Source: a virus
IMG/VR virus record: IMGVR_UViG_3300005573_000057
Location: 32,001-96,000 of that record
Length of the DNA: 64,000 bases
Strand: one strand, 5' to 3'
Shown here: positions 1 to 64,000 of the stretch, in pieces
Numbering within the stretch: the stretch's first letter is position 1
How the letters are laid out: the number at the start of each line of letters is the position of its first letter
Translations under genes and position numbers: made by a program
The notes under the pieces: generated by a model
Databases searched by the model: none
Seen by the model: the letters and a program-made list of their open reading frames with translations, nothing else
Told to the model about the DNA's origin: nothing

Positions 1-2172
1 TGGCCTACGGAACCCCGAAGTGATCTGCATAGTAGGATACTTGGCATAGACCTTTTCCGTGACGTTGTTGGCGTGCTGAACAATGTTGGTTGCTATCTGA
101 GGCGGTGTCAGTCCAAACTGGTTGATCAATGGCCTTGATCCATTCTTAGTGTAGGTTCCCATTGTGAAATTCGGGCTAATCTGCAAGGACGGCGGATATG
201 TCTTCATTCCAGAAATCTTGGAACAATCAATTACAGTTCCTTTGATTGTGCTTGTTGGTGTTGCTGCTGGAGCTACAGTGATTTTATCAGTCTGTAAGAC
301 AGACTTTCCGACATTTCCCATAGCCACCTGATTCTGGACAAATGCAGTCGAATCTCCCGAGTCGGGTTCATCATAGTTCTGCATCACAGTTGACGATGCA
401 GTTGGGGTGTACAATGGATCAAAAGTTGGTACTGGATTGGACGCCGTTGCCAGAGTCCCTAGAACACTGTTGAACGAACTTGTACCGCTTTGTGTGTACA
501 TTGCCGCACCATCCTCATTGATTGTTCCCCCAGCAACAACGTTCATGTTACCGGATGCCTTGGTGTCAAAGTCTCCACCATAAGCTTCCATTGAAATAGA
601 TTGTGCTTTCAGAGCGAAAGATCCTTGCACATTTTGTGTCATGTTGCCTTGACATTCGAGATTGACATTTCCGGCAACATACAGATTCAGAGAATTTTTG
701 ATGTAGACTGATTGGCTACCGTCGATTGTGACTGATGCGTTACCCTTGATGTAAAGAAATCCATTGCGTTCAAGAATTTCGTAATTGTCTCCAATGATGC
801 GTGTGACCAAAGTTCCATTGCAGTCAATTTCCCGAAAGGTTCCCGAACGATGGTATTCATGAATGCGTTCACTGTGAGGGGTATCGTCGTACTCGATCAC
901 GTGGCCCGATTCTGTGGCATATACCTTGTTGAACGGATATTGAGCATTGTATGGCGTGTGTGGTTGATCCCATGTTGCAAGACCGTGTGGATCTGCCGGG
1001 ATGCCAGTGATTCTCGTATTGTTCTTTTTGAATACAATCGTTGAACCAAGTTGCTCTGCTCTGGCTAGTCTGTTAGTGTCTGGTTCATTGTAATAGGCAG
1101 GCCATTTTCCATCTGGATCAACAAATCCTTGTGATTGTGACGTATAAGCTGATTGTTGGCTTGTAGAATTACTGACACCAGGAACAAAAGGTGCTACAGT
1201 GGCATTAGAAGGGGCAGGAACGGCCCCGGAAGATGCTGGTGTCACTGTGCCCGTGGATGAATCTGGAACCCCACCAGACAAGAAATAAGACTGTTCCTTG
1301 CTTCGACGATTAAAGAGACCATTGATTGTGACCAAAGCGCCATTCACATGCCCCTTATCCCAATCGAGGAAGTGTTCTGCTGCTTCGTGATACTTGGCAC
1401 TGTCCAAAACTGATTTCAGTGTCGAACCGCTAAATGCTCCTGAACCGATGTTGTAAGCTAAGGAACAACAAGCATCGAACATCTGTTGCGTTAGCGGTGC
1501 CTGAATAGTTTGGACGATTGGAACAGTATTCGATTGTAAAAATTCCGTGAATGCTGCTGTAGCTTGAGATTGTGTGATGACTTGATTGGCAACAACTGGA
1601 GAACCATTGATCGAAGTTGAACCGTACCCGATTGTCCATACTCCTACGGAATCCTGATAGGAAGTAAGACGCAAGGATTCAAAGCCTTGGATCAAACTAA
1701 CCCCGGCTTCCGAAATTGTCATGGCCGATGGACTACTGACCCCCAATGTTGGCAGGGTGCTTGCACTAGATGGAACAGGCGGTGTGAAAGCTGGTGGCGA
1801 TGATGGTGGTAAGGGGTTGACAGGGGTTGGGGCTTGACCATCCGACAAAACATTGATGTTATTATTCCCAATGGTCTGAAATTGATCGCTTTGTGGAATT
1901 CCCCCAATCGTTCCGAGAACAATAGGGTATTGTTGGAATGGATCAGCGAACACAACCAAAACAGTCGAACCTTGTAAGACACCTGTTGGACTGCTTCCAA
2001 TCCCATTCAAGGATGCATCACTGATTCCAGCCACGACAACAGCCCAAGGCAAGTCTGCTGTTGGTAATTCGTTTTTGTCGGCAGTGTGGAGGCCATGAAT
2101 TCTGACCTGAACGCGACCATCCTTTAATGGATCATTTCTGTTTTCGACAATTCCAGTAAAGTACGTTTGCAT
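1..2172 (-). CDS. gp5: Baseplate hub/spike protein with internal lysozyme domain and probable C-terminal peptidase M15 domain; runs off the left edge
   Basis: Hand translation from ATG 2172: MQTYFTGIVENRNDPLKDGRVQVRIHGLHT (gp5 N-terminus); GFESLRLTSYQDSVGVWTIGYG lysozyme motif near 1620-1690; MQITSGFR at the window edge. Absent from the ORF track because the stop lies outside the window. Confidence 0.88.
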   Translation of the reverse strand, partial: MQTYFTGIVENRNDPLKDGRVQVRIHGLHTADKNELPTADLPWAVVVAGISDASLNGIGSSPTGVLQGSTVLVVFADPFQQYPIVLGTIGGIPQSDQFQTIGNNNINVLSDGQAPTPVNPLPPSSPPAFTPPVPSSASTLPTLGVSSPSAMTISEAGVSLIQGFESLRLTSYQDSVGVWTIGYGSTSINGSPVVANQVITQSQATAAFTEFLQSNTVPIVQTIQAPLTQQMFDACCSLAYNIGSGAFSGSTLKSVLDSAKYHEAAEHFLDWDKGHVNGALVTINGLFNRRSKEQSYFLSGGVPDSSTGTVTPASSGAVPAPSNATVAPFVPGVSNSTSQQSAYTSQSQGFVDPDGKWPAYYNEPDTNRLARAEQLGSTIVFKKNNTRITGIPADPHGLATWDQPHTPYNAQYPFNKVYATESGHVIEYDDTPHSERIHEYHRSGTFREIDCNGTLVTRIIGDNYEILERNGFLYIKGNASVTIDGSQSVYIKNSLNLYVAGNVNLECQGNMTQNVQGSFALKAQSISMEAYGGDFDTKASGNMNVVAGGTINEDGAAMYTQSGTSSFNSVLGTLATASNPVPTFDPLYTPTASSTVMQNYDEPDSGDSTAFVQNQVAMGNVGKSVLQTDKITVAPAATPTSTIKGTVIDCSKISGMKTYPPSLQISPNFTMGTYTKNGSRPLINQFGLTPPQIATNIVQHANNVTEKVYAKYPTMQITSGFRRP

Positions 2173-2173
2173 T

Positions 2174-3421
2174 TTAGCAGTCTCGGGATAGTTCTATGAT
2201 GCATTCATGCTTGTTAACCGTGATGAAATGCTCAATTGCTGTTACAATATAAGTTCCACTGACTTCGGTATCCAAAATTTCTTTCGTGGTATGATCCGTG
2301 GGTTTGTTCGCATATTTATAGACATTCATCAACTGTCCAACTGTGTAGTCTGTACGGCCATACATGACAACCTTGATCCGATTGCTGGTCAACTGCTTCA
2401 ACAAGCTTTGCCGATGTTGCATTGCTGCAATTTCAGTCACATCCCCCCATCCGGTAAACGAACCGTAGTCTCGTGTCATGTTCCATATCTTTGCTTCATT
2501 GCTGACAACAAGATTAGGCCCAAACAACGGATCACGGTTCAAATGTGAAGTTTTCGCAAAGGAACTTGGATAGTCGAACTTGACAGTTTGGTAGTTCTTC
2601 CTGAGCAAGTCATAGCTGAACAGGGTGCTTCCCAATGCCCCACTTTCCAACATACCCAGGTAGTCATAGCTCGTTCCAGAAAACCCCCATTGCAAAGCGC
2701 GTGAATACTCTGCATTCATGTCACGGTTGACTGACGCCACATCCCGCGTGTAGTGGTCAATGAATACGTTTTGATAGGGAGATTGACGATACAACAACGA
2801 TAGGCTCTTGAAATTCAAACCATAGCGATCCTGATAGAATAGATAGCTGGGTGCGTTGTCCTTTTGGGATTTTGCTCGTTCGGCAAGAAATTTAATATTC
2901 TTGAGAGGCGACCAATAATTGCTGACGTACTTGATACTGTTAGATGTTGGTTCAATGGCGAACGGCAATTCGGATGCAAGGAATCTTTCATCTGATATTA
3001 AGGATTCAATCAGGCTGTCAATTTTCCCGGAGAATGCTCGGGATAGGGCTTTGTTGGCACTGACAATTACATCCCGAGTACAAAAGCCCAGAGTATAACT
3101 TTCCGACTTATCACTATCTTGAGTCCGTTCGCCAAGATTGTAGACATAGAATAAGCCTTCGATAGCTTGGAGTTTATCCATTGTAGGTGTAATGATGGAC
3201 AACTCCAAGACTTCGCTTCCCTGCAAAGGCAACACATTGGTCAAAGCCAATGCATCTGAAATAATAATCTTTCCTGTTGTGTAACCATACAAATCTTCGA
3301 AAATCTGGATTCCATTCACAACATTGAGCAAGTTCACCACGGTTCCGGTGGAACTCGTGATGGACAAGGTGTTGATGGAAACCTGACCGGGGAATGCAAG
3401 TTTGTCGATGTTTTGGGCCAT
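2174..3421 (-). CDS. Baseplate hub protein (gp27-like)
   Basis: About 415 aa between gp53 and gp5; IQIFEDL...TGKIIISD, YLFYQDRYGLNFKSL and SGTYIVTAIEHFI motifs of hub proteins. Confidence 0.7.
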   Translation of the reverse strand: MAQNIDKLAFPGQVSINTLSITSSTGTVVNLLNVVNGIQIFEDLYGYTTGKIIISDALALTNVLPLQGSEVLELSIITPTMDKLQAIEGLFYVYNLGERTQDSDKSESYTLGFCTRDVIVSANKALSRAFSGKIDSLIESLISDERFLASELPFAIEPTSNSIKYVSNYWSPLKNIKFLAERAKSQKDNAPSYLFYQDRYGLNFKSLSLLYRQSPYQNVFIDHYTRDVASVNRDMNAEYSRALQWGFSGTSYDYLGMLESGALGSTLFSYDLLRKNYQTVKFDYPSSFAKTSHLNRDPLFGPNLVVSNEAKIWNMTRDYGSFTGWGDVTEIAAMQHRQSLLKQLTSNRIKVVMYGRTDYTVGQLMNVYKYANKPTDHTTKEILDTEVSGTYIVTAIEHFITVNKHECIIELSRDC

Positions 3422-3425
3422 AATA

Positions 3426-3950
3426 TCAATTCGATAGCAAAGTAACCATCTGCTTCTTGATTGTTGGCAAGTAGATAGGATCAATCAAGACGATCTGACG
3501 CTTTGCGTCATTGACATTCATTTCATAGGTATAGTTGTCCACTGGCAACGCACCGGGATAAGTGGAGTCAACAATCAAACTTCCATCCGGTGTGGTATAA
3601 TGATGGGTTGCGTATTGATTGCCTGCACCATATTTCTGAATGACATAGGCGTTGACCTGACTAAGTGACATAGGCCAATCCAAGGTGTAGTCAAAGATGT
3701 TATTGGCAATCATGATCAGAAAATCATAGTAGGGAGACCCATAGTACAATTCCGAAACAATCCAAGGTGTCTGACCATCCTTGATTTCATAAGGAAGGTA
3801 TGTTCCTAGTCCTTGAATCATGTCAATCGTTGGCCGGAGATTTGCCGTAATATCCGTCATGACTAAAGGAACAAATTGACCACTATCCGCATCATAAAAC
3901 GGATAGTAGAACGTACCGAAATTTGAGAAATATTCTGTTGCCATGATCAA
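3426..3950 (-). CDS. gp53: Baseplate wedge subunit
   Basis: YFSNF...YEIKDGQTPWIVSELYYGSPYYDFLIMIANNI..DWP and YEMNVNDAKRQI motifs. Confidence 0.88.
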   Translation of the reverse strand: MIMATEYFSNFGTFYYPFYDADSGQFVPLVMTDITANLRPTIDMIQGLGTYLPYEIKDGQTPWIVSELYYGSPYYDFLIMIANNIFDYTLDWPMSLSQVNAYVIQKYGAGNQYATHHYTTPDGSLIVDSTYPGALPVDNYTYEMNVNDAKRQIVLIDPIYLPTIKKQMVTLLSN

Positions 3951-5086
3951 TACCCTTGTTGAATGACTTCTTTGGACATAAGGCCAAGTTCTGTAAATTC
4001 GACTTGCATATCAATGCGTGGAATGTCGCCATTGGCAATTTGCTTCCAAACTCTGTCTGGAGTAAAATTGATGGATACATTCGTCAAGGCACATGTTCCA
4101 ATTCTAGGGATGTTGGTATTTTCGTTAGGCCCCATGAAGAATCGAATATCGAACTCGGAAGGATACAGATACAGAAATTCTCCTGGAGAAACAAACTCTG
4201 GCATCATGTGGAATCTCAAAAGATACAAGATGTTCAGAACTTCTTGAAATTCTGCTGCATTCCTCGGGCCAAATTCGAAATTGAATGTAAAGACCCGGAA
4301 ATTGACCCCATGAAAGACTTTCTCCATTCTTGGGTTAACTGCGAGACCCGTCATGTTGCTCAATGCTGGGCTTGCCTTCAATGCTGCCATTGCCGTAATT
4401 TGGTTCACAGCATTTCCAGTTGTGCTACCTGATTGACCATTCGTGGCTGCATTCCCGACTGCATCGTAAACCACTTTAGCAATTTGACCTACACCCGAAG
4501 CTTTACCATGACTTTTTTCGTAAGATTCGGCTTGGCTCACTGCGTTGGCCGCTGCCCCGAATGCCGTGGTTTCGGCGTCCCCCCAGCTTGTCTTATAGTC
4601 AAATCCTACTTGGTTCGGCATGTACAAAACAATTTCTTGGGCAATTCTGGATGTTGCGCGTGTTGTGGATGGTGCGACGGCTGTTGCCAATCGTGCTCCC
4701 ACTCCCTCGGTAACTGCGCCCCCTGCTGAGCCTGTGGCTACGGCTTTGATTCCACTGCCCTTGAGCAAGCCTAGAACGCTCCCTGCGCCCCCAGCAATGA
4801 CGCCCCCTACCCCACCCTCTAGTGCTGCTGCTCCATCGGTTGCATTCTTGCTCAGTCCAAGGCCAACCAAAGTTCCCCGATTCGGTGTAATGTTAGCTTG
4901 TGTAGTACCATAGGAAGATTCAAACTTGCTGCCAACTAACTGATTGATACGGATCACCATGTACGGTTGGTTGTCCATGTTCAATTCTTGCGGATACTTG
5001 GTCTGGGAATAGTCGTATTTGCTATTTGGGCCTGCGGTTTGGGAAATGTTCAATTGCCCGGTATTTGTTGTTGGTACGGATGCCAT
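3947..5086 (-). CDS. gp48: Baseplate tail tube cap
   Basis: LYMP, NPRMEKVFHGVNFRVFTFNFEFGPRN..E, YPSEFDI and CALTNVSINFTP motifs. Confidence 0.85.
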   Translation of the reverse strand: MASVPTTNTGQLNISQTAGPNSKYDYSQTKYPQELNMDNQPYMVIRINQLVGSKFESSYGTTQANITPNRGTLVGLGLSKNATDGAAALEGGVGGVIAGGAGSVLGLLKGSGIKAVATGSAGGAVTEGVGARLATAVAPSTTRATSRIAQEIVLYMPNQVGFDYKTSWGDAETTAFGAAANAVSQAESYEKSHGKASGVGQIAKVVYDAVGNAATNGQSGSTTGNAVNQITAMAALKASPALSNMTGLAVNPRMEKVFHGVNFRVFTFNFEFGPRNAAEFQEVLNILYLLRFHMMPEFVSPGEFLYLYPSEFDIRFFMGPNENTNIPRIGTCALTNVSINFTPDRVWKQIANGDIPRIDMQVEFTELGLMSKEVIQQGY

Positions 5087-5126
5087 GTGTCTCGACTTTC
5101 GGTTGTCTTTCTGTTATAATTTCAAA

Positions 5127-6188
5127 ATGCTAAGTGATTTCGACGAACTACTGATAGAACTACCGCTGGTGAATGCGTTGTCTGTGCGAACTGCAAATTT
5201 TGCGCAAAAACGTAGTCGCTTGTGGAATTTCTCATGCCCCTATCCCGACTGTGGTGACAATGCAACACGTAAAGATCGGGCACGTGGATATATTTTTGAG
5301 TACAAACATCGTTTGCAATACAAATGTCATAATTGTGGCCGATCTTCCCTATTTTCTACACTGCTCAAAGACCAATTCCCGGATATTTATCAAGAATTGA
5401 AAATCCAGCGATACAGGGAAAAACGAAATTCGGCTCCTATACAGTATTTAGACGAAACGAAAGAAGCCGACCCACCAAAACAAACGATTGTCGAACCCCC
5501 TTGGGTTTCGATTGCAGACCTTGATGCACATCATCCGGCCTATCAATACGTCTTAAATCGCAAGATTCCTCGGTCACGCTGGACAGACCTCTACTATGTT
5601 GAAAAATATGGTGAATTTGTCCGACAGATGGGCCAAAAGAACTCACGCTTAGGAAACGATCCAAGAATTGTGTTGCCTTATCGTAGCAAAGATGGTAAAC
5701 TCATAGGTTTCAGTGGGCGTTCGATGGATCTAGTTGACAATCGGTATAAATATTTGTCTGTCAAACTTGACGATGATGCGGAAATGGTTTATAGATTGAA
5801 CGAATTGTCAACCAATCGACCATTCATTGTTGTGGAAGGCCCTATAGACAGCTTATTCCTAGAGAATGCGATTGCCGTGTCGGGTGCAAAACTTGATGCC
5901 CCAAGTGTTGTCAAGGAAAATAGTCGAAGGGCTATCCTTGTTGCTGACAATGAACCCAGATCAAAGATCATTGTCAAGAACATTGCGCGATACATTGATG
6001 AAGGATATAAAGTTTTCTTGTGGCCTCCTAGTTGGAAATACAAGGATATTAACAAGGCAGTTCAAGAAGGTGTGGAAGCCGAATCCATTGAACGGATGAT
6101 TCTGGATGGTTCGGCAAGTGGAATGAAAGCAAGAGCAAATCTTGCATTTTGGCGTCAAGACATAGACATAAGGAAAAATCATGAGTAG
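5127..6188 (+). CDS. gp61: DNA primase
   Basis: Zn finger CPYPDCGD...RGY...YKCHNCG; TOPRIM VEGPIDSLF, DNEPR, KDIN; ATG 5127 lies 6 nt after TGTTATAAT. Confidence 0.93.
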   Translation: MLSDFDELLIELPLVNALSVRTANFAQKRSRLWNFSCPYPDCGDNATRKDRARGYIFEYKHRLQYKCHNCGRSSLFSTLLKDQFPDIYQELKIQRYREKRNSAPIQYLDETKEADPPKQTIVEPPWVSIADLDAHHPAYQYVLNRKIPRSRWTDLYYVEKYGEFVRQMGQKNSRLGNDPRIVLPYRSKDGKLIGFSGRSMDLVDNRYKYLSVKLDDDAEMVYRLNELSTNRPFIVVEGPIDSLFLENAIAVSGAKLDAPSVVKENSRRAILVADNEPRSKIIVKNIARYIDEGYKVFLWPPSWKYKDINKAVQEGVEAESIERMILDGSASGMKARANLAFWRQDIDIRKNHE

Positions 6189-6762
6189 TGGACGAATCAA
6201 TCTCCTGAAATACAACATCGTTGGAATTAGTGGCCCCATTGGATCTGGAAAGGATACTGTGGCGAACTGGATTGCTCGAAACAGCCATCAACAATACAAC
6301 ATTGTATCCTTTGCAACACCACTGAGGGATGCTGCCAAGGCGATGTTTGGCTGGTCTGATTTCCAGTTACAAGATCGGGTTGCCAAGGAACAAGTTGACC
6401 CATTCTGGGGATTCTCCCCTCGAACCGCCTTGCAACTGCTTGGAACTGAATACGGCAGGCAAAAGTTGCGGGATGATGTGTGGATTCTTGCTGCAAAGCG
6501 TAAAGTTGATCAGAATCATAGTGTAGGCATTCATACAGTCATTCAGGATGTTCGATTTCAGAATGAGGATGAATTCGTTCGAAGTTACCCTAATCATCTA
6601 CGAATCTATATGGATTCTAATGAATCCCATCCTACCTCGACCCATGTATCCGAAGCGGGTGTCCCATTTCAAAGTGGAGACATTGTAATTTACAATGATA
6701 AGTCAAAAGGTCTTGTCGCTTTGGAAAATGTACTTAATACCCTATTCTCGTTTGGAGACTGA
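6181..6762 (+). CDS. gp1: Deoxynucleoside monophosphate kinase
   Basis: GISGPIGSGKDT P-loop, FATPLRD, SPRTALQLLGTEYGR, DVRFQNE. Confidence 0.9.
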   Translation: MSSGRINLLKYNIVGISGPIGSGKDTVANWIARNSHQQYNIVSFATPLRDAAKAMFGWSDFQLQDRVAKEQVDPFWGFSPRTALQLLGTEYGRQKLRDDVWILAAKRKVDQNHSVGIHTVIQDVRFQNEDEFVRSYPNHLRIYMDSNESHPTSTHVSEAGVPFQSGDIVIYNDKSKGLVALENVLNTLFSFGD

Positions 6763-6763
6763 A

Positions 6764-7438
6764 ATGAATACAGCCAAAATTGTTGCCTACAGCCAAGTTG
6801 CCCCGAATGCACTTGATGATCTTGAACTTCAAACTGTTCAGGAATTGATTGCCTATTTTGCTCGGGTGTCCAATCCATCCAACCAAAACAATGTTCAAAC
6901 ATCCGAAAAACTCATTACCTATCTGCTTAACCACAAACACTTTTCACCGTTCGAAATGGTGCATGCAACTCTTGAATTAAACACAACAAGAGATATTGCT
7001 AGACAAATTATTCGACACCGATCCTTTGCATTCCAAGAATTTTCTCAACGGTATGCCAATCCAGAAGCTCTTGGAACCGATTTGATTTTTCGAGAGGCAA
7101 GGATGCAAGACCCAAAGAACCGTCAAAATTCCATCGTTTGCACAGATCCAGAATTGGCCCAACAGTGGCTTCTGAAACAAGAAACAGTTCAGAATATTTG
7201 TAACGATGTGTACAATTGGGCAATTGAACGTGGGATTGCCAAGGAACAAGCCAGAGTTGTCCTCCCGGAAGGTTTGACAAAAAGCCGATTGCTCGTTGCT
7301 GGAAGCCTACGGTCATTCATTCATTACATTCAGGTTCGAACTGAGGAAGGAGTTCAGGCCGAACATCGGGAACTTGCTCGGGCGATTGCTGTAGAAATTG
7401 CAAAGATTTTCCCTCTAGCCATGAATTTTGTGCAATAA
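6764..7438 (+). CDS. thyX: Flavin-dependent thymidylate synthase
   Basis: HFSPFE and RHRSFAFQEFSQRY (RHRx7S motif), KEQARVVLP. Confidence 0.95.
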   Translation: MNTAKIVAYSQVAPNALDDLELQTVQELIAYFARVSNPSNQNNVQTSEKLITYLLNHKHFSPFEMVHATLELNTTRDIARQIIRHRSFAFQEFSQRYANPEALGTDLIFREARMQDPKNRQNSIVCTDPELAQQWLLKQETVQNICNDVYNWAIERGIAKEQARVVLPEGLTKSRLLVAGSLRSFIHYIQVRTEEGVQAEHRELARAIAVEIAKIFPLAMNFVQ

Positions 7439-7439
7439 A

Positions 7440-7831
7440 CAGAAAGCGCCGTAAATCCCCGTCTGTTTACGGATGGGATATAAGGCGTCCTCTTGACTTT
7501 TGAATAAAATTAGAGTACACTACCTACTAAAGATATGTTAACAGCCACCAAAATCCGCATTTACCCGAACCTTAGACAAGAGGAATCTCTTGCCAAGGCG
7601 TTTGGTTGTGCGCGGTGGTACTGGAACAACAGTCTCATTGAAACGGAAAAGACGTATCAAGAAACCGGCAAAGGTCTTGGTCAATTTGATTTGAACAAGC
7701 GCCTTCCCGAACTCAAGAAAGAATACGAATGGCTTGCCGAACCCTATGCTCAGGTACTTCAATCTGTAAGTCTAAACTTGTCTCGTGCCGTTGAAGCTGG
7801 AAGCCCTGCCCTTTAGGGCGGAACAATTCAC
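7440..7831 (+). mobile_element. Internally deleted IS605-type tnpB element (same family as the element at the right edge)
   Basis: Left-end hairpin region 7447-7488; TTGACT-N17-TACACT promoter; right end ctcgtgccgttgaagctggaagccctgccctttagggcggaacaattcac closely matches the reverse complement of 63806-63860. Confidence 0.8.
7535..7816 (+). pseudogene. tnpB: Truncated TnpB (N-terminal HTH joined to the extreme C-terminus; RuvC deleted)
   Basis: KIRIYPN..QEESLAKAFGCARWYWN...LPELKKEYEWL, then a jump to RAVEAGSPAL. Confidence 0.85.
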
Positions 7832-7847
7832 CCCAAAAGGAAAAATC

Positions 7848-8540
7848 ATGTTTACTCCTAAAGCAAAGAAAGAAAGTGAAGAATACTATGATGAAGAACA
7901 AGAACCTGCGGGATGTAAAGTCATTGAGTCGGGCACTCAAAAAGAATCTGTTGTCATTCTGCACGGCCCCATCACAACAGAAAACATTGCCGATGCCATT
8001 CAACAAATCATCGTTGCCAATTTGAGTGAACAAAAACGATTGCATCTTGTCATTATGTCAAGTGGTGGAAATCTGACAGCGGCTTTTGGTCTGATTGACG
8101 CAATCGTCGGAAGCACTATTCCTATCATCACCTATGGGATCGGGGAAGTGCTCAGTGCCGGTCTATTGATCTTCATGGCAGGCCACCATCGCGTTCTGAG
8201 TCGAAACACCACCGTCCTGTCTCACCAATTCAGCACAGGATCTGGCTGGAACAAGTTTCATGAAATGGAAGCTTTTGAACGTGGCTTGAAGATGACACAG
8301 AAGCAAGTGATCGAATTCTATATCAAGGCAACTCAATTGCCATTGCGTATTATCAAGGCCAAGCTCTTGTCCAGTAGCGATACGTGGTTGACAGCCGAAG
8401 AAGCCTTGAAGTATAATCTGGCAGATGAAGTTGTAGATGGTTTCTCCCTCTACACCTTGGGAAACGAACCTTCTGTGAGGGTAGAAATATCGGAACCACA
8501 ACTGTTACAGGAAGAAAATGAAAATAGCACTGGCGTCTGA
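7848..8540 (+). CDS. clpP: ClpP-like protease
   Basis: SSGG, VLSAG (Ser), LSHQ (His), DTWLTAEEALKYNLAD. Confidence 0.88.
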   Translation: MFTPKAKKESEEYYDEEQEPAGCKVIESGTQKESVVILHGPITTENIADAIQQIIVANLSEQKRLHLVIMSSGGNLTAAFGLIDAIVGSTIPIITYGIGEVLSAGLLIFMAGHHRVLSRNTTVLSHQFSTGSGWNKFHEMEAFERGLKMTQKQVIEFYIKATQLPLRIIKAKLLSSSDTWLTAEEALKYNLADEVVDGFSLYTLGNEPSVRVEISEPQLLQEENENSTGV

Positions 8541-9282
8541 TATTCATCTAGAGTTCGGAGATTACAAGATCGAAAACCTCGAAGGGGCAGATGTGTTGAT
8601 TCTGTCTGGTGATATTATGACTGATCCAATGATCGGGAATGATTTGACAACGAAATTCTTCAAACAATGTTCGGAAAAGTTCCCTCATGTTCTCTACATT
8701 GCTGGCAACCATGAATTTTACAATGGTCATTTGTTCAAGACTCGTGAAAAGATCAAGAATTTTGTCACTCAGTTCAAAAATGTAGAATTTCTTGACAACA
8801 CGCATTATTTTATCAATGATGTGTTGTTCTATGGCGGAACTCTCTGGACAAACTTTGACAATGAGAATCCCTTGGTCATGCATACAATAAGGTTTTCGAT
8901 GAATGACTACTACAAGATTTCAAACAACAATAGGAAATTCGCACCAGAAGATGCCTTGAATGAACATAAACTATTCTTGGCCGGGTTAAAAGATACCCTT
9001 GACAAATTCAAGGATCACAAAACCGTTGTGATTGGACACCACGCCCCCTCAAAGCTCAGTATCCATGCTCGTTACAGGGACTCTAAAACGAATGCTGCAT
9101 TTAGCTCAGATCTATCCGAGTTCATTCTATCCAATCCCCAGATCGTTCTTTGGACACATGGGCATACCCATGACCCATTCGACTACAAGATCGGGGAAAC
9201 CCGCATTGTAGCCAATCCTCGTGGGTATATCAATTATGAAAATATTGCCTATTGGTTCAGCTTGAAATTCATTGATGTTTGA
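8518..9282 (+). CDS. Calcineurin-like metallophosphoesterase
   Basis: SDIH, SGD, GNHE, HH, HGHTH motifs. Confidence 0.9.
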   Translation: MKIALASDIHLEFGDYKIENLEGADVLILSGDIMTDPMIGNDLTTKFFKQCSEKFPHVLYIAGNHEFYNGHLFKTREKIKNFVTQFKNVEFLDNTHYFINDVLFYGGTLWTNFDNENPLVMHTIRFSMNDYYKISNNNRKFAPEDALNEHKLFLAGLKDTLDKFKDHKTVVIGHHAPSKLSIHARYRDSKTNAAFSSDLSEFILSNPQIVLWTHGHTHDPFDYKIGETRIVANPRGYINYENIAYWFSLKFIDV

Positions 9283-9956
9283 ATTATGCTGCTATTGAAA
9301 AAATTCAGTCGGTGATGGAAACGAATCTAAAAAATTACACTATACGGCCAATCTCCAACGCACTCGCAATGTCAGTTGTCATTCGGGAGCATTACCTCCA
9401 TCGTCGAGCGCCATGCAGTTTTGCCTTTGGTTTATTCTTGCATGATGAACTCAAAGGTGTTATAACCTATGGAACACCAAGCAGTGCCCCGTTACGAAAG
9501 GGTTTGGCAGGCCCAGAGAACAGTTCCAATGTCATTGAACTTACGCGCCTTTGGGTGAATGACGATGTTCCACGAAACGGTGAAAGTTTTTTGATAGGCA
9601 ACACTGTGCGCTTGGTTGATAAAGAGTTTGTTGTGTCCTTTGCGGAAATTCAGCAGGGGCATTTAGGTATTGTCTATCAGGCTACGAATTGGATTTATAC
9701 CGGGCTATCGGCAAAGCGCACGAACTGGCATGTTGACGGTGATACCCGGCATAGTCAGAGTTTGGGAGACGAATATCGGACAGCCGCCGCATTACGTGAA
9801 AAATTTGGTGATGCGTTCACTCTTGTTCCGCGACCACGAAAGCATAGATATGTGTTTTTCAATGCAAACAAGCGTAGACGTAAGGAAATGCTGAAAGAGT
9901 TACGGTATCCTATACTCCCCTATCCAAAAAACTTGACAAATGAAGGACAGTCATGA
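9279..9956 (+). CDS. Mom-like DNA-modifying GNAT acetyltransferase
   Basis: HYLHR, GVITYG, ELTRLW, ESFLIG, VSFA..GH.GIVYQATNWIYTG, KHRY motifs of the Mu Mom family. Confidence 0.75.
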   Translation: MNYAAIEKIQSVMETNLKNYTIRPISNALAMSVVIREHYLHRRAPCSFAFGLFLHDELKGVITYGTPSSAPLRKGLAGPENSSNVIELTRLWVNDDVPRNGESFLIGNTVRLVDKEFVVSFAEIQQGHLGIVYQATNWIYTGLSAKRTNWHVDGDTRHSQSLGDEYRTAAALREKFGDAFTLVPRPRKHRYVFFNANKRRRKEMLKELRYPILPYPKNLTNEGQS

Positions 9957-10987
9957 ACAAGCTTCTAGGAATTGTAACGAGAGCCAATCAACGACGCCAA
10001 GATCGGAAATGGAACAAATACAAGGATGTGTTGTTGACTGGTATTGATAACCCCATTAGACGATCAAATTACAACACAGTCCTTGATAATCAGCGTAGAC
10101 AAGAAGAACGACAGTACAGTTACTTGACCCCACCCAAAGGACTGTTAAAACAATTGTTAGAACAATTGGGGTGGAATACACAACTAGACTCCCATGAGAA
10201 AGAATCGGAGTTCATGTATCAACTCACAAAACGAGTCTTGGATAAGCTTATTTGTTGGGATCTGGTCGATGTTCAATCCGTTGCATCGGTATTACCATTT
10301 GTGTACTTTACGGAATATGATGGCAGTTCTAAGTTAAGTAAAAGGCATGCGGTGTTGGTAAAGACTCGTGGTTTAGACGTTAAGACCACACTGGATGCTG
10401 TAGGATGTGTCGAACTCCGAAAAGCTGTTTTAGATGAATTAAGTACGGCTATTGCAAAAGAAATCAATCATGACTTGCTAGACACGTTAGCCAGTATCAG
10501 TGATCAATCATCTACACCAGTTTCGGGGGAAGCTTATGATTATTCGAGTAAGGCGGTTGAACACTTAGTCAACGAAATCGGAAACGTCAATAGACGATGG
10601 CGCGTCAATTGGGCTATCATGGATTATTTAACCTATTACAAGTGGAAAAATTCTGCCCATTCTTTCTATGGTAACTTTATTTCGGATGAAGTGCATACGG
10701 CTATTGCAGAAGAAATCAAGTTGGCTGGTATTTTATATGTCGGTATGACAAGTACAGGAGTCAGGCTCTATGTTTCCGATCATCTGAAAACCTCATTGTT
10801 GGTTGGTTGCAAAGGGTTAGAACTTGATGCTGGATATATCTTCAGCCCCTATGTTCTGTCCGGTGCGATGATGGTTGACTCTGAAACCTATGAACCTATC
10901 TTGAAATTCAAAATCCGGTATGCTGAATACGTAACTGGAAAGCATTACTACAAATCCACTGATCTCTACAAAACTCACAAGGAATAA
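9953..10987 (+). CDS. Divergent gp23/gp24-family capsid (vertex-like) protein
   Basis: ELSTAIAKEINHDLL, DAGYIFSPYV and YEPILKFKIRYA resemble conserved T4 gp23 segments. Confidence 0.7.
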   Translation: MNKLLGIVTRANQRRQDRKWNKYKDVLLTGIDNPIRRSNYNTVLDNQRRQEERQYSYLTPPKGLLKQLLEQLGWNTQLDSHEKESEFMYQLTKRVLDKLICWDLVDVQSVASVLPFVYFTEYDGSSKLSKRHAVLVKTRGLDVKTTLDAVGCVELRKAVLDELSTAIAKEINHDLLDTLASISDQSSTPVSGEAYDYSSKAVEHLVNEIGNVNRRWRVNWAIMDYLTYYKWKNSAHSFYGNFISDEVHTAIAEEIKLAGILYVGMTSTGVRLYVSDHLKTSLLVGCKGLELDAGYIFSPYVLSGAMMVDSETYEPILKFKIRYAEYVTGKHYYKSTDLYKTHKE

Positions 10988-10989
10988 TC

Positions 10990-11157
10990 ATGACAGAAGA
11001 ACAGAAGCAACTTTTGATTAAACTCAATGGAGAACTTATCAAACTCATGCCATTGCTCGACACAGTAACAGACATTATCATCCTTGTAGACCAAATCAAC
11101 ACTTCCTTTGGTATCCAGAGCGATGTTTCCAACGCCTTCGATGTTCCTGAATGCTAA
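10990..11157 (+). CDS. Hypothetical protein (55 aa, MTEEQKQLLIKL...)
   Basis: AAGGA ribosome-binding site; directly follows the previous stop; below the ORF-track cutoff. Confidence 0.55.
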   Translation: MTEEQKQLLIKLNGELIKLMPLLDTVTDIIILVDQINTSFGIQSDVSNAFDVPEC

Positions 11158-11184
11158 ACTTGGAAATTGTTCTATACTTGCATT

Positions 11185-11236
11185 GTCAACTACCCCGGAT
11201 TGAAACCGCAAGGCTGATAGCTTGGTTGATCAGGGA
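11185..11236 (+). mobile_element. 5' fragment of an IscB-family element / omegaRNA
   Basis: gtcaactaccccgg...aaccgcaaggctgatagcttggttgatcaggga matches the omegaRNA 5' ends at 53173 and 32761, with an internal deletion. Confidence 0.8.
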
Positions 11237-11291
11237 TGCCCATGTCTCCGATGATGTTCGGGTCTGTGAGAATGAAGAAATTTCTTCTTGA
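11235..11291 (+). pseudogene. 3' remnant of a hexapeptide-repeat gene (DAHVSDDVRVCENEEISS*)
   Basis: Same EEISS* terminus as the adjacent paralogs. Confidence 0.8.
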
Positions 11292-11345
11292 CTTTTGCTG
11301 TTAGTAATCTATAATTCAGTTGTAAACATTCACAAGGAGCGATCC
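11275..11345 (+). promoter_or_regulatory. Cassette promoter/leader repeat copy 1 (TTGACT-N17-TATAAT plus AAGGAG)
   Basis: gaaatttcttcTTGACT...TATAAT..gttgtaaacatt..aaggag; six copies in the window. Confidence 0.85.
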
Positions 11346-11912
11346 ATGAAAAAATATGAATTGTTGAAAAATGACTCTATCCAATTTTCTGGTCATACCC
11401 TTTACCGTATCCGTGCTCTACGCAATTTCGGCGGTGTTCACGTGGGCAACAAGGGCGGCTATATTGAATCCGAAAATAACTTGAGTCACGATGGAGACTG
11501 CTGGGTATCCGACAATGCTCAGGTCTTTTGGAACGCTCATGTCACCGGGAATGCTCGGGTCTCCGAGAATGCTCAGGTCTTTTGGAATGCTCGTGTCTAT
11601 GGCAATGCTCGGGTCTCTGGGAGTGCTCTGGTTTTTGATAGTGCCGAGGTTTACGAGAATGCTCGTATTTATGAATATGCTCAAGTCTCCGGGAAGGCCC
11701 AAGTATCCGGGAATGCTCAAGTCTTCGGACGTGCTAATGTCTTTGAGAATGCTCTGGTTTATGGGAACGCTCGGGTCTACAAAAATGCTATGGTCTATGG
11801 TCATTCTAATGTCTTTGAAAATGCTCAAGTCTATGGAAGCGCTCGGGTCTACGGAAATGCGCAGGTCTATGGGGATACTCAGGTTTCTGGGGATGAAGAA
11901 ATTTCTTCTTGA
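11346..11912 (+). CDS. Hexapeptide-repeat (beta-helix) protein, paralog 1
   Basis: MKKYELL..LYRIRALR.FG..GGYIESE.NLS..G.CWV head, then (A)xV[YFS][GDE][ND] hexads. Confidence 0.88.
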   Translation: MKKYELLKNDSIQFSGHTLYRIRALRNFGGVHVGNKGGYIESENNLSHDGDCWVSDNAQVFWNAHVTGNARVSENAQVFWNARVYGNARVSGSALVFDSAEVYENARIYEYAQVSGKAQVSGNAQVFGRANVFENALVYGNARVYKNAMVYGHSNVFENAQVYGSARVYGNAQVYGDTQVSGDEEISS

Positions 11913-11966
11913 CTTTTTCTGTAGATGCTCTATAATTAAGTTGTAAACATTGATAAGGAGTTGGTC
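11895..11966 (+). promoter_or_regulatory. Cassette promoter/leader repeat copy 2
   Basis: TTGACT overlaps the upstream TGA; TATAAT 17 nt later; gataaggagttggtc leader. Confidence 0.85.
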
Positions 11967-12515
11967 ATGAACAAGTACGAACTGTTGAAAGATGACGCCA
12001 TTGTAATTGCTGGCCGAACTCTATACCGTGTTCGTGCTTTGCGCGATTTCGGTAATGTTCGTTCTGGGGACAATGGTGGCTATCTCGAATCCGAAAACAA
12101 TTTGAGTCAAGATGGAAACTGCTGGGTATCCGATGATGCTCGGGTCTTCGAGGATGCTTGGGTCTTCGATGATGCTCGGGTCTCTGGGAATGCTCAGGTC
12201 TTTGGAAATGCTCAGGTCTCTTGGAATGCCAAAGTATCTGGGAATGCTCAAGTATTTGGGGACGCTATGATTTATGGGGATGCTCGGGTCTCTGAGAATG
12301 CTCGGGTCTCCGGGAATGTTTGTGTCTATGGAAATGCCAAGGTCTACGGCTACAGTCATGTCTTTAGGAATGCTTTGGTCTTTGGGAATTCCGAGGTCTA
12401 TGGGCGTGCTTTGGTCTTCGATGATGCTCTAGTCTTCGATAATGCTCGGGTTTACGGAAATGCGCAGGTCTACGGGGATATTCAGGTCTCTGGGAATGAA
12501 GAAATTTCTTCTTGA
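11967..12515 (+). CDS. Hexapeptide-repeat protein, paralog 2
   Basis: Same head domain and hexads; EEISS end. Confidence 0.88.
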   Translation: MNKYELLKDDAIVIAGRTLYRVRALRDFGNVRSGDNGGYLESENNLSQDGNCWVSDDARVFEDAWVFDDARVSGNAQVFGNAQVSWNAKVSGNAQVFGDAMIYGDARVSENARVSGNVCVYGNAKVYGYSHVFRNALVFGNSEVYGRALVFDDALVFDNARVYGNAQVYGDIQVSGNEEISS

Positions 12516-12569
12516 CATTTGCTAGGGATCATCTATAATTCAATCGTAAACATTGATAAGGAGTTGGTT
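12498..12569 (+). promoter_or_regulatory. Cassette promoter/leader repeat copy 3 (consensus TTGACA-N17-TATAAT)
   Basis: cttgacatttgctagggatcatctataat...gataaggagttggtt. Confidence 0.88.
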
Positions 12570-13244
12570 ATGAACAAGTATGAACTCTTGGAAGATGACA
12601 CCGTTGAAGTCAATGGCCGTACCTTTTACCGGATTCGCGCTCTGCGCGATTTCGGTGATGTTCGTTCTGGCGACAAGGGTGGCTATATTGAATCTGAAAA
12701 GAATTTGAGCCAAATCGGAAACTGCTGGGTATCCGACAATGCGCGGGTCTTCGAGAATGCGCGGATTTTTGGGAATGCTCGAATCTTTGGGAACGCTATG
12801 ATTTATGGGAATGCTCGGGTCTACGATGATGCTCGGGTCTTTGGGGATGCTTGTGTCTATGGGAATTCTTCGGTCTTTTTGGATGCTTGTGTCTATGGGA
12901 ATGCTATGATTTATGGGACTGCTCGGGTATCAAGAACTTCTCGGGTATTCGGGAATGCCGAGGTCTACGAAAATGCGCAGGTCTCCGGTAATGATCAGGT
13001 CTATGGGAATGCCAAGGTCGCTGGGAATTCTTGGGTATTTGGGAATGTGAGAATCTTCGATGATGCTCGTGTCTTTGATAATTCTCGTGTCTATGAAAAT
13101 GCTCAGGTATTCGATAGTGCCCTAGTTTTCGGTAGTGCTATAGTCTCCGGTAGTTCTCAGGTCTTTGGGAATGCTCGGGTCTCGGGGAATGCTCGGGTTT
13201 CCGGGGACTCTCTGATTTCACGGAATGCAGAAATTTCTTCTTGA
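12570..13244 (+). CDS. Hexapeptide-repeat protein, paralog 3
   Basis: Same head domain, longer hexad array, EISS end. Confidence 0.88.
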   Translation: MNKYELLEDDTVEVNGRTFYRIRALRDFGDVRSGDKGGYIESEKNLSQIGNCWVSDNARVFENARIFGNARIFGNAMIYGNARVYDDARVFGDACVYGNSSVFLDACVYGNAMIYGTARVSRTSRVFGNAEVYENAQVSGNDQVYGNAKVAGNSWVFGNVRIFDDARVFDNSRVYENAQVFDSALVFGSAIVSGSSQVFGNARVSGNARVSGDSLISRNAEISS

Positions 13245-13401
13245 ATTTTAGCAACTTCACCATGTAAGGCCAACGACCATTTAATTGTTCGTTGGCTTTT
13301 TTGTATTCCAACTGACAGTGAATCAATTGTTCTGGTTGGCCCGTACTGAGCAAAAATTCAATATACTAACTAATACTATATTCCTCATTAGGAACCCAAA
13401 A

Positions 13402-13626
13402 ATGAAATCATTTAAGCAATTTGTGGCCGAACAGCGTATTTTTGAAGCTGATCTTTCCAAGTTTATTGACAAACGCACCAATCCTTCGACCGGCAAGGAA
13501 GAATGGGCATTCATTGATATTCACAAACCTGATAAAGTTTTCAAGTATTTTGGTACAGAAAAACCATCTGACGAGGAAATCCGCAAGGAACTCGGTGATG
13601 TAGAATATTTCAAAAATAACGGCTAA
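13402..13626 (+). CDS. Putative internal head protein
   Basis: N-terminus MKSFKQFVAE resembles the T4 capsid-targeting sequence MKTYQEFIAE. Confidence 0.55.
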   Translation: MKSFKQFVAEQRIFEADLSKFIDKRTNPSTGKEEWAFIDIHKPDKVFKYFGTEKPSDEEIRKELGDVEYFKNNG

Positions 13627-13629
13627 AGC

Positions 13630-14109
13630 ATGAAAACATTCAACCAATTCCTTTTAGAAACTCTCACAAAAAATGCATCAGCGAAGGACTGGATTGACGA
13701 TTTTGTCAATTCGACTGATCCAAAGTTTGAAGGCAAATCCAAAGAAGAAAGAACCAACATGGCTTTGGCTGCATTCTATGCCAAACAGGGTAAAGTTGAC
13801 GAATCCATGACTTCGGTTGCAAGTGCTATGCACAAAGATCTGATTGTCGAAACCCCCATCATCGGGCCTGTTCACCATCCTAACACGCCTTCAAACGGCT
13901 CTCTATCAAAAGGAAGATCTGGGGTCTTGAGCGTGAACATGGATCAATTTAAAGATAAGTGGAAAACGTTTAGTGACAATGTTCGGCTAGCCGACAACAT
14001 TTCCAATACAAATGGAAAATTCTTCACCTTTGATGTGACGCCTTATTTGGACTGGCTCAACGACTTCAATATTTTTTACACCTTCACAGAAAAAGACTCT
14101 CCCATTTAA
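13630..14109 (+). CDS. Putative internal head protein
   Basis: N-terminus MKTFNQFLLE; WIDDFVNSTDPKFEGKSKEER segment. Confidence 0.55.
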   Translation: MKTFNQFLLETLTKNASAKDWIDDFVNSTDPKFEGKSKEERTNMALAAFYAKQGKVDESMTSVASAMHKDLIVETPIIGPVHHPNTPSNGSLSKGRSGVLSVNMDQFKDKWKTFSDNVRLADNISNTNGKFFTFDVTPYLDWLNDFNIFYTFTEKDSPI

Positions 14110-14114
14110 TTATT

Positions 14115-14609
14115 ATGCCACAACGATACCGGCTTGTCAAGGGAAATACCAAGATTGCACTGAATATTGCCGGAAGGTTCCAGCCTCCGACAAATGCTCA
14201 CCTGTTGGTCGTTGAATCAGCAATCCTTCAAGCCAAACGAATGGGTGCGAATTTGTATTTGACTTTGGACGAATCTCACGATCAAGAAAAAAATCCACTG
14301 AATATTGATCAGCGAATTCGTTTTTTGAAGATTCTCTTGAGCCAATCAAATGTTTCTCTGGAATTCATGAATGAATCGTCATTCCTTGCAGAAGGATATG
14401 AGCGTGTTGTGGATGTACAACAGAACATGGGAAATCCTGACAAAGAGCGATTGTCGGGTATCAGTCCGGTGTTTATGCGTCACGCTGCCAAGACTGGTGA
14501 TCTACAACAATTTTCAACTGGACTCCCCGCATGGGTCTCCGAACAGAATGCACTAACTATATTGAATGCCATGCGCCAAGGCATGAAATTACCGAACCTA
14601 CAAAAATGA
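14115..14609 (+). CDS. Cytidylyltransferase-like protein
   Basis: GRFQPPTNAH, KNPL and SGISP...MR motifs resemble the nucleotidyltransferases of T4-like phages. Confidence 0.65.
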   Translation: MPQRYRLVKGNTKIALNIAGRFQPPTNAHLLVVESAILQAKRMGANLYLTLDESHDQEKNPLNIDQRIRFLKILLSQSNVSLEFMNESSFLAEGYERVVDVQQNMGNPDKERLSGISPVFMRHAAKTGDLQQFSTGLPAWVSEQNALTILNAMRQGMKLPNLQK

Positions 14610-15982
14610 TTGAAAATCCATTCTATCTAGCTCAGGAACTTGACGAAGCCAATCAACGGGGTAGTCTTGATTCGTGGAACAAATACACAGCCGATGAACA
14701 AGCTCAACTCAGGGCGAATCGGAACAGCATCTATTTCAACACGAAATACCCACTTAAGAAAAAGGGCGAAAAGGCTGCTACCGAAGAACCCAAAGGCGAG
14801 AACACAATCAAAGACCCCGAGGAAATCAATAATAAAGTCAGGGCCAAAGTTGTTCATAATCGGGCAAACCGCAAGGAAAACGAGCGTTGGAATCAACAAT
14901 CCATTGATGACGAGAAGCCGGATAGTTCGAACAATAGTGCTGATAAACCTGCTGGCGATCATTTGAAAGACCTTCATGCTCCTTTGATCAAGGGGTCTGC
15001 GATTACTCTCGCTAGTGGTGCAGCAAAAGAAATTACCAAAGCAGTAGCTAAGACATTTATTGACCTGAATCCAGAAACAGATATTGAAGTAGTTGAAAAA
15101 TTTTGCGATCATAATTCCAAAGAACGGAAAGCGTTGGTCAAAGGAATCAAGACGATTGCTAAAGGTACAACGGAATTCATTAAGCATACAGGCCACGAAT
15201 GGAAAAATGGCGCTAAGGGATTGCAAAAATTTGCTTCTGGCAAGGGAAATCCGAAAGAACGCTGGAATGCCTTGAGTGAGCACGAGAAAAAAGGAATCAA
15301 GGTTATTGGGAAAGAATTGACCCTCGCTATTGGTTCACTCATGATGACTGGTGAAGTGGGGCACATTGTTGCTGAATACGGTCTTTCTGGATCGGGCCTG
15401 AAAGCCTTTGGTGAAGCACTGGCAACCGATCTGGTACGAACAACGATTGTTGCATCGGCAATCAAAGGAACATACTATGGTCTCCATTCGTTGTTTGCAG
15501 ATGAAAACGGGGATGCCGAAGCTCAAGCCGTGATCAAGGATCTGATCAATCGTGCTGCTGCAATTGCTCAATCTGCTCAATTCGACCCGAATCTGCTAAT
15601 CAAGAACATGATCGAAGTTCAAAAACAAGGTTCTTCCAAAGATCGAAAAGATGACAAGAAATTCCTTGCTAAAGAATCTCGTAAAGCTGTTCGTTACACT
15701 GATTTCCTCAATGAGTGCAGAACATCCTTGATTGGTTTGTATGACACACGTACCTTGAAAGTGGTCTATACGATGCCGACAAATGTGGACTATTATACGA
15801 AGCTCGGTATGAAAGTGGTCAAAGAAGATACTCGGGATGAATTGAAAGCTGCCATGAGAGACAGTGGTTTGTATGATTATCTTGGTTCATCCCGAGATTT
15901 AGAAATTGATAAAATTCTTGAAAAAATGTTTTCGAATGTCAGTATTACCGCTGACCCGAATCATACGGAACTCAAAAATTGA
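14606..15982 (+). CDS. Hypothetical protein (possibly virion-associated)
   Basis: 458-aa ORF; ATGA overlap with the previous stop; ACTAACTA upstream. Confidence 0.7.
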   Translation: MIENPFYLAQELDEANQRGSLDSWNKYTADEQAQLRANRNSIYFNTKYPLKKKGEKAATEEPKGENTIKDPEEINNKVRAKVVHNRANRKENERWNQQSIDDEKPDSSNNSADKPAGDHLKDLHAPLIKGSAITLASGAAKEITKAVAKTFIDLNPETDIEVVEKFCDHNSKERKALVKGIKTIAKGTTEFIKHTGHEWKNGAKGLQKFASGKGNPKERWNALSEHEKKGIKVIGKELTLAIGSLMMTGEVGHIVAEYGLSGSGLKAFGEALATDLVRTTIVASAIKGTYYGLHSLFADENGDAEAQAVIKDLINRAAAIAQSAQFDPNLLIKNMIEVQKQGSSKDRKDDKKFLAKESRKAVRYTDFLNECRTSLIGLYDTRTLKVVYTMPTNVDYYTKLGMKVVKEDTRDELKAAMRDSGLYDYLGSSRDLEIDKILEKMFSNVSITADPNHTELKN

Positions 15983-16030
15983 GTACACTAACTATTAACA
16001 TACAATAATCCTTTTAACGGAGAATAAAAA

Positions 16031-16828
16031 ATGCCACTTTGGTCTGATAAAGATACCGATGCTGGAATCCCTAAGTTTGCTGGTCTTGGGCAAGTCGTTG
16101 CCGTAGTCCTGTCTCAACCTGGATCTGGTTACACAGTTGCTCCTACCCTAACTTTCGCTGCACCACCAGCATCTATCACAGCCACGGCAACATCGACGCT
16201 GAATGGTAGTTCTGTTGGTTCTGTCACGATGGTTCTAAATGGAACAAATTACATCACCCCTCCAACTGTCACGTTCTCGGCTGCTCCTACCGGCGCTGGC
16301 AAAGTAACTGCCACTGGAACCGCTATCATGGATGGTCATGGTACTGTGGTAGGGGTCACACTGACAAACCCCGGATCGGGCTATGTGACTGCTCCTACAG
16401 TAACGTTCAGTGCGCCTCCGGTTCCTGTGACAGCGACTGGAACAGCGACAATCAATGCTTCTGGTCAAGTGGCTTCTGTTACGATCACAGATCCTGGTTC
16501 GTTCTACACTGTAGCAAATCCTCCGACTGTGACGTTCTCGGCCCCTCCTACGGGCGCTGGTAATGTAACTGCCACTGGTGTTGTTGCATTCAAAGAACGC
16601 AATTCTCACATCTTTAACCCCGGCAAGGCTGTTCTGTTCCTGAGTGTTGACCAAGCGCAATTGACTGCTAATCGTGCGTTGGGAATGAAAACTCCCGGAT
16701 GGTTCAGTTACAATAGCTACACGGATGGAAGTGGCGAAACGCATATCAGGATTGAACCCCTTGTAGCCATGAGCAAAACCGAAGCTTACGCCGGGAAGAA
16801 CCCTAACAACACTGTTGTTACTGGCTAA
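16031..16828 (+). CDS. Virion structural protein with repeated PGSGYT.APTVTFSAP modules
   Basis: MPLWSDKD start, four Thr/Gly/Pro-rich repeats, GGAG ribosome-binding site. Confidence 0.7.
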   Translation: MPLWSDKDTDAGIPKFAGLGQVVAVVLSQPGSGYTVAPTLTFAAPPASITATATSTLNGSSVGSVTMVLNGTNYITPPTVTFSAAPTGAGKVTATGTAIMDGHGTVVGVTLTNPGSGYVTAPTVTFSAPPVPVTATGTATINASGQVASVTITDPGSFYTVANPPTVTFSAPPTGAGNVTATGVVAFKERNSHIFNPGKAVLFLSVDQAQLTANRALGMKTPGWFSYNSYTDGSGETHIRIEPLVAMSKTEAYAGKNPNNTVVTG

Positions 16829-16849
16829 TCCTTTTTGAGTTGTGAATCC

Positions 16850-16891
16850 GAGGGCGTATTTGCCGTGCAGCAAATGTCGCCCTTTTTCTTT
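16850..16891 (+). terminator. Intrinsic terminator
   Basis: agggcg-tatttgc...gcaaatg-tcgccct hairpin followed by a T-rich run. Confidence 0.65.
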
Positions 16892-16909
16892 GGCCCATCC
16901 CCACATTCC

Positions 16910-17290
16910 ATGCTAGAAGCAAATAGTCAAAATAACGATTTTCTTAAAAAATGCTTGGAAATCTATTCCAAAAGAAATAATTGCGGAGTAGACGAATTTG
17001 AAAGTGACATTCGTTTACTGGTTAACATCAAGCGACTTCTTATTAAGATCAAAAATAATCCCGAATTGCCGACTCCATCATCTATCAGGCTTCTGAGTAA
17101 CCACTTGCGCGTGCTTTTCAATCTCTTTGGTACATACTCTATAGAAATGTTGGAATACACCATCCCAGAACCTTACTATGATGTGATGTTTGCAGGTCTT
17201 GTCGAATCAAAACTCATTACGGAGAAAGCTGCTATTCAAATCAATCCAGAGTCCATTCACCAAATCCAACGATTTACTGGAGTACAATAA
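16910..17290 (+). CDS. Conserved T4-like hypothetical protein
   Basis: EFESDI...IKRLL...RLLSNHLRVLFNLFG pattern; start uncertain. Confidence 0.65.
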   Translation: MLEANSQNNDFLKKCLEIYSKRNNCGVDEFESDIRLLVNIKRLLIKIKNNPELPTPSSIRLLSNHLRVLFNLFGTYSIEMLEYTIPEPYYDVMFAGLVESKLITEKAAIQINPESIHQIQRFTGVQ

Positions 17291-18060
17291 TGTCAGGAAC
17301 ATCCTTTGTTGACGGAGTTCTAGCTTTCCGCATCCTGCAACTGCTTACCACTCCTTTCGAGGAAATGGATGCTTATAAACTCGGATTGATTAACGATCAA
17401 GGCGAACAACTTAAAAAGCCCACAACTGATGCAGAAAAACGAGCATGGACAATCTTAACAAGAGTTGTGGTACGGGTCAAACGCGCCGTGTTACGCAGTT
17501 CTGCCGGATCATTGGCTTCCATTGCTGCTGCTTACTGGTTGGTGAAAGAATGCTATGACAAGCGTGTGATCTATGGGTTGAGTATGATGACCGAGGAATA
17601 CGAAATCCTGCTTGAAAATGCTGACGAGTATATCCCTGTTGAAGAAATGGTCTTGATTCAATCCATTCTAGGGGAAGATGCGCCAACTAATAACACTACG
17701 GCAATCCCTGGTGAACACGAGCCTGTCATTACTCAGGCTGCTGCTCGGAAGTATCGTGAGTTCAATGTCACTTCATCAACATTCAACAAGTTTTCCAAAG
17801 GAAAACAGAAATTCAGTCGTTGGTCACAGTATATTGATACGACCAACGAAGAAGAAAACGATATGTATGACTACGCCAAGAAGAACCCACGCGGAATCAT
17901 CATTCTGAAACATGGGGATCAAACTCGTGCTATCCGATTCAACAGGCGTGGCGGTGGCAATTGGCACAAGATTCGTCGGCCTACACGCATTACCGAATCT
18001 ACCTACTCAGAAAATCCAATTGAGATTGAAATTTGTTGTGTTAATCTTTCAAAATTATAA
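17290..18060 (+). CDS. Conserved T4-like hypothetical protein
   Basis: FRILQLLTTPFEEMDAYKLGLINDQG; EDAPTN; TAATG coupling. Confidence 0.7.
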   Translation: MSGTSFVDGVLAFRILQLLTTPFEEMDAYKLGLINDQGEQLKKPTTDAEKRAWTILTRVVVRVKRAVLRSSAGSLASIAAAYWLVKECYDKRVIYGLSMMTEEYEILLENADEYIPVEEMVLIQSILGEDAPTNNTTAIPGEHEPVITQAAARKYREFNVTSSTFNKFSKGKQKFSRWSQYIDTTNEEENDMYDYAKKNPRGIIILKHGDQTRAIRFNRRGGGNWHKIRRPTRITESTYSENPIEIEICCVNLSKL

Positions 18061-18069
18061 ATAAAAATC

Positions 18070-18483
18070 ATGTCAGAAACTTCTTTACAAAACTTTCAAA
18101 ATGATACGTCCCGAACATTGGAATCGCAATTGAACCAGACTGTCGGTTTGCTCAATCGACTGGATTCGTCAGTGCAAAAAATTTCCGACGCTGCACAGTC
18201 CTTGTCTGTTTCTGTTGCTGTTCAGGGACAAAAGATTGAAGATCTACAAAAAACGATGGCTAATGTTGTTTTGTCGCAACAAAAACAAACGGAATTGTTG
18301 GAAAGCGTCAATTTGGCAAAATCAGATATTGAAACACTTAAAATTAACATGAAAGCGTTGCAATCTCAAGTTGGCGGAATGAATAGGCTTTGGTGGATTG
18401 TCACCGGGGTCTTTATGACACTAACGACACTGTTCGAAGCTGCGCAGAATGGGATTTTTACAATAACTGGCCGTCTTCATTAA
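18070..18483 (+). CDS. Coiled-coil protein with C-terminal transmembrane segment
   Basis: Heptad-rich body; LWWIVTGVFMTLTTLF; TATAAATA at 18056-18063. Confidence 0.6.
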   Translation: MSETSLQNFQNDTSRTLESQLNQTVGLLNRLDSSVQKISDAAQSLSVSVAVQGQKIEDLQKTMANVVLSQQKQTELLESVNLAKSDIETLKINMKALQSQVGGMNRLWWIVTGVFMTLTTLFEAAQNGIFTITGRLH

Positions 18484-18486
18484 CAA

Positions 18487-18969
18487 ATGGCAAATACGTT
18501 TATCAAGAAACGTAAGCGTCGGTATCCAAAGCCGACTCAATTCATTCCAAAGAACCAAAGCAAGTATCGTGGAGATTTGACAAATATTGTCATTCGAAGC
18601 AATCTTGAAAAGCGTTTCGCTCTATGGTGTGATCGAGCATCGTCAGTTGTTGGGTGGGTTAGTGAGGAATTGATCATACCCTACATTTCCCCTGTCGATG
18701 GTCAGAAGCATCGTTATTTTGTAGACTTTAGAATCTGGGTTTTGGATTCTACGGGGAAGGTCACAGAATATTGGGTAGAAATCAAACCGAAGGCAGAAAC
18801 AATGCCTCCGGTGAACCCGACAAGAAAAACAGCCAAATCCCAACAAAATCTGCAAGAGGCCATTGCGACCTTTGCAGTCAATCAGGCCAAGTGGGAAGCT
18901 GCAACCGGGGTAGCTGAAAGCCGAGGTTGCAAATTCCTTGTTGTCACTGATGAGGATCTGGGGGTTTAG
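18487..18969 (+). CDS. gp4: Head completion nuclease
   Basis: PKN.SKY.GD, RSNLE, SEE..IPY.SPVDG..HRYFVDF, VEIKP, NQAKWEAA. Confidence 0.93.
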   Translation: MANTFIKKRKRRYPKPTQFIPKNQSKYRGDLTNIVIRSNLEKRFALWCDRASSVVGWVSEELIIPYISPVDGQKHRYFVDFRIWVLDSTGKVTEYWVEIKPKAETMPPVNPTRKTAKSQQNLQEAIATFAVNQAKWEAATGVAESRGCKFLVVTDEDLGV

Positions 18970-19580
18970 AACCCGCCACTCTCTGTCCACACGTGGTCTT
19001 TGCTTTTCTTCTGGAACTTTTCGACCGGAAGCATGACAGCCATAGGCCAATCCCGATATGGAACTAGGAAAGCTTGAGATTGGACATGGCTGAACAAGTA
19101 ATTCTTCACGCAATGTGAAGTCATTTGATGAGTTGCAACACTCTGTAAAATATTGTAGTTCCACTGCAATCTACGCTGATCCCCGACACCTTCCTTATAG
19201 GGTTGAAGTGCTTTGAGCAATTCCAGCCGAGCACGCGGATAGAGATAATGCAGATTAACACCCAGAAAACCTAAACCATCTTCCCGCAACCGAAATGGAA
19301 AGACCAAGGGAAATATGTCGTAATAAGGCAATTCATCCTTGTATTTTGGGTCATAAAAATAGAATAACATTTGACCAGCAATCAAATTTGAAATAGGACG
19401 CAATTTACTTGCATCCGACTGCATGATTCGATTAGGAGTTACACTAACAGACCTTGCTGCCCGCGCAACGTCAAAGAACCAGTCCAGTGACTTTTTGCTC
19501 TCTGGATTGAAATTCTTGAGTTTCTGCTGTGTCAGGGAGAATTGTTTGAATACCTGATCGTACCGATTTGATGCTTGCAT
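18966..19580 (-). CDS. gp2: DNA end protector protein
   Basis: SLDWF, YDPKYKDELPYYDIFPLVF, GVNLHYL motifs. Confidence 0.88.
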   Translation of the reverse strand: MQASNRYDQVFKQFSLTQQKLKNFNPESKKSLDWFFDVARAARSVSVTPNRIMQSDASKLRPISNLIAGQMLFYFYDPKYKDELPYYDIFPLVFPFRLREDGLGFLGVNLHYLYPRARLELLKALQPYKEGVGDQRRLQWNYNILQSVATHQMTSHCVKNYLFSHVQSQAFLVPYRDWPMAVMLPVEKFQKKSKDHVWTESGGF

Positions 19581-19598
19581 GTGAATGTATAACTATTA

Positions 19599-20420
19599 GT
19601 GGTGGCTCCATATAGTTATCAAAAAACGAAAGAGGAAAAAGTGGCTTCAAGTTTTCAACGATTCATCGGTACGATGAAAACAACCGGAACAGCCAGGACA
19701 AATTTGTTCGGGGTTAATATCTTTTTGCCTAGATCATTGATTCAGTTCCAAAGTTTCACAAATAATGTTATTGCACTCTATGCTTCGACTGTGCCCGTTC
19801 CAAATGTCAGTCTAAGTACATCACCCTATCAGAATTATGGTGAAGTCCGAACACTTCCGGGTAATAGACAATTCGATACACCCTTGACGATTGAATTTTA
19901 CATGGATGGAAACTACAATACTCGACTTCTGTTTGAACAATGGATCAATTCTATTTCAGATCCAAACACCAAGAATCAAGGTTACTACGATGATTACATC
20001 GGAACCATTGAAGTCTATGGATTGGATCGTGACGAACAAACCTTGTGTACCTATCGAATCAATGAAGCTTACCCGAAAAGCGTTGGTGTCGGATCTTATA
20101 GTCATGCAGCAAGTCAAATCAATATGCAGACAACGAGTGTCACGTTTGTTTTCAAGAACACCAATTTCATCGGTAACGCAAGTTTGCAGAATTTCCAGGG
20201 CTACGATCTTCAAACAGGGTCTCTTTCGGGACTGCCATCTGCCATTGCTCCATTGTTCCAAATTGGCGGCTTACAGGGGCTAGGTGGTAATCTACTTGGA
20301 AATATGGATGCGGCTACCGTGGTTGGATCAAATAATCTACCACGGACGTTCATCAATATGAATGATTTGCCACTTGGCAACAATGCAGTTATCAACAGTT
20401 TCAGTACAATGTTTCCGTGA
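19599..20420 (+). CDS. gp54: Baseplate tail tube initiator
   Basis: ARTNLF, LFEQWIN, YYDDYIG and EAYPKSV motifs of the gp19/gp54 family. Confidence 0.78.
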   Translation: MVAPYSYQKTKEEKVASSFQRFIGTMKTTGTARTNLFGVNIFLPRSLIQFQSFTNNVIALYASTVPVPNVSLSTSPYQNYGEVRTLPGNRQFDTPLTIEFYMDGNYNTRLLFEQWINSISDPNTKNQGYYDDYIGTIEVYGLDRDEQTLCTYRINEAYPKSVGVGSYSHAASQINMQTTSVTFVFKNTNFIGNASLQNFQGYDLQTGSLSGLPSAIAPLFQIGGLQGLGGNLLGNMDAATVVGSNNLPRTFINMNDLPLGNNAVINSFSTMFP

Positions 20421-20426
20421 AATAAA

Positions 20427-20900
20427 ATGAACAAAATTGATCAAAGTCTACAAAAAATTTTCTCGACAATGGATGAAACCGTTGCCGAGGATAAAGCCAT
20501 TGAAGCCGTGATTGAACAAGAACGACTGATAGATACTCCTTATGATGAAGTGATTGTCAATCTTCGACGACTCATTGATCGTGCAGAAGAAGCAATGAAC
20601 TCAAGTCAATCAGCCGCAGAATCGACCGAAGTAGCTGAGGATTTTGATGCCTATTCCAAAGTCACCAAAAACTTGATCGACATGAATCGAGAATTGCGGG
20701 ATGCTATTACTGCCAGAGAGAAATACCGAGCAGCTATCCTTCAACAAAAGAAGGAAACGGAACCAGACAATAAAACTCCTAATAACACGACGAACAACAT
20801 TATTGCCATTGGAACCACAGCCGATCTTCAACGCTTGCTCAAACAAACGATGGAAATCCCGGACTACATTGATGTGAAATCTAAAACCATAGGAGAATAA
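20427..20900 (+). CDS. gp16: Terminase small subunit-like protein
   Basis: Helical NLRRLIDRAEEAM...; C-terminal NNIIAIGTTADLQRLL signature. Confidence 0.65.
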   Translation: MNKIDQSLQKIFSTMDETVAEDKAIEAVIEQERLIDTPYDEVIVNLRRLIDRAEEAMNSSQSAAESTEVAEDFDAYSKVTKNLIDMNRELRDAITAREKYRAAILQQKKETEPDNKTPNNTTNNIIAIGTTADLQRLLKQTMEIPDYIDVKSKTIGE

Positions 20901-20902
20901 TC

Positions 20903-21610
20903 ATGGCCTTACCCAAGATTGCAACACCAGTTTTCATGGCGGTACTGCCAAGTAACAAAATGCAGATCAAATATCGGCCATTCCTTGTCAAAGAAGAAAA
21001 GGCTCTCTTGCTTGCCAAACAACAAGAGTCTGCTCCCGGCCTGATGCTTGCAGTATGGGAAGTGATTAACGCATGCACCTTCGGAGTTCTCGATATTAAA
21101 ACATTGGCTATGATTGATCTGGAATTCCTCTTTTTGCGAATCCAAGCCAAAAGCGTTGGGGAAGAACAAAAAGTCAGTTTTCCTTGTACTGTTACTGAGG
21201 GATGCTCCGGTAGCGTGATCAAAACAATCAATACTGAAACAGACATTGTACCGATTTCCAATCCACAGCATACATCCAAGATTGCTATTACAGATACAGT
21301 TGGGATTGTTATGCGCTATCCAACCATGCAAGGCAACATTGACCGATTGACAAGTGAGAACTTTGACGAAATTGATATGCTGATTGACTGTATCGACTAT
21401 ATCTACGATAAGGACGAAACATTTCCTGCATCGGAACAAACAAGGGAAGAACTTTCTGATTTTCTGCAAACAATGACAGATGAACAATTTGGGCGTTTAC
21501 AAGGATTCTTTGAAACGATGCCTTACATGGGTTTCAATCTGAAATTCAAATGCCCCGTTTGTGAACAAGATAATGAAATCGAACTCAGGGGAATCGAAAG
21601 TTTTTTCTGA
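20903..21610 (+). CDS. gp26: Baseplate hub assembly protein
   Basis: MALPKI.TP, YRPFLVKEEKALL, DLEFLFLRI.AKSVGE, FFETMP, ends GIESFF. Confidence 0.92.
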   Translation: MALPKIATPVFMAVLPSNKMQIKYRPFLVKEEKALLLAKQQESAPGLMLAVWEVINACTFGVLDIKTLAMIDLEFLFLRIQAKSVGEEQKVSFPCTVTEGCSGSVIKTINTETDIVPISNPQHTSKIAITDTVGIVMRYPTMQGNIDRLTSENFDEIDMLIDCIDYIYDKDETFPASEQTREELSDFLQTMTDEQFGRLQGFFETMPYMGFNLKFKCPVCEQDNEIELRGIESFF

Positions 21611-21780
21611 TGACGCTAGGGCATGAATCATTGGAGAATTATTATCGAACGACATTCTCCTTGATTGACCGATTCAAATGGCCTCTCTCGGATGTTGAAA
21701 CGATGATACCTTTCGAACTGGATGTGTACCTAGCACTCTTAAACCAAAGATTAACCGAAGAAGCAAAGCAGGACAATTGA
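21610..21780 (+). CDS. gp51: Baseplate hub assembly catalyst (56 aa)
   Basis: Hand translation MTLGHESLENYYRTTFSLIDRFKWPLSDVETMIPFELDVYLALL. Confidence 0.8.
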   Translation: MTLGHESLENYYRTTFSLIDRFKWPLSDVETMIPFELDVYLALLNQRLTEEAKQDN

Positions 21781-21781
21781 A

Positions 21782-23932
21782 ATGCCCGCAGAAATAGAAG
21801 AACTAGAACAAAAAACAGGTCAAACCCAAAAACAAGTTCTCACTGTCACAGAACAGAAGGCGTCTTTGGCTAAGGCGACTCGTTCGCTCGAAATTGCCAA
21901 TCTTGAACTTAAACGTGCTCAAAAAGCATATGACAAGACTGCCGAAAAGTTGCAGGAGGATGCTACAGCTTCGTATCTCAATACTTCAAAAGAGATTGAA
22001 GATCTACAAAAACATGCTAGCGATAATGCTGCACGAATCCTGAAATTACTTGGAAAGACCCAAACCGAAACATTGAATGCTCAGGCCAAGAGCATTCTAT
22101 CGTTCTTTGAAAAGTCATACAATCCAACTGTCCTCCAAAAGATGCAAGACGATATTCTCAAGCGTTTTGAAGAACGACGCTTAGGTATATTCAAGCGTGG
22201 TACAGGTGGATTTGTTGACAGGGCCTTGACACGCCACGAGGATCGTTCGCAGTACGTCAAAGACATGAAGGCGACCGGACAGTACCAGGGATCGTCTACA
22301 GCCGAACTCAAGGCCCGCTATGACGCATCAATGGCATTGCAGCGCAAGCTGGACGCAGAGACCAAGAAACTTTTAGGTTTGCAGAATCGAGTTGGAGAAA
22401 AGGCCGCATCCCAATCCAAATTGTTCCAAAATGTTGCTGACCTGACGGAACGCTTGCGTGAGATTGATTCTCGGTTTGTTTCTGATAGTGAAAAACAAGA
22501 AGCCGAAACAGGAAAACTCGAAGCTCCCACTCCAATCAATGTCAAGGATTTTGCTCCAGATGTTGCAGCTAGAGTCGAAAAGGCCCAAGCTCGGGTTGAC
22601 AAGTTGAATGGCAAGAACAAAGAGACTCCAAAAGCAACCGAAAACACCGGCCCAAAACCAAAGTTTATTGAAAAAAACAAAAAGACTCCAAAAGCAACCG
22701 AAAACACCGGCCCCAAACCAGAATGGATTCACGAAAAGGCACCATCAAAAATTCTTCCGGCAACCGAAAAGAATGGGGTCATGGAAAATTACCTGAGTGG
22801 TATTCTGGCTGCTGCTACATCCATCGACACACGCCTCAAGAACCATTGGGTGACAACTGATGTAAAGAAGCAAGATGCGACTGCTGAGGGATTGATGGGT
22901 ACGTTTGGGGGTGGCGCAGTCAAAGGAATTGCTAGCGCACTCACAGGCGGGGTTGTTAATTTCCTCAAAGGTCTGGTTGGTGGCGGGACTGGTCTAGCAT
23001 CTGTATTTGGACGTGTGGCAGGGGTTGCAGCCGCTGGCGCTCAGTTGTATAGCAGCTACAAGAATTTCGACAAAGATACCAAGGATTCCGAAGGGAAACG
23101 ACTTTCACTATTCCAACACAAGAAAGGCGAAAGCATTCTTGATTCGCGTGCTGGGTACTACGGCAGGAATGCCTTAGCAGGCGGCGAAATCGGTCTACAG
23201 GTAGGCAGTATGTTCGGCCCGGTAGGATCGGCCATAGGCGCTGGTGTTGGCGCTCTAGGGGGTCTTGCATTCACATTCTTCCAAGACTACCACAAAGAAA
23301 TCATGGAGAAACTCAATTCTTGGAAAACAAGCATTGGGGGATTCTTCACGAATGTTGGGAGTGGAATCAAAAATCTCAGCGCCAGTGTGGTTGATCATGT
23401 AACCAAGTGGAAAACAAATGCCGAGACTATTTACAAAAATTCAACCGAGGAACTTCAAGGGTTGTTCGCCAAACTTCCAGATTCGGTCAAGAATATTGGA
23501 GTGACTTTGTTCAACCTTCTTACCGGGTTTCCAAAAATGTTTTGGAAAGGGATGAAGGATGCTGCTGGCGCTGTTGGTGGATTTGTCGAAAGTATCTGGA
23601 AAAAGATCGAATCCGTTGGAGAAACCAAATCCCCTATTCCGAAAGTAGCAGGTAAGCCATTTGAAATTAAAGCGCCTATCCCGAATCCAATTGCTCTCAA
23701 GACACAGATTCCTGAAATCGGGATTCAAAAAAAGAAAACAGCCCCAAACATCACACATAACCCTGTAAAAGAAAGACAAGAAAATACCACCAACGTTAAT
23801 ACCGTGGTGGCACCAAGCAACACAACCATCAATAACTCAAAAACTTCGGTTATTGGGCACTACGCTCTGCGTAATGATGATCATTCGATCAACAAGTTGT
23901 TGACGAGTCGGGATGTTGCCTTTTCAATTTGA
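21782..23932 (+). CDS. Tail tape measure / gp29-like protein
   Basis: 716 aa with coiled-coil N-terminus, Gly/Ala-rich GPVGSAIGAGVG segment and NVNTVVAP C-terminus; follows gp26/gp51. Confidence 0.7.
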   Translation: MPAEIEELEQKTGQTQKQVLTVTEQKASLAKATRSLEIANLELKRAQKAYDKTAEKLQEDATASYLNTSKEIEDLQKHASDNAARILKLLGKTQTETLNAQAKSILSFFEKSYNPTVLQKMQDDILKRFEERRLGIFKRGTGGFVDRALTRHEDRSQYVKDMKATGQYQGSSTAELKARYDASMALQRKLDAETKKLLGLQNRVGEKAASQSKLFQNVADLTERLREIDSRFVSDSEKQEAETGKLEAPTPINVKDFAPDVAARVEKAQARVDKLNGKNKETPKATENTGPKPKFIEKNKKTPKATENTGPKPEWIHEKAPSKILPATEKNGVMENYLSGILAAATSIDTRLKNHWVTTDVKKQDATAEGLMGTFGGGAVKGIASALTGGVVNFLKGLVGGGTGLASVFGRVAGVAAAGAQLYSSYKNFDKDTKDSEGKRLSLFQHKKGESILDSRAGYYGRNALAGGEIGLQVGSMFGPVGSAIGAGVGALGGLAFTFFQDYHKEIMEKLNSWKTSIGGFFTNVGSGIKNLSASVVDHVTKWKTNAETIYKNSTEELQGLFAKLPDSVKNIGVTLFNLLTGFPKMFWKGMKDAAGAVGGFVESIWKKIESVGETKSPIPKVAGKPFEIKAPIPNPIALKTQIPEIGIQKKKTAPNITHNPVKERQENTTNVNTVVAPSNTTINNSKTSVIGHYALRNDDHSINKLLTSRDVAFSI
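22613..22720 (+). repeat. In-frame tandem duplication with a 60-nt period
   Basis: gactccaaaagcaaccgaaaacaccggccc occurs twice (KNKxTPKATENTGPKP). Confidence 0.9.
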
Positions 23933-24221
23933 AATCTATACCAAAGCTTTCTGTTTTTTTATCCTGTTTTCTTTTATAATATAAAATCAAGCTAATGTAT
24001 ATGATATTAGCAATCAAAAGAATGATCGCTGCACAAAAACTAAACCATTGATGCAAATGGGGGTAAAAGAACAAGTTCCAGATTGACCACCCAAAAAAGA
24101 ACAAATTAGTAATTACACTGAACCCCGCTACCATCTTGTGTTTAAGGATGACACGCACGTTGTTCAGAGTGAACCCAGCACCGGCAAGATTGAATGCTGC
24201 GTTGACTAGATCGGGAATCAT
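23889..24221 (-). CDS. Small membrane protein (PQ-loop/SemiSWEET-like)
   Basis: Three hydrophobic segments; K.VAGFS...FF.GWSIWNLFFY. Confidence 0.55.
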   Translation of the reverse strand: MIPDLVNAAFNLAGAGFTLNNVRVILKHKMVAGFSVITNLFFFGWSIWNLFFYPHLHQWFSFCAAIILLIANIIYISLILYYKRKQDKKTESFGIDFKLKRQHPDSSTTC

Positions 24222-24418
24222 TCTTGGTTATGCTGTGGCAACCACCCAGCACGTAGTAGATAGTCTTTGTGATCCAACAAAATTTCGGTGAGACTTCCAT
24301 ACCACGGCCCAACATGGGCGCAGCGACCACTGTCGTTTATGTCGAAATGCCCCCAGCCAGAACCCTTCACATGCTTTAACACGATTCCGGTTTCGTTTGT
24401 ATATTGTGTCTTTTTCAT
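24218..24418 (-). CDS. Hypothetical protein
   Basis: ORF coupled to both neighbours. Confidence 0.6.
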   Translation of the reverse strand: MKKTQYTNETGIVLKHVKGSGWGHFDINDSGRCAHVGPWYGSLTEILLDHKDYLLRAGWLPQHNQE

Positions 24419-24421
24419 GAT

Positions 24422-24610
24422 TTACGCCATCAGTTCATTGAAGAATTCGCGGGCAATTTCCTTACAGCCAAGAATATCATCAGCATGGCCGATGCACAAT
24501 CCAGCATCAATAATGGGTTGGCTATAACAATCATAGCCATCATCGACCTTTTGTGCCCAGACGGAATAACCAAGATCCGCATGACTCGCTATCTTCGCCA
24601 TCTTGTTCAT
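24422..24610 (-). CDS. Hypothetical protein behind a cassette promoter (MNKMAKIA...)
   Basis: Preceded by the cassette leader gataaggagttggtcATGAACAAG. Confidence 0.7.
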   Translation of the reverse strand: MNKMAKIASHADLGYSVWAQKVDDGYDCYSQPIIDAGLCIGHADDILGCKEIAREFFNELMA

Positions 24611-24682
24611 GACCAACTCCTTATCAATGTTTACAACTGAATTATAGACCACCAATAGCAAAAGTCAAGAAAAAATTTTCTT
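24611..24682 (-). promoter_or_regulatory. Cassette promoter/leader repeat copy 4
   Basis: Reverse complement: ttttcTTGACTtttgctattggtggtcTATAATtcagttgtaaacattgataaggagttggtc. Confidence 0.85.
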
Positions 24683-25429
24683 GTTTTCGGCGACCCAAGC
24701 ATCCCCGAAGATCCAAGCATCCTCGGAGACATGAGCATCCCCGAATACCCGAGCATCCCCATAGACCCGAGCATTTCCATAGACCCGAGCATCCCCAAAT
24801 ACCAGAGTATCACCAGAGACCCTAGCAGTATCGTAGACCCGAGAATTCCCGAAGATCAGAGCATTCTCGAAGACCCAAGCATTTCCGAATACTTCAACCA
24901 TTCCATAAACCTGAGCATAACCATACACCCGAACATGCCCATAGACCCGAGCATATCTAAACACATAAGCATCCTCATAAACCTGAGAATCACCGAAGAC
25001 TTGAGCATTCCCATAGATACGAGCATCATCGAAAATCCGAGCATTCCCGTAGACACGAGCATCCTCATAAACCCGAGCATTTCCGTAGACACGAGAATGC
25101 TCGGAGACATGAGCATGCTCGTAGACCTGAGCATTCCCATAGACCCAAGCATCCCAAAAGACCCGAGCATCACAAAAGACCTGAGCATTCCCAAAGACAC
25201 GAGACTCCCCGAAGACCCGAGCATCATCGAAAATCCGAGCATTCTCGTAGACCCAGGCATCGTCATAGACCCAGCAGGTTCCATCTTGGCTCAAATTTTG
25301 TTCTGATTCAATATAGCCGCCCGTTTCGCCTGCACGAACACCGGGTAAATCGCGCAAAGCGCGGATACGGTAAAGGATGTGGCCATCGACTTCAACAGAA
25401 TCATCTTTCAACAATTCGTACTTGTTCAT
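24665..25429 (-). CDS. Hexapeptide-repeat protein, paralog 4
   Basis: Conserved head plus the longest hexad array. Confidence 0.88.
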   Translation of the reverse strand: MNKYELLKDDSVEVDGHILYRIRALRDLPGVRAGETGGYIESEQNLSQDGTCWVYDDAWVYENARIFDDARVFGESRVFGNAQVFCDARVFWDAWVYGNAQVYEHAHVSEHSRVYGNARVYEDARVYGNARIFDDARIYGNAQVFGDSQVYEDAYVFRYARVYGHVRVYGYAQVYGMVEVFGNAWVFENALIFGNSRVYDTARVSGDTLVFGDARVYGNARVYGDARVFGDAHVSEDAWIFGDAWVAENKKIFS

Positions 25430-26031
25430 AGCAAATCCCCATTCTGTATATCATAGACCTTAGCATCGCCATAGACTTCCGAATCGCCATAGACTTGCAC
25501 ATCGCCATAGACTTGCGCATAACCATAGATCTTGGAATGCCCATGGACCCAAGAATCCCCAAAGACATGAGCATTGTCGAAGACCTGAGCATCCTCGGAG
25601 ACTTGGGCACTGCCGTAGACACGAGCAAACCCAGCAACCAAAGCATAACCGGATACCAGAGAATCACCGTAGACTAGAGCACCCCCGCAAATCCGAGCTT
25701 TCCCACTGACTCCAGCGTTCTCGTAGACCTGAGCATTCTCGTAGACCTGAGCATGCCCATAGACCCGAGCATTCCCATAAATTTGAGAATTCCCAAAGAC
25801 CCGAGCATTTCCATAGATTCGAGCATCCCAAAAGACTATAGCATTTTCATAAACCCAAGCGTTCACCAAAACCCAACAGTTTCCATTTTGACTCAGGTTC
25901 TTTTCGGATTCAATATAGCCGCCTTTGTCGCCTGCGCGAACACCGGGTAAATCGCGTAAAGCGCGGATACGGTAAAGAACGCGACCATCGGCTTCAACAG
26001 TGTCATCTTCCAAGAGTTCATACTTTTTCAT
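25426..26031 (-). CDS. Hexapeptide-repeat protein, paralog 5
   Basis: MKKYELLEDD head; ATGA coupling on both sides. Confidence 0.88.
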   Translation of the reverse strand: MKKYELLEDDTVEADGRVLYRIRALRDLPGVRAGDKGGYIESEKNLSQNGNCWVLVNAWVYENAIVFWDARIYGNARVFGNSQIYGNARVYGHAQVYENAQVYENAGVSGKARICGGALVYGDSLVSGYALVAGFARVYGSAQVSEDAQVFDNAHVFGDSWVHGHSKIYGYAQVYGDVQVYGDSEVYGDAKVYDIQNGDLL

Positions 26032-26438
26032 GGAAATTTCCTTGAGATTGTGTAAGATTCGGAAACCAATTTTTTGAGGCGGGAAGGAGAAAAGGCCCTC
26101 CAACCATTTGCATACAAATCGAAATACTTGATTACTGTGATTGGACGCTTTTCAAGTTCGGCCTCTTTTTCACTTGGAACCCATCCAGAAGCTTCAATCG
26201 TTTCCTTCTTGAAAGTTCCGTTCATGACGCGCAACTCACCATCTTTCTTGATGTACTCCCCACTGAAATTCGATTGATTTGGCTTCAATGTGTCATTAAC
26301 GAACCGAGCTAACCCAGCTTCCGTCAACAAAGTTGTCACCGAAATTCCAAATTTGGGATCATTCAGATTCAAAGTGTAAATTTCTTGCTCGTCGTCAAGC
26401 TTCGAATACCGATCTTCAACCTTATCATCTTCCATCAT
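26028..26438 (-). CDS. WYL-like/SH3-fold protein
   Basis: YIKKDGELRVMNGT...YFDLYANGWRAF. Confidence 0.65.
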   Translation of the reverse strand: MMEDDKVEDRYSKLDDEQEIYTLNLNDPKFGISVTTLLTEAGLARFVNDTLKPNQSNFSGEYIKKDGELRVMNGTFKKETIEASGWVPSEKEAELEKRPITVIKYFDLYANGWRAFSPSRLKKLVSESYTISRKFP

Positions 26439-27184
26439 TGCTCTCCAAGAATTTGATTCCATCTGCTATGAAGCATTGTAGCATAGGTGTACTGTGAAAT
26501 GCTATTCTTAGGGTAATAACCAAGCGCCCATGCATCATTGATTTCGATGAACAAAATGCGCCCGTTTTCTAACAACCCAATATCCAATCCATAGGATACT
26601 GGCATCTTTCTGTCAGTGAATTCGCGGTTCAGTTCTAAAAGGAATGGTGTTACATCATTAGCAGAAAACGGAAATTCTGCTTCATTGTCATCATATCGAG
26701 TATAGCCTTGCAACTCTCCATCCATGATATAGCAACGCCATTCGGCCACAAATTTGATAGGCTTCTGAAACCAAACCAACGGGTTCTTTCGGTACAAATC
26801 CATCCTGTAGGGATCTACTCCAATGATATGCGGTTCAAATTCCTTGGTGTGAAATGGTTTGACCCACATTTTTTCTGGAACTTCACTGTAAAAGCAAAGT
26901 TCCACTTCACGACCCATCAAATGATGAACGTAGCCTTGGCGACGAAAACACAAGGGATAGTCGATTGGCCGGGGGATTTGTATATCACATTTTTCCATCC
27001 ATGCTTTACAAAATTCAACAGTCCCAACAGGAGTGAATTCTTTTCTGGGATCTTCCCCATCCCGAACATCACTCAATGACGCAAATTTGACAAGAATATC
27101 GTCACGCAAGTATGAAGCAGTAATCACCGCATTTTTCTCCGCACGACAAACATTATCCTTTTGCAGTATGAATTCCATAGTCAT
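26435..27184 (-). CDS. ATP-grasp domain protein (DUF4343/R2K-like)
   Basis: PVGTVEF, DYP, WVKP..TKEF, EWRCYI, LDIG, IEINDAWALG. Confidence 0.78.
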   Translation of the reverse strand: MTMEFILQKDNVCRAEKNAVITASYLRDDILVKFASLSDVRDGEDPRKEFTPVGTVEFCKAWMEKCDIQIPRPIDYPLCFRRQGYVHHLMGREVELCFYSEVPEKMWVKPFHTKEFEPHIIGVDPYRMDLYRKNPLVWFQKPIKFVAEWRCYIMDGELQGYTRYDDNEAEFPFSANDVTPFLLELNREFTDRKMPVSYGLDIGLLENGRILFIEINDAWALGYYPKNSISQYTYATMLHSRWNQILGEQ

Positions 27185-27194
27185 ATGATTTCAA

Positions 27195-27518
27195 TTATAC
27201 ATCGACCTCAATGACATTGATCTTAAAATTGTAAAAATCTTCCTCACTGAGCTTCGCAACATCATCATAATTTTCTGTTGCTACACATTGAAGCTTTCCT
27301 TGGTCAGACCAAGTTGCAATGTAAAGATTTACCTTTTCTGGTTTGATTCGATATTGAAACTCAACAAAATGAAAAGCAGGATTGTAACAATCCGACCATT
27401 GTCCAATTCTTTTATCAAAAAATTGTATTTGTTCTCCATTGACAAAAGCTTCTACAATTTTTAACTTAGATGGATCGTTTGCCAAATCAAGAACAAATTT
27501 CGCTTCTGTTCGGTTCAT
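27195..27518 (-). CDS. Hypothetical protein
   Basis: GGAG ribosome-binding site; AFVNGEQIQ...YRIKP phage motif. Confidence 0.65.
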   Translation of the reverse strand: MNRTEAKFVLDLANDPSKLKIVEAFVNGEQIQFFDKRIGQWSDCYNPAFHFVEFQYRIKPEKVNLYIATWSDQGKLQCVATENYDDVAKLSEEDFYNFKINVIEVDV

Positions 27519-27574
27519 ATTTATCTCCAGTAAAAGTTGATTCTGACTTGCTTGTTGCAACATCAGGATCTAAA

Positions 27575-28459
27575 TTAGTCCAAGATTTTTCGCATGAATG
27601 CCAAGCGATCTTGTTCTCCCATCCATACGAATTCTGATGCACGTTCCTCAATTTGTTCAATGAGAGGAACAAATCTAAAGTCGTGTATCAATTCTCGGAT
27701 TGTACCATCTTTCAGTTTGTTTATCAATCGTCCCGACTTCATCCTGGCCAACTTTTTCAAAATCAGGTAGTACGGAGTCTTAAGCTTGAGAGCGTTTCCT
27801 TTCGAATCATACGCAACATAGCCTTCGTAACGCATGGAATCGGCCTCTCTAATAAAATCACCCCATTTACCACTTAAAATAACAGGGGAAAACACATTGT
27901 CGATTTCAAACGGGTTATAGATGTATTCACCACTTTGAATGTTTCGCTTACCCAAATAGTGTACCCCATCTGTTTCAACGATGATGTGAGGATCAATCTT
28001 GCTACACACTTCAAATAGGTAAGTCCATCCTTCTTTCAATTGATCTTCACAAATATAACACTTCAAATATTTCTCTGCCAGATTTGCATAATCGCTATCC
28101 AAAGATCCAGTTGTCGAAACAAGGAGTTTCCCTTGATACATTGTTGCTGCTGCCATGAACCCATTGACTTTTCTGACAACAGATACGGGTTCGTCATAAT
28201 GAAAATCCACCGGAGAAACGCCGTTGTTTGACTCACCGCGATTGAACATCTTCTTGAATGGGCGAGACACGATGTTGAAGTCTTGATCAATCACAAGTCC
28301 ACGAATCTCAACAAGGATTTCATCCCAAATGCAATTCCACATGGCCGCATTTTTGTATTTGAGAACACTCAGACCAGGGTATCGTTTCGAATGGTTAGCC
28401 CTTACCAATTTTGGATGGTCTTGGACATATTTCTTGAGAATTTCTGGAGTTAGATTCAT
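27575..28459 (-). CDS. rnlA: RNA ligase 1 family
   Basis: EIRGL, RPFKKMFN, KVNG (motif I), FEV, EGYV, KLKTPYY. Confidence 0.82.
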   Translation of the reverse strand: MNLTPEILKKYVQDHPKLVRANHSKRYPGLSVLKYKNAAMWNCIWDEILVEIRGLVIDQDFNIVSRPFKKMFNRGESNNGVSPVDFHYDEPVSVVRKVNGFMAAATMYQGKLLVSTTGSLDSDYANLAEKYLKCYICEDQLKEGWTYLFEVCSKIDPHIIVETDGVHYLGKRNIQSGEYIYNPFEIDNVFSPVILSGKWGDFIREADSMRYEGYVAYDSKGNALKLKTPYYLILKKLARMKSGRLINKLKDGTIRELIHDFRFVPLIEQIEERASEFVWMGEQDRLAFMRKILD

Positions 28460-29412
28460 GATGCTTCCCTGAATTCGCCGTTTTCATCAAGCGTGTAGTA
28501 AACGTTTGGCTTGATACCGTTTTCCCCAACTTTGCTGGCCCGGATATGACGAATTTTACCACAATCATCATAATTAACCAAAACAATTGCTCCGGTAATT
28601 TCGGACTTTGCTTTTGAAAACCCCCCAAAAGATGCTGCAATTCCATTTTTACCACTGTTGATGGCTGTGCCGTTATAGGCATTATTGATGGCTGCGCCTC
28701 TATCCCCACTATTGATGGCTGTACCTCTATGGCCGCTATTGGTAGCTGCGCCCGCATAACCCCTATTGCTGGCTGCGCCCGAAGTACCAGTATTAGTGGC
28801 TGCGCCTTCATAACCATCGTTGCTGGCTGCGCCCTCATAGCCACTGTTGGTAGCTGCGCCTCTGTCCCCACTGTTGGTGGCTGCGCCTCTGACCCCACTG
28901 TTGGTGGCTGCGCCTTTATAACCATTATTGCTTGCTGCGCCGTTTTCGCCACTGTTGGTGGCTGCGCCAATGATCCCGGTGTTGGTGGCTGCGCCTCTTT
29001 CACCATTATTGGTAGCTGTGTACCCAAAGTCCCAATTGATAGCTACGCCATTTTTACTACTATTGATTGATCCCATTTCACTAAAATCACATCTATTTTT
29101 TGTATATGAAACTGCTGCATTGATAAGATCCGACAAATCGAGTGTTTCGACAACACGAATCGAAGAACTTACTGTCTTCGAGTCAAAGCTATGATCTTTT
29201 TCAATCTCCCCCGATTGTTCAACACGAGCAAACAAACTATCAGATGGATTGTAATAATTAAAAACATCAAGTGGATACTCGCATGCGTGGAACCCCGATT
29301 TGCAAGGAATAATTTCTCCTTCGTGATGGTACGTCTTTCCAACTTCATATTGAAAGCCAAAACATTGCATATTGCTATTAAACCCTTTATAACCAATGAT
29401 CTTTTTCATCAT
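28456..29412 (-). CDS. Phage protein with YKGF..C.GFQYEVG..CKSGFHAC head and Gly/Ala/Asn 11-aa repeats
   Basis: About ten GAATNSGxx-type repeats; KVGENGIKPNVYYTL tail. Confidence 0.8.
   Translation of the reverse strand: MMKKIIGYKGFNSNMQCFGFQYEVGKTYHHEGEIIPCKSGFHACEYPLDVFNYYNPSDSLFARVEQSGEIEKDHSFDSKTVSSSIRVVETLDLSDLINAAVSYTKNRCDFSEMGSINSSKNGVAINWDFGYTATNNGERGAATNTGIIGAATNSGENGAASNNGYKGAATNSGVRGAATNSGDRGAATNSGYEGAASNDGYEGAATNTGTSGAASNRGYAGAATNSGHRGTAINSGDRGAAINNAYNGTAINSGKNGIAASFGGFSKAKSEITGAIVLVNYDDCGKIRHIRASKVGENGIKPNVYYTLDENGEFREAS
28640..29060 (-). repeat. 33-nt coding tandem repeat array
   Basis: (g)gctgcgcc...ctgttggt recurs every 33 nt. Confidence 0.85.
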
Positions 29413-29678
29413 TTTCTGCCTTCTGCGACTGAACGCGCCGTTGCATAGAGAGGATTAGTTTCAAACAGAACAACTTTTCCCCTTTCGAAATAGTCTGTAA
29501 TTATGTCTGTGTTGTTTATGTAGTCGCCAGATCCGGCAAACACCTTTCCCAACGCACCATCGTAGTCTTTGGCGTAGATAGTGACGCACTTCCGACCGTC
29601 GATACGGTTATCGAGCGAGTAGAAAACACGCGCAGAGTTTTCGCCGTTTTTGACACAAAATTTGAGAAATTTGATCAT
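29409..29678 (-). CDS. Hypothetical early protein
   Basis: AGGAG ribosome-binding site and TTGACA-N17-TATACT promoter upstream. Confidence 0.7.
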   Translation of the reverse strand: MIKFLKFCVKNGENSARVFYSLDNRIDGRKCVTIYAKDYDGALGKVFAGSGDYINNTDIITDYFERGKVVLFETNPLYATARSVAEGRK

Positions 29679-29707
29679 GATGAAATCTCCTATCAAACAC
29701 ACGCCTA

Positions 29708-29737
29708 TAGTATACCACCAAAATTTCGCTTGTCAAG
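29708..29737 (-). promoter_or_regulatory. Sigma70-type early promoter
   Basis: Reverse complement: TTGACAagcgaaattttggtggTATACT. Confidence 0.75.
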
Positions 29738-29740
29738 CAC

Positions 29741-30217
29741 TTATTGATCTACATCCGACTCGTAAAACTTAAGCAAGTCGTTGACTTGCTCAACAAATTT
29801 GTCATGAGGAACCATTTTTTGACGCATTCTGTTCATCGTTTCAACCGGAACACCATGAATACTTCCATAGTCGCCAGTGACAGTCAAAACCTCTACATGA
29901 TAGCCAAAAGACGCAGCAAATCGAATGTAAGAATCAATTTCTTTGATTGTTAGACTGGTGTTAGACAACACTACCCAATCCACATCGTTTTTCATATCAT
30001 CTAGTACAGCAATCTGATTCTGATTATGATACAAACCAAGCTTGCTTGCATCAAACTCATACTTTCCATCATTCATGAAATACATATCGGTTTCACGAAT
30101 CTGGATGCTGTAGCCACGTAGAGCCGATATGCGGGCTAAATCATGGGAAAGCGTGGACTTCCCACTTCCGGGGAGACCACGAATAATGATGAAAGTTTTC
30201 TTTGGGAAATCGTACAT
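29741..30217 (-). CDS. P-loop kinase (AAA_33 / polynucleotide-kinase-like)
   Basis: RGLPGSGKST, ETDMYF, SNT, SIHGVP.ET..RM. Confidence 0.82.
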   Translation of the reverse strand: MYDFPKKTFIIIRGLPGSGKSTLSHDLARISALRGYSIQIRETDMYFMNDGKYEFDASKLGLYHNQNQIAVLDDMKNDVDWVVLSNTSLTIKEIDSYIRFAASFGYHVEVLTVTGDYGSIHGVPVETMNRMRQKMVPHDKFVEQVNDLLKFYESDVDQ

Positions 30218-30252
30218 GACCAACACTCCTTCACGCGAATTGTACACAACAG

Positions 30253-30508
30253 TTGACATCCTCCCCTCCCTAAAGAAAGGGGATTCCTACGGCGTTTAGC
30301 ACAAAATATGCCAAATCGCTTCGGTGGGTTCCTGCTTCGCAGAACGGCCTTGATGCACCGATTCTCCACAGGCTAACCGGGCGTGTCCCGCCCTTAAAAC
30401 TTACAACTAGACCTTATTATACTTGCTCTATGATTCAAAAGCAACAACAGATTTGTCGTTTGTGTTATTGACCACGCTATGAATGGCGGGGTCTGTCGCC
30501 CAACGAAG
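30253..30508 (-). mobile_element. Non-autonomous TnpB-family mini-element encoding a stand-alone omegaRNA
   Basis: Both ends, the promoter and the 3' omegaRNA region align with 54883-56242; follows TTGAT; ends in GTCAA; no ORF. Confidence 0.88.
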
Positions 30509-30585
30509 ATCAACCAATTTCAACGCTTTGGACAATTGACTCACGATTTTTCCTCGAATCCCGGCACGAAGACCGGGATAATTGA

Positions 30586-30744
30586 TTATTGCTGTTTGAC
30601 CCAATCCATAGCAGCAGATTCCGTATCGAATCGGTCAGACGTTTTGTTCAAAAACGCATGTTTTGCATAGAAATAGCCGTGTTCCTTGATAACCTTCCAG
30701 ACTTTTTGTGAATTAACGCGCTTAATGGTTTGTAGTGAGTGCAT
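30586..30744 (-). CDS. Hypothetical protein
   Basis: AAGGA ribosome-binding site; short ORF. Confidence 0.55.
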   Translation of the reverse strand: MHSLQTIKRVNSQKVWKVIKEHGYFYAKHAFLNKTSDRFDTESAAMDWVKQQ

Positions 30745-30770
30745 AATGTTTCCTTTGGTAAATGAGATAG

Positions 30771-30992
30771 TTAGAACCAACCGAGAATGCCACCAAGAGG
30801 CATCGCAAAAATACCGATGATACGCAACAACATCAAAACGGTAACTGGAGAATTGGACAGGGCAAAATAAACAACATCAATGATGTTGTGAACATACCCA
30901 ATGAACAACAAAAATACGAACAACAGCCATGCAGTAATACCGACGGCCCCCAGAGAAGCAAGAGCGCCATAAAGCTTAATTTTCATCCTCAT
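30771..30992 (-). CDS. Small membrane protein
   Basis: Two hydrophobic segments; LRIIGIFAMPLGGILGWF. Confidence 0.7.
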   Translation of the reverse strand: MRMKIKLYGALASLGAVGITAWLLFVFLLFIGYVHNIIDVVYFALSNSPVTVLMLLRIIGIFAMPLGGILGWF

Positions 30993-31207
30993 TTCAATTC
31001 CTTTTGTTCAAGTCCAAACATTTTACACACTTCACGAATCGAGACTCGCTTTTGATCAACTTCCCATCGAAAATGAACAGCACGTTTTCCATCTGTTTTC
31101 GTTAACACACTATAGCACCTAAACCGCTTGCCGTCAACTGTTTCAAACGCATTTCCGATTTGTGAGGCACGTTCTCGCAACCCTTTGATTTTTTCCTTGT
31201 TATCCAT
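30989..31207 (-). CDS. Hypothetical protein
   Basis: GGAG ribosome-binding site; coupled to the next gene. Confidence 0.6.
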   Translation of the reverse strand: MDNKEKIKGLRERASQIGNAFETVDGKRFRCYSVLTKTDGKRAVHFRWEVDQKRVSIREVCKMFGLEQKELK

Positions 31208-31293
31208 GTTCAATCTCCACAAATCCATTTTACCATCTTTGACCGCGTTGTCAATGCCTTTTCATCGACTATTTGCGTCACTTGTTGACAACT

Positions 31294-32340
31294 CTACTCA
31301 GATTGACCATCCGATACCCCCGCCAGTGTATTCAACTTTTGAAGGTAGAATTGACTTACCTTAGACGTTGCTCGTTTTGCAAACTTTTTCCATTCAATGC
31401 CATTCTCGACAAGTGTTGTCATTTCTTCCTTGGCCGCATCTTTCATGCATCGACCGATGAACATTCCTGTATCTTTAATCGTTGGAGTCGTTCCCAATTC
31501 GACCGCCATATCATCAAACATCTGATTCAACCGATTCTCGGTCATGACATAATCCACAGCTTCATCAATCTTGGCAATTTCTTCGACGTTGACAGCCGCT
31601 AGAGTCTTGACCTTTGATGCGGAGTGCTTTTCTCCCTTGACCTTGAACACCAATCGACCACCATCATAATCATGAACCCAAACGATTCCTTCACCAATAC
31701 CGTCCTTGCCAAAGTAAGCAGCAACCGGGCAGTGTTCCTCAACCGCAGTGGTCAGTTCTGCTAATTTGTTTTGCGATAATTGAGGATTTGCAAAGTCAAC
31801 GTCAATTTCGTATGTTTCAAATTGATGCACAAAATAAATCTTGTGCAAATTAGCCCATTCAGTCAGTTTTGTGTCAGAAGCAATCTCACTCAACTCGTCC
31901 TGAGAAAATGTGCGTTCAGTTCCACGATATTCTTGCACGATAGAGAAAATGACAAACATTTTTTCACATTGATTGATGCCGACTCCTTTTTGAATGTTTC
32001 CACCGCACCACTCTCCGTAAATCGTAAGTCGATCAAACTCTCCACTAAGCATATTGGCCAAGTCTTTGAAAACTTGTTCTTTTTGAGTGGCGAACAAACA
32101 AAATCCAGCATTATCTGATGTAAGCGTCAGGAAACGTTCTCTGGATTGATAGGACAACTCAAGAGGCAGTCCATTTCCCGGATTAAACACATTGACAGCC
32201 GCGTTTGTTCCGTGCAACTTAACAGTCCCACGGAACTTCAATTCCGGCAAAGGAAGTACACTTCCTTCGCTGTTCCTTTTCACATTAACGATCACATCAC
32301 GAAACTGTTCAATACTTGGAAATTTCTTAAATTCATGCAT
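31294..32340 (-). CDS. rnlB: RNA ligase 2 family
   Basis: KFPSIEQF, TVKLHGTN (motif I), YGEWCG, GEGIVW, FKVKGEKHS. Confidence 0.88.
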   Translation of the reverse strand: MHEFKKFPSIEQFRDVIVNVKRNSEGSVLPLPELKFRGTVKLHGTNAAVNVFNPGNGLPLELSYQSRERFLTLTSDNAGFCLFATQKEQVFKDLANMLSGEFDRLTIYGEWCGGNIQKGVGINQCEKMFVIFSIVQEYRGTERTFSQDELSEIASDTKLTEWANLHKIYFVHQFETYEIDVDFANPQLSQNKLAELTTAVEEHCPVAAYFGKDGIGEGIVWVHDYDGGRLVFKVKGEKHSASKVKTLAAVNVEEIAKIDEAVDYVMTENRLNQMFDDMAVELGTTPTIKDTGMFIGRCMKDAAKEEMTTLVENGIEWKKFAKRATSKVSQFYLQKLNTLAGVSDGQSE

Positions 32341-32761
32341 ATTGCGTGTGGAACCTCGGCTTTTATGCCGAGTAGGTAGAGCGCAGATTGCTTCGCAATC
32401 TTTGCTTTGTGGCGTACCTAAATCACTCTCCATTTTTGCCACAGTTGAATAGGTGGAGGCTTTTCACCCCGCTGGGCCGTGAGGCTCTGCCCGTAAGGGC
32501 CTAGTGACGGAGACCTTACGGCCTCGCTCCCCTCGGGAATGTTTGTAACCGGCTCCACCCTTTCGGATGCGGCTAGAACCTTCGGGCCTTTACCTTTGCC
32601 CAGCATGATCCCAACCTTCCAGTGTCCGGGACTGAGGAAGCATCCCGGAGTGGGTCTCAACGACCTGTTACAAACGTAGCGGGTTTTCACCGCTTTCCCT
32701 GGTCAACCTAGCTATCGACCTTACGGTCTCAAGCTCCGGCCCGAAGGCCGGGGTAGTTGAC
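32337..32761 (-). mobile_element. Non-autonomous IscB-family mini-element (omegaRNA plus both ends, iscB deleted)
   Basis: 32500-32761 aligns with 52910-53173; 32337-32453 aligns with 51472-51583. Confidence 0.9.
32490..32761 (-). ncRNA. Stand-alone IscB omegaRNA (HEARO-like)
   Basis: Near-identical to the omegaRNA upstream of iscB, with stem-preserving differences (aaccgtaaggtt/gaccgtaaggtc; ccggctttcgggctgg/ccggccttcgggccgg). Confidence 0.85.
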
Positions 32762-32794
32762 GCATATCCGGCTCCAAAAATTAAAAACATTGTG

Positions 32795-33034
32795 TCACGA
32801 GTTCAAAACTGGCGTAAAATCAACATACATTTCCGTTCCCGGAATGAAATCTTCTGCAACATCTTGTTTGAAAATCCACATTTCAATTGTACCAGAAGGA
32901 ACCAACTTGAAGGACTTTTCGTTTTCTTCACTGGTTTCTGCAACTGTCCTTAGTTTGACTTCGGTTCCACAAGTTGTGAACGTGATGTTATCGACTACAA
33001 ATTTCGCTCGTACTTTCATGATTGAATCCTTCAC
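32795..33034 (-). CDS. Hypothetical protein
   Basis: VRAKF...EENEKSF...PSGTIEM...F.PG.E.YVDFTP phage motif. Confidence 0.7.
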   Translation of the reverse strand: MKDSIMKVRAKFVVDNITFTTCGTEVKLRTVAETSEENEKSFKLVPSGTIEMWIFKQDVAEDFIPGTEMYVDFTPVLNS

Positions 33035-34560
33035 GCTTCCAAGAATGGCCTACCGCGCAATTCACCGATATGACCGCTTAGTGTTTTGGTTCCTTTCTCA
33101 ACCACCGTTGTATCGTCAATCTTTTCGTACTCGGTATCTTTTTTCCGCAGATCAGGAGAAATGAGCCGTACACGATGACCCCACAGAGACTTGATTGCTT
33201 CCAATGTATACAACGCATCCAAAGAGTCAAGTTTACGGGTTTCTTCTTTGTTTGTAAAGTGCTCCAAGAACAAAGTTCGATCCCCTTCTACATCAACCCC
33301 AACCACCTGAATGTCAGGAACCCGATATGATAGACTATGTTGCCTTGAAAGTCTAATCTTGAGTTCGTCCAACATGCGCCCGTTACGCGGAATTTCTCGA
33401 ACTTCAATCAAAGATTCATCGTTATTCATCGAAGTTCCAAACAAACCAAAGTCTTGAGCAACTTCCAACGACAAATATTGAGCAATAAACGATTCGTCAT
33501 TGAAGTTCTGCATTGCATAATTTACTTCGGTCTGCCAGTGTTTTCCAGCTTCTTCTGCTTTCTTCTTAATGTCCATGAACATCTTGAACCCGAACCTGTA
33601 TGGGTTCAGTTGTGATGTGTGCTTGTAAGAATGTTGCGTCAGCACTCCCGAATGACTTGCGTAGAACTCTAGCATAGATCCATCACTAATCAAACCCTTA
33701 TCGTACAACCGATGCATGATGTAGTAATGCGTAAAGGATGCGTAGCCTTCATGCACGATCTGCATTTGACGTTGCGGAAGAAAATATTGACTGATTTTCC
33801 GAACAATGCGGATAATCTCACGTTGCCACGGTTCAAGATTTGGGGCACGCTTTTCAATGAAGTACAGAATGTTTTCTTCTGGTTCCATGTATCCAGGATC
33901 ACGACCACCAACCACTCCATCATTTGCTTTTGAATGATCCATCAATGTATGATGCATCAAGTCAAATTCAGCGACCTTGTCTGTAAGCTTTTTAGGCGAT
34001 CTTTTGCCCCTGCGCCGATACTTATCCACCCCATAGATTTGAATGGCATGGCAAGCGTCCAAGACCCGTTCAACAGTATCTATACCATGTTCGGCTTCGC
34101 ACTTGGTAATGAACTTCTTTGCAAAATCAATGTATGGGATGATGCTTGTCGCATCCGTGTTCTCACGAAAGTAAACGTTGTTTTTATAGACAGCAGAATG
34201 CCCAACACTTGCATGAGCCATCACAAGCGTTTGCATCAAAGCATTGTTGCTTTCCATCAAATAGGCAATGCAAGGGTCTGAATTGATCACCATTTCATAC
34301 GCTAGGCCCATCTTCCCATTTTCATAGTCTTGTTTCTGCACAATGGCGGATTGTCCAAACGACCAGTGTTTGTACATCATTGGCATTCCAGTCGTCACAT
34401 AAGCTTCAAGCATCTGATCGGAAGAAATGATTTCAAACTGTGGCTCATAGTAAGAAATTTCTAATTCTTTTGCTATGATTTCGATTTCATGCCAAATTTT
34501 ATCAAGCATGTCTGGGTTCCAATCTTCCCCCGGTTGAAAAAGCAATTTCGACTTGGCCAT
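33031..34560 (-). CDS. spoVR: SpoVR/YcgB family protein
   Basis: GMP..YKHWSFG, LAYEMVINSDPCIAYLME, HASVGH, WQREIIRIVRK.SQYF.PQ, EGYASFTHY. Confidence 0.93.
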   Translation of the reverse strand: MAKSKLLFQPGEDWNPDMLDKIWHEIEIIAKELEISYYEPQFEIISSDQMLEAYVTTGMPMMYKHWSFGQSAIVQKQDYENGKMGLAYEMVINSDPCIAYLMESNNALMQTLVMAHASVGHSAVYKNNVYFRENTDATSIIPYIDFAKKFITKCEAEHGIDTVERVLDACHAIQIYGVDKYRRRGKRSPKKLTDKVAEFDLMHHTLMDHSKANDGVVGGRDPGYMEPEENILYFIEKRAPNLEPWQREIIRIVRKISQYFLPQRQMQIVHEGYASFTHYYIMHRLYDKGLISDGSMLEFYASHSGVLTQHSYKHTSQLNPYRFGFKMFMDIKKKAEEAGKHWQTEVNYAMQNFNDESFIAQYLSLEVAQDFGLFGTSMNNDESLIEVREIPRNGRMLDELKIRLSRQHSLSYRVPDIQVVGVDVEGDRTLFLEHFTNKEETRKLDSLDALYTLEAIKSLWGHRVRLISPDLRKKDTEYEKIDDTTVVEKGTKTLSGHIGELRGRPFLEA

Positions 34561-35795
34561 TACTTGATCCTTTTTGTAAAGAACTTCCTGAACAATGGGT
34601 ATACATCAGCGACGCCTTGCACCATCCCATACGTAAAGTTCTTTGACTTGACAAACTTCTTATAAGTTTGAAGTAAATTCGACTCGGCTAATGAACTTGA
34701 GGAAAACAAACTTAGAGTAGAATCCCCCCAATCAGTTGCCAGATCAATCTCGACATAAAATGCGTAATTGATCAGATCGAGAATTTCGTTCATTGTCTTA
34801 GCTGATTTTCCATCGTCATAAGGCATGTTGTCCCCATCAGACGCTTGTGCAAGATAGACGTTGCTTTTGCCTTTCAGTTTTTTCGCATACTCAAGTGCAA
34901 TCTTGAGCGCAGGGGATACCAGTGTACCACCACTATGCGTAGAATTGAAGAACTCGTTTTGATCAACAACATAAGCCTTATCAGTGTGAGAAATGAATAC
35001 AAGATCGACATTATCGTAATTGCGACGAACAAAATGATACAAAAGCCAAAAAAATCGTTTCGCCACACTCTTTTCATCGTCACCCATAGACCCACTTACA
35101 TCCATGACCATGATGACCGTAGCATGGGTTGACGGTATGGTTTCGATCTTGGATGACCTATAGCGCAAATCCATATCTTCAAACAGCGGAACTTCTTCAA
35201 TGCGGGTCTGAATTTCTTTTCTTTCTTCTTCGGTCAAATTTTCATCAGCAAGTTCATCTTCAATTATACCACGCAGAACCAACTGGCGAGTGAATCCATT
35301 GATGTATGACCGGACGATATGCAGGCGCGACGGGGTTCCTTCTGTCTGAAACCCTGCATTTGTGCGTCTTGTTTCCTCAACTTTTGAAAGTTCCTGTCTA
35401 ACAAGATCAGGCAGTTCCATCCCGTCAAAGAACAAATCCAGAAATTCTTCGGCACTCAAATGCACACTGAATTCATCACCTTCACCAGCATCATCCCCAC
35501 CACTACCACCGCTTCGATCAATGTGAAGCACATCCCCAGGAACAAACTGATCATTTCCAGGGAGAACCAAATCCCACGATCCACTTCCGTCACGATGGAT
35601 GTTTGGTTCTCGCATCAGCTTGTCCCAGGGAACTTTTACGTCAACTCCTTTTTTCCCAATGTCCTGAATGTCCTGATCTTTGATAGCATCATTCACCCGC
35701 TGCTTCATGACTCCCCGAATGCGCCGCAAGTAACGCTCACGCGAACTAATGGTTCTATCCGGGGTAGCCCTACGTCTATCAATGATGATTGCCAT
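34560..35795 (-). CDS. yeaH: YeaH/YhbH (DUF444) vWA-like protein
   Basis: IIDRR, PGNDQF..GD, MDVSGSM, SGGTLVS, QASDGDN. Confidence 0.92.
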   Translation of the reverse strand: MAIIIDRRRATPDRTISSRERYLRRIRGVMKQRVNDAIKDQDIQDIGKKGVDVKVPWDKLMREPNIHRDGSGSWDLVLPGNDQFVPGDVLHIDRSGGSGGDDAGEGDEFSVHLSAEEFLDLFFDGMELPDLVRQELSKVEETRRTNAGFQTEGTPSRLHIVRSYINGFTRQLVLRGIIEDELADENLTEEERKEIQTRIEEVPLFEDMDLRYRSSKIETIPSTHATVIMVMDVSGSMGDDEKSVAKRFFWLLYHFVRRNYDNVDLVFISHTDKAYVVDQNEFFNSTHSGGTLVSPALKIALEYAKKLKGKSNVYLAQASDGDNMPYDDGKSAKTMNEILDLINYAFYVEIDLATDWGDSTLSLFSSSSLAESNLLQTYKKFVKSKNFTYGMVQGVADVYPLFRKFFTKRIK

Positions 35796-35808
35796 GACAA
35801 GGGTTCCT

Positions 35809-37728
35809 TTAATTACTATACTTGGCCCGCAGGAAGAACTCGACCAGAATACGAGTTTGGCGCGGAGTGTAGTTCAACTTTTGCATCTGTGCGACAAAAT
35901 CGTTGTGCTTCTTGGTTTCTTCTTCTGTGCGCTTCGGGGTAAATGCGATCACCGGCAGAATATCCGCTGTACTTGCCAGGACATTCTTTTCGATGACCAG
36001 ACGCATCTTTTCAAAACCGTTCCATGCTGGCATCTTGCCTTTGTTTGCACCCTTGTAGCGAACGATGAACATTGCTACATCATTACGGAAATCCTTCGGG
36101 TTACTGATTCCGGCAGGCTTTTCCATCTTTTCGAGTTCGGCGTTCAACGCAGCACGATCCAACATCAGACCAGTATTCGAGTCACGGTACTCCTGATCAC
36201 TCACCCATGCGTCTGCATAGTAGAAGTATCTTTCAAACATATTCTGGCACAAATCTTGGAAGCTATTCAAGAATGAGGCACGAATATCCTTTTCCAGAAA
36301 CTCCATGTAATTTTCCATCAGAGTGCCATCAAGGATGGTCAAAAGTTCCTGTTCCTTTTCTTTTCCAAGCTGTTCTTCACTGATACTGCGCTTGAGGACG
36401 TACATCAAATGAATCGGGTTCGCCGCAATTTCCTCAGTATCATAGTTGAAAGTCTTGGACAGAATCTTAAAAGCAAACCGAGTGCTGATTCCGTTCATCC
36501 CTTCCTTAACCCCAGCAGCATCCTTGTATTCCTGCAAGGGCTTTGCTGTTGGATCTTCTTGTTTCAGATTTTCACCGTTGTAGACGCGCATCTTCACATA
36601 CAAAGGCGAATTTTCTGGTTTGACCAACCGACTCATGACCGCAAATTGCGCCATCGTTTCCAATGTTCCTGGAGCGCAAGGCGCAGTCGCCAAGGCGCTA
36701 TTTGACAGGAGTTTCTTGTAAATCTTGACTTCTTCGTCAACCCGAGTTACATAAGGAACCGACACAAGATAGACCCGATCCAAGAACGCTTCATTGGTCT
36801 TGTTATTACGAAAAGCTTCCCATTCACTTTCGTTGCTATGAGCAATAATAATGCCGTGGAAGGGCATATTACCAATGGCCTTAGTACCTGTATACATATG
36901 CTCTTGTGTGGCCGTGAGCAACGGATGGAGCATCTTGATTGGCGCTTTGAACATTTCCACAAACTCAAGCACACCGTTGTTTGCCCGATTCAAGCCGCCA
37001 CTAAAGTTGTAAGCATAGGGATGGTTTTGAGAATACTTGCCAACCATACGAATATCCAGTTCCCCAACCAGCGTGGAAATATCTTGGTTGTTTTCGTCAC
37101 CAGGTTCGACCCGAGCGATGCAGATTTGGTGAAGCCGACTTGGATAGACCTTGCGAACTTTGAACTGCGACAGATCCCCCTTGAATTCCTTGATCTTTTC
37201 AATTGCCCACGGACTCGGAACATTCTTGAAAAGCATAGCAGGAAGGCCAAAAATTTTAGATGCATCAGGTTGATTAAAGAACAACCCAAATGGAGTTTCA
37301 AAGACTGGAGACCCATCTAGGATATAAACAGGTTCCTTTTCGGCCAATTCTTTGATTTTCTCGGCCAATGTGCTCTTACTAGAGCCAACAGGCCCCAACA
37401 AGTACAGGATTTGCTTTGCTTCTTCAAGCCCCTGTGATGCATGTCGAAAATAGGCGACAATTTGGTCAATTGTATCTTCCATCCCATAGAAATCAGAAGA
37501 AAAGGATGGATAGACCCGAATGATTCGGTTTTGAAAAATGCGCGAAAGGTGAGGATCGTTTTTGGTATCCAAAAGTGTCGGTTCACCGATTGCTTTAAGA
37601 ATTCGTTCTGCTGGGGAAGCATACAAAGACGGATCTGAAACACACCGTTCCATAAAATCCTCAAGGCCAATGACTTCATCGTCAAACTGAGTTGAAAGTG
37701 CTTGTGTGAATGTATCGAGTTTACTCAT
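35809..37728 (-). CDS. prkA: PrkA/YeaG AAA+ serine kinase family protein
   Basis: FYGME, LLGPVGSSKS, EPGDENNQDISTLVG, EFVEMFKAPIK.LHPLLTATQE, NEAFLDR. Confidence 0.95.
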   Translation of the reverse strand: MSKLDTFTQALSTQFDDEVIGLEDFMERCVSDPSLYASPAERILKAIGEPTLLDTKNDPHLSRIFQNRIIRVYPSFSSDFYGMEDTIDQIVAYFRHASQGLEEAKQILYLLGPVGSSKSTLAEKIKELAEKEPVYILDGSPVFETPFGLFFNQPDASKIFGLPAMLFKNVPSPWAIEKIKEFKGDLSQFKVRKVYPSRLHQICIARVEPGDENNQDISTLVGELDIRMVGKYSQNHPYAYNFSGGLNRANNGVLEFVEMFKAPIKMLHPLLTATQEHMYTGTKAIGNMPFHGIIIAHSNESEWEAFRNNKTNEAFLDRVYLVSVPYVTRVDEEVKIYKKLLSNSALATAPCAPGTLETMAQFAVMSRLVKPENSPLYVKMRVYNGENLKQEDPTAKPLQEYKDAAGVKEGMNGISTRFAFKILSKTFNYDTEEIAANPIHLMYVLKRSISEEQLGKEKEQELLTILDGTLMENYMEFLEKDIRASFLNSFQDLCQNMFERYFYYADAWVSDQEYRDSNTGLMLDRAALNAELEKMEKPAGISNPKDFRNDVAMFIVRYKGANKGKMPAWNGFEKMRLVIEKNVLASTADILPVIAFTPKRTEEETKKHNDFVAQMQKLNYTPRQTRILVEFFLRAKYSN

Positions 37729-37769
37729 TGTTTTGCTCCATTACTAAGTCGGGGTGTGAACAAGTTAGT

Positions 37770-38351
37770 CTAGTGTTTGACGCCAGCAGCGATCATTAGT
37801 GCATCCAAAACAACATCATGAACAGGGTTTTGTTTCATAATGTCGTCAACATCCATATATTGAGGATCAATATCGGTAACTCCTTTTGGGACACTGTACA
37901 ACAAATTAACGGCAGTCCGAGTATCCATATAACGCCAAAACGGGATAAAATTACTCCCAACATCCTTACTCAATGATGCAGAAACGACCTGTGAAAGATG
38001 CCCACGAGTCCAAACAAAAAAGTCTTCATTAGGCAGCAATCGAGAATAGATGTAATCTTGAATTTCTCCAAGCGCAGCTTTACAAGTTGTTGGCTGGGGA
38101 TATTTTTTGGATTCCCCCAAACTAACTTCTTGCACTTCTTTTGGAAGGGTTTTCCAAAACTCAACCGTAGCAGGATCAATTACACGGTCTCCGACTTGCT
38201 CCGAAGTATCAAACTTCACAAGTAATGTGTCTTCGACCAACTCACTGAACAACTTTGGGGTTTCAACGTCAAACTCGACAATTGCAGCACTCACAACGAC
38301 CGAGCGTTCGGATAGCCCCAAAGTTTTGACATTATAAGAAAACATTTTCAT
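37770..38351 (-). CDS. DexA-like 3'-5' exonuclease homolog with degenerate catalytic residues
   Basis: xTLG...VVVSAA, VKFD..EQ, T..FW, VWTRG, DTRT, NPVHD..LDA; the ExoI motif reads NVKT instead of DxET. Confidence 0.7.
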   Translation of the reverse strand: MKMFSYNVKTLGLSERSVVVSAAIVEFDVETPKLFSELVEDTLLVKFDTSEQVGDRVIDPATVEFWKTLPKEVQEVSLGESKKYPQPTTCKAALGEIQDYIYSRLLPNEDFFVWTRGHLSQVVSASLSKDVGSNFIPFWRYMDTRTAVNLLYSVPKGVTDIDPQYMDVDDIMKQNPVHDVVLDALMIAAGVKH

Positions 38352-38614
38352 TTTATGATACCTTGCGTTTCGAACAAATGTTCAACATACAACGATGCAC
38401 CCTTTTCGTCATTCATATTAAAAAACCGAACCGAATAGGACTCGTCCATTTTATTAGTTTCATCAAAAGCAATAATACAAATGCTGTTCATTTCTTTGAT
38501 CAAACTAACACTAACACGGAGATTTCCGCGTTTATACGGCCCCAAACTTTGAATAACAAACGCGATCTTTTTTGGGTTTTCGTGTTGCATGTAAACATCA
38601 ATGTTTGTTTTCAT
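38348..38614 (-). CDS. Hypothetical protein
   Basis: ORF overlapping the regA end. Confidence 0.6.
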   Translation of the reverse strand: MKTNIDVYMQHENPKKIAFVIQSLGPYKRGNLRVSVSLIKEMNSICIIAFDETNKMDESYSVRFFNMNDEKGASLYVEHLFETQGIIK

Positions 38615-39050
38615 AATGTCGCGGTTTATCGCCCCCGATTTTGTACTTAGCAATGATGTTCCAGTCTTCCTTTTCTTCGTAGGACAACACAGTTAGACGA
38701 CTGAGTTCACGACGCATAATATCATCCGTGGCGCGAATGGCTGGATTCACGATCTTGATCAGTCCCCATTGCTCCAACAATGTTGCGATACAATTGCGAC
38801 GCTGTGCATCCCCAACAGTCATTGTTGTAGAGCGACCATCTAGGGCAAAAAGTTCTTTGAAGTGAACGATGTAGTATCGACCGCGCTTATGCAAAATGTG
38901 TGCAGTTTGCGTTAGCGATTTGTTCGCTTTACTGGCTATGCCGATGCGTGACAAAGTTTCCCGGACAGTCAAGAAACTGCCATCTGTCAAAAGCTTGACC
39001 TCCACCATGTCATCAGGTGTCCAATCAAATAAAAGTTCAGTAGTAATCAT
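38598..39050 (-). CDS. regA: Translational repressor
   Basis: FL.VRETLSRIGIAS, HILHKRGRYYIVHFKELFALDG, RRN.IA.LL.QWGL. Confidence 0.96.
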   Translation of the reverse strand: MITTELLFDWTPDDMVEVKLLTDGSFLTVRETLSRIGIASKANKSLTQTAHILHKRGRYYIVHFKELFALDGRSTTMTVGDAQRRNCIATLLEQWGLIKIVNPAIRATDDIMRRELSRLTVLSYEEKEDWNIIAKYKIGGDKPRHYENKH

Positions 39051-39053
39051 GAT

Positions 39054-39452
39054 TTATCCTCGTTTAGATTTCAAACCACCCATGTTTGTATAGGTATCTA
39101 CAATTTTCTTCATTTGCTCGTTAGTTAGCAAGCCCTCCACTTCTTGCGCCTTTTTGATACTCATTCCAAAAACCTTTGCTATCAGGCTGACATTTTCCGA
39201 AACCTTGTCCTTCTTACCCCACTCAATATACTTCTTCGCTGTTTTCGGCATCGCATGTCGGTAAAACATGAACTGATCATGCTTTGACAGCGTTGAGTGC
39301 CGATTCATAGATTCAGCATAAAACAGGCAATCCCTACGTTGCGAAAGTGCTCGGTTGACAAGGAACGGATTGTACGCCGCTTCTAACTCGTCAGACCATT
39401 CGACGTTCTTTGTTAGAATATCGCTGATCAAGCCAAAAATGTCAAGCGCCAT
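39054..39452 (-). CDS. gp62: Clamp loader small subunit
   Basis: YNPFLVNRALS...YAESMN...QF.FY; between gp44 and regA. Confidence 0.88.
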   Translation of the reverse strand: MALDIFGLISDILTKNVEWSDELEAAYNPFLVNRALSQRRDCLFYAESMNRHSTLSKHDQFMFYRHAMPKTAKKYIEWGKKDKVSENVSLIAKVFGMSIKKAQEVEGLLTNEQMKKIVDTYTNMGGLKSKRG

Positions 39453-39846
39453 TTTTATCTGTCCCAGACAAAACAACCACCAAGCCAACATCGTGTCGCA
39501 AGTAAACACACAATGCTTCCCTGACCTTTTGACCGGCAGCATTCACTGCCAACTCCATCGGTTCCATGATACTAGAAGGAGTAGAATACAAAGAATGAAC
39601 AAAAGTTCCGGTTTCCTTGTCACGAACAATATTCAAAATTTCAGTGACCCCATCGTGTTGTGTCTCCACAGTTTCAGTTTCGGCAAACCACATTGCCATC
39701 CCATTCACGAATTTGACTTTGACTTGTCGATCCTCATAAATGCTCAACGTAACTTCCTTCTGCCTGTTGAAATACCTGACAACACCAGCCATCACAAACA
39801 TCAAAAAAATAGAATAAACAAGATATGAAACGATAATTTCAAACAT
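39442..39846 (-). CDS. Hypothetical protein with N-terminal membrane anchor
   Basis: Hydrophobic N-terminus; inserted between gp44 and gp62. Confidence 0.6.
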   Translation of the reverse strand: MFEIIVSYLVYSIFLMFVMAGVVRYFNRQKEVTLSIYEDRQVKVKFVNGMAMWFAETETVETQHDGVTEILNIVRDKETGTFVHSLYSTPSSIMEPMELAVNAAGQKVREALCVYLRHDVGLVVVLSGTDKNGA

Positions 39847-39855
39847 TTTTCTTCC

Positions 39856-40815
39856 TTAAAATTTAACTACGCCCATGATTTCAGTCAAACATGCTGTTGT
39901 ACAAATTTCTTGATCGGCACTGAACGAAGACTTAAACTGATAGTCGGCAAGAAGCAAAATTATATCAGGCAAACATTCAGGACGAACAGTATCTTGCAAA
40001 ATCTTGTAAAACTGCGTATAGAGTGATGATACATCAATATCTGAGTTTCGCCCAACCCATTTACGCATGCTAGAGAAATTTTTATCACGCAATGCGGTCA
40101 GTAGATCATCAAAAACTCCAATATCGTTATCATTCAAAACACTCGAATCAATCGTATTGTCGGTAGCATGACGTTGCAACGAGTTCAGAGTGCGCCTAAA
40201 ATCTGGAAAGTTCTTCGAAATGAGAGCAGCCAGAGACTTTTTATCGTAGGTCGTAACTCCTTCCTGATGTAGAATCTCCATACTACGAACCATCATTTCC
40301 TTTGCTAACACAGCCTTTTCGTTGCTTGGAATCTTAAAGTCAACGACAGTGCAACGACTGTGAATCGCTTCCGAAATCATGCTCTTGAAATTGCATGTAA
40401 AGATAAACCGAGCATTCGAACTAAATTCTTCCAAAGAACCATTCAAGGCTTTTTGCGCTGCTTGTGAAATGTGATCCGATTCATCCAAAATCACAATCTT
40501 TTTTGAATCTGTCAAACTAACCGTTGAGCAAAACTGTCTAATCTGATTCCGTATCATGTCAATGCCGTTTTCTTCGGCAGCTTTGACAAACAACACATCA
40601 GCACCAATTTCACTGGCAAGCGCCCGCGCAACTGTAGTCTTTCCACTTCCGGGAGGGCCAGCTAGAAGGAAATGAGGAATTTCACCCTTATCGACATATC
40701 CTTGAAAGAGTGCCTTCAAATTTTCGGGGATGATACACTCAGAAATCGTTTTGGGCCTATACTTCTGTGCCCACAAAAATTCGTCTGGGTTGATCGAAAT
40801 TGTTACATCTGTCAT
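39856..40815 (-). CDS. gp44: Clamp loader large subunit
   Basis: LWAQKYRP, GPPGSGKTT, LDESD, HSRC, FPDFRR. Confidence 0.95.
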   Translation of the reverse strand: MTDVTISINPDEFLWAQKYRPKTISECIIPENLKALFQGYVDKGEIPHFLLAGPPGSGKTTVARALASEIGADVLFVKAAEENGIDMIRNQIRQFCSTVSLTDSKKIVILDESDHISQAAQKALNGSLEEFSSNARFIFTCNFKSMISEAIHSRCTVVDFKIPSNEKAVLAKEMMVRSMEILHQEGVTTYDKKSLAALISKNFPDFRRTLNSLQRHATDNTIDSSVLNDNDIGVFDDLLTALRDKNFSSMRKWVGRNSDIDVSSLYTQFYKILQDTVRPECLPDIILLLADYQFKSSFSADQEICTTACLTEIMGVVKF

Positions 40816-40836
40816 GATTTATCCTTGTCGCATTTT

Positions 40837-41443
40837 TTAACATGCCGCCCTCCATAAAGGAGGATAATTCCTACTGTTCTGCGCACGAATCGCTTCAAGC
40901 GTAGTCACTTCGACGAGTTCATCAGTTCAAAGACGATAGATGATCTAGGGCAGCATCAAGCGTCGGGAAGACTCGTTCGCAGCACTGGCGAACCATTTCG
41001 AAGTAGCGCTTCACCGAGGGGTTCTCGACCTGATCAACCAAGAAGATTTGTTTACCCAAGGCTTTTGCAAATCCGATTTCCAACGCCAGCGCATAGCCGC
41101 CCGGATTCGAAGCCTCCATGTTGGCCAAAACAATGTCGGAATGGCGAACCGCCTCTAAGTCCCAACGTGTGTATTCGGCGGGGTCTTGAATGTTGTGTGT
41201 GCTCGGGTCAAGCAGCTCAAACGATCCGCCGAATCTGGCGGCAACTTGAGATTGCCAGTTGGATTTGAACCCACCGGCTAGGTACATCTTTTTAAGGGGT
41301 GTGGGGAGTTTTTTTAACATTGGTGTCCTTCTTAACTGTTTTCATTGCTTTATTATACTCGGTCTATGATTCAAAAGCAACAACAGATTTATCTTTTGCC
41401 CTATCCTTCCTTACCCCAAACTGCGGGGTCTGTAGCTCAATTG
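40837..41443 (-). mobile_element. Degenerate IS605 (TnpB-family) shell carrying a cargo gene
   Basis: 41347-41440 aligns with the tnpB left end and promoter (ctttattatact.ggtctatg.ttcaaaagcaacaacagattt); 40837-40920 aligns with the right end / omegaRNA tail. Confidence 0.78.
40922..41320 (-). CDS. Nucleoside 2-deoxyribosyltransferase-like protein
   Basis: YLAGG...W, DP, WDLEAV..SDIV, NPGG...LEIGFA.ALGK. Confidence 0.78.
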   Translation of the reverse strand: MLKKLPTPLKKMYLAGGFKSNWQSQVAARFGGSFELLDPSTHNIQDPAEYTRWDLEAVRHSDIVLANMEASNPGGYALALEIGFAKALGKQIFLVDQVENPSVKRYFEMVRQCCERVFPTLDAALDHLSSLN

Positions 41444-41450
41444 GTCAATG

Positions 41451-41951
41451 TCAATCAGAAATTGGTCTGAAAAACACATGATCACCAATAACCGCCGTTC
41501 TCTCCATTTTACCACTCCACGATGGATTGACTTGTTTCGTATGATAGAACAGTGCTCCACGTGTAGGATCTTCCACGGAATGCGACAATACCATACGCGC
41601 AGCGTTGAATGCCGATTCCCATGCACCAACATAAGTAGACGGAATATAAAGATGTTGGAACCAACCCCGTTTAACAGGCTGTAAGAGCCACGAAAATTGG
41701 TAGGGTGACTCAACTACCTTGCAAACACTATCGGGGAACCTAGCGTTGTTTACGCGGTTTAGGACGACCCAACCAACCGCTATTTGACCTTCCAATGGTT
41801 GACTAGTCGCTTCAAACATGATGTTATAGGCCATGCAAATTTCCTCTTTCAGAGAAACAATCGGATGCGGAATATAACCAGCATCCGAAATAGTGTGCAG
41901 AGGGATCATCACCATGAACACGACTAACACCAGTCTAATCACCGCCCGCAT
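41451..41951 (-). CDS. Cell wall hydrolase (SleB/Hydrolase_2)
   Basis: CMAYNIMFEA, GQIAV..VVLNRV...FPDSVC.VV..QFSW, DPTRGALFYH, IGDHVF. Confidence 0.92.
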   Translation of the reverse strand: MRAVIRLVLVVFMVMIPLHTISDAGYIPHPIVSLKEEICMAYNIMFEATSQPLEGQIAVGWVVLNRVNNARFPDSVCKVVESPYQFSWLLQPVKRGWFQHLYIPSTYVGAWESAFNAARMVLSHSVEDPTRGALFYHTKQVNPSWSGKMERTAVIGDHVFFRPISD

Positions 41952-42454
41952 CAGTGGACAGTCCTCGATTCGAGCGAATCAACAGTCACTTGGCCTTTAT
42001 TTGCAGATTCCTTCAAAGATGTATGAAAATCTTCCACTGTTGAATATTGAACCACATTCAAAGGATTAACTTCATCGCTTTCCCCTTGTTCGACCGCACC
42101 AGATTCACGTTCATCGTTGACGGTTTTTGAAAACTCAGACACCGCCAAAGCAACCCACTTCATTGCGGCATGGGCCGATTCTTTGTCTACCTCAAGAACG
42201 CTTTCAATATCGCCCAAGATGTTGTTCGCAATTTGTGCGTATCGACTATACAAAACCATCGAATCAACTTGTGAACGACCCGCTGTAACTAGACCTGAGA
42301 TAAGCTCCAACGAGTAGACAAGTTTGGCTATTAGACCAGCCGCCTTACCGTACTTTCCCACAAGTTCCGAAAAAGCAATTCCAACTGCATTTTCGACTTT
42401 CACATCATTAGAACCATTACCATTGCCATTGCCATGCCCAGAAAGATCGCTCAT
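41951..42454 (-). CDS. Hypothetical protein
   Basis: AAGGAG ribosome-binding site; coupled to the hydrolase gene. Confidence 0.7.
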   Translation of the reverse strand: MSDLSGHGNGNGNGSNDVKVENAVGIAFSELVGKYGKAAGLIAKLVYSLELISGLVTAGRSQVDSMVLYSRYAQIANNILGDIESVLEVDKESAHAAMKWVALAVSEFSKTVNDERESGAVEQGESDEVNPLNVVQYSTVEDFHTSLKESANKGQVTVDSLESRTVH

Positions 42455-43042
42455 GATTTAACTCCTTGGTTATTTAACGAAACTCACTTTTGTCCTTCAC
42501 CAGAAGAACTCAAGTCTACAAAACTTATGGGATTTGTCTATGTCATTGCCCATAATGAAACTAAAAAATCATACATCGGCAAAAAAACTTTTTGGTCACA
42601 CAGAAAGCTCAAACCATCTGACAAACGCAGAACAACAGTCGAAAGCGATTGGAGAACTTACTGCGGGAGCAACAAGGAACTTCAAGCACTGTTCAAAAAG
42701 AATCCATCACACTTCACCCGCACAATCCTTTACTTATGCAATACCAAATATGGAATGTCCTATAACGAAGATCGGCTACTATATGCCTACAATGTCCTTG
42801 AAAACCCCGATCTTTTTTACAACGACAATATAGCAGGAAAATACTTCATTGGCAAGTTTGACCAGTGGTATCGCCCTGCTGGATACGGAGTCTTTCCAGA
42901 GCATCTTCAAACGCAATCGGTGTATAATCCGTATGTTCAACCGATACACACAAATATCGGGGGTCAACCGATCCATCAGGCAACAACACTCGACGCGAAT
43001 GCAAATGACCATGCACATTCCCTACACACCACGTTGCAATAG
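42434..43042 (+). CDS. GIY-YIG-type endonuclease
   Basis: GFVY.I......YIGKK.FW...ESDWRTYCGS, FTRTIL.LC, FYNDNI. Confidence 0.8.
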   Translation: MPRKIAHDLTPWLFNETHFCPSPEELKSTKLMGFVYVIAHNETKKSYIGKKTFWSHRKLKPSDKRRTTVESDWRTYCGSNKELQALFKKNPSHFTRTILYLCNTKYGMSYNEDRLLYAYNVLENPDLFYNDNIAGKYFIGKFDQWYRPAGYGVFPEHLQTQSVYNPYVQPIHTNIGGQPIHQATTLDANANDHAHSLHTTLQ

Positions 43043-43400
43043 ACGTTGGATGAATAGGGATATGACTCAGAAGCGCATTCCCAAGCTTATGAGATCCACG
43101 AATATCATAGAAATATTTCAAATAGTCTGCCACTCCATAAATGTCGTGGTTCCCCTTGACCAAAATCTTCTTGCCGTTCATCCTACCAAACGCCTCAAGT
43201 CCTTTTTTGGTCATTGATACATCACCCAACACATAAACTTTATCGTATTGCTTTACCACGGCATTCCAACGCTCAATCATGTCCGATTCCATATCGGACA
43301 AATTTGTCCACGGACGAATCAATGCATCGTTGTCATCACGAAAAGTCACGATGCGTGGATGCCCAAAATGTAGATCGGCAGTAAGAAAACAGTTACTCAT
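42846..43400 (-). CDS. Metallophosphoesterase
   Basis: ADLHFGH, LGDV, GNHD, SHIPIH, HGHLH. Confidence 0.9.
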   Translation of the reverse strand: MSNCFLTADLHFGHPRIVTFRDDNDALIRPWTNLSDMESDMIERWNAVVKQYDKVYVLGDVSMTKKGLEAFGRMNGKKILVKGNHDIYGVADYLKYFYDIRGSHKLGNALLSHIPIHPTSIATWCVGNVHGHLHSRRVLLPDGSVDPRYLCVSVEHTDYTPIAFEDALERLRIQQGDTTGQTCQ

Positions 43401-43457
43401 GATTTTTTTCTATTCCTTATTTTGATCGAATTCAACCGCTACGTTTTCACTGCGGAT

Positions 43458-43625
43458 CTACAAATACAGGGCGAGCAAAACCCCAATGGCAGCGCCGAAA
43501 GCCACCGTCAAGACGAAAGCTAGTGCTCGGCTTTCCCGTTTTGCGGGTTTGTAGGTTTGTGTGTACTTGGTGCGCTTGGCACCTCGTGTCAGTTCTCGGT
43601 TCGCATTATATTCGGATTCGCGCAT
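43458..43625 (-). CDS. Small protein with C-terminal transmembrane segment
   Basis: AAGGAG ribosome-binding site. Confidence 0.6.
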   Translation of the reverse strand: MRESEYNANRELTRGAKRTKYTQTYKPAKRESRALAFVLTVAFGAAIGVLLALYL

Positions 43626-43635
43626 GTTTAGCTCC

Positions 43636-43965
43636 TTAAAATTGTTGATAGAGAAACGTGTCACCTTTAGACCAAACAATAGTGGTGTTGTCGTTAAGAA
43701 ATTCCTCTACTAGATCACATTTATCGGAATTATCCTCGCAGCCCGAAACGTCAAGTCCGTAGTAATAGAGGAATTCATCGACAGTTGATTCCGCATAGTT
43801 GCAGCAGATTGTAGGTATGTCCAGTTCAATTTTTTCTCCGGTATCTTCTTCATATTGTTCAAAATAATCGAATAGCGCTTCAAGGGCTTCGTTGCTAAAT
43901 TGATCTTCGCAACCATGACGCCGGATGGCATCGCAAAACTCCGAAAACGTGATGCGTAGATACAT
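43636..43965 (-). CDS. Hypothetical acidic early protein
   Basis: FSNEALEALFDY..ELD...ICC.Y.E phage motif. Confidence 0.7.
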   Translation of the reverse strand: MYLRITFSEFCDAIRRHGCEDQFSNEALEALFDYFEQYEEDTGEKIELDIPTICCNYAESTVDEFLYYYGLDVSGCEDNSDKCDLVEEFLNDNTTIVWSKGDTFLYQQF

Positions 43966-44009
43966 GATTTACTCTCTTTCTCTTAGCTTCATCGCACTAT
44001 TGCGATAAG

Positions 44010-44067
44010 TGAACTATAGCAGATCAATTCGCGCTATAGTCATTGGTTAACAGACTTTTACATCTTT
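44010..44067 (-). repeat. Dispersed promoter-associated repeat, copy 1 (copy 2 at 49989-50046)
   Basis: tgaactatagcaga...gttaacagactttt(t)acatcttt shared by both copies. Confidence 0.75.
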
Positions 44068-44074
44068 ACCTATG

Positions 44075-44416
44075 TTAGCCATTCTGCTGCGCACTCTTTA
44101 CGCCATCTTCAAACGCTCGGGTAATAAGTTCCTCAAGTTCATTTTCTGACAAAAATGCCATCCTCGTCACAAGTTTTACCTTTGACAAACCATAGACATA
44201 TGAATCGGATTCATCGAGCTTTTTGATATTAACCATTTCGTTAATATAGTTAAGGTTCTTCAATTGGTTAAACAGCATTTCAAGCCCTTGCTCTTGTAAA
44301 GCTTCTTTACCAAGAGGGGATGCCGGATCGCCGGGTGGAAAAATCGGCTTACTTTCAAAATGTTCCAGCAAAAGCGCCTTTTCATCGTTGATGCGCGTTT
44401 TCAAAATCTTGTTCAT
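44075..44416 (-). CDS. Hypothetical protein behind a cassette promoter (MNKILKTR...)
   Basis: Preceded by gataaggagttggtcATGAACAAG. Confidence 0.7.
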   Translation of the reverse strand: MNKILKTRINDEKALLLEHFESKPIFPPGDPASPLGKEALQEQGLEMLFNQLKNLNYINEMVNIKKLDESDSYVYGLSKVKLVTRMAFLSENELEELITRAFEDGVKSAQQNG

Positions 44417-44488
44417 GACCAACTCCTTATCAATGTTTACAACTTAATTGTAGATGATCCCTAGCAAAAGTCAAGAAGAAATTTCTCG
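44417..44488 (-). promoter_or_regulatory. Cassette promoter/leader repeat copy 5
   Basis: Reverse complement: gaaatttcttcTTGACTtttgctagggatcatcTACAATtaagttgtaaacattgataaggagttggtc. Confidence 0.85.
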
Positions 44489-45001
44489 ATTCCCCGAAAT
44501 CAAATAGTCCCCATAGACTTTAGCATTTCCGTAGACCCGAGCATTCCCAGAGACACGAGCATTCCGAAAAACATGAGCATTTTCGTAGACCCGAGCATGC
44601 CCATAGAGTTGAGCATTCCCACAAACACGAGAATTCCCATACACCAGAGCATTCTCGACAACCTGGGAGTTCTCGAAGATCCACGCATTACCATAGACCA
44701 TAGCCTTTCCAGAAACCCATGAATTTTCAAAGACCATACTATTCTGGAAGACTTGAGCATCCCCGAAGACCAAAGCATTCCCGAATACCTTAGCATCATC
44801 AAAGACCCGAGCATTTCCGAAAACTAGTGCAGTCCCGTAGACCCAGCAGTTTCCCTCTTGACTCAAATTCTGTTCGGATTCGAGATAGCCGCCTATGTTT
44901 CCTGCGCGAAAATCGCCAAAATCGCGCAAAGCGCGGATACGGTAAAGAGTGCGGCCAGAAAATTCGATAGATTCATTTTTCAACAGTTCATACTTGTTCA
45001 T
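44471..45001 (-). CDS. Hexapeptide-repeat protein, paralog 6
   Basis: MNKYELL head; EISS end; an IscB-family fragment abuts the start codon. Confidence 0.88.
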   Translation of the reverse strand: MNKYELLKNESIEFSGRTLYRIRALRDFGDFRAGNIGGYLESEQNLSQEGNCWVYGTALVFGNARVFDDAKVFGNALVFGDAQVFQNSMVFENSWVSGKAMVYGNAWIFENSQVVENALVYGNSRVCGNAQLYGHARVYENAHVFRNARVSGNARVYGNAKVYGDYLISGNREISS

Positions 45002-45146
45002 CGGTTTGCGCGTGAAACCTCGGCATTTATACCGAGTAGGTATAAAGCAGAACGAGAAGCGTTCTATGCTTTGTGGCGTACCCAAATCACTCTCCATTTT
45101 TGCCACAGTTAAAAGGTGGGGGATTTCGCCCCGCTGGGGCGAGGCG
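45002..45146 (-). mobile_element. 3' part of an IscB-family mini-element (omegaRNA lost)
   Basis: Aligns with 32337-32487, including the mini-element-specific junction ccccgctggg. Confidence 0.85.
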
Positions 45147-45296
45147 AGAACAAAGAAGAAATATCACATGACGCGGATTTTTGAGTTCAGCTTCTACATC
45201 ATATTCGCCATCACAATGCTTCATAGCATATTCAGCAAGATTCACTAGGTCTTCAAGACTATCCAATGCTAGTTTCAGCAGTTCAACATCGTTCAT
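45087..45296 (-). CDS. Hypothetical protein whose C-terminus reads into the IS fragment
   Basis: AAGGA ribosome-binding site; MNDVELLKLAL. Confidence 0.6.
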   Translation of the reverse strand: MNDVELLKLALDSLEDLVNLAEYAMKHCDGEYDVEAELKNPRHVIFLLCSRLAPAGRNPPPFNCGKNGE

Positions 45297-45306
45297 GACA
45301 AATTCC

Positions 45307-45936
45307 TTATGCGTTGTTCTCGAAGACATGGGAAGTTTCAAAGACCCGAGAGTTACCAGAAACTACAGCATCCCCATAGACGCGAGAATTCTCAGAGACC
45401 CGAGCATCGCCGAAAACCAACGCATCCCCGCAGACCTCGGCATTATCGACTACCCGAGCATACCCAAAGACTTTACCATTTTCGTAGACCCAAGCAGTCC
45501 CCAAGATCCAACAATTTCCGTGGACACGAGCACCCCCGAAGATCCGCGCATCCATGTAAACCCAAGCATGCTCGAAGACATGAGCAACGTCATAGACCCG
45601 AGCATACCCACAAACCCAAGCACACCCGTAAACCGCAGAATCCCCGTAAACCCGAGAATTCCCATAGACCTCAGAATCCCCGGAGACAAGAGCATTTTCA
45701 AAGACCCTAGAATTCTCAAAGACTTGAGCATTCTCGTAGACATGGGCATTCCCGTAGACACGAGCATTATCGGAAACCCAACAATTTCCATCTTGACTCA
45801 AATTCTTTTCGGATTCGAGATAACCGCCTTTGTCGCCTGCACGAACAGCACCGAAATCGCGCAGAGCGCGGATACGGTAAAGGACTCGCCCATCGACTTC
45901 AACAGTTTCATCTTTCAAAAGTTCGTACTTGTTCAT
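45307..45936 (-). CDS. Hexapeptide-repeat protein, paralog 7
   Basis: Conserved head plus hexads. Confidence 0.88.
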   Translation of the reverse strand: MNKYELLKDETVEVDGRVLYRIRALRDFGAVRAGDKGGYLESEKNLSQDGNCWVSDNARVYGNAHVYENAQVFENSRVFENALVSGDSEVYGNSRVYGDSAVYGCAWVCGYARVYDVAHVFEHAWVYMDARIFGGARVHGNCWILGTAWVYENGKVFGYARVVDNAEVCGDALVFGDARVSENSRVYGDAVVSGNSRVFETSHVFENNA

Positions 45937-46008
45937 GATTAACTCCTTATCAACATTTACAACTGCATTATAGACCATCCACCAAAGAAATCAAGAAGAA
46001 ATTTCTTG
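45937..46008 (-). promoter_or_regulatory. Cassette promoter/leader repeat copy 6
   Basis: Reverse complement: gaaatttcttcTTGATTtctttggtggatggtcTATAATgcagttgtaaatgttgataaggagttaatc. Confidence 0.82.
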
Positions 46009-46077
46009 ATTCCGGGAGACCCGAGCATTCCCAGAAATCCGAGAACACCCAAAAACGCGACCATTTCTGTAGACCTC
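45991..46077 (-). pseudogene. 3' remnant of a hexapeptide gene (EVYRNGRVFGCSRISGNARVSRNQEISS*)
   Basis: Hexads plus EISS*, directly after the stop of the outer-membrane protein gene. Confidence 0.8.
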
Positions 46078-46513
46078 AAGATCCAAACTTGAATACAAGT
46101 TGCAAACCAAGAACCCCAGAAGTGCCTTTGACAGTTGGAGGAATAACCATCAAATTAAAACCATAATTTGAGTGACGATACGCCACGAGTAAACCACCAA
46201 TAACCGGAGTTTCATATCCGGTAGCTGGGCCACCAAACGCACCCAATGCAAAGTCGCCAAGATGAATAGGTGTATAAGAAGCAACAAAATAGACAGTCTG
46301 TTGATAATAGCTGTTCTTGTACTCTCCGCCAGAAATTCCCCAATTTCCAACATCATACTCTAATCCAACACCAGCGTTGACCTGATCGAAACCACGGTCA
46401 GGAAAGTGTCGGCTCACCGTTGTCACGGCACCATATAAACCATCAGCGTGTGCCATCGGCATCGCAACAAGTACGCTCAACATCATAAACAAACTCAAGA
46501 ACATCTTTTTCAT
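46076..46513 (-). CDS. Secreted outer-membrane beta-barrel protein (possibly PagP-like)
   Basis: Signal peptide ending AHA; SRH, N.GVGLEY, YKNSY, TGY; amphipathic C-terminal strand LQLVFKF. Confidence 0.65.
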   Translation of the reverse strand: MKKMFLSLFMMLSVLVAMPMAHADGLYGAVTTVSRHFPDRGFDQVNAGVGLEYDVGNWGISGGEYKNSYYQQTVYFVASYTPIHLGDFALGAFGGPATGYETPVIGGLLVAYRHSNYGFNLMVIPPTVKGTSGVLGLQLVFKFGS

Positions 46514-46592
46514 GATAAATTCTCCAAATGTTTGAAAAACGAGATAAATTCACGAACCTCAATTAACATCATACCACACAGACGCCACCTTG

Positions 46593-49133
46593 TCAATCAT
46601 CAAAAAATGCTTCCAGACTCGACCGTTCTTCAACATCCAGATCGGCTACCGAACACATCTTAGACAATGGCGACAAGAACAGCTTATCAAACATTGTATC
46701 ATAGTCAAACATCTTTTCCATTCCCAATTCTGGTGGAATTTCTCCAACAAATCCAAACACATTTTCCCTTGTTCTGTTCGGAGTTTTCAAATAAAAATAC
46801 TTCATTTTAGATCCGTTGTAGATCATTGGATACTGAACACTATCGAACTTTCCTTTCTCCATCGCATCATTGTAGAGCAACGCTGCCCTCACATAGATTG
46901 GAGTTTTGGCAACGTATACAACACCGTTGCGATTTGACGACTTATACTTTTCAAGCCCATTGACGCCAACCGTAAACGAAATTTTGTTGATCGGAGACTC
47001 GTAAAATGCTTTCTTCACATCCTTGACATATTGGATGATCTTGGCCTGATCACCGTCCAAGATGTAATTCAGAGATTCTTTCAAACGGTTTTGAATAAGT
47101 TTTGGTGTCGTTGAACGTACAATTTCCAAGCCAACAACTTTAAGAACCGGCTCGTGATAGTAAACACCCTCATTGTATAAAACGCGCATGACATAGCGTT
47201 TCTTCGCAACATACAAGATGTGATCACCGATTGCTTCGAGTTTGAAACTAATGAAATTTTCTTTGAATCCGACCTTTTCAAGTTGGTTGTTAACAATTCG
47301 TTGAATAGCAGGTTGGAGCTTATCAATTGCATATCGTTCAATCATTCTGACGATTTTTGCTTTGTCTGTTCGATCTACAATTGGATAAATAAACTTTTCA
47401 ACAATGGATTGAAGGTCAATATACATGCTGTCTGTATCACCAGCAATCACGTTGGCTTGAACATTCCCCAAATATCGACCCAAAGACATTTCACATGATC
47501 GAATGATGTATTGACCGCCAGCAGTGATTGCTTCTGCCAAGTCAATGTCGAAGAATCTGAAAAACTTGTTGCCAAGCGCCCCATATGCAGAATTGAGCAA
47601 AAGCTTAAAGGCGTTCTGCATCGAGTTCAAACGAGATATTTCAATTGCAACATTGGTTGCATCTTCGCCACTATACTCTCCAGATTCAAGACGCTTCTTG
47701 AGTGCAAGCATTTCCCCCTTAACCTTCTTGCGACGGATAAAGTAGTATCGAAACAACCGTGGAATGAATCCTTCTTTCGTTAAATCAAACAGTACCCCGT
47801 TCGCAGCAATGCAAGTCCCTTCTGGGCGTTCCACAGCTTCGACACGATCCAAAAGCGTCTGGGGATTTACATTTTCCATCCTATACAGCTTTGTATCGGG
47901 GCTAATGTTCCATGTGATAGCTGTGCTCGGATACAGGGAAGTCGCGTCCACACTGCACGACCATCCATAATTTTTTGGAATTGGTTCAATAACATAGGCA
48001 CCATCATAACTTTGCGACCGAGCTTCTTTTGGTGGATCAAAGACAACATTTCTTCGTTCAAAGTCGTTGTAAATGATGCTTTCCCAAGTTTTGACTGGCG
48101 AGTATGCATCTTCAAAGTTCTCTTTTGCTTCATACCCTACAGAACAATGTTGATCAATGTATCCAAGCTTGTTGTCCAACACATCCACGACCCTAACGTC
48201 ATCAATGTTATAGAGGACAAACCGATTCCAATGTTTCGTATAAAGTTCGACAAAGCCACCTGATAAATCCTCAAAGGTGTTCTTTTGAACTTCCACGTTT
48301 TCATGTTCAGCAATAAATCCAAGCGTCCATGATTCTCGGCTTCCCGATGCATACTTTTTATACAGCGCCAACAAGTCAAGTTGCGAAACTCCGGGAATCC
48401 GAATAACATCAATTTCTTTGTTGTTGTAACCCTTTTCAACATCTTGGTAAACAGTACCCCAAGGAGAAAGGCTATTGGCTCTTTCTTCACCCACTACTCG
48501 CGCAGAACGAGCATAGATGTACGGCATATCAAACCCGTCTGAGTTCCACCCACTTACAACATCCGGGTATGAGGATGCCCATTCTGCCAAAAACTTGTTC
48601 AGCAAGTCAGCTTCGCTAGAACACTGAATGTAGTACCATTTCAACGGTAACTCACCATCAAAAGGTTTGACTCCAAACGTCTTCCCAATTTTTGTTGTTC
48701 GATTGTACAAAGAAATAAGGAGAATGGCCTGAACCGGATTAGATGGAACAGGAATACCCATACCGGGAATAATTTCGGTTTCAATGTCAACGATTACAAC
48801 ATTCAACAGACTCACATCATAGGATGTTGGCAAAGTTGCCATAAACTGTTGAATATAGTTCTGGTTCCCGTAAATTTCTTGGCCATGAACACCATCAAAT
48901 TGCTTTACATAAGACTTCGCATCGTTAATACAGTCAAACTCATATGGAACAACATTGTCACCACCTAAGCTTTTCCATTCGCTTTCACGATCTGTTTTTT
49001 TAAACAGCTTTGGCTTAAACTTAACACGCTCAAGGGTTCTTTGATGCGTGTAAGTATCAATCCCTCGTACCAACAGCGTGTTGCCATACGGGGCAACATG
49101 TGTATACTGGAATGTCGATTTAGTGTAGTCCAT
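46593..49133 (-). CDS. gp43: Family B DNA polymerase
   Basis: DIET, GWNSDGFD, YNIDD, DATSLYPS, KLLLNSAYG, GDTDS, KKRY. Confidence 0.97.
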   Translation of the reverse strand: MDYTKSTFQYTHVAPYGNTLLVRGIDTYTHQRTLERVKFKPKLFKKTDRESEWKSLGGDNVVPYEFDCINDAKSYVKQFDGVHGQEIYGNQNYIQQFMATLPTSYDVSLLNVVIVDIETEIIPGMGIPVPSNPVQAILLISLYNRTTKIGKTFGVKPFDGELPLKWYYIQCSSEADLLNKFLAEWASSYPDVVSGWNSDGFDMPYIYARSARVVGEERANSLSPWGTVYQDVEKGYNNKEIDVIRIPGVSQLDLLALYKKYASGSRESWTLGFIAEHENVEVQKNTFEDLSGGFVELYTKHWNRFVLYNIDDVRVVDVLDNKLGYIDQHCSVGYEAKENFEDAYSPVKTWESIIYNDFERRNVVFDPPKEARSQSYDGAYVIEPIPKNYGWSCSVDATSLYPSTAITWNISPDTKLYRMENVNPQTLLDRVEAVERPEGTCIAANGVLFDLTKEGFIPRLFRYYFIRRKKVKGEMLALKKRLESGEYSGEDATNVAIEISRLNSMQNAFKLLLNSAYGALGNKFFRFFDIDLAEAITAGGQYIIRSCEMSLGRYLGNVQANVIAGDTDSMYIDLQSIVEKFIYPIVDRTDKAKIVRMIERYAIDKLQPAIQRIVNNQLEKVGFKENFISFKLEAIGDHILYVAKKRYVMRVLYNEGVYYHEPVLKVVGLEIVRSTTPKLIQNRLKESLNYILDGDQAKIIQYVKDVKKAFYESPINKISFTVGVNGLEKYKSSNRNGVVYVAKTPIYVRAALLYNDAMEKGKFDSVQYPMIYNGSKMKYFYLKTPNRTRENVFGFVGEIPPELGMEKMFDYDTMFDKLFLSPLSKMCSVADLDVEERSSLEAFFDD

Positions 49134-49189
49134 GCAAAATTCTCAAAAAGATCAGTGTACTCTACACCACGATGAAAAACAAGATTACA

Positions 49190-49462
49190 TCACGTAGTAA
49201 ATTCTGTAGGGTCTCCGGCAGTTATAATAGCTCCGCATCCTGTAACAGATCCTACACAAGCAACCTCTTTTCCTTCCACAATTTTTGTGGTTGCTGGTGT
49301 TGCGACGATTGGTGTAATACCATGTCCCTTTATCGGACATATATGTAAATCACCAATCCTTGCAATCAACTTACCACCCGAGTATGAATGCTGAGTAGAC
49401 ACAGATAGTATATAACCACCATGACTACTCGGATCACCAAGTCTCGCTACTTGATCTGCCAC
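49190..49462 (-). CDS. PAAR spike-tip protein (gp5.4-like)
   Basis: VARLGD.SSHGG, IARIGD..CP..GHG, VACVGS.TGCGA.I. Confidence 0.9.
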   Translation of the reverse strand: MADQVARLGDPSSHGGYILSVSTQHSYSGGKLIARIGDLHICPIKGHGITPIVATPATTKIVEGKEVACVGSVTGCGAIITAGDPTEFTT

Positions 49463-49464
49463 GA

Positions 49465-49866
49465 TTAGAACCGAATGAAGTATTCTTTAGAGAACGATCC
49501 CCATTTGTCAGCACGCGGCCCAATCAGTTCGCCACGGTCTTCTAGGGGATAATACAGAGCGATGCAATCTTGATCAAGGGCGCGGGCCAGTTCATTGCAC
49601 AGTCCAGTGGGGTTATTTGAACGCATCTTCACAACCAGAGTTGGCTCTGTATCGGACGTTTGAGTTCTGAATTGTGCGCTGCCCTCCGCAAATTTATTGC
49701 ACAAATTTCGTGCCACCGACTCATTGGCTCGAACTTCATCTGGGGTGTTTGCACGATCATTGATATACAAACCAACGTTCAACTCGATCAGTTTTGTGTC
49801 ATCCGATTCAATGATAATCTGTTTGACGGCATTGACAAGATCTTGGCTAATTTCTGACAATTGCAT
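49465..49866 (-). CDS. Hypothetical protein, possible SAM-lyase-like fold
   Basis: TEPTLVV and LARALDQDCIALY recall the T3 SAMase TEEKTV / EQDCVLVY motifs. Confidence 0.45.
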   Translation of the reverse strand: MQLSEISQDLVNAVKQIIIESDDTKLIELNVGLYINDRANTPDEVRANESVARNLCNKFAEGSAQFRTQTSDTEPTLVVKMRSNNPTGLCNELARALDQDCIALYYPLEDRGELIGPRADKWGSFSKEYFIRF

Positions 49867-49988
49867 GGTGTTTCCTTTGTAAGTATTCAGTAGTTAGTGT
49901 AGCAGAAGTTGTAAACCTGATGGTGAAAAATGTCTGTGAATTGGATTTCGTGTGCTCCTAGTTGTTGGTATCGCGTTGTTCCGATAAC

Positions 49989-50046
49989 TGAACTATAGCA
50001 GAAAAATTTCCGATATGCTCACTTGTTAACAGACTTTTACATCTTT
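49989..50046 (-). repeat. Dispersed promoter-associated repeat, copy 2
   Basis: See 44010-44067. Confidence 0.75.
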
Positions 50047-50091
50047 CGCATCCTTCCCCGCCCCGAAAGGGGGGGTCTGTCTCTCAACTGA

Positions 50092-50568
50092 TCAAATCTG
50101 AGGGTAAACCAAGGAAAGATGCTCAAGAACAGCAGACCAATTTGGATAAAATTGTGATCCAAAATGAATGATTTTTCCAGGAAAATTGGAACAGTTCGCC
50201 TTGTGAATCCGATCATCGACAAGAAAATCTCGGTATGATCCAAGAATTCCCTTGTCTTGAGTCAGGATGATCTTTTTTTGAAGATCCGGCAAATACTCCT
50301 TAATCCAATCCACCTTTTCTGCATAGGAGTGCGGAACACTTGGCGGCGGTTTTGAAGCAACCCAAACATCAAACCCCATTTGTTGTATTTTTGCCACGGA
50401 AGCGATTGCATCCGGCATTGGCGGCATTTCCCTAAAAAAATTCGGATGATCCATGAACCATTCATCCGTGAAATCATCGTTACCGAGCTTGAATCCAAGA
50501 TTAACAGCATGCGACTCGAAATCAACCAGTACACCGTCCATATCAATAAAAATTTTTCGTTGTTTCAT
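50092..50568 (-). CDS. 5'(3')-deoxyribonucleotidase (HAD)
   Basis: DMDGVLVDF, FF..MPP, EK..WI, LVDDR. Confidence 0.9.
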   Translation of the reverse strand: MKQRKIFIDMDGVLVDFESHAVNLGFKLGNDDFTDEWFMDHPNFFREMPPMPDAIASVAKIQQMGFDVWVASKPPPSVPHSYAEKVDWIKEYLPDLQKKIILTQDKGILGSYRDFLVDDRIHKANCSNFPGKIIHFGSQFYPNWSAVLEHLSLVYPQI

Positions 50569-50594
50569 ATCAAACTCCTTACACACATTCTACA

Positions 50595-50825
50595 TCAATC
50601 AAGAAACGAAGTCAAGGCATTCGACGATTTAGGCAAGTAGCCAAGTGATTGAAAGTCGATTTCCAGGCGATCACGTAGGGGCATTGACATAAGTGACTGA
50701 ATAGTTTCAATGTCGAGTTCTTCTTCCTCGATCATTTCTGTCAAAAGTTCCAGATGCGTCTTTTTTTCATTCAAAACACGCATTTCGATATAAGATGCAA
50801 ATTCCGCTGCACTAGAGAACACCAT
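50595..50825 (-). CDS. gp33: Late transcription coactivator
   Basis: F...IE..V......LE......EEELDIE...L.S.PL.DRLE....LGYL pattern near rnh. Confidence 0.78.
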   Translation of the reverse strand: MVFSSAAEFASYIEMRVLNEKKTHLELLTEMIEEEELDIETIQSLMSMPLRDRLEIDFQSLGYLPKSSNALTSFLD

Positions 50826-50826
50826 G

Positions 50827-51471
50827 TCATTTCACTCCAGGTTGTTTAACGACTTTTGGCCGACCAGATACGGCCTTGAAAATTCCATCAATGATACGCC
50901 CAACTTGGTGTCTGCCGTTTGGTTCTACACGAACAACCTTGGTTGGATCTGTAGAATGTGGTTCGTAGAAAACATCTTGGGATGCAGAAAGAGTAGCAAG
51001 ATCATCAATGGTAGCAACTGGTGCCACGACTTCGGGAGTTGTAGGATTCAAAATCAGATCATCCCACCCATAAATCTTTGCCAACTCTTTATAGGGAATG
51101 TTAGGGTACAAAAGATCAAGCTTTTGATCCTTTACAGCAATCAAAATTTCACACTCGGGCTTCGTCAAGCCGGTCAAGAGTTCAATGAAAATAGACTCGC
51201 GCTGCACTGCGCGAACATCTGCGCGACAAAACACATAAAACCTGCGCAGTTCGTTGTTCAGATTCACAGCAGTCATTGCGTAAGGAGCCGGATCAAACTT
51301 GTAATTCTCTGGTGCCCCTTCTGGAAGTAGAAACTTTTGACCAGAACGAATTGCATGATTCAGAAGCAGCTTGAGCGCAGAAGATCCAGCAACATCATGA
51401 ACACGATCCGGGTTTTCATTGAGCCACACAATCAGTTCATAAATGCGTGTCGGAGGCGTATTTTGATTCAT
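50827..51471 (-). CDS. Conserved T4-like hypothetical protein
   Basis: FLLPEG.P..K, L..ELRRFYVF, RES.FI.LL.GL...E..IL.AVKDQKL; its start ATGAA is the IscB insertion site. Confidence 0.75.
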   Translation of the reverse strand: MNQNTPPTRIYELIVWLNENPDRVHDVAGSSALKLLLNHAIRSGQKFLLPEGAPENYKFDPAPYAMTAVNLNNELRRFYVFCRADVRAVQRESIFIELLTGLTKPECEILIAVKDQKLDLLYPNIPYKELAKIYGWDDLILNPTTPEVVAPVATIDDLATLSASQDVFYEPHSTDPTKVVRVEPNGRHQVGRIIDGIFKAVSGRPKVVKQPGVK

Positions 51472-52885
51472 CATTTTCGCGTGAAACCTCGGCATTATTG
51501 CCGAGTAGGTAGAGCGCAGAACGCTTCGCGTTCGTTGCTTTGTGGCGTACCTGTTCACTCTCCTTTTTTGCCACAGTTGAATAACCATAACCATCCGCAC
51601 GTTGTACCAAAGTACAGTGCTTGTAGGATATGCCTTGAACGACACCCGTTGCGGTTTGTATATTGAAGTATCCATTTGCACGAACCACTAAGCGCCCAGA
51701 ATGGATTCCAGATTTCTTACCAGTAGGAACACTGGCCTTAACCATATCACCCGTCTGGAAACCTTTGATACTCTTTTTCCTAGTTAGGTATCCACGCGGA
51801 AATCCGAATGCATTCAACTGTGTGCGCTGATAGCGTCCTCGACCTGTACACTTAATTGCCAGTGTCGGTCTTTGCCAGCCCGTAACGGAACTAACTCGAC
51901 CTACGCATACCGCATCAAGCGCGTGTGTTTTCGGAATACCGAGTTGCATACGATTGAATTTCGTCAAACCGCCTGAACCTGTTGTGACCGGAACGTTAAC
52001 AGCTTTGAGCGCATTGAACAACGCCCAACGGGTTGAATTAACCGCCGATGCGTCTTTAAGAGGTCGTTTTGCTTGAGCCAAAATACGATCAAGTCGTTTG
52101 GTATCGTTCGCCAAGAATACGCGAACATCCTGCGCACCTTTTTTCTGGTTGCATGATTGGCAAGCCAAGGCCAGATTCGAGACCCGATTGCTTCCGCCTT
52201 TAGATCGAGGATGGATGTGCTCAATCTGTAATGGCACATCTTTTGCACCGCAGTACGCGCAAACCCTGTTCCACTTGTTGAGCAGATATTCGCGCACTTC
52301 ATAACCGGCTAATGTGCCTTGTTGATACTCAACACCAGAAATTTCCACATTCTGCATTTTTTGCATATCAAACCGAACCAGTTCCTGAGCAATACCAGCA
52401 ACCGGCACCACACGTTGAAAACGATTGACCCATGCAACGGTTGTATCAACCCGGTGTTGTAGAGAAGGAGCTAACCAACCTTTAGGTTTTGTCCGATTGT
52501 CGAAACGGGCTGGCCTATACCGCAACTTGGAACGACGAAAACTTCGATGTTGCCTCCGTGCCGTTAAAGCCTCGCTAATCTGACGCCCGCGATGCAACAA
52601 TTCAAAAAGATTAAGCACATGGACACCAACACTAATTTCACCACTTTCCGCATCAATTTTCTCTGATTCTCTGACCACTGCAATACCTGTAAACTTACTA
52701 CCCGGATCAATTTTTACCTTGATCGGTTGTAATACACAACTGGAAACTTCACGATCAACAATGCGTATCGAAAACGGGATCAGCCGATGAACACGCGCAC
52801 GACCAGACGCGAGCAGTTTTTTTGCTCGTTTCTCGCTGCACGGCATCAGCGGTTTTCCTCGTTTGTCGATTACAAATACTGCCAT
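51437..52885 (-). CDS. iscB: RNA-guided endonuclease IscB
   Basis: PLMP domain, RuvC-I IDPGSK, Arg-rich bridge helix, RuvC-II ELVRFD, HNH CAYC..IEHI.PRSKGGSN..NL..AC..CN, RuvC-III HALDA; all catalytic residues intact. Confidence 0.96.
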   Translation of the reverse strand: MAVFVIDKRGKPLMPCSEKRAKKLLASGRARVHRLIPFSIRIVDREVSSCVLQPIKVKIDPGSKFTGIAVVRESEKIDAESGEISVGVHVLNLFELLHRGRQISEALTARRQHRSFRRSKLRYRPARFDNRTKPKGWLAPSLQHRVDTTVAWVNRFQRVVPVAGIAQELVRFDMQKMQNVEISGVEYQQGTLAGYEVREYLLNKWNRVCAYCGAKDVPLQIEHIHPRSKGGSNRVSNLALACQSCNQKKGAQDVRVFLANDTKRLDRILAQAKRPLKDASAVNSTRWALFNALKAVNVPVTTGSGGLTKFNRMQLGIPKTHALDAVCVGRVSSVTGWQRPTLAIKCTGRGRYQRTQLNAFGFPRGYLTRKKSIKGFQTGDMVKASVPTGKKSGIHSGRLVVRANGYFNIQTATGVVQGISYKHCTLVQRADGYGYSTVAKKESEQVRHKATNAKRSALYLLGNNAEVSRENDESKYASDTHL

Positions 52886-53173
52886 TTACTTCCTTAAATG
52901 CGCTTACGCGCCTAGTGACGGAGACCTTACGGCCTCGCTCCCCTCGGGAATGTCTGTAACCGGCTCCTGCCTTGCGGCAGCGACTAGAACCTTCGGGCCT
53001 TTACCTTTGCCCAGCATGATCCTAATCTTCCAGTGTCCGGGACTGAGGAAGCATCCCGGAGTGGGTCTCAACGACCTGTTACAAACGTAGCGGATTGGAT
53101 ACCGCTTTCCCTGGTCAACCAAGCTATCAACCTTACGGTTTCTAGCTCCAGCCCGAAAGCCGGGGTAATTGAC
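51472..53173 (-). mobile_element. IS200/IS605-superfamily IscB element (no tnpA)
   Basis: Follows TTCAT and ends TTGAC on the + strand; subterminal hairpins ctcggcattattgccgag and ccagcccgaaagccgg; removing it restores a TAATG rnh/next-gene junction. Confidence 0.9.
52890..53173 (-). ncRNA. IscB omegaRNA (HEARO-like)
   Basis: Structured non-coding region with GNRA/UUCG hairpins upstream of iscB; second copy at 32490-32761. Confidence 0.88.
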
Positions 53174-54060
53174 TAAAAATCGTTAATCCGATCAACTAAA
53201 TGTCGGTTTTTTTCCAAAAAATAGTTATACATGCCCATCTTGTTTTTCTTTGGTACTTCTTTTTGATACTCTTTCACAATCTCTTTCGCTAAAGAAGTAG
53301 GTATCTGACTCAGATCAATCAAACGTCGATTCCGAGTATATCCAGCTTCGGCTTTCCAATACCGCCTACCGCTGTTAGTTTTTGTCTCGGCCAAAACTTG
53401 TTGCGTAATTGGCAACTGTTTTTTCTTATCGACAAATGACATATCATGGCTTCGAGCGTTAGGAATTCCATCACTACGATCACCGCGCATGATCAACTCG
53501 TGAAGTTGCTCTAGTGCTTGTTCTTGCGTCAGTTTGAAATATTCGTCTTTGATAGAACTGTATTGAGCAACATTCGGAAACCGATGTAGTTGCTTGAAAT
53601 CCTTATCACCAGACACAATCAAAATGTCTTGTGGCCTTTTCTCTCCAAACTCGTCCTGAATCAGTTCATTGAATTGCGACCAAATAGTCAATACACCAAT
53701 AATATCATCAGCTTCCGCATATTCGACTTCAATCAACCTGTACGGGAAACATTGCTTGATACCAGTTTTCATATCATCAACAGTTTCTCGAATTTCATCC
53801 CACGGTAAGGTAGACGCTTTGCGTATTGCTTCGCGGCTATGCTTATATGGAGGAAAAACACTTCGACGCCAATATTTATCGTTGTCGATTGCGATACACA
53901 ATTCCCCGTACTTTGTTCCAAACTTTCGTTTGATTCGAATCAATGACGAAAAAAGGCTTTCCATCAAAAGTTGTGACACATCAGACGGGCGAGCCGCAAA
54001 ATCACGCTCAAGAACGTGAGAGTTTGCGTGGATCATCGCACTGAAATCAACAAGGATCAT
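53173..54060 (-). CDS. rnh: RNase H / 5'-3' exonuclease
   Basis: LVDFS, YWRR..FP.YK, EADDII, SGDKDFKQL, GDRSDGIPN, RN..LID. Confidence 0.95.
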   Translation of the reverse strand: MILVDFSAMIHANSHVLERDFAARPSDVSQLLMESLFSSLIRIKRKFGTKYGELCIAIDNDKYWRRSVFPPYKHSREAIRKASTLPWDEIRETVDDMKTGIKQCFPYRLIEVEYAEADDIIGVLTIWSQFNELIQDEFGEKRPQDILIVSGDKDFKQLHRFPNVAQYSSIKDEYFKLTQEQALEQLHELIMRGDRSDGIPNARSHDMSFVDKKKQLPITQQVLAETKTNSGRRYWKAEAGYTRNRRLIDLSQIPTSLAKEIVKEYQKEVPKKNKMGMYNYFLEKNRHLVDRINDF

Positions 54061-54743
54061 TTGTCCAATTCACCAAAATTGGTGGATTCTACCTCCAGAG
54101 CGACGTAGTATTCCAATTTGCCATCAGCACTTCGGAACCGGCTAACACGTTTACGATGCAACGCAACACGATACTCTGTCGGAATCATCTTCATGTTTTC
54201 TGTTCGCATGTAAGCTGTAAACGGGAGTTTTGTACTTGCTTCTCCCAAATCCAACACGAAAGCGTTTGAAGTATCGTTCTTTTTATCAGCGACTAGAGCA
54301 GAAACAGTACCGCCACCGTCAGAAGTAAAAGCCACGTCATACGCTCTAAGAGTCGTTGATGCACGCATAATTCTCTGAAAATCGTGTTCTTTGATGGTAA
54401 ATTCAACATCTTCTCCCGGAAAAGCAATTTTCTTGCTTCGATAGATCAAAACAGATGGGTCTGCAAAATAAAATTTTACACTGCTTCCAGCACCTTCCAA
54501 TCGAACAAATTTTTCCTCAAACTTGAGTTCTGGCGGTGTTTCAAACAACGCACAAGCCCCAAGAAATTCGGACAAGTCGTAAATCCCAAACTGCACAGGA
54601 AACACTTCTGAAACCTTTGCATACCCAACAATCGTTTTTTGGGCATTCATAGTGTTCAATTCACTTCCGGGCATGATCAAAAGATTCGAATTGATCGAAG
54701 AAAAGTTTTTGAGAACAGCTATCGTTTCTCTTGATAATTTCAT
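54057..54743 (-). CDS. gp45: Sliding clamp
   Basis: MKLS.ETI.VLKNFSSIN, FGIYDL.EFL, ENMKMIP..Y.V, YYVALE. Confidence 0.95.
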   Translation of the reverse strand: MKLSRETIAVLKNFSSINSNLLIMPGSELNTMNAQKTIVGYAKVSEVFPVQFGIYDLSEFLGACALFETPPELKFEEKFVRLEGAGSSVKFYFADPSVLIYRSKKIAFPGEDVEFTIKEHDFQRIMRASTTLRAYDVAFTSDGGGTVSALVADKKNDTSNAFVLDLGEASTKLPFTAYMRTENMKMIPTEYRVALHRKRVSRFRSADGKLEYYVALEVESTNFGELDK

Positions 54744-54882
54744 AAAAATTCCTTTGGTAGTCAATTTGCAAATTTTAACACGACAACGATTGAAAGTGAA
54801 GGGATGCTTTTTCTTTACACTCCAAAAATTTTTCAATGTACTCGCGTTTCAGAGGACGAACAAAAACTTGAGGACTGCCCAT

Positions 54883-55030
54883 TTGACATCCTCCCCGGCT
54901 CAAAGGCGGGAGATTCCTACTGCGTTCAACACAAAACATGCTGACTCGCTTCGGCGGGTTCCTGCTTCACAGAACGGCCTTGCTGCACCGATTCTCCACA
55001 GGCTAACAAGCGGTATCCCCGCTCTAAAAT
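54883..55030 (-). ncRNA. TnpB omegaRNA scaffold (overlaps the tnpB 3' end; guide from the flank atgggcagtcctcaag)
   Basis: This region is retained in the ORF-less mini-element at 30253-30400; matches established TnpB architecture. Confidence 0.7.
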
Positions 55031-56143
55031 GTTAATCGCGCCGACCAAATCGGCGTTTTCCTTAAAACCACATTCTACACATGCAAACTTGGCTTGTGTT
55101 TGGCGGTTCTCTGCGGCAACATGACCGCAGTGCGGACACGTCTGGCTTGTGTAATGAGCCGGAACTGGAAGCAGAATGCCACCGTTCCAAGTCATTTTGT
55201 ATTCCAGTTGTCGCCTGAATTCGTCCCATCCCTGATCGAGAATGGCGCGATTCAGTCCAAACTTCTGAGCTACGTTTTTACCCGGTGCTTCGCTATTGCC
55301 TTTAGAAGACTTGGACATATTCCGTACCTGCAAATCTTCAATAACAATCATAGCGTGGTTTTTGCTGATTGTGGTTGAAGTCTTGTGCAGGAAATCTTTG
55401 CGGGCATTAGCGATAGTGCTGTGAATCTTCTGGACTTTAGCTTTCGCCTTTTTCCAGTTACTACTGAACTTAACCTTTCGAGACATGGCACGTTGGTACC
55501 GTGCTAGTCTTTGTTGATGTTTCTTGAAACTGTTAAGCGGTTTAATATAGCTACCATCGCTCAAGGTAGCAAACCGAGTAATGCCCATGTCGATTCCAAT
55601 GGCGCTAGTAGCTGTTGGAATAGGTTGTTCAACTTCGCGTTCAGTTTGAATACTCACAAACCACTTGTCACCGGCTTTGCTGATAGTGACATTGCGTACA
55701 TTGCCTAGCACATCACGACTGTTGCGGTAACGCAACCAACCAAGTTTAGGCAGGTAAATACGGTTGTTGCATTGTTCTAGTTTGATACTTTTCGGGTCTG
55801 GATAACGAAAACTGAGGTGTTGCCCTTTTTTCTTGAACTTTGGAAAATCCGCACGCTTGGCAAAGAAATTGGCATAGGCACGTTCCAAATTCTTGAGCGA
55901 TTGTTGCAACGGGTGAACAGGAGAATCTCTTAACCACGTAGTATCGGTGCTGTTGCGCCATTCTGTGAGCATCTTGCACAACCCCGCATAACCAAGCTTT
56001 TTCTCGCGTTGCTCGTAACGCTCTTTCTGCATCGCTAAAGCCTTGTTGAAAACAAACCGGCACGACCCGGCGAAGCTACGCATTTTGCGTTGCTGTTCGC
56101 CGTTTGGCATCAGTTCGTATTTGTAGGCTTGTAGACGTTTCAT
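54926..56143 (-). CDS. tnpB: RNA-guided endonuclease TnpB
   Basis: HTH N-terminus, RuvC GIDMG / IEDL / NADLVGAINI, Zn ribbon CPHCG..CVECG. Confidence 0.96.
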   Translation of the reverse strand: MKRLQAYKYELMPNGEQQRKMRSFAGSCRFVFNKALAMQKERYEQREKKLGYAGLCKMLTEWRNSTDTTWLRDSPVHPLQQSLKNLERAYANFFAKRADFPKFKKKGQHLSFRYPDPKSIKLEQCNNRIYLPKLGWLRYRNSRDVLGNVRNVTISKAGDKWFVSIQTEREVEQPIPTATSAIGIDMGITRFATLSDGSYIKPLNSFKKHQQRLARYQRAMSRKVKFSSNWKKAKAKVQKIHSTIANARKDFLHKTSTTISKNHAMIVIEDLQVRNMSKSSKGNSEAPGKNVAQKFGLNRAILDQGWDEFRRQLEYKMTWNGGILLPVPAHYTSQTCPHCGHVAAENRQTQAKFACVECGFKENADLVGAINILERGYRLLACGESVQQGRSVKQEPAEASQHVLC

Positions 56144-56263
56144 GGCTTTATTATACTAGGTCTATGGTTCAAAAGCAACAACAGATTTACTTTCGCGCTA
56201 TCATTCCCCGCCTTGAACGGCGGGGTTTGTCGCGCAACTAAAATCAAGAACAGATCGAACCCA

Positions 56264-57010
56264 TTAACTGGCTGTTCCAACTCGTTCAGAAGCCTCGATA
56301 AATTCTTTGACCAACGAAGAACGAACAATATCATTGATCGTAAACCGTATCCCCGTATGAGATTTCATGCGATTAGCAACTTGCATGAATTCCCCCAATC
56401 CACTAACTTCATGACGCTTGAATTGCAGATCATCCTGACGCACATCCCCACAAATGATGATCTTCGAATCATGCCCAACTCGGGTAATGATAGTTGACAG
56501 TTCTCCGAAGTGCATGTTCTGAGCTTCATCGACTATGATCACAGAGTTGTTAAAAGTTGTTCCGCGCATGAAAGATGTGACCATAAAACGGATATGCTTT
56601 TGTTCAACAAGTCGTTGGTATGCATCAGGACGACCAAGCAAGTCTGCCGCAATCTGCGTATAGGGAGTTTCATACATTGCGGCTTTTTCTTCAACAGTAC
56701 CAGGGGTGAAACCAATATCACGGCCCTGCACAGCAGATCGAACAATAATCAAATGCTGATATGGTGTCGATTTATCCAACACTTCATCCAACGCAAGATA
56801 CATCGCCAAAAAGCTTTTCCCGGTTCCAGCACTTCCCAACAAAGTCATAAAATAATCACCACGTCGATAGGCTTTGAAAACCTCGTTTTGCGCCATTGTC
56901 AATGGCTTAATTTCTTTCAAGTTGTTATGACTAACTTTCAGAGTCGTTGTACGCGGGGCATACTCAGGCGCAGGACGTTCGATTTCTTGGACTACATTAC
57001 GTTTTGCCAT
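56264..57010 (-). CDS. phoH: PhoH-like ATPase
   Basis: GSAGTGKSF, IGFTPG..EEK, FMRGTTF, VDEAQN, ITRVG, CGD..Q.DL, DIVRS. Confidence 0.95.
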   Translation of the reverse strand: MAKRNVVQEIERPAPEYAPRTTTLKVSHNNLKEIKPLTMAQNEVFKAYRRGDYFMTLLGSAGTGKSFLAMYLALDEVLDKSTPYQHLIIVRSAVQGRDIGFTPGTVEEKAAMYETPYTQIAADLLGRPDAYQRLVEQKHIRFMVTSFMRGTTFNNSVIIVDEAQNMHFGELSTIITRVGHDSKIIICGDVRQDDLQFKRHEVSGLGEFMQVANRMKSHTGIRFTINDIVRSSLVKEFIEASERVGTAS

Positions 57011-57033
57011 AATTATTTTTTTAGAAAGTCTGG

Positions 57034-57675
57034 TTAGTTAATATCAGGAGGGAGATACGGAGCCAAAACTGGTTCTCTCCAACCTGCCGGTTTTACGACT
57101 TTACCATTTTCGTCACGGTTAGCATACATTCCAGATCCTTGACAAGTTGGGCAATCTGGATTCAATGGATCAGGAGCATCGCACAAAGAAAACTTTTCAA
57201 AATTTGCCCTTGCCACTTCCTTCCATGCATCCGGCGTTGCATAGCCACCAGCAGCAGTTGCACCAATTGTGACCCAAACAATGTCTAGCAAATGATCAAG
57301 CAACTTCGCGGCTTTTGCTTGTTGATTATTAAATACGGAGTTGACAAAATCGGGTGTATCTTTGTTTTTGAGTTTTTCAGCAGCCTTTTTGAGTTCAATT
57401 AGGAGTTCTGGTGTAAAAACGTCACTACCTTCGAATTCAGTAACGAGTTCCGACATTTCTTCCATCATCAACCCAAGTTGAAATTGTAGAAGCTTAGAAT
57501 CAAATCTTCGCATCCGTTGAAGTTGTTTCGCAATCATCATCCATGAAACCACGGAAGAAATAGGGTTTTCACTGATTGATTGGAACACCGAAACGGCATG
57601 AGCTTGAACTTCTTGTTGTGTTACAACAACTTCTGCGTCTACGTGCTCTGTTTGTTGCTTTTCTTCTGTATTCAT
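57034..57675 (-). CDS. MazG-like NTP pyrophosphohydrolase
   Basis: EEMSE, LD.LLDIVWV.IG, EVARAN..K, RDENGKVVKP.GW..P. Confidence 0.78.
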   Translation of the reverse strand: MNTEEKQQTEHVDAEVVVTQQEVQAHAVSVFQSISENPISSVVSWMMIAKQLQRMRRFDSKLLQFQLGLMMEEMSELVTEFEGSDVFTPELLIELKKAAEKLKNKDTPDFVNSVFNNQQAKAAKLLDHLLDIVWVTIGATAAGGYATPDAWKEVARANFEKFSLCDAPDPLNPDCPTCQGSGMYANRDENGKVVKPAGWREPVLAPYLPPDIN

Positions 57676-57683
57676 AAAATTTC

Positions 57684-57974
57684 CTAAACAACGGCAAAGT
57701 CGCCGGGAGATTTACGGGGCTTCAAATGCAAAACGATACATTCACCAGCATCATCATAAGAAATATCAAAACAAATCAAGGAAGATCCAAAATAAGTCAA
57801 TACTCCATTAGTATAACGAATTGACGTAATTTTGTTTTTTGATCTTTTGGAATCTACATTATAAAGTTCGGTAATAAGTTCCTTCATCGTTTCATTAAAA
57901 TCATACCGAAGCCTAAGATTGACCGATGTGATAATCGTTTGGAATTGTGCTTTGTCAGAAACTTTGATTTCCAT
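57684..57974 (-). CDS. Hypothetical protein
   Basis: ORF in operon context. Confidence 0.55.
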   Translation of the reverse strand: MEIKVSDKAQFQTIITSVNLRLRYDFNETMKELITELYNVDSKRSKNKITSIRYTNGVLTYFGSSLICFDISYDDAGECIVLHLKPRKSPGDFAVV

Positions 57975-57976
57975 GC

Positions 57977-58002
57977 AAACAAGGGGGATTGCTCCCCCTT
58001 CC
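57977..58002 (-). terminator. Probable terminator after gp32
   Basis: Reverse complement: aagggggagcaatcccccttgttt. Confidence 0.6.
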
Positions 58003-58006
58003 CTTC

Positions 58007-58951
58007 TTAAGTTTTTGCTTCCAAGTGTGCAAAATAGTCTTCGATGCTTCCTTCGTCCGAATCGAAGTTTGACTCTGCGCTTGTACCGCTTTCTTTCTTT
58101 TCCATCAAGGGAGCAATTGACGGCTTTTCAGGCGCTGATTTTGCAGGTGGCAGACTTGACTGTTGAATACTTCCGCCAAGCCCGAAACGAACATTGTCGG
58201 TGTTCCCGATAACCGCCAAAAACTTGCGCTTGAGTTCGTCGTATGACTTGAACTGATCTGGAGCAACGAATGAAGACAATAGTGGCAATTCCTCCATCAT
58301 CTTCACAACTTTGTCAATATCAGCGTTCAGAGGCCCCTTCTTGTACCACGAACTTTTGTCATAGTTCATCTGTTCATCAACTTTTGTCGCCCGAAGCTTA
58401 AATGTTGCACCATCGTCCCACATATCCCATGCGCTTGCAATTTCAGTTTCTTCATCGACAAACTGTGGTTTCGCCTTTTCCATGATCATTTCAAAAATCT
58501 TCCTCCCGTATCGGAAAAAGAAAACCTTTCCTTCATTGTCGGGATTACCCGGATCACGAACAACATAAATCTTTGAAATATAAAAAAGCTTTCGTTTACG
58601 TTGACGCGCAATCGCTTTCGCTTCATTAGTACCGACCTCATTCCACAAGATTGTGTTTGCTTCTGCTACCGGATCGTCTTCGCCAATGGTAGTACGAGAA
58701 TTTTCGATATACCACTTACCTGTCGGCCCCTTGAATTCATGTTTGTACAGTTTAACCCAAGGCAGATCATCACCATCCAAATTGATCAAAAATCGAATAT
58801 CAGCAGAAGCATTTCCACTCTTATCAGGAGTGTATTTCCAAAACCTCGGATCTTCGTATGACGAATTACTGTTCGATTTACTCATTTCTTCCGTGATTGT
58901 AGAAAAGCTAGAGGCAGCTTTAGCACGGAGTTTATCAAGTTGTGTAGACAT
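58007..58951 (-). CDS. gp32: Single-stranded DNA binding protein
   Basis: DPRFWK..DKSGN, IRFL, GKWYIENS.TT.G..DPV, DP.NP.NEGKVF, FKSYDELK. Confidence 0.96.
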   Translation of the reverse strand: MSTQLDKLRAKAASSFSTITEEMSKSNSNSSYEDPRFWKYTPDKSGNASADIRFLINLDGDDLPWVKLYKHEFKGPTGKWYIENSRTTIGEDDPVAEANTILWNEVGTNEAKAIARQRKRKLFYISKIYVVRDPGNPDNEGKVFFFRYGRKIFEMIMEKAKPQFVDEETEIASAWDMWDDGATFKLRATKVDEQMNYDKSSWYKKGPLNADIDKVVKMMEELPLLSSFVAPDQFKSYDELKRKFLAVIGNTDNVRFGLGGSIQQSSLPPAKSAPEKPSIAPLMEKKESGTSAESNFDSDEGSIEDYFAHLEAKT

Positions 58952-59012
58952 TTGTATTTCCTTTAAGATGCGCCACAGAATAACGTGGCAAAAGTGGCAT
59001 TAACGCCTAGTT

Positions 59013-59192
59013 TTATTCACGAATGAACCGCTTCAAATCGACACCATACTTTGATTCGATCTCGCTTATCTCGTCATCGTCATCATTCTGAACGATTGAC
59101 TTCGATTTTTTAGTTACATTGGATGAACGCTTTTGGAATTCTTCATCTTCAAGCGTTTTCCGAAACTTTTTACAGTTTTTAACAGTCTTCAT
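59013..59192 (-). CDS. Hypothetical protein
   Basis: Short charged ORF upstream of gp32. Confidence 0.55.
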   Translation of the reverse strand: MKTVKNCKKFRKTLEDEEFQKRSSNVTKKSKSIVQNDDDDEISEIESKYGVDLKRFIRE

Positions 59193-59329
59193 GGTGAAAA
59201 TTTTAGAGAGTAATGTTATTCTTCGCCGTCCAGAAAAGCAACGTTTGCCGAGCAATCGTTAAAAATCTCATTTTGACACCTGTTCCAATATGTAGGCAGT
59301 GTATCCCAACGGAAATTGAAAAGCAAGAC

Positions 59330-60727
59330 TTAATCGAACACAAAGCCACTATGACGTGAGCGATCCGTCGAACGATCAAACAACGGAACATCATCACGAT
59401 TCGCAGGAGAATCCTTATCGGCTTTCGGCGTATCGAACAACGGCGCATCAACATCAAACAGCTTCATGCGACTCTTATCGACGCCAACGATGAACCGCCG
59501 CATCACCGAAACATCCGAATATCGGTTTTTCAGTTGTTTGAACAGCAGTTGATTGGCCTTTTCAAGTTCTTCGTTCGTCATCACAACAAGAAGCAAATCG
59601 GCAGTCATAGGGCCACCAACGCTATCGGAAGTGTCCCCCAAATCAACATCGGAATTGTTCATCCCACCACGATTGGTTTGCGTGCTTGTTATAAGTGCAA
59701 CATCGTATTCTACAGCCAAACCGCGCAGTTCTTCCGCAATCGACTTCACATAGGAGTAAGTATTCACTCCAGTTCCCATCTTCAATCGCTGACTTGCAGC
59801 AATGTTCATGTAGTCCACAATGACGATCTGAGGGCGGAAATCTTTCTTAACCTTTAGTTCCTCAATGAGAGCACGAAAATGGCCAGCATGAGCCTGAGCA
59901 GTAGGATACTCTTTGATGATGATTTTACCACGCTTGAGCGCATTGATCTTTTCAAGATAAATCCCCTTGTTCATCTTTTTAAGGTCTTGCAAGGGCACAT
60001 TCAGTAGGTTAGCATCAATACGTTCAGCAATCCGTTCCTCGGCCATTTCGAGAGTAATGTAGAGTACATTGTAGCCCTTCAACAGATAGCTTGCTGCAAA
60101 ATGACAATTTACCAAGGTTTTCCCAACACCAGTTGGAGCCATGATGATTGACAAAGTTTTCGGCATCAGTCCACCATTGGTAATGGTGTTCAAACACTCA
60201 AGGTCAAATGGAATCTTTTCCTCAAACTTGTGGCGCAAATCAAACCGCGCTTCCGCGTCCTCAATAAAATCATGTCCGATCTTGGTATCGAAATTGATCT
60301 GCAAAGCATTTGAAAATAAGGTAGGCAACGAATCCTTTTTCATACTTGGATGGTTCCCTTCGATAATCTCAAGTGACTCCATAATCGCCAAAAACAAGGC
60401 TCGATCCCGACACCACTTTTCCGTTTTTTCAATCAACCACTTTTCATCTGTTACAACGACTTTATGAAGTTCGCTTAGGAGTTCATGACTTTCGGAAATC
60501 ACTGCATCTGGAAAGCCGGTCAACGAGTTAACATCGAGGCTAACCATCGTCATTGTTGGAACTTTATTGTACTTATTGAAACTTTGTTGAAACGCCGAAA
60601 AGATTGCTTGTTCTGGTTTCTCGCTGAAATAATCTGGTTTAATATAAGGGGTCACATATCGTGCATACGTATCACTGTTCAAAAGACCACCAAGGATTGC
60701 TATTTCAATTCGTTTTGGCAAGTTCAT
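59330..60727 (-). CDS. gp41: Replicative DNA helicase
   Basis: APTGVGKT, YITLEMAEERIAERIDAN, KEYPT, VDYMNI, IAEELRGLAVE, KQLKNRY. Confidence 0.97.
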   Translation of the reverse strand: MNLPKRIEIAILGGLLNSDTYARYVTPYIKPDYFSEKPEQAIFSAFQQSFNKYNKVPTMTMVSLDVNSLTGFPDAVISESHELLSELHKVVVTDEKWLIEKTEKWCRDRALFLAIMESLEIIEGNHPSMKKDSLPTLFSNALQINFDTKIGHDFIEDAEARFDLRHKFEEKIPFDLECLNTITNGGLMPKTLSIIMAPTGVGKTLVNCHFAASYLLKGYNVLYITLEMAEERIAERIDANLLNVPLQDLKKMNKGIYLEKINALKRGKIIIKEYPTAQAHAGHFRALIEELKVKKDFRPQIVIVDYMNIAASQRLKMGTGVNTYSYVKSIAEELRGLAVEYDVALITSTQTNRGGMNNSDVDLGDTSDSVGGPMTADLLLVVMTNEELEKANQLLFKQLKNRYSDVSVMRRFIVGVDKSRMKLFDVDAPLFDTPKADKDSPANRDDVPLFDRSTDRSRHSGFVFD

Positions 60728-60999
60728 AGTGAGAGTTGATAAGTGCATTGTTCTTGGTTCGACATTTCTTTCACAACTTCTTCCAACACACTATACAGAC
60801 TTGGGCGACTATCTTCTTCAAAATCCTTTTGATTAACCCACTTGAAAACCGAATTCTCTGTTTTACTTTGGATAACCATTGTAGGCAAATTTTCAGCCCA
60901 AGCATCTAAAATCTTCACGAATACCAATAATGTATCCGTTGAAAACTGAAACATATTGTAAAAGTCAACAGTCACGTCATCAAGCTTGAGCTTCGTCAT
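60724..60999 (-). CDS. Hypothetical protein (in the gp40 position)
   Basis: Between uvsX and gp41. Confidence 0.5.
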   Translation of the reverse strand: MTKLKLDDVTVDFYNMFQFSTDTLLVFVKILDAWAENLPTMVIQSKTENSVFKWVNQKDFEEDSRPSLYSVLEEVVKEMSNQEQCTYQLSL

Positions 61000-62044
61000 C
61001 TGTTTCTCCGGTTTCTTCTACAGTTGCAGGAACCTCGCTACCAAACATAAACGCACTCTTAGTATACGTGTCAATCATATCAAGAGTAGCAGGAGTAAAA
61101 TACTTTTCTGGATCTGCGTAAATCCTAGATTCAAATGTCTTTTCTTCGCCAATCTTGATAAACTTTCCCTCTTTCGACCAGATCCCCGCTGCAAGGGCAA
61201 AATCGAGAAGTCCGTGATACCGAGACAAGCCATTTTCATAGGACAAGCTTGTTTCGACTTGCAACCCTTCGCGTGTAAAGCGGCTTTTTGCCAACGTGAT
61301 TTTCAGAGTGTTCCCAACAACGAGCGAACCATCCTTTTCTCGGGTTTTGCTGATCATCAGGACTGTGCTAGCAGCATAGTTGCCACCTTTGCCACCACCT
61401 GTCGTTTTTGTCGGAACATACGATCCAATTGTATCACTCACATGGTTTGTCATGATCAGTGGGACATTCAAAACACCCATTTCGAGCGACAAGATCCTGA
61501 AAGCCCCACGGATCAATTGAGCGCGTGTCATGTCCCGCGTATCTTCACCTTCCTTCGCATCCCCAATTTCTTTACTCGTCGAAAGCATCCCCAACGAATC
61601 TAGCACCATCATCATTGGAGGACGATTTTTCATTTTTTTGTATGATTCCAAAACCCTAGCAGCTTGTGTTCGAAATTGTTGTACTGTTGCAACAGGCACA
61701 ACAAGAATTCGACTCGTATCCATCTTACGGGATTTGAACATATTCAAACTCAAAGCACCTTCTGATTCAAAAAACACAACCTGACCAGTCGGGTTTTTAC
61801 TCAAGAAATCGGCCATGAAGGACATGGCAAAGTACGTTTTGCCGACCGATGGATCACCTGCCAACATGATCGTTTTGTTTGATGGAAACCCCCCATAAAT
61901 TGATCCGCACAAAAGAGCATTCAAGGCATAGCTGCCAGTGTCTATGTATGTTGATACTTGACCGATAAGGCCATCTTCGACTACTGATGCATATTCATTG
62001 CCGAGAACAGAGACAATATTTTCCAAAAAAGTGTTTGTTGCCAT
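60980..62044 (-). CDS. uvsX: RecA-like recombinase
   Basis: DTGSYALNAL, AGDPSVGKT, DSLGMLST.KE, DMTRAQ, KSRFTRE. Confidence 0.96.
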   Translation of the reverse strand: MATNTFLENIVSVLGNEYASVVEDGLIGQVSTYIDTGSYALNALLCGSIYGGFPSNKTIMLAGDPSVGKTYFAMSFMADFLSKNPTGQVVFFESEGALSLNMFKSRKMDTSRILVVPVATVQQFRTQAARVLESYKKMKNRPPMMMVLDSLGMLSTSKEIGDAKEGEDTRDMTRAQLIRGAFRILSLEMGVLNVPLIMTNHVSDTIGSYVPTKTTGGGKGGNYAASTVLMISKTREKDGSLVVGNTLKITLAKSRFTREGLQVETSLSYENGLSRYHGLLDFALAAGIWSKEGKFIKIGEEKTFESRIYADPEKYFTPATLDMIDTYTKSAFMFGSEVPATVEETGETDDEAQA

Positions 62045-62115
62045 AGGAGAAAGATAAAATAGTGATGGAAGACAATTCTATGCTGGCTAGAATTGAACGC
62101 TAGAGATTGACTACA

Positions 62116-62367
62116 TCAAACGTCTGCAACCTTGTCCAGTTGCGAACCAGGAGTGCGATGATGAATGTCCCGTAGAACCTCTTTGAATCCCCCAGGAACC
62201 TTTTGGCGTGACAGGCGAATAGGATCTATAAAGGAATTGATAGGGGGCGTCAAATGGACTTGCTCAAGTTCGGGGTGAGTTTCCAAAAAGGTTTCACGTT
62301 CAGAAATTTTCATCAACTGTTCGAACGTTTCACCAGTTTCTTTGTTGCGAAATTCATATGTGGGCAT
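62116..62367 (-). CDS. FmdB-like small protein
   Basis: MPTYEF....TGE.FE..M.ISE...FL..HP; GFKEVL..I...PGS. Confidence 0.75.
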   Translation of the reverse strand: MPTYEFRNKETGETFEQLMKISERETFLETHPELEQVHLTPPINSFIDPIRLSRQKVPGGFKEVLRDIHHRTPGSQLDKVADV

Positions 62368-62412
62368 AGCGGTTCCTTTTGTTGTTTGGTAGTTATCACG
62401 AGACTACGAAGT

Positions 62413-62670
62413 TTACTTTCTCCCGTAGGAACCACGCTTAACTCCAGAAATGCTTCCGCGACCACGTTTCTGTCCATCTGTTGAAATGGTATCTGTATTA
62501 TAATCCATATTCTTTTCGTATGTCAAGCCTTGATTTGTGTAGTAAATTGTACCACATCGAAGTTTTATCTCTGATTGGTCTTTTCCCCACCGATAATCTA
62601 CCACGGAAACGGATGGATCTGAATTTCCTAGATCACACACCTTGCTCAAAAGTTCATCTAATGAAATCAT
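62413..62670 (-). CDS. Hypothetical protein
   Basis: ORF in operon context. Confidence 0.5.
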   Translation of the reverse strand: MISLDELLSKVCDLGNSDPSVSVVDYRWGKDQSEIKLRCGTIYYTNQGLTYEKNMDYNTDTISTDGQKRGRGSISGVKRGSYGRK

Positions 62671-62676
62671 GGACGA

Positions 62677-62700
62677 TAAAGGGGCCTTTCGGCCCCTCCC
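62677..62700 (-). terminator. Probable terminator after the DUF932 gene
   Basis: Reverse complement: aggggccgaaaggccccttta. Confidence 0.65.
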
Positions 62701-62705
62701 TCTTG

Positions 62706-63683
62706 TTATGCCAGTGCCAGAAGTTCTTCCATCGCACGATCTTTCATGTCCGAGGAAGCGCCTGTAAAACTATCAGCAAACTGCGCTGACTGATCGCGGC
62801 GACCTGTACCGTGAGTGTACATATTCGTAACCGCATTCAACGCGCCCCAAGCTGTACCCTTTGCCATGTCTGCGCCTGCACCTTCATTGTACAGACTCAA
62901 CAGTCTATCGAGCCTACGAGTGGCACCCCACTTTTGATCTTCTTCGGAAAGCTTCGGATCGAACACCAGCTTCTTGAAGAACTCATTGACTTGTTGATCT
63001 GCCATCGGCGTTTCGGCCAGCTTGTTGATCTTATTGATGAACACGACCCAACTATCATCAAGAACGCCCATGTCAATCTTGACCGATTTGGCATCGAATT
63101 CGGCATGGTGAGTCTTGCGAATCACTTTACCGCCTTCACGAAGCGCGACATTCAGCGTGTTATTGCACACCACCCGAGTTGACACAAATTGTGCTGTTGT
63201 CGATTGAGTACCATCCACAGAAGTTGTCAGAAGCAGGTTTCCACGAACTTCATCATTGCCATTGATCTTGGTTTCCTTGCCAACTTCGGCAAGTGCCCAA
63301 AACTTTTTGCCGCCAAACAAGGTTCCAGCAGTCGAAAGCTTCATTCCATTCAAGGCGACCAGATCGCGGAAAAATTCAAGAACCTCTCCAGGTTGTACAA
63401 TCTTGAAACTTTCACCCATCACCGAAAGCGGCGCTTTCGTATCGCTACGGTAGAGCACTTTCTTACCAGGAAACGGAACAACCTGATACCCTTGATCGTT
63501 GGTGTAGTCAAAAAATACATCCGAACGCTCGACTGTCCAATCCAAACCGGCAACCTTTTTCCATTCTTCGATGGACGCATTTTCTGGAAGTTCGTTTCCA
63601 AGACCGTGCCAAATTGCATCCCGACTACCGATGAAAGCAAATTCAACGGAACCATCTTCACGTACTGTAAGTTCATGAGACAT
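62706..63683 (-). CDS. DUF932 phage/plasmid-like protein
   Basis: WHGLG, AGLDW.V, YRSD, VQP.E.LEFF, TAG.L.GG..FWALA, RVVCNNTL, GTAWG.LNAVT. Confidence 0.9.
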   Translation of the reverse strand: MSHELTVREDGSVEFAFIGSRDAIWHGLGNELPENASIEEWKKVAGLDWTVERSDVFFDYTNDQGYQVVPFPGKKVLYRSDTKAPLSVMGESFKIVQPGEVLEFFRDLVALNGMKLSTAGTLFGGKKFWALAEVGKETKINGNDEVRGNLLLTTSVDGTQSTTAQFVSTRVVCNNTLNVALREGGKVIRKTHHAEFDAKSVKIDMGVLDDSWVVFINKINKLAETPMADQQVNEFFKKLVFDPKLSEEDQKWGATRRLDRLLSLYNEGAGADMAKGTAWGALNAVTNMYTHGTGRRDQSAQFADSFTGASSDMKDRAMEELLALA

Positions 63684-63726
63684 GACAAACTCCAAAGTTG
63701 AGAAAGAAATTACAAACCACAATTGA

Positions 63727-63754
63727 ATTGTACATCAATTTTCCCGACTGTCAA
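63727..63754 (-). promoter_or_regulatory. Sigma70-type early promoter
   Basis: Reverse complement: TTGACAgtcgggaaaattgatgTACAAT. Confidence 0.7.
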
Positions 63755-63805
63755 GAACCTTTTTCAACGTTTGTGGTAGCGGCCATAGAAAACGCCACCC
63801 GGAAC

Positions 63806-64000
63806 GTGAATTGCCCCGCCCTAAAGGACAGAGCTTCTAATTTCGACGGCACGAGCAAGGACAGAAGGGTTCTTCCCTCTGACTTGGCTAACAGTGCCTC
63901 GATTAGCAGTACCGGCGATTCCCGCCGCTATTATTCTTTGCGCTTCATTGCTGATGTTTTTGGCGGCATTTATGTCCCTATCATGCAGAGTGCCGCATTG
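63806..64000 (-). mobile_element. Right end of a second-family tnpB element (cut by the window edge)
   Basis: Terminal hairpin and TTCAC end shared with 7783-7831. Confidence 0.85.
63821..64000 (-). CDS. tnpB: TnpB C-terminus (partial)
   Basis: Hand translation QCGTLHDRDINAAKNI... (Zn ribbon end plus RuvC-III). Confidence 0.9.
   Translation of the reverse strand, partial: QCGTLHDRDINAAKNISNEAQRIIAAGIAGTANRGTVSQVRGKNPSVLARAVEIRSSVL

Follow-up and report, generated by a model that had tools for sequence, protein, structure and literature searches.

YdcK-like beta-solenoid genes of a divergent T4-like hot-spring phage are joined by a repeated tail-promoter-leader junction resembling PeSL cassettes

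In the PeSL (promoter-early stem-loop) cassettes of T4-type phages, an AT-rich region leads into a sigma70-like early promoter, followed by a stem-loop and then a Shine-Dalgarno sequence with start codon; these cassettes mediate modular shuffling (Arbiol et al. 2010, PMC2839356; Comeau et al. 2014, PMC4122927). Recombination between them yields mini-circles and, among related phages, insertions, deletions and replacements. AT-rich tracts 5' of the -35 box characterize T4-type early promoters and PeSLs in general (PMC2839356). The YdcK family of beta-solenoid proteins (PF18836, B_solenoid_ydck) is represented by the structures 2F9C/2PIG from Salmonella, and the family and the phage rods described here are alike in that no member has an assigned function. 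No paper tying YdcK to phage biology was found in the literature, nor any using the names PF18836, B_solenoid_ydck or DUF7666.

The window, the whole stretch of 64,000 nucleotides analysed here (positions marked w), belongs to a 140-kb contig encoding a gp43-type polymerase and a Gp23-family protein, and its source is a divergent, T4-like hot-spring phage. The DNA polymerase and Gp23-family protein used as queries returned no near relatives, this polymerase is not encoded on the large family-bearing contigs L051, L067, L072 and L058, and a scan of IMG/VR for the exact leader gave two matches only, both by chance within unrelated coding sequence, while the nearest family match anywhere is only 58% identical. 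The window holds seven intact YdcK-like paralogs and two 3' remnants (Table 1), all at the positions reported in the first-pass annotation, which were verified. Three further full paralogs lie beyond it at contig 29933, 30590 and 105894, each on the minus strand, making ten copies in five loci on the contig.

Table 1. Features of the three window loci, in window coordinates.
Feature	Coordinates	Strand	Remarks
3' remnant 1	11233..11291	+	last three hexads and tail of a lost paralog; reads DAHVSDDVRVCENEEISS, stop
Cassette 1	11274..11345	+	palindromic AT-rich tail GAAGAAATTTCTTC, variant leader, Shine-Dalgarno AAGGAG
Cassette 1 promoter	-35 TTGACT 11288-11293; -10 TATAAT 11310-11315	+	
YdcK-like paralog 1	11346..11912	+	188 aa, 22 hexads, tail EEISS
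Cassette 2	11895..11966	+	paralog 1 stop TGA within -35 TTGACT 11909-11914; -10 11931-11936; canonical leader
YdcK-like paralog 2	11967..12515	+	182 aa, 21 hexads
Cassette 3	12498..12569	+	-35 TTGACA 12512-12517; -10 12534-12539; consensus 12/12
YdcK-like paralog 3	12570..13244	+	224 aa, 28 hexads, standard tail
Terminator-like GC hairpin and T-run	13269..13302	+	z -2.58; end of array 1
Captured gene (putative)	24422..24610	-	62 aa; starts ATGAACAAG, then second in-frame ATG (ATGGCG)
Cassette	24611..24685	-	canonical leader; drives non-family gene
YdcK-like paralog 25429	24665..25429	-	254 aa, 33 hexads, tail variant NKKIFS
YdcK-like paralog 26031	25426..26031	-	201 aa; no promoter of its own
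Captured gene (putative)	44075..44416	-	113 aa; starts ATGAACAAG, family similarity ends exactly there
Cassette	44417..44488	-	-10 TACAAT; canonical leader; drives non-family gene
YdcK-like paralog 45001	44471..45001	-	176 aa, 20 hexads, standard tail
69-aa gene	45087..45296	-	behind leftover leader; MNDVELLK start (family head: MNKYELLK), then unrelated
YdcK-like paralog 45936	45307..45936	-	209 aa
Cassette	45937..46008	-	-35 variant TTGAT; leader 4 mismatches
3' remnant 2	45991..46075	-	about 28 solenoid codons and tail NQEISS

The paralogs consist of a conserved 54-residue head followed by 20-37 hexads, in agreement with the constant head of about 55 residues and variable hexad array proposed earlier. 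The hexads are perfect repeats of the consensus V-(Y/F/S)-(G/E/D)-(N/D)-(A/S)-x, and all of those in the ten copies (266/266) share a single register with zero gaps. The C-terminus reads N-x-(E/K)-I-x-S-stop in eight of the ten copies, and the lengths of the eight standard-ending copies all leave a remainder of 2 modulo 6. Repeat analysis recovered an 18-nt period within genes and a unit period of 603-621 nt in array 1.

Judged by sequence homology, the window proteins are members of the YdcK-like beta-solenoid family. PF18836 scores 48-101 bits on the seven window copies (cut-off 30), with 33 repeat matches on the contig, PHROG 5070/7964 are matched at E 1e-65 to 1e-111, and PDB 2F9C/2PIG at E 1.8e-25 between query residues 20-205 and chain residues 27-217, covering head and rod. 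The family is therefore a known one (PF18836, PHROG 5070/7964, PDB 2F9C) and not novel. With NCBIfam NF040481 (YdcK_fam) reaching 90-114 bits, below its 350-bit equivalog cut-off, the window proteins are homologues and not orthologues of YdcK. They share with YdcK a head motif and the shifted hexad V-x-G-N-A-x, whereas the phage proteins are shorter (176-278 versus 326-334 aa), their repeats are perfect, and the irregular C-terminal part of YdcK is absent.

The AlphaFold model is confident for the solenoid (pLDDT >90, residues 90-200) and poor for the head. Fold comparison (VIA-align) paired the model with the left-handed helices of LpxD and GlmU at Z 17-20 but with an rmsd of about 12 A, and with right-handed autotransporter helices at Z 14-15 and 2.4-2.8 A; Foldseek against the PDB returned no significant match for the rod model. 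Since the handedness of the model is doubtful, the fold assignment rests on homology. That the paralogs are hexapeptide acyltransferases, or virion fibre or whisker proteins, is highly improbable, even though database names include 'acetyltransferase-like (isoleucine patch)' and 'LpxD', the helices of LpxD, GlmU and LpxA lead the fold matches by Z-score, and weak PHROG matches to structural and tail-fibre families occur. The NCBIfam models of hexapeptide acyltransferases score 18-33 bits against cut-offs of 160-666, PF00132 reaches 17-20 bits (under its cut-off of 27), and the hexads run uninterrupted, with no inserted loop or extra domain for an active site. The structural PHROG matches attain E 1e-3 to 1e-4 only, on repeat regions, and the genes have early sigma70-type promoters and small accessory genes around them, not a late structural block. 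A DNA-mimic role as a general rule was rejected, the pI of the paralogs spanning 4.2-8.6.

Most gene units are linked by a junction module of about 90 nt, comprising in order the last codons of the upstream copy (AT-rich, partly palindromic and TGA-ended), a sigma70-type promoter, a leader with a strong Shine-Dalgarno sequence, and ATGAACAAG. The first-pass annotation had described tail, promoter and leader as one repeated junction with the stop codon in the -35 box, and this arrangement was confirmed at nine sites, where the TGA lies inside TTGAC, followed by a 16-nt spacer and TATAAT. The leader is near-fixed among junctions and runs into ATGAACAAG, AAGAAATTTCTTC stands immediately 5' of the -35 box, and every canonical cassette has AAGGAG, 7 nt and ATG. 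The tail GAAATTTCTTCTTGA occurs six times exactly and once with one mismatch (chance expectation 0.03), the leader gives six matches at up to 3 mismatches (chance expectation 0.08), and the predicted promoters agree with the sigma70 consensus at 11-12 of 12 positions.

Twelve cassette-type promoters occur in the 140 kb, nine directly after a family tail and three without it; downstream of them lie paralogs (six), other genes (five) and a HEARO/IscB element fragment (one). The three without a tail indicate that the tail is not required for the promoter, and the proposal that tail plus promoter is the duplicating unit thus holds in part: both remnants keep the tail, but promoter and leader are also found tail-less. 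Promoters had been expected on many variants, and they precede paralogs 11346, 11967, 12570 and 45936 (four of the seven window copies) but not 26031, 25429 or 45001; similarly, the conserved tail ascribed to each copy is present in most but not in 26031 and 45936. The start of paralog 26031 overlaps the stop of an upstream WYL_2 gene (ATGA), that of paralog 25429 overlaps the stop of 26031 (again ATGA) with no cassette promoter, and paralog 45001, which lacks an upstream cassette, is instead preceded by a TATAAAT motif within a small hairpin. Non-family genes at w24610 and w44416 likewise lie behind the cassette promoter and leader, and 3' remnant 1 adjoins a HEARO/IscB omegaRNA fragment.

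The junction resembles PeSLs (PMC2839356, PMC4122927) in several respects, with a T4-like genome here too, a matching order of parts (AT-rich tract, sigma70-like promoter, Shine-Dalgarno, downstream start codon), many near-identical cassettes amid small accessory genes, and unrelated genes behind one cassette type with breakpoints at the cassette edge. Conversely, the window junction has no stable GC-rich stem-loop or terminator, the upstream half of its cassette is paralog coding sequence whose stop codon falls within the -35 box, and its homology reaches the first codons of the next gene. Folding of six junctions yielded no stable stem-loop, only a weak A/U hairpin of 5-11 bp at the palindrome, with z-scores of five of the six within -0.6 to +0.6, and a terminator scan found none at junctions. 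The likeness drawn earlier thus stands for the promoter, AT-rich tract, Shine-Dalgarno and start, fused genes and scars and fails for the stem-loop, whose absence means that the junction is not a canonical PeSL. The junction layout is real but amounts to a variant of the gene shuffling previously described for T4-type phages, one that carries the PeSL idea into a distant, thermophilic T4-like branch and indicates that a cassette of this type can sit partly within coding sequence.

The tail codons GAA, ATT, TCT, TCT and TGA are invariant, whereas elsewhere in the genes the same codons make up only 59%, 43% and 44% of their synonymous sets. The AT-rich tail may also serve as an UP-like element upstream of the promoter, a role that would account for the frozen synonymous sites. 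This promoter-based account is weakened by paralog 3 (12570), whose frozen tail is followed by TTGAA and the terminator-like hairpin, with no promoter. Alternatively, the palindrome GAAGAAATTTCTTC (about -50 to -37) might be an operator at which a dimeric phage or host regulator switches all cassettes, the tail codons being frozen thereby. It is a perfect 14-mer at three junctions, a 10-12-nt core AGAAATTTCT persists at most others, the palindrome matches both strands in a pattern scan, and it is kept after paralog 3. An operator nonetheless appears very unlikely: the palindrome is wholly absent from three cassette promoters, its symmetry is broken in the variants at w24668 and contig 105061, no candidate regulator was found, and AT-rich tracts are general 5' of the -35 box in T4-type early promoters and PeSLs (PMC2839356).

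Several scars at the junctions support shuffling there, as read from the sequence. Unrelated genes behind the junction retain the first 3-8 codons of the family (ATGAACAAG or a MNDVELLK start), exactly to the end of homology, and in the 62-aa gene the second in-frame ATG after ATGAACAAG fits a fusion scar; neither this gene (24422..24610) nor the 113-aa gene (44075..44416) has a database match. Two paralogs have lost tail and promoter by deletion: the ORF of 45936 is closed by the TAA within the leader's ATAAGGA motif, and 26031 has a non-standard end running into a decayed leader. 3' remnant 2 is out of frame with an ORF ending at 46076. The spacer of cassette 3 (w12512) is identical at 16/16 positions to that at w44474 on the minus strand, with unrelated downstream genes, and three further between-locus pairs agree at 14/16, among them the spacer of the cassette at 45937..46008 and that at contig 29991.

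These scars, the two 3' remnants and the 16/16 spacer argue against static operon punctuation, in which the junction would be conserved for promoter, ribosome-binding and start function with no recombination role and the arrays would be ancient, frozen duplications. Such a static arrangement, which we regard as unlikely, would accord with a dS between copies of about 0.7-1.0 (head 0.71), with the divergence of the presumably near-neutral promoter spacers (mean identity 0.59), and with tandem neighbours (identity 0.76-0.84, mean 0.79) being barely closer than distant copies; the age of the copies and the weak likeness of neighbours imply that any shuffling is slow or ancient. No structural variants appear in the contig data either; the stretch is present in two hot-spring DNA runs and in no RNA run, and because its k=31 contigs in the DNA runs are cut off at every cassette, joints inside arrays could not show up in them. 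A 'loose end' at w24600 in these contig data was rejected as a variant, being the paralogous cassette of locus 3. At finer scale, a metagenome contig spanning 1,964 nt differs from the window at five sites, all of them inside a 50-nt stretch of a single rod; one patch of differences copies the neighbouring 18-nt unit. The description of the family as diversifying was not sustained: apparent dN/dS (position-indexed Nei-Gojobori) ranges over 0.17-0.53 for five hexad positions, reaches 0.92 for the free one and nowhere rises above 1, in what is a weak test because hexad orthology between paralogs is uncertain and dS is near saturation.

Taken together, we consider it reasonably probable that this is an expanded YdcK-like family on promoter junctions that recombine in the fashion of PeSLs. 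Host RNA polymerase would transcribe every unit separately, early in infection, with the AT-rich tail assisting as outlined above, and phage recombination would use the junction to add, delete or replace downstream genes, as PeSLs do, since the longest homology common to distant loci consists of the junction together with the head DNA, which is 79% identical. Within the rods, the 18-nt repeat may alter length and surface residues through in-register slippage or micro-conversion. A stronger version, in which the junction is a dedicated platform for gene capture and expression (a stem-loop-less, coding-embedded PeSL relative) and the rods are a decoy or binder repertoire against different components of host defence or of the host surface, with in-register 18-nt slippage maintaining their diversity, is quite unlikely; if it were true, any small gene could be plugged into a strong early transcription unit.

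Our most likely guess for the rods is a binding role in host takeover or counter-defence, because of the early-type promoters and because, in a temperate prophage, a homologue lies between an HTH_3 (Cro/CI-type) regulator gene and ERF/SSB recombination genes, an early region. The anti-defence role put forward earlier stays a conjecture; PADLOC gave no match for two paralogs and two captured genes, its library modelling defence systems and not counter-defence. YdcK-like rods are among the commonest phage early proteins without an assigned function, one search having given over 4,800 clusters at 90% identity, and the ten natural variants of length and surface, most of them behind a shared, apparently strong promoter, offer a ready panel for binding-partner tests.

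The arrays themselves are widespread in phages and prophages: 41 of 69 related viral loci have at least two YdcK-like copies, often with their own conserved junctions. In none of the other arrays examined does a stop codon fall within a consensus -35 box, nor does any of them carry the window leader. Those in IMG/VR (L058/L071, L051, L047/L049 and L094-L096) contain 2-6 neighbouring copies that share a constant head and differ in rod length. Every array has its own conserved gene tail and intergenic junction, the junctions being Shine-Dalgarno-only spacers, AT-rich spacers or GC hairpin terminators.

The contig containing the window (its bases 32001-96000), an IMG/VR record of 140,449 nt with a CheckV completeness of 79% and a GC content of 43.5%, is assigned to a divergent T4-like phage. 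It encodes a gp43-type DNA polymerase with 38% identity to cyanomyovirus counterparts, a Gp23-family protein just upstream of array 1, and PrkA, SpoVR, a DnaB-like helicase, an RNA ligase and an RRXRR/HNH (IscB-type) protein. Both public runs containing the stretch are hot-spring metagenomes.

The gene and remnant layout claimed in the first-pass annotation was borne out, with the region reading as described there. Over the whole contig the family comprises ten members at five loci, three full copies lying beyond the window. The tail GAAATTTCTTCTTGA has six exact occurrences and one with a single mismatch (0.03 expected), the leader has six occurrences where 0.08 are expected, and a repeat scan gives a unit period of 603-621 nt in array 1 and an 18-nt period within the genes. 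The arrays are surrounded by small genes without database matches, together with accessory genes for WYL_2, R2K ATP-grasp, cytidylyltransferase-like and metallophosphatase proteins; such neighbourhoods are named hyperplastic regions in the T4 literature (PMC4122927). At window 26028-27184 (minus strand), genes for WYL_2 and R2K-clade ATP-grasp proteins are followed by the two promoter-less paralogs 26031 and 25429, named like the other window copies by start position, with ATGA stop/start overlaps, which suggests a single translationally coupled operon.

Coordinates and counts of the genes, promoters and hairpin (w or no prefix, window positions; contig, positions in the whole record)
Feature	Position	Strand	Detail
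Array 1	w11233-13244	plus	3' remnant plus paralogs 1, 2 and 3, full genes with starts at 11346, 11967 and 12570
Coupled gene pair	26031 and 25429	minus
Genes with second 3' remnant	45936 and 45001; remnant 45991-46075	minus
Terminator-like hairpin	13269-13302		after paralog 3 tail and TTGAA; z -2.58
Cassette-type promoters, family tail directly before			9 (7 gene tails, 2 remnants)
Cassette-type promoters, no preceding tail	contig 30648, 31728, 108648		3
Cassette-type promoters before paralogs (predicted drive)			6
Cassette-type promoters before unrelated genes (predicted drive)			5
Cassette-type promoter, then HEARO/IscB element fragment	contig 105061		1

With the PF18836 model (YdcK beta-solenoid repeat; cut-off 30 bits) all seven window copies score 48-101 bits, and they match PHROG 5070 and 7964, both annotated 'unknown function', with E values of 1e-65 to 1e-111. 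Paralog 3 aligns from head into rod with the solved Salmonella YdcK (2F9C/2PIG; E 1.8e-25). An identity as YdcK orthologues was rejected on scores of 90-114 bits where the NCBIfam equivalog level requires 350, and an identity as recognisable enzymes on acyltransferase model scores far under their cut-offs, so at the sequence level the proteins are classed as YdcK-like homologues. The head comprises 54 residues, 32 alignment columns being invariant in all ten copies, and is followed by a rod of 20-37 hexads, V-(Y/F/S)-(G/E/D)-(N/D)-(A/S)-x, in which a single register holds for 266/266 hexads with zero insertions, length mod 6 being 2 in each of the eight standard-ending copies. Position x has the highest entropy of the hexad (3.05 bits), and the pI of the copies ranges from 4.2 to 8.6. 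The AlphaFold model is confident for the solenoid, with pLDDT above 90 at residues 90-200, and poor for the head. It matches left-handed acyltransferase helices with Z of 17-20 at an rmsd of about 12 A, and right-handed autotransporter helices with Z of 14-15 at 2.4-2.8 A; as these matches are ambiguous on handedness, the fold assignment rests on the 2F9C sequence match.

A strict contig-wide promoter scan (TTGAC-N(16-18)-TA(T/C)AAT) returned 13 sites, 11 of them of the cassette type, and a looser scan added a TTGAT variant at w45994, giving twelve cassette-type promoters in all. Four paralogs (w26031, w25429, w45001 and contig 105894) lack one. The three predicted array-1 promoters have a 16-nt spacer and agree with the consensus at 11-12 of its 12 positions. 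The TGA stop codon is the TGA within the TTGAC box, and the codons before it spell GAAGAAATTTCTTC, which is perfectly palindromic over 14 nt at three junctions and over a core of 10-12 nt at most of the rest. With the two remnants counted in, the tail codons are nearly invariant (GAA 8/8, ATT 9/10, final TCT 10/10); elsewhere in the genes their shares among synonymous codons are 59%, 43% and 44%. This synonymous freeze would show nucleotide-level constraint if the copies are taken as independent, which dS roughly allows. Paralog 3, which closes array 1, has this tail as well but is followed by TTGAA in place of a promoter, so the promoter may not be the sole cause of tail conservation.

Upstream of paralog 45001 (window 45010-45060, minus), a TATAAAT motif lies in a small CTCGG...CCGAG hairpin, with no cassette; it is similar to the core of T4-type late promoters, and the timing of expression of this copy may therefore differ. 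Beyond the window, at contig 104429 (minus; about w72429), a promoter of cassette-like form (TTGACA, 17-nt spacer, TATAAT) directly precedes a tRNA-like sequence. Several non-cassette promoters of the phage have the -10 to +8 motif TATAATT-A-TTGTA in common.

Cassettes w12512 and w44474 have identical spacers (16/16) and, between -20 and the ninth coding base, are about 96% identical; past that base they diverge into a paralog in one and an unrelated 113-aa gene in the other. A further three inter-locus spacer pairs agree at 14/16 positions. The 62-aa gene at w24610 starts ATGAACAAG, at once followed by a second in-frame ATG (ATGGCG), and looks like a cassette fused ahead of a pre-existing start. 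Paralog 45936 has no tail and its frame ends at the TAA within the leader motif ATAAGGA, so the remaining rod, tail and promoter have been deleted, and the gene after it begins MNDVELLK, resembling the family start MNKYELLK, and is unrelated thereafter. The 26031/25429 junction retains a decayed leader as coding sequence, and both remnants start abruptly mid-rod, with tail, promoter and leader kept. The scars reported for shuffling of PeSLs, the promoter-early stem-loop cassettes of T4-type phages, match those at these junctions (PMC2839356), and a role of the junction as a recombination site is supported by sequence.

The junction shares with PeSLs the order of AT-tract, sigma70 promoter, Shine-Dalgarno site and start codon, as well as the T4-like setting, but differs in missing the stem-loop, a defining PeSL part. 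Folding of six junctions found no stable stem-loop, giving a weak A/U hairpin only, with five of the six z-scores between -0.6 and +0.6. The earlier proposal of promoter-coupled cassettes with PeSL-like behaviour is supported by the scars; for lack of the stem-loop, the junction is described as apparently working like a PeSL and is not called one.

Directly upstream of remnant 1, window 11171-11232 (plus) contains a decayed cassette -10/start region, TCTATACTTGCATTGTCAA, and, next to it, a fragment of about 45 nt derived from a HEARO/IscB omegaRNA 5' end; complete minus-strand elements matching this fragment are located at 32521-32761 and 52932-53173. The join of GTCAA to CTACCCCGG recurs after the cassette promoter at contig 105061, and this common join points to IS200/605-type elements having landed in cassette leaders, one being truncated against remnant 1.

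Head DNA has a mean identity of 79% (67% at third codon positions), with dN of 0.16 and dS of 0.71, and rod dS is about 1; tandem neighbours, at 0.76-0.84 identity, barely exceed the overall mean, so the duplications are judged to be old. Apparent dN/dS is 0.92 at the free hexad position x and 0.17-0.53 at the other five, none exceeding 1, under saturated dS and uncertain hexad orthology. Diversification of the family and an anti-defence role, both raised in the first-pass annotation, are hypotheses. Spacers between the promoter boxes, the junction's most suitable neutral marker, have a mean identity of 0.59, about as gene divergence predicts, so functional constraint, and not recent homogenisation, mostly accounts for how nearly identical the leader, the -35 box and the stretch from -10 to +8 are.

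One metagenome contig (hot-spring run X1, depth 10) spanning w10000-11963 (1,964 nt) departs from the window at five positions, every one of them in the paralog 1 rod, at w11665-11714; the resulting substitutions are R to H, I to V and N to K. One variant patch is a copy of the 18-nt unit next to it, and no other occurrence of the variant 18-mers exists in the contig. The clustered changes represent a population variant or possibly a micro-conversion, and this single contig at depth 10 is a direct, if slight, indication of faster change in rods than in the sequence around them.

An IMG/VR pattern search retrieved more than 495 related loci. Among the 69 with a placeable head motif (at most 13 kb per locus), 41 have at least two copies, some with six. 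In many cases these arrays carry a conserved tail and junction particular to them, including six units ending AIIN with an identical AT-rich spacer (loci L058/L071), units ending in DAA with a GC hairpin (L094-L096), and three units with a GTTTACA-type junction (L051). A prophage homologue lies between an HTH_3 (Cro/CI-type) regulator gene and ERF/SSB genes, an early region. In the literature, no paper was found tying YdcK to phage biology or using the family's Pfam names. The gene family and the arrays are of already known kinds and not new; special here are the stop codon inside a consensus -35 box, the frozen synonymous sites of the tail codons, and the family start codons carried by captured unrelated genes. 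In a large phage (locus L113, a JGI contig of 163 kb), YdcK-like genes adjoin DUF7666 plus pentapeptide-repeat proteins in a run of small early-type ORFs, and two distinct rod-repeat families may thus have a head or role in common.

What the first reader, a model, noticed from the sequence alone, without database searches (positions are those of the whole stretch)
32330..53173. Phage-borne multi-guide OMEGA network: intact IscB and TnpB plus stand-alone omegaRNAs, with no transposase in view
The window holds nine IS200/IS605 derivatives of three families. A catalytically intact IscB has its own omegaRNA plus a second full omegaRNA 20 kb away that shows stem-preserving substitutions and a different flank-derived guide (aatttttggagccggatatgc versus gatcggattaacgattttta). 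TnpB likewise has a trans omegaRNA. Each guide plus motif spells the element-free allele of a phage locus (rnh junction, rnl2 start, phoH-gp45 spacer, kinase promoter). In a UvsX-encoding lytic phage these could act as RNA-programmed homing endonucleases that spread in mixed infections without TnpA, analogous to T4 seg/mob genes. OMEGA systems are known; this multiplexed phage-homing arrangement is my inference.
Basis: partly seen in the sequence, partly recalled or inferred. Interest (0 to 1): 0.82.

Follow-up and report, generated by a model that had tools for sequence, protein, structure and literature searches.

The report
Guide-RNA transposon relics in hot-spring phage
A T4-like hot-spring phage carries several transposase-less IS200/IS605 elements (one IscB, several TnpB, plus gene-less copies that keep only the guide RNA). 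The IscB element is present in about half of an otherwise identical natural phage population, which makes RNA-guided "homing" in phages testable, but the element type and the idea are already known.

Summary
Rfam finds two full HEARO/omegaRNAs in the window. One sits directly upstream of an intact IscB. The other is a 425-bp gene-less derivative in front of rnl2. An intact TnpB element (outside the stated coordinates) has a 256-bp gene-less twin that keeps its promoter and omegaRNA. The 140-kb contig (about 79% complete) has no Y1 TnpA.

New evidence:
- The IscB element (51472-53173) is a presence/absence polymorphism of about 55:45 in an isogenic background. This is seen in a Logan unitig and in an independent JGI contig.
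- The empty allele matches the guide fully. It then reads a 10-nt ribosome-binding spacer starting AGGAA instead of the ATGAA motif, so it may not be cleavable.
- The closest phage-borne relatives are in Ralstonia phages. There a 99%-identical IscB element sits at different loci in three genera. In sister phages the guide plus ATGA(N) equals the empty site, exactly in one of three pairs.

These are ordinary non-autonomous IS605-type elements plus PATE-like derivatives. Reaching new sites needs a transposase in trans. Nuclease-driven homing among phage genomes is plausible but unproven. Trans use of such guide RNAs, plasmid gene drive and phage homing are already published as ideas or results. 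This scan has also noted phage IscB and stand-alone guide RNAs on other DNA.

The parts
51472..53173 (-). IscB element B (1,702 bp): omegaRNA at the RE side, the iscB gene, and two LE hairpins
   Evidence: The boundaries are fixed independently by a metagenome contig that skips exactly 51472-53173 and by JGI contig L190.
52890..53173 (-). Cognate omegaRNA (HEARO) of IscB
   Evidence: Rfam RF02033, 98.3 bits, full model. Conserved structure.
51437..52885 (-). iscB ORF, 482 aa. It reads through the LE and ends 35 nt (stop codon included) inside the next gene.
   Evidence: Pfam RRXRR 225.7 bits plus HNH. PDB IscB matches with DPG, E, HNH and TH..D motifs present.
53174..53194 (-). Guide of omegaRNA B, equal to the last codons of rnh. 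The first base of the element completes the rnh stop codon.
51467..51471 (-). ATGAA motif abutting the LE (reverse complement TTCAT, the TAM reported for GstIscB). It is also the start codon region of the DUF6433 gene.
   Evidence: Meers preprint
32337..32761 (-). Element A: a gene-less derivative with a full omegaRNA (32478-32761) plus about 140 nt of iscB 3' end and LE hairpins
   Evidence: Rfam 107.5 bits; alignments
32762..32782 (-). Guide of omegaRNA A (intergenic DNA upstream of rnl2, including its ribosome-binding site)
32332..32336 (-). ATGAA motif abutting element A. The rnl2 start codon (32338-32340) lies in the element's last 8 nt, which copy the left flank.
45002..45141 (-). Remnant D: LE end of an IscB-family element without omegaRNA, followed by ATGAA (44997-45001)
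54883..56242 (-). TnpB family-1 element T1 (1,360 bp) between phoH and gp45. TTGAT lies at 56243-56247 and the guide runs from 54882 downward.
30253..30508 (-). Gene-less TnpB mini-element: LE with a TTGCTT-N17-TATAAT promoter fused to the last ~150 nt (omegaRNA scaffold) of the RE. TTGAT lies at 30509-30513 and the guide runs from 30252 downward.
41337..41449 (-). Solo LE of TnpB family 1 (behind TTGAC at 41450-41454). It now serves as the upstream region of a nucleoside deoxyribosyltransferase-like gene.
63805..64000 (-). RE and 3' end of a TnpB family-2 element, cut by the window end

Best explanation
The region holds non-autonomous IS200/IS605-family elements living in a T4-like phage of a hot-spring community. 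They are one IscB element, TnpB elements of two families, and internally deleted, protein-less (PATE-like) derivatives that retain a complete omegaRNA module.

Shown:
- The architecture is canonical. For IscB, the omegaRNA starts at the RE boundary, so its 5' guide is the adjoining flank, and the LE abuts ATGA(N) (reverse complement NTCAT). For TnpB, TTGAT abuts the LE and the guide is the DNA after the RE.
- The nucleases are catalytically intact.
- The IscB element is currently polymorphic in an isogenic phage population.

Inferred:
- Insertion at new loci is done by a Y1 TnpA supplied in trans, most likely by the host, which appears to be a beta- or gamma-proteobacterium.
- Once the element is in a phage genome, each nuclease-omegaRNA complex cuts element-free copies of its own site in the replicating or co-infecting phage DNA pool. 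Recombinational repair by UvsX, gp32 and related proteins then copies the element in. This is gene-drive or homing-like maintenance.
- The gene-less copies would borrow the nuclease in trans.
- Because ATGA(N) coincides with start codons, IscB-type insertions land between a gene's ribosome-binding site and its ATG. The surviving copies have rebuilt these translation signals at their far end.

The confidence of 0.6 is for the whole chain. The identity and anatomy alone I hold at about 0.95, and the homing step at about 0.45.
For: Identity and anatomy.

No TnpA was found on the contig. None was found in four complete Ralstonia phage genomes that carry the same element families.

Polymorphism:
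- A unitig in run X1 joins 51471 to 53174 with 10 other letters between, at depth 7.25. The element interior has depth 9.1 and the flanks 14.6-19.9.
- An independent JGI contig, L190, carries the same empty allele. Its flanks are 100% identical over 127 nt on one side and about 1.84 kb on the other.
- An ENA assembly carries the occupied allele at 99.9% identity.

Relatives:
- IscB is 62% and TnpB 73% identical to genes of Ralstonia phages.
- The Ralstonia IscB element is 98.7-99.7% identical at different loci in three genera.
- Adzire versus Bakoly is an exact insertion in which guide plus ATGAG equals the empty site. Alix versus Gervaise and Heva versus Cimandef agree apart from small indels.

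All four IscB-family ends in this genome abut ATGAA.

The recombination genes are present.

Published mechanism: Meers et al. preprint and the plasmid gene drive of Mears et al..
Against: - The only empty allele seen for site B reads AGGAA, not ATGAA, directly after a perfect guide match. GstIscB is reported to be highly sensitive to TAM mutations, so this allele may escape cutting.
- About 45% of the population lacks this IscB copy, so the stand-alone omegaRNAs may have no partner there.
- Remnant D, the solo LE and the LE-less third copy show decay rather than maintenance.
- The A-versus-B substitutions give only weak evidence of selection on structure.
- The contig is about 79% complete, so a TnpA or a second IscB could lie in the missing part.
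Confidence: 0.6

Rival explanations
1. Passive passengers. The elements were dropped into the phage by host TnpA. The nucleases serve at most to restore the element after TnpA excision (restorative homing), with no phage-to-phage drive. The gene-less omegaRNA copies, D and the solo LE are decaying relics tolerated because they sit in intergenic DNA and supply promoters or translation signals.
For: - The copies sit at unrelated loci and need transposition.
- HEARO-like sequence is present at about 300-380x depth against about 15x for the phage in the same metagenomes, which suggests a large reservoir outside the phage.
- Decayed copies exist.
- The empty allele has a non-cognate motif next to the guide match.
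- Half the population lacks this IscB copy.
Against: - Both nucleases keep all catalytic residues.
- The gene-less copies keep complete, foldable scaffolds, some with compensatory changes.
- The mini TnpB element fuses a promoter directly to the scaffold.
- The insertion reached about 55% in an isogenic background and is found in three independent assemblies.
Confidence: 0.27
2. Phage-versus-phage weapon. The guides are used to destroy the genomes of related competitors that lack the insertions (exclusion), with little or no copying of the element.
For: The guides match conserved gene boundaries of close relatives. Killing of competitors by homing nucleases is described for phages (review).
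Against: T4-like phages recombine avidly and this phage encodes UvsX, gp32 and gp41, so conversion is the expected outcome of a cut between near-identical genomes. No relative with a cleavable site was found for this phage.
Confidence: 0.08
3. Domesticated regulatory parts. The LE promoters, the rebuilt ribosome-binding sites and start codons, and perhaps guide-directed binding serve phage gene expression, and nuclease activity is irrelevant.
For: - The LE carries a TTGCTT-N17-TATAAT promoter that now precedes the kinase-like gene and the deoxyribosyltransferase-like gene.
- Removing the mini-element in silico rebuilds a TTGAAA-N17-TACAAT promoter.
- The far ends of A and of the third copy recreate a start codon and a GGAG ribosome-binding site.
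Against: The catalytic residues are intact, unlike the TldR-type inactivated TnpB regulators. The guides point at the elements' own insertion sites, not at promoters elsewhere, and no off-target with 2 or fewer mismatches exists for the window's guides.
Confidence: 0.05

Closest known systems
IscB/omegaRNA (HEARO) elements of the IS200/IS605 superfamily, e.g. GstIscB of Geobacillus stearothermophilus (Meers et al. 2023) and OgeuIscB
   Same: RRXRR/PLMP, split RuvC and HNH protein. HEARO RNA directly upstream at the RE boundary with a 5' flank-derived guide. The motif at the LE is ATGAA, the reverse complement of TTCAT, which is the TAM given for GstIscB. Usually no tnpA nearby.
   Different: It resides in a T4-like phage. 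The ORF runs through the LE. It inserts at start codons of phage genes. It is seen as a live polymorphism in a natural phage population. Cleavage is untested.
ISDra2-type TnpB elements (IS605)
   Same: TnpB with D/E/D and a zinc finger (E 5.9e-54 to the ISDra2 TnpB structures). TTGAT lies next to the LE. The omegaRNA overlaps the 3' end of the gene and its guide lies after the RE.
   Different: No tnpA. The LE carries a consensus-like promoter. The closest relatives are phage-borne (Ralstonia phages Cimandef and Dimitile, 73%).
PATEs (palindrome-associated transposable elements) that encode omegaRNAs used in trans
   Same: Element A and the 256-bp TnpB mini-element keep both ends and a complete omegaRNA but no protein. 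Meers et al. already propose that a nuclease encoded elsewhere acts on such RNAs in trans.
   Different: Here they sit in a phage genome next to essential replication genes. One copy lacks the LE and one remnant lacks the RNA.
TnpB gene drive in multicopy plasmids (Mears et al. 2025) and 'non-restorative transposon homing' (review PMC13565253)
   Same: Both involve cutting element-free copies of a multicopy or co-resident replicon so that element-bearing copies take over, independently of TnpA.
   Different: That has been shown for plasmids and only proposed for phages. Here there is population-genetic context but no functional test.
T4 seg/mob free-standing homing endonucleases
   Same: They sit in intergenic positions in T4-like replication modules, and the expected outcome is marker exclusion or co-conversion in mixed infection.
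   Different: Those enzymes recognise DNA by protein alone and are unrelated in sequence. This is an analogy only.

Membership tests
IscB OMEGA element (IS200/IS605) | Protein with an RRXRR/PLMP N-terminus, split RuvC and an inserted HNH, with catalytic residues present | tested here: met
   Pfam RRXRR 225.7 bits and HNH 52.8 bits. The alignment to TbaIscB shows the DPG, E, EH..N..N and TH..D motifs.
IscB OMEGA element (IS200/IS605) | HEARO/omegaRNA directly upstream on the same strand | tested here: met
   RF02033 full-length hit at 52932-53173, 46 nt before the start codon.
IscB OMEGA element (IS200/IS605) | The guide equals the flank at the RE boundary, and a target-adjacent motif lies at the opposite (LE) end | tested here: met
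   The boundary is fixed by empty alleles. ATGAA is found at all four ends in this genome, and ATGA(N) in three Ralstonia phage pairs.
IscB OMEGA element (IS200/IS605) | Subterminal hairpins at the transposon end | tested here: met
   Two LE hairpins are conserved in A, B and D, with compensatory changes in the first.
IscB OMEGA element (IS200/IS605) | RNA-guided, motif-dependent DNA cleavage | not testable with these tools
   Needs a biochemical or plasmid-interference assay.
Autonomous IS200/IS605 | Y1 (HUH) TnpA transposase | tested here: not met
   No PF01797 match in the 140-kb contig or in 4 complete related-element phage genomes. The elements are non-autonomous.
TnpB OMEGA element (IS605) | TnpB with RuvC D/E/D and a zinc ribbon, a 3' omegaRNA, and a 5' TAM next to the LE | tested here: met
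   Pfam OrfB_IS605, TNB and HTH domains. PDB TnpB match at E 5.9e-54. Conserved RE fold with 11 covarying pairs. TTGAT, TTGAT and TTGAC lie at the three LEs. No Rfam family matched the TnpB RNA.
PATE-like gene-less derivative | Both transposon ends retained and no protein gene | tested here: met
   Met for element A (32337-32761) and the mini TnpB element (30253-30508). Not met for remnant D, the solo LE or the LE-less third omegaRNA copy.
Homing / gene-drive behaviour in phage | An element-free allele coexists and is a cleavable target, with super-Mendelian inheritance | tested here: inconclusive
   An empty allele coexists at about 45%, but it carries AGGAA instead of ATGAA beside the guide match. 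Inheritance is not testable here.

The most novel reading that the evidence does not exclude
IscB and TnpB elements act as TnpA-independent, RNA-programmed homing drives in lytic phage populations, and gene-less omegaRNA satellites parasitise the nucleases in trans. On this reading the ~1:1 polymorphism caught here is a drive stalled against a motif-escape (resistant) empty allele. The rebuilt start codon and ribosome-binding site at the element ends record selection to offset the cost of landing on ATGA start sites.
Probability: 0.3. Interest if true: 0.75.

Novelty: new member of a known kind. Interest (0 to 1): 0.55.

Why it matters
Whether OMEGA nucleases work in phages as RNA-guided counterparts of the T4 seg/mob homing enzymes has been proposed but, in the papers I could search, not shown. 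This locus gives a natural population with both alleles in an identical background. The related Ralstonia phages (Adzire versus Bakoly in particular) give cultured, co-circulating pairs in which the guide plus motif equals the sister phage's empty site. The question can therefore be settled with standard mixed-infection crosses. The data also show that insertion at ATGA start sites carries a cost that the elements appear to repair.

Tried and rejected
- Megablast of the polymerase gene against GenBank phages found no match. The best protein identity is about 38%, to cyanomyophages, so no close cultured relative exists.
- An IMG/VR search with rnh gave only relatives of 38% identity or less, so empty sites could not be compared by synteny.
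- Pattern scans for an empty rnl2 site and an empty rnh site found nothing in JGI metagenome contigs or viral contigs.
- Exact-protein look-ups for Rnl2, PhoH, gp45 and the kinase-like protein found only occupied alleles or nothing. No empty allele was seen for element A, T1 or the mini-element.
- No RNA holder was listed among the sequencing runs, so expression is untested.
- Run X3 has no cover over the IscB and TnpB interiors, but its cover is patchy throughout, so this shows nothing.
- Three other joints (45120 to 53111, 55007 to 41350, and 54966 to 55347) are best read as cross-mapping of copies that lie outside the laid stretch, not as rearrangements.
It is not accepted as IS-derived.
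- The simple sigma-70 scan found no promoter just upstream of omegaRNA A. It would have to be made by read-through, as for B.


Full report
**What the window is.** The window is part of a 140,449-bp linear IMG/VR contig, about 79% complete by CheckV. It comes from hot-spring metagenomes. The region is a T4-type replication module on the minus strand. It encodes family-B DNA polymerase, the clamp loader, the gp45 clamp, RNase H, PhoH, gp32, a gp41-like helicase, a RecA/UvsX-like protein and an RNA ligase, plus a PrkA/DUF444/SpoVR trio. No close cultured or IMG/VR relative was found.

**Check of the observation.** Rfam finds two full-length HEARO RNAs above gathering score, at 52932-53173 and 32521-32761, both on the minus strand.
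- The first lies 46 nt upstream of a 482-aa IscB with RRXRR and HNH domains. Its RuvC and HNH motifs align to solved IscB structures.
- The second has no protein gene behind it.
- The two RNAs are 90-93% identical.
- An intact TnpB (54926-56143) lies between phoH and gp45.
- A 256-bp gene-less twin (30253-30508) joins that element's left end, including a TTGCTT-N17-TATAAT promoter, directly to the last ~150 nt of its right end. This RNA region keeps its fold, with compensatory changes.
- The whole contig holds 1 IscB, 3 HEARO RNAs, 4 full TnpB genes of two families and no Y1 TnpA.

So the description is right. Three points need adjusting. TnpB and its twin lie outside the stated coordinates. 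I can secure seven, not nine, IS-derived units in the window. The A-versus-B 'stem-preserving substitutions' are few. Covariation is strong only when the third copy and the Ralstonia phage copies are added (25 of 73 pairs).

**Anatomy.** Meers et al. state that the IscB omegaRNA is bounded by the transposon RE and that the TAM (TTCAT for GstIscB) lies 5' of the LE. Read on the iscB strand, an element therefore looks like this: flank (the guide), then RE and omegaRNA, then iscB, then LE, then ATGAA.
- This is what I find. Elements A, B, remnant D and the third copy outside the window all end directly before ATGAA.
- The LE carries two hairpins, and the first covaries between copies.
- The iscB ORF runs through the LE.
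- The TnpB family-1 units start right after TTGAT, TTGAT and TTGAC. They end with a shared terminal sequence, after which the copies diverge, and that divergent DNA is the guide.
- Deleting the mini-element in silico rebuilds a TTGAAA-N17-TACAAT promoter in front of the kinase-like gene. An earlier first-stage note had suggested this.

**Empty alleles: the main new evidence.** Contigs of three hot-spring runs were laid on 36450-56449.
- In run X1 one contig joins 51471 to 53174. It skips exactly the 1,702 bp of the IscB element and has 10 other letters in between, at depth 7.25.
- The element interior has depth 9.1 and the shared flanks 14.6-19.9. That gives roughly a 55:45 mix.
- An independent JGI assembly, contig L190, carries the same empty allele. 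Its flanks are 100% identical to the window over 127 nt and about 1.84 kb.
- An ENA assembly carries the occupied allele at 99.9% identity.

The element is therefore a recent gain or loss in an isogenic phage population. The empty allele reads: end of rnh, then a 10-nt spacer AGGAAAGATT that looks like the ribosome-binding site of the next gene, then ATGAA. This 10-mer does not occur in the element, so a deletion of the element cannot have created it. The empty allele is probably ancestral.

The guide matches the empty allele perfectly. The motif position, however, reads AGGAA rather than ATGAA.

**Relatives.** The nearest phage-borne IscB (62%) and TnpB (73%) are both in Ralstonia phages from Réunion and Mauritius.
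- There a ~1.74-kb IscB element is 98.7-99.7% identical in three genera at different loci.
- None of four complete genomes has a TnpA.
- Adzire versus Bakoly is an exact insertion, with guide plus ATGAG equal to the Bakoly sequence.
- Alix versus Gervaise agrees except for a 3-nt indel.
- Heva versus Cimandef has the guide followed by ATGAT in the empty allele, but 25 bp are missing from the occupied one.

In both imprecise cases (Heva, and site B here) the missing segment starts after one TAM-like pentamer and ends with another: ATCAT...ATCAT for Heva, and TTCAT...TTCCT for site B. My inference, which is untested, is insertion at the second motif followed by TnpA-type joining from the first.

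Identical elements at unrelated loci, and in unrelated phages, can only arise by transposition, so a transposase in trans is needed. HEARO-like sequence at about 300-380x depth in the same metagenomes, against about 15x for the phage, points to a large reservoir elsewhere, perhaps in the host. The closest bacterial IscBs are in Pseudomonadota, at 75% identity.

Maintenance and spread at an occupied site by RNA-guided cutting of empty copies fits several observations. The anatomy fits, the nucleases are intact, the phage has its own recombination genes, both alleles coexist, and the Ralstonia pairs match. It remains unproven. For site B the empty allele may be motif-resistant.

Trans use of the gene-less omegaRNAs is plausible. 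A is 91-93% identical to the cognate scaffold, and the mini TnpB unit is a promoter-scaffold-guide cassette. Against it, about 45% of genomes lack this IscB copy, no empty allele of A, T1 or the mini-element was found, and no RNA data exist.

**A side result.** Because ATGA(N) overlaps start codons, these insertions separate a gene from its ribosome-binding site.
- In A, the last 8 nt of the element copy the left flank and recreate the in-frame rnl2 start codon.
- In the third copy, the far end is 12 of 13 identical to its own left flank. It recreates a GGAG site 6 nt before the ATG, at the price of losing the LE.

These look like products of recombination with, or selection toward, the empty-site sequence.

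**Comparison and novelty.** These are members of known kinds: IscB and TnpB IS605-type elements and PATE-like derivatives. Each part of the interpretation already has a precedent.
- Trans-acting PATE omegaRNAs are proposed in Meers et al..
- TnpA-independent gene drive is shown for plasmids.
- Homing into co-infecting phages is listed as a theoretical case in a 2026 review.
- IscB and TnpB genes are not rare in phage records: 23 records hold most of IscB, and 623 records hold a TnpB match.
- This scan has noted a phage IscB at a gene start and stand-alone phage guide RNAs on other DNA.

What is new is the density of units in one lytic-type phage, the captured natural polymorphism, and a cultured phage system in which the idea can be tested.

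Noticed in passing
L090 (Adzire), L089 (Heva), L186 (Alix), with empty sites in L187 (Bakoly), L092 (Cimandef), L188 (Gervaise): A ~1.74-kb IscB-omegaRNA element is 98.7-99.7% identical at three different loci in three genera of Ralstonia phages from the same islands and hosts. Sister phages carry the matching empty sites. It is annotated only as 'HNH endonuclease' or 'hypothetical', and I found no paper naming it as IscB.
   Followed up: partly
window 51472-53173 versus L190:120-145: The occupied allele lacks a 10-nt ribosome-binding spacer that the empty allele has. Heva lacks 25 bp relative to Cimandef in the same way. In both cases the missing piece is bounded by TAM-like pentamers. The mechanism is unexplained.
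   Followed up: partly
window 52458-53124 (runs X1 and X3): HEARO-like pieces reach depth 300-380, while the phage sits at about 15 (X1) or under 4 (X3). Another abundant genome in these hot springs carries many copies of a closely related omegaRNA.
   Followed up: no
window 54061-54123: Eight of the 11 differences between the window and the ENA assembly (L189, 12.9 kb) cluster in 63 bp at the gp45/rnh junction. This looks like a small recombination patch.
   Followed up: no
window 33031-37728: A PrkA / DUF444 (YeaH-like) / SpoVR (YcgB-like) gene trio, a bacterial stress-response operon, sits inside a T4-like replication module.
   Followed up: no
window 11235-13244, 24600-26100, 44471-45978: There are families of paralogous hexapeptide (18-nt period) beta-solenoid genes at several loci on both strands, with YdcK-type repeats. 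Remnant D sits between two of them.
   Followed up: no
window 43991-44067 and 49970-50046: A 77-nt repeat (82% identical) lies directly upstream of two gene starts and ends in a short hairpin. It may be a shared regulatory region and is unrelated to the IS ends.
   Followed up: partly
genome 103700-103830 (outside the window; L002): The second TnpB family-1 copy has a different left flank that looks like the 3' part of a tRNA. It shares a ~70-nt stretch with the region upstream of the family-2 TnpB at the window end.
   Followed up: no
window 28625-29110: A 27-nt periodic repeat array lies inside an ORF with a faint collagen-like Pfam hit in the ENA annotation.
   Followed up: no

Follow-up and report, generated by a model that had tools for sequence, protein, structure and literature searches.

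The occurrence of an intact deoxyribosyltransferase-like (NDT-like) gene between what appear to be the two ends of an IS200/IS605-family insertion sequence in a T4-like phage raises the question of where the gene came from and how it was placed there. The locus was analyzed within a 64,000-nt stretch of the phage record (positions 32,001 to 96,000 of IMGVR_UViG_3300005573_000057; hereafter, the window), where the element was found to occupy 607 nt of the minus strand (41443-40837), exactly as originally predicted. A cell-wall hydrolase (Hydrolase_2) gene adjoins it on one side and gp44 on the other. The stop codon of the hydrolase (TGA, 41453-41451) is followed by TTGAC (41444..41448, minus strand), a target/cleavage-site pentanucleotide that lies directly 5′ of the left end (LE), and the element terminates in ...CATGTTAA at 40837, only 21 nt from the ATG of gp44, which bears out the predicted position of the gene immediately upstream of gp44. 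The abutment of TTGAC and LE is consistent with IS200/IS605 insertion 3′ of a tetra- or pentanucleotide, a mode that leaves neither target duplications nor inverted repeats. Three related copies in the phage possess TTGAT at a hairpin spacing equal to that of the TTGAC copy, and bacterial copies of the insertion sequence have TTGAT or TTGAC at the corresponding spot. The two flanking genes adjoin directly in the nearest relative phage (L212-L215), where the start codon of gp44 overlaps the stop codon of the hydrolase (ATGA); i.e., the site is empty. This empty site was seen in a single, rather distant relative (gp44, 65% amino acid identity), which is too diverged for the exact pre-insertion sequence to be read from it. 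The sequence of the element was identical across five samples.

The three related copies differ in completeness. An intact tnpB-only element (tnpB-1; 54883..56242, minus strand) served as the reference copy; its 405-aa tnpB product (54926-56143, minus strand) has the RuvC motifs GIDMG, IEDL, and NAD together with a zinc ribbon. In a 256-nt mini-element (30253..30508, minus strand), an LE and promoter are followed by the final ~128 nt of tnpB/omegaRNA and by a right end (RE), and a solo LE hairpin remains at 50043-50099. In addition, IscB-type 3′ ends were found at 44997-45113, and an IscB element with an internal deletion, consisting of HEARO and the 3′ end of iscB, at 32761-32331. The HEARO RNA of the latter (32521-32761), located upstream of an RNA-ligase gene, was considered as a second cargo shell and rejected, as the ligase gene lies outside the element.

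Comparison of the left ends showed 83% identity over 101 nt between positions 41340-41440 and the LE of tnpB-1 (56138-56237; blastn E 8e-24). The motif TATAATAAAGCnATGAAA is confined to these two sites (0.12 occurrences expected by chance), and TTGCTT-N17-TATAAT to the three IS-derived left ends in the window (0.03 expected). The latter motif constitutes a tnpB promoter-like site (41352..41380, minus strand) conserved with tnpB-1; it was not listed by a consensus promoter scan because its -35 hexamer is weak, matching at 3/6 positions. A remnant tnpB start, ATGAAA (41345-41340, minus strand), follows, with its ATG 6 nt past TATAAT, as in tnpB-1. These observations agree with the original assignment of the left end, promoter, and start context to a TnpB element. 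A 17-codon upstream ORF running out of frame from the tnpB ATG (41292..41345, minus strand) overlaps the start of the NDT gene and could lower NDT translation.

The two parts of the LE have fared differently. Identity to tnpB-1 is 50/54 (93%) in the promoter part (41340-41393) vs. 35/52 (67%) in the subterminal hairpin region (41394..41443, minus strand; Fisher p 0.0013). The predicted DNA fold of this LE, at -4.6 kcal/mol, is no more stable than shuffled sequence (z -0.1), compared to -14.4 kcal/mol (z -4.1) for the intact copy, and a family profile of the LE hairpin gave 8.6 bits (E 0.08) for the composite vs. 45.8 bits for tnpB-1. The promoter was thus conserved while the transposition hairpins decayed, as had been proposed.

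The repetition of the ~55-nt promoter segment at four loci in the genome, with 92-96% identity, brings to mind the PeSL (promoter-early stem-loop) cassettes of T4-type phages, which Arbiol and colleagues are said to have described in 2010. If the repeat were a mobile regulatory cassette of this type, homologous recombination could have placed the gene and the IS ancestry would be incidental. We consider this very improbable, since every copy of the repeat lies within IS-derived sequence, an IS right end also follows the cargo (PeSL cassettes are without one), and some bacterial copies of the IS carry a similar, promoter-like CATAGA..GAGTATGAT..ATG stretch ahead of tnpB. The same bacterial stretch led us to reject the idea that the promoter segment is phage-specific. 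The particular LE/promoter variant found here is known from the phage's own four IS copies alone; when viral and metagenome contigs were scanned for the variant and for the junction of LE and cargo, only the same phage was recovered.

The right end was less readily recognized. A profile built from 57 foreign (bacterial and viral) TnpB-element right ends matched positions 40915-40837 (E 1.5e-7, 27 bits), and the match stopped exactly at the IS terminus, in support of the predicted TnpB-type tail. This RE remnant (40837..40915, minus strand) represents the final ~78 nt of the tnpB 3′ end/omegaRNA/RE; it terminates in ...ATGTTAA and retains a hairpin of 5 bp (40849-40863). All of tnpB from codon 3 to some 80 nt short of the right end is missing. 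Since only ATGAAA and the last ~78 nt are left, the structure is a shell rather than a TnpB element. TnpB relatives with the same LE hairpin and RE were found at about 100 bacterial and viral loci. Similarity to TnpB-element ends is therefore significant at both flanks (E 8e-24 and 1.5e-7), and by this sequence comparison both ends are homologous to them. The 140-kb record (79% complete) gave no match to the Y1 (HUH) transposase TnpA (PF01797). A tnpB-only or derivative element would not be expected to carry TnpA, the absence of which bears on autonomy, not on ancestry. The element is a decayed, non-autonomous derivative of a tnpB-only IS200/IS605-family member that is now probably immobile.

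Between the ends lies an intact gene for a 132-aa NDT-fold protein (40922..41320, minus strand), with a GC content of 51.4% vs. 43.5% for the genome, which places it in the 96th percentile of 400-bp windows and accords with its earlier description as more GC-rich than its surroundings. The gene is part of a 422-bp segment (40914..41335, minus strand) that aligns without gaps, at 90.3% nucleotide identity, to bacterial loci L002-L005. The segment comprises 15 nt of the 3′ end of an upstream 235-aa gene, the whole NDT ORF, and 8 nt past its stop codon, and it includes a native Shine-Dalgarno sequence, AAGAAGGA (41333-41326). On one side, no more than 6 nt separate the foreign DNA from tnpB codon 2; on the other, its last position is 40914, next to the first position of the RE match (40915). 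The junction microhomologies are short and uncertain, as the true donor is about 10% diverged.

These junctions bear on whether a single shell ever existed. Solo ends do occur in the phage (the LE hairpin at 50043-50099 and the IscB-type 3′ ends), and pairwise similarity of the RE is weak (p about 0.01-0.001 by shuffling), so that the two ends might be separate IS remnants, or chance matches, around a gene acquired independently. In the composite, however, the fragment is flush with IS sequence at each junction, no phage-type spacer is left, the unit runs exactly from target site to IS terminus, and hydrolase and gp44 genes abut directly in the relative phage. Two separate insertions would be unparsimonious, because a single 422-bp fragment abuts IS-internal positions on each side, and we regard such an arrangement as very unlikely. 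It is very likely, instead, that 422 bp of bacterial DNA took the place of the tnpB ORF and of most of the omegaRNA region, as the original prediction of a shell with a cargo gene in place of tnpB implied, and the structural and evolutionary account as a whole carries the same high confidence.

The bacterial side of the composite could be traced to a defense island. The closest homologs of the cargo (up to 89% amino acid identity, as for P0002) are encoded by the last gene of operons with the order sspF-sspG-sspH-[235 aa]-[132 aa] that adjoin sspBCD, making the cargo a homolog of the fifth gene of sspFGH operons; about 120 proteobacterial proteins are 70-89% identical to it. The order SspH-[233-235 aa]-NDT, adjoining sspB/C/D, was found for 6/6 sampled bacterial homologs, with SspF, G, H, B, C, and D identified by PADLOC (E down to 0). 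The 235-aa partner is a four-segment membrane protein. The donor operon was that of a GC-rich proteobacterium whose closest named relatives are Burkholderiales and Xanthomonadales. The phage and bacterial copies differ by 32 GC-to-AT and 2 AT-to-GC changes (dS 0.32); the changes run toward the base composition of the phage and therefore indicate transfer from bacterium to phage. Sequence and gene context together assign the cargo a bacterial defense-island origin, and a dN/dS of 0.147 indicates purifying selection on the gene ever since its transfer. The current host may be a different organism from the donor, given that the phage (43.5% GC) is far from the donor's GC content of about 60%. No homolog of sspF, sspG, sspH, sspD, or the 235-aa gene was found in the phage record; the phage copy is an orphan.

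The NDT protein was not found in 400 genomes sampled from the class to which Janthinobacterium belongs, a reflection of how rare the family is among species representatives. A PADLOC search of the same 400 genomes for SspH returned mostly housekeeping FtsK and one true SspH locus, without the 235-aa/NDT pair. The published SspFGH module has three genes and works without the 235-aa/132-aa pair in E. coli (Wang et al., 2021; PMC8092258). The two additional genes are described neither in that study nor in the literature searched for extra Ssp genes. Both the SspH locus lacking the pair and the working three-gene module speak against regarding the pair as more than putative participants in Ssp defense.

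As to how the composite arose, the swap would date from infection of a host carrying Ssp and would have occurred in an IS copy already resident in the phage, through illegitimate recombination between short homologies. The original prediction of a passenger gene in an IS shell holds; delivery of that gene by the IS, its further suggestion, is only a candidate route. A search for the same cargo inside IS605 ends elsewhere yielded no second copy. Because the LE variant is known from the four copies in the phage alone and the composite is single-copy, it is at least as likely that an IS copy resident in the phage captured the gene. One could still envision that the composite was built in a bacterium and moved into the phage by TnpA acting in trans, as a working transposon that may still be mobile: both ends are present in the correct order and orientation, its TTGAC target is like that of other copies, and in many bacterial relatives some 500 nt separate the LE from the downstream tnpB, leaving room for tnpA and making mobilization in trans possible in principle. 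This is improbable in light of the single copy, the absence of its junction pattern and LE variant elsewhere in the contigs scanned, an LE hairpin at background stability (8.6 bits against the family profile), the lack of a Y1 transposase in the 79%-complete record, and a shell LE that is closest to the phage's own copies. A search of the literature on IS200/IS605 passenger genes found nothing relevant; a defense-operon gene as cargo in a tnpB shell is new.

The protein itself was characterized in silico. Matches to the Pfam families PF15891 and PF05014 were marginal, the two scores of 31.6 and 30.9 bits lying just above the respective cut-offs of 30 and 28.8 bits; no PHROG, PADLOC, or NCBIfam family matched, and a tblastn search of 50,697 phage records with the protein gave no match. 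All 53 invariant residues of the family are present in the phage protein. Its AF2 model (pLDDT 86.2, pTM 0.82) matched 60 PDB chains at E<=0.001, and the top-listed folds were nearly all of the NDT superfamily (NDT, YtoQ, BcmB, MilB, DNPH1) or NDT-like and uncharacterized. Residue E81 is invariant in the family alignment and aligns with the motif Glu of BcmB, Desulfotalea NDT, and Leishmania PDT. The Glu of the E-(I/L/V)-G-(Y/W/F)-A motif is the nucleophile, and E81 corresponds to this catalytic Glu. The modeled fold and this residue suggest that the product is an active NDT-fold enzyme of the N-glycosidase type.

What such an enzyme might do for the phage was considered next to its origin. 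Expression very probably starts at the shell's own, sigma70-type tnpB promoter, with the captured Shine-Dalgarno sequence serving for translation. The phage would keep the enzyme since, without its membrane partner, it would interfere with the SspFGH-linked branch of host defense, either by depriving the SspFGH-linked module of a nucleotide ligand or substrate or by occupying the site of the partner. We offer this interference as a possibility that stops somewhat short of probable. The fuller proposal is more tentative, namely that the phage uses the captured terminal enzyme of a five-gene SspFGH module, uncoupled from its membrane partner, as counter-defense against phosphorothioate immunity, and that emptied OMEGA shells act as promoter cassettes. 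In other phages, the NDT-like family adjoins genes for SspD-like, Mom, Dam-like, and C5-methylase proteins; the SspD-like, Mom, and methylase neighbors make these DNA-modification or anti-restriction neighborhoods.

The structure could be as described and the gene nevertheless serve ordinary nucleotide metabolism unrelated to Ssp defense, for example NMP/dNMP hydrolysis that shapes or cleans the precursor pool, as with MilB, BcmB, and DNPH1. The NDT fold with its conserved catalytic Glu would suit this role, a CMP N-glycosidase is the best sequence match among solved structures, the cargo lies among replication genes (gp44, its clamp-loader partner, and RegA), a 5′-nucleotidase gene is nearby, and distant members of the family also stand alone in other phages. 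We consider a metabolic role a real possibility, although less likely than not, because the copy was derived from a defense island and not from a metabolic operon, and because the family in other phages is found next to SspD-like, Mom, and methylase genes instead of genes for nucleotide synthesis.

Taken as a whole, the locus is a cleanly resolved IS200/IS605 shell in which the gene for an RNA-guided nuclease was exchanged for a host gene, with its junctions mapped to within a few bases, its donor identified, and the direction of transfer known. It illustrates one route by which lytic phages gain host genes along with a promoter that they would then use. The cargo also points to two conserved, undescribed genes, for a four-segment membrane protein and an NDT-fold enzyme, that end many sspFGH operons. 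As the phage keeps the enzyme alone and under purifying selection, it affords a direct and inexpensive test both of the role of the pair and of Ssp countering. The pairing of distant NDT-like members with SspD-like genes in other phages suggests a wider link between this enzyme family and conflicts over the DNA backbone or its modification. We know of no phage-encoded Ssp inhibitor; if our proposal is correct, this enzyme would be the first factor directed against Ssp to have originated in an operon of that very system, and phages would have in emptied OMEGA (TnpB/IscB) shells ready-made promoter cassettes with which to capture and express host genes.

Among known mobile elements, the composite most invites comparison with the tnpB-only (IS1341-type) members of the IS200/IS605 family, which have gene-less derivatives (PATEs) and of whose wider group ISDra2 is the studied example. 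It shares with these a subterminal hairpin region at the RE and, in decayed form, at the LE, without terminal inverted repeats, insertion directly 3′ of a TTGAT-like pentanucleotide (TTGAC in the phage composite), an RE that overlaps the tnpB 3′ end/omegaRNA, and a need for Y1 TnpA in trans. It differs in that a foreign protein gene replaces tnpB and most of the omegaRNA scaffold, its LE hairpin is decayed, and it is single-copy with no sign of mobility found. Like PeSL cassettes, it places a short, repeated, promoter-bearing segment before an accessory gene in a T4-like genome, but here the repeat corresponds to an IS left end, which has an IS right end to go with it. Its protein shares the Rossmann-like fold of the NDT superfamily (NDT/PDT, the CMP N-glycosidases BcmB and MilB, DNPH1, and YtoQ; Foldseek probability 1.0, TM 0.64-0.74), the N-terminal strand motif YLAGGF, and a ...LE(V/I)GFAKALGK motif; unlike the solved members, to any of which it is just 17-24% identical, it has N-P-G-G in place of the usual D-x-G-T, with the Asp replaced. 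With respect to SspABCD-SspFGH (Wang et al., 2021; PMC8092258), homologs of the cargo (<=89% amino acid and 90% nucleotide identity) end sspF-G-H operons, whereas the phage holds the 132-aa gene alone.

A last parallel is found in the viral ring nuclease AcrIII-1, which is related to the host enzyme Crn2 and is thus a viral copy of a host immune enzyme used for counter-defense. Both are stand-alone viral homologs of a small defense-locus enzyme, catalytically intact in AcrIII-1 and predicted to be so in the phage NDT protein, and they differ in that the cellular role and anti-defense activity of the latter are putative.

The phage is T4-like, with gp43, gp44, gp45, PhoH and RegA-type genes and 43.5% GC; its source record (140,449 nt) is 79% complete, and the window spans record bases 32001-96000. 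On the minus strand, a Hydrolase_2 cell-wall hydrolase gene (41951-41451) is followed by a TTGAC target (41448-41444), the 607-nt NDT element (41443-40837), a 21-nt stretch with a ribosome-binding site, and gp44 (40815-39856). Within the element, a 132-aa ORF on the same strand (41320-40922) matched two NDT Pfam families with scores barely over the cut-offs. Assemblies of this phage were obtained from five samples. The 2.7-kb region around the element was 100% identical across three of them; the fourth showed a single mismatch over the 2.4 kb that it covered, and the fifth contained only gp44 and the element's right part. The closest phage found (L212; 65% amino acid identity in gp44) shares the gene order SegE / 189-aa / Hydrolase_2 / gp44 / clamp-loader / RegA, and its gp44 start overlaps the hydrolase stop codon (ATGA), leaving nothing between the two genes. 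The SegE-type GIY-YIG homing-endonuclease gene (42434-43042, plus strand) lies on the opposite strand amid early genes, and the relative has it in the corresponding place. L212 (positions 1-1456) also has a cytosine hypermodification-type gene set (TET/JBP dioxygenase, YAcAr, P-loop kinase), situated a few kb upstream of the point where its hydrolase and gp44 genes meet; different genes are found at this place in the window's phage.

The original prediction held that both ends of the element were those of a TnpB element, and sequence comparison bore this out. The 5′ flank of the NDT gene was 83% identical over 101 nt (E = 8e-24) to the left end (LE) of tnpB-1, the phage's intact tnpB-only element (56242-54883, minus strand), whose 405-aa TnpB has all three TnpB Pfam domains and readable RuvC motifs (GIDMG, IEDL, NAD) and zinc ribbon. 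Pairwise similarity of the right end (RE) to IS right ends was weak. A profile built from 57 TnpB-element right ends of bacterial and other viral contigs, none taken from the window, matched only tnpB-1, a mini-element and 40915-40837 in the 64 kb; the last match (E = 1.5e-7) stops at the IS terminus and scored 27 bits versus 62-68 for the other two. TTGAT or TTGAC lies directly 5′ of all phage copies, at equal spacing to the hairpin, and several bacterial copies are preceded likewise; the target of ISDra2 is TTGAT. The same LE hairpin and RE accompany ~100 TnpB relatives (60-76% amino acid identity), mostly from Burkholderiales and other Proteobacteria, and in many of these ~500 nt separate tnpB from the LE upstream of it, enough to accommodate tnpA. 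By ancestry, the NDT element is a non-autonomous IS200/IS605 derivative. Since it has no tnpB, no intact omegaRNA, no TnpA in cis and a decayed LE, it is a shell and not a functional IS.

Other IS copies were also present. A second tnpB copy (genome positions 102375-103672, 6.4-7.7 kb beyond the window end; 81% DNA identity) is truncated at its left end just upstream of the promoter, and the cut end adjoins an apparent tRNA gene 3′ end (T-arm, acceptor stem, CCA). The 256-nt mini-element (30508-30253, minus strand) consists of an LE, a TTGCTT-N17-TATAAT promoter, the 3′-terminal ~128 nt of tnpB/omegaRNA and an RE; it precedes a P-loop kinase-like gene and could yield a promoter-driven, protein-less omegaRNA. 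Solo LE hairpin remnants occur on the minus strand at ~50043-50099 (LE profile E = 2.4e-4), with a 133-aa ORF and a PAAR-motif gene adjoining gp43 downstream of it, and at 59216-59265 (E = 2.5e-3). The LE profile also matched IscB-type element 3′ ends on the opposite strand. Elements of this type, all on the minus strand, comprise an intact IscB (RRXRR + HNH, 482 aa) with a HEARO omegaRNA (Rfam, 98 bits) at 51437-53173, a second full HEARO (107 bits) within an internally deleted element at 32331-32761 that precedes an RNA-ligase gene, and a solo 3′ end at 44997-45113 that precedes a YdcK beta-solenoid gene. The sequence MAKMESDLGTPQS, common to two ORF starts, is an IscB-element end and does not code for protein.

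The NDT-like protein has >300 close homologues, ~120 of them with 70-89% identity, the latter from Comamonas, Bordetella, Herbaspirillum, Ralstonia, Cupriavidus, Xanthomonas, Lysobacter and many metagenome contigs; it matched no PHROG family and none of the phage records searched. Positions 41335-40914 aligned without gaps to bacterial contigs L002-L005 at 90.3% DNA identity, from 15 nt upstream of the NDT ATG to 8 nt past the stop; the upstream 15 nt, Shine-Dalgarno included, are the 3′ end of the bacterial gene that precedes and overlaps the NDT gene. In all six bacterial contexts sampled, the NDT gene comes after those for an FtsK-like protein of ~1800 aa and a protein of 233-235 aa, with sspD, sspC and sspB adjoining, and PADLOC profiles identified SspF, SspG, SspH, SspB, SspC and SspD (E down to 0). 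Bacterial contig L003 and a contig of the phage itself (L001/L219) share a source metagenome. A bacterial defence operon supplied the cargo, which is of a new kind and has its donor context resolved; from this ssp operon the phage acquired the NDT enzyme alone. As predicted, the intact gene is richer in GC than the phage (51.4% vs. 43.5%); the bacterial copy has 58.9% and its contig 60.6%. Of 38 differences between the copies, 32 replace bacterial G/C with phage A/T and 2 go the other way, which is amelioration toward phage composition. This skew shows that transfer ran from bacterium to phage, and a dS of 0.32 indicates residence in the phage for some time. The dN/dS was 0.147, and all invariant residues of the family are retained.

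The promoter was conserved while the hairpins decayed, as had been proposed. From AAATCTGTTG to ATGAAA, the segment holding TTGCTT-N17-TATAAT, a motif found in the window only at three IS left ends, was identical to tnpB-1 at 50 of 54 positions, versus 35 of 52 in the hairpin segment (Fisher p = 0.0013), and the LE hairpin folded at -4.6 kcal/mol (z = -0.1) compared with -14.4 (z = -4.1) in tnpB-1. The tnpB ATG lies 6 nt downstream of TATAAT; in the NDT element this residual ATG starts a 17-codon out-of-frame ORF spanning the NDT start, and 5 bases upstream of the NDT ATG stands that gene's own AAGAAGGA. Because the sequence as read contains no T-rich terminator 3′ of the NDT gene, transcription likely reads through into gp44. 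With most of its omegaRNA scaffold lost, the NDT element cannot be maintained by TnpB-guided homing.

At the left junction, IS sequence runs through ATGAAA, codons 1-2 of tnpB (41345-41340), and bacterial sequence is recognisable from 41335; at the right, bacterial sequence extends to 40914 and the RE match begins at 40915. Bacterial DNA abutting IS sequence on both sides speaks for a single shell and against unrelated end remnants from two separate insertions. The junctions also show that the shell derived from a tnpB-bearing copy and not from the mini-element, which lacks ATGAAA. Given their shortness and the doubt over the true donor, the similarities at the left (TGAAA) and right (a GGA-C-CGCC-AA-like stretch found both at the tnpB 3′ end and in the bacterial 3′ flank) only hint that tnpB was replaced through microhomology. 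In the simplest history, an IS lineage would have invaded the phage, where host TnpA allowed it to multiply, one copy would have inserted at the hydrolase/gp44 junction, its tnpB would have been replaced by a host ssp DNA fragment during infection, and the ends would have decayed afterwards, with promoter and NDT gene retained. Formation of the composite in a bacterium followed by transposition into the phage is very improbable: among the viral and metagenome contigs scanned, the LE/promoter variant is confined to the phage's own copies and the LE-cargo junction has no second instance, and the phage record, at its 79% completeness, contains no TnpA. The same observations leave delivery of a passenger by the IS unsupported.

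The published SspFGH module of phosphorothioate-based anti-phage defence consists of three genes (PMC8092258). In sspFGH operons of several Proteobacteria, two further overlapping genes follow sspH, encoding a 233-235-aa protein and then a 130-134-aa NDT-fold protein (L120:9322-10399, L002:4322-5399, and bacterial loci L006 and L227-L230). The 235-aa protein has four hydrophobic segments. Neither protein matched a PADLOC or NCBIfam family, and the literature searched held no description of either gene. The two families have many bacterial genera and assemblies in common, with consecutive locus tags in two genomes. The pair is absent from one true SspH locus (L221) in a sample of 400 genomes and is therefore an optional add-on. 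In cells, the gene for the NDT-fold enzyme closes a restriction operon and is translationally coupled to that of a membrane protein.

An AlphaFold2 model of the NDT protein (pLDDT 86, pTM 0.82) matched NDTs, YtoQ, the CMP N-glycosidases BcmB and MilB, and DNPH1 (TM 0.64-0.74). In the alignment by a family profile, ...LALE(V/I)GFAKALGK falls on the motif that holds the catalytic Glu in BcmB and two NDTs, and E81 is invariant in the family. Given this fold, motif and residue, the protein appears to be an active N-glycosidase or transferase with a nucleoside or nucleotide substrate. A part in nucleotide-pool metabolism is the main rival to a role against defence, and we rate it only slightly lower. 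Distant family members in other phages (30-43% identity) are directly followed by an SspD-like PAPS-reductase-fold gene at five viral loci (L205, L206, L207, L208 and L210; PADLOC SspD E = 1e-15 to 2e-4), two with identical gene order, so that an NDT-like/SspD-like pair recurs among phages; elsewhere (also in L203 and L209) relatives lie beside Mom homologue, Dam-like and C5 methylase genes. Such neighbourhoods are of the DNA-modification or anti-restriction type. Our preferred reading, offered tentatively, is that the phage copy interferes with the Ssp-linked module.

Taken together, the comparisons of ends, junctions and cargo support the main prediction of a tnpB shell with NDT-like cargo as a real feature. 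The element offers a concrete, testable lead both to phage counter-measures against phosphorothioate-based defence and to unrecognised components of that defence. PATE-type IS200/IS605 derivatives are known and are gene-less, whereas the NDT element has a protein-coding passenger in the place of tnpB, which is unusual among the literature searched.
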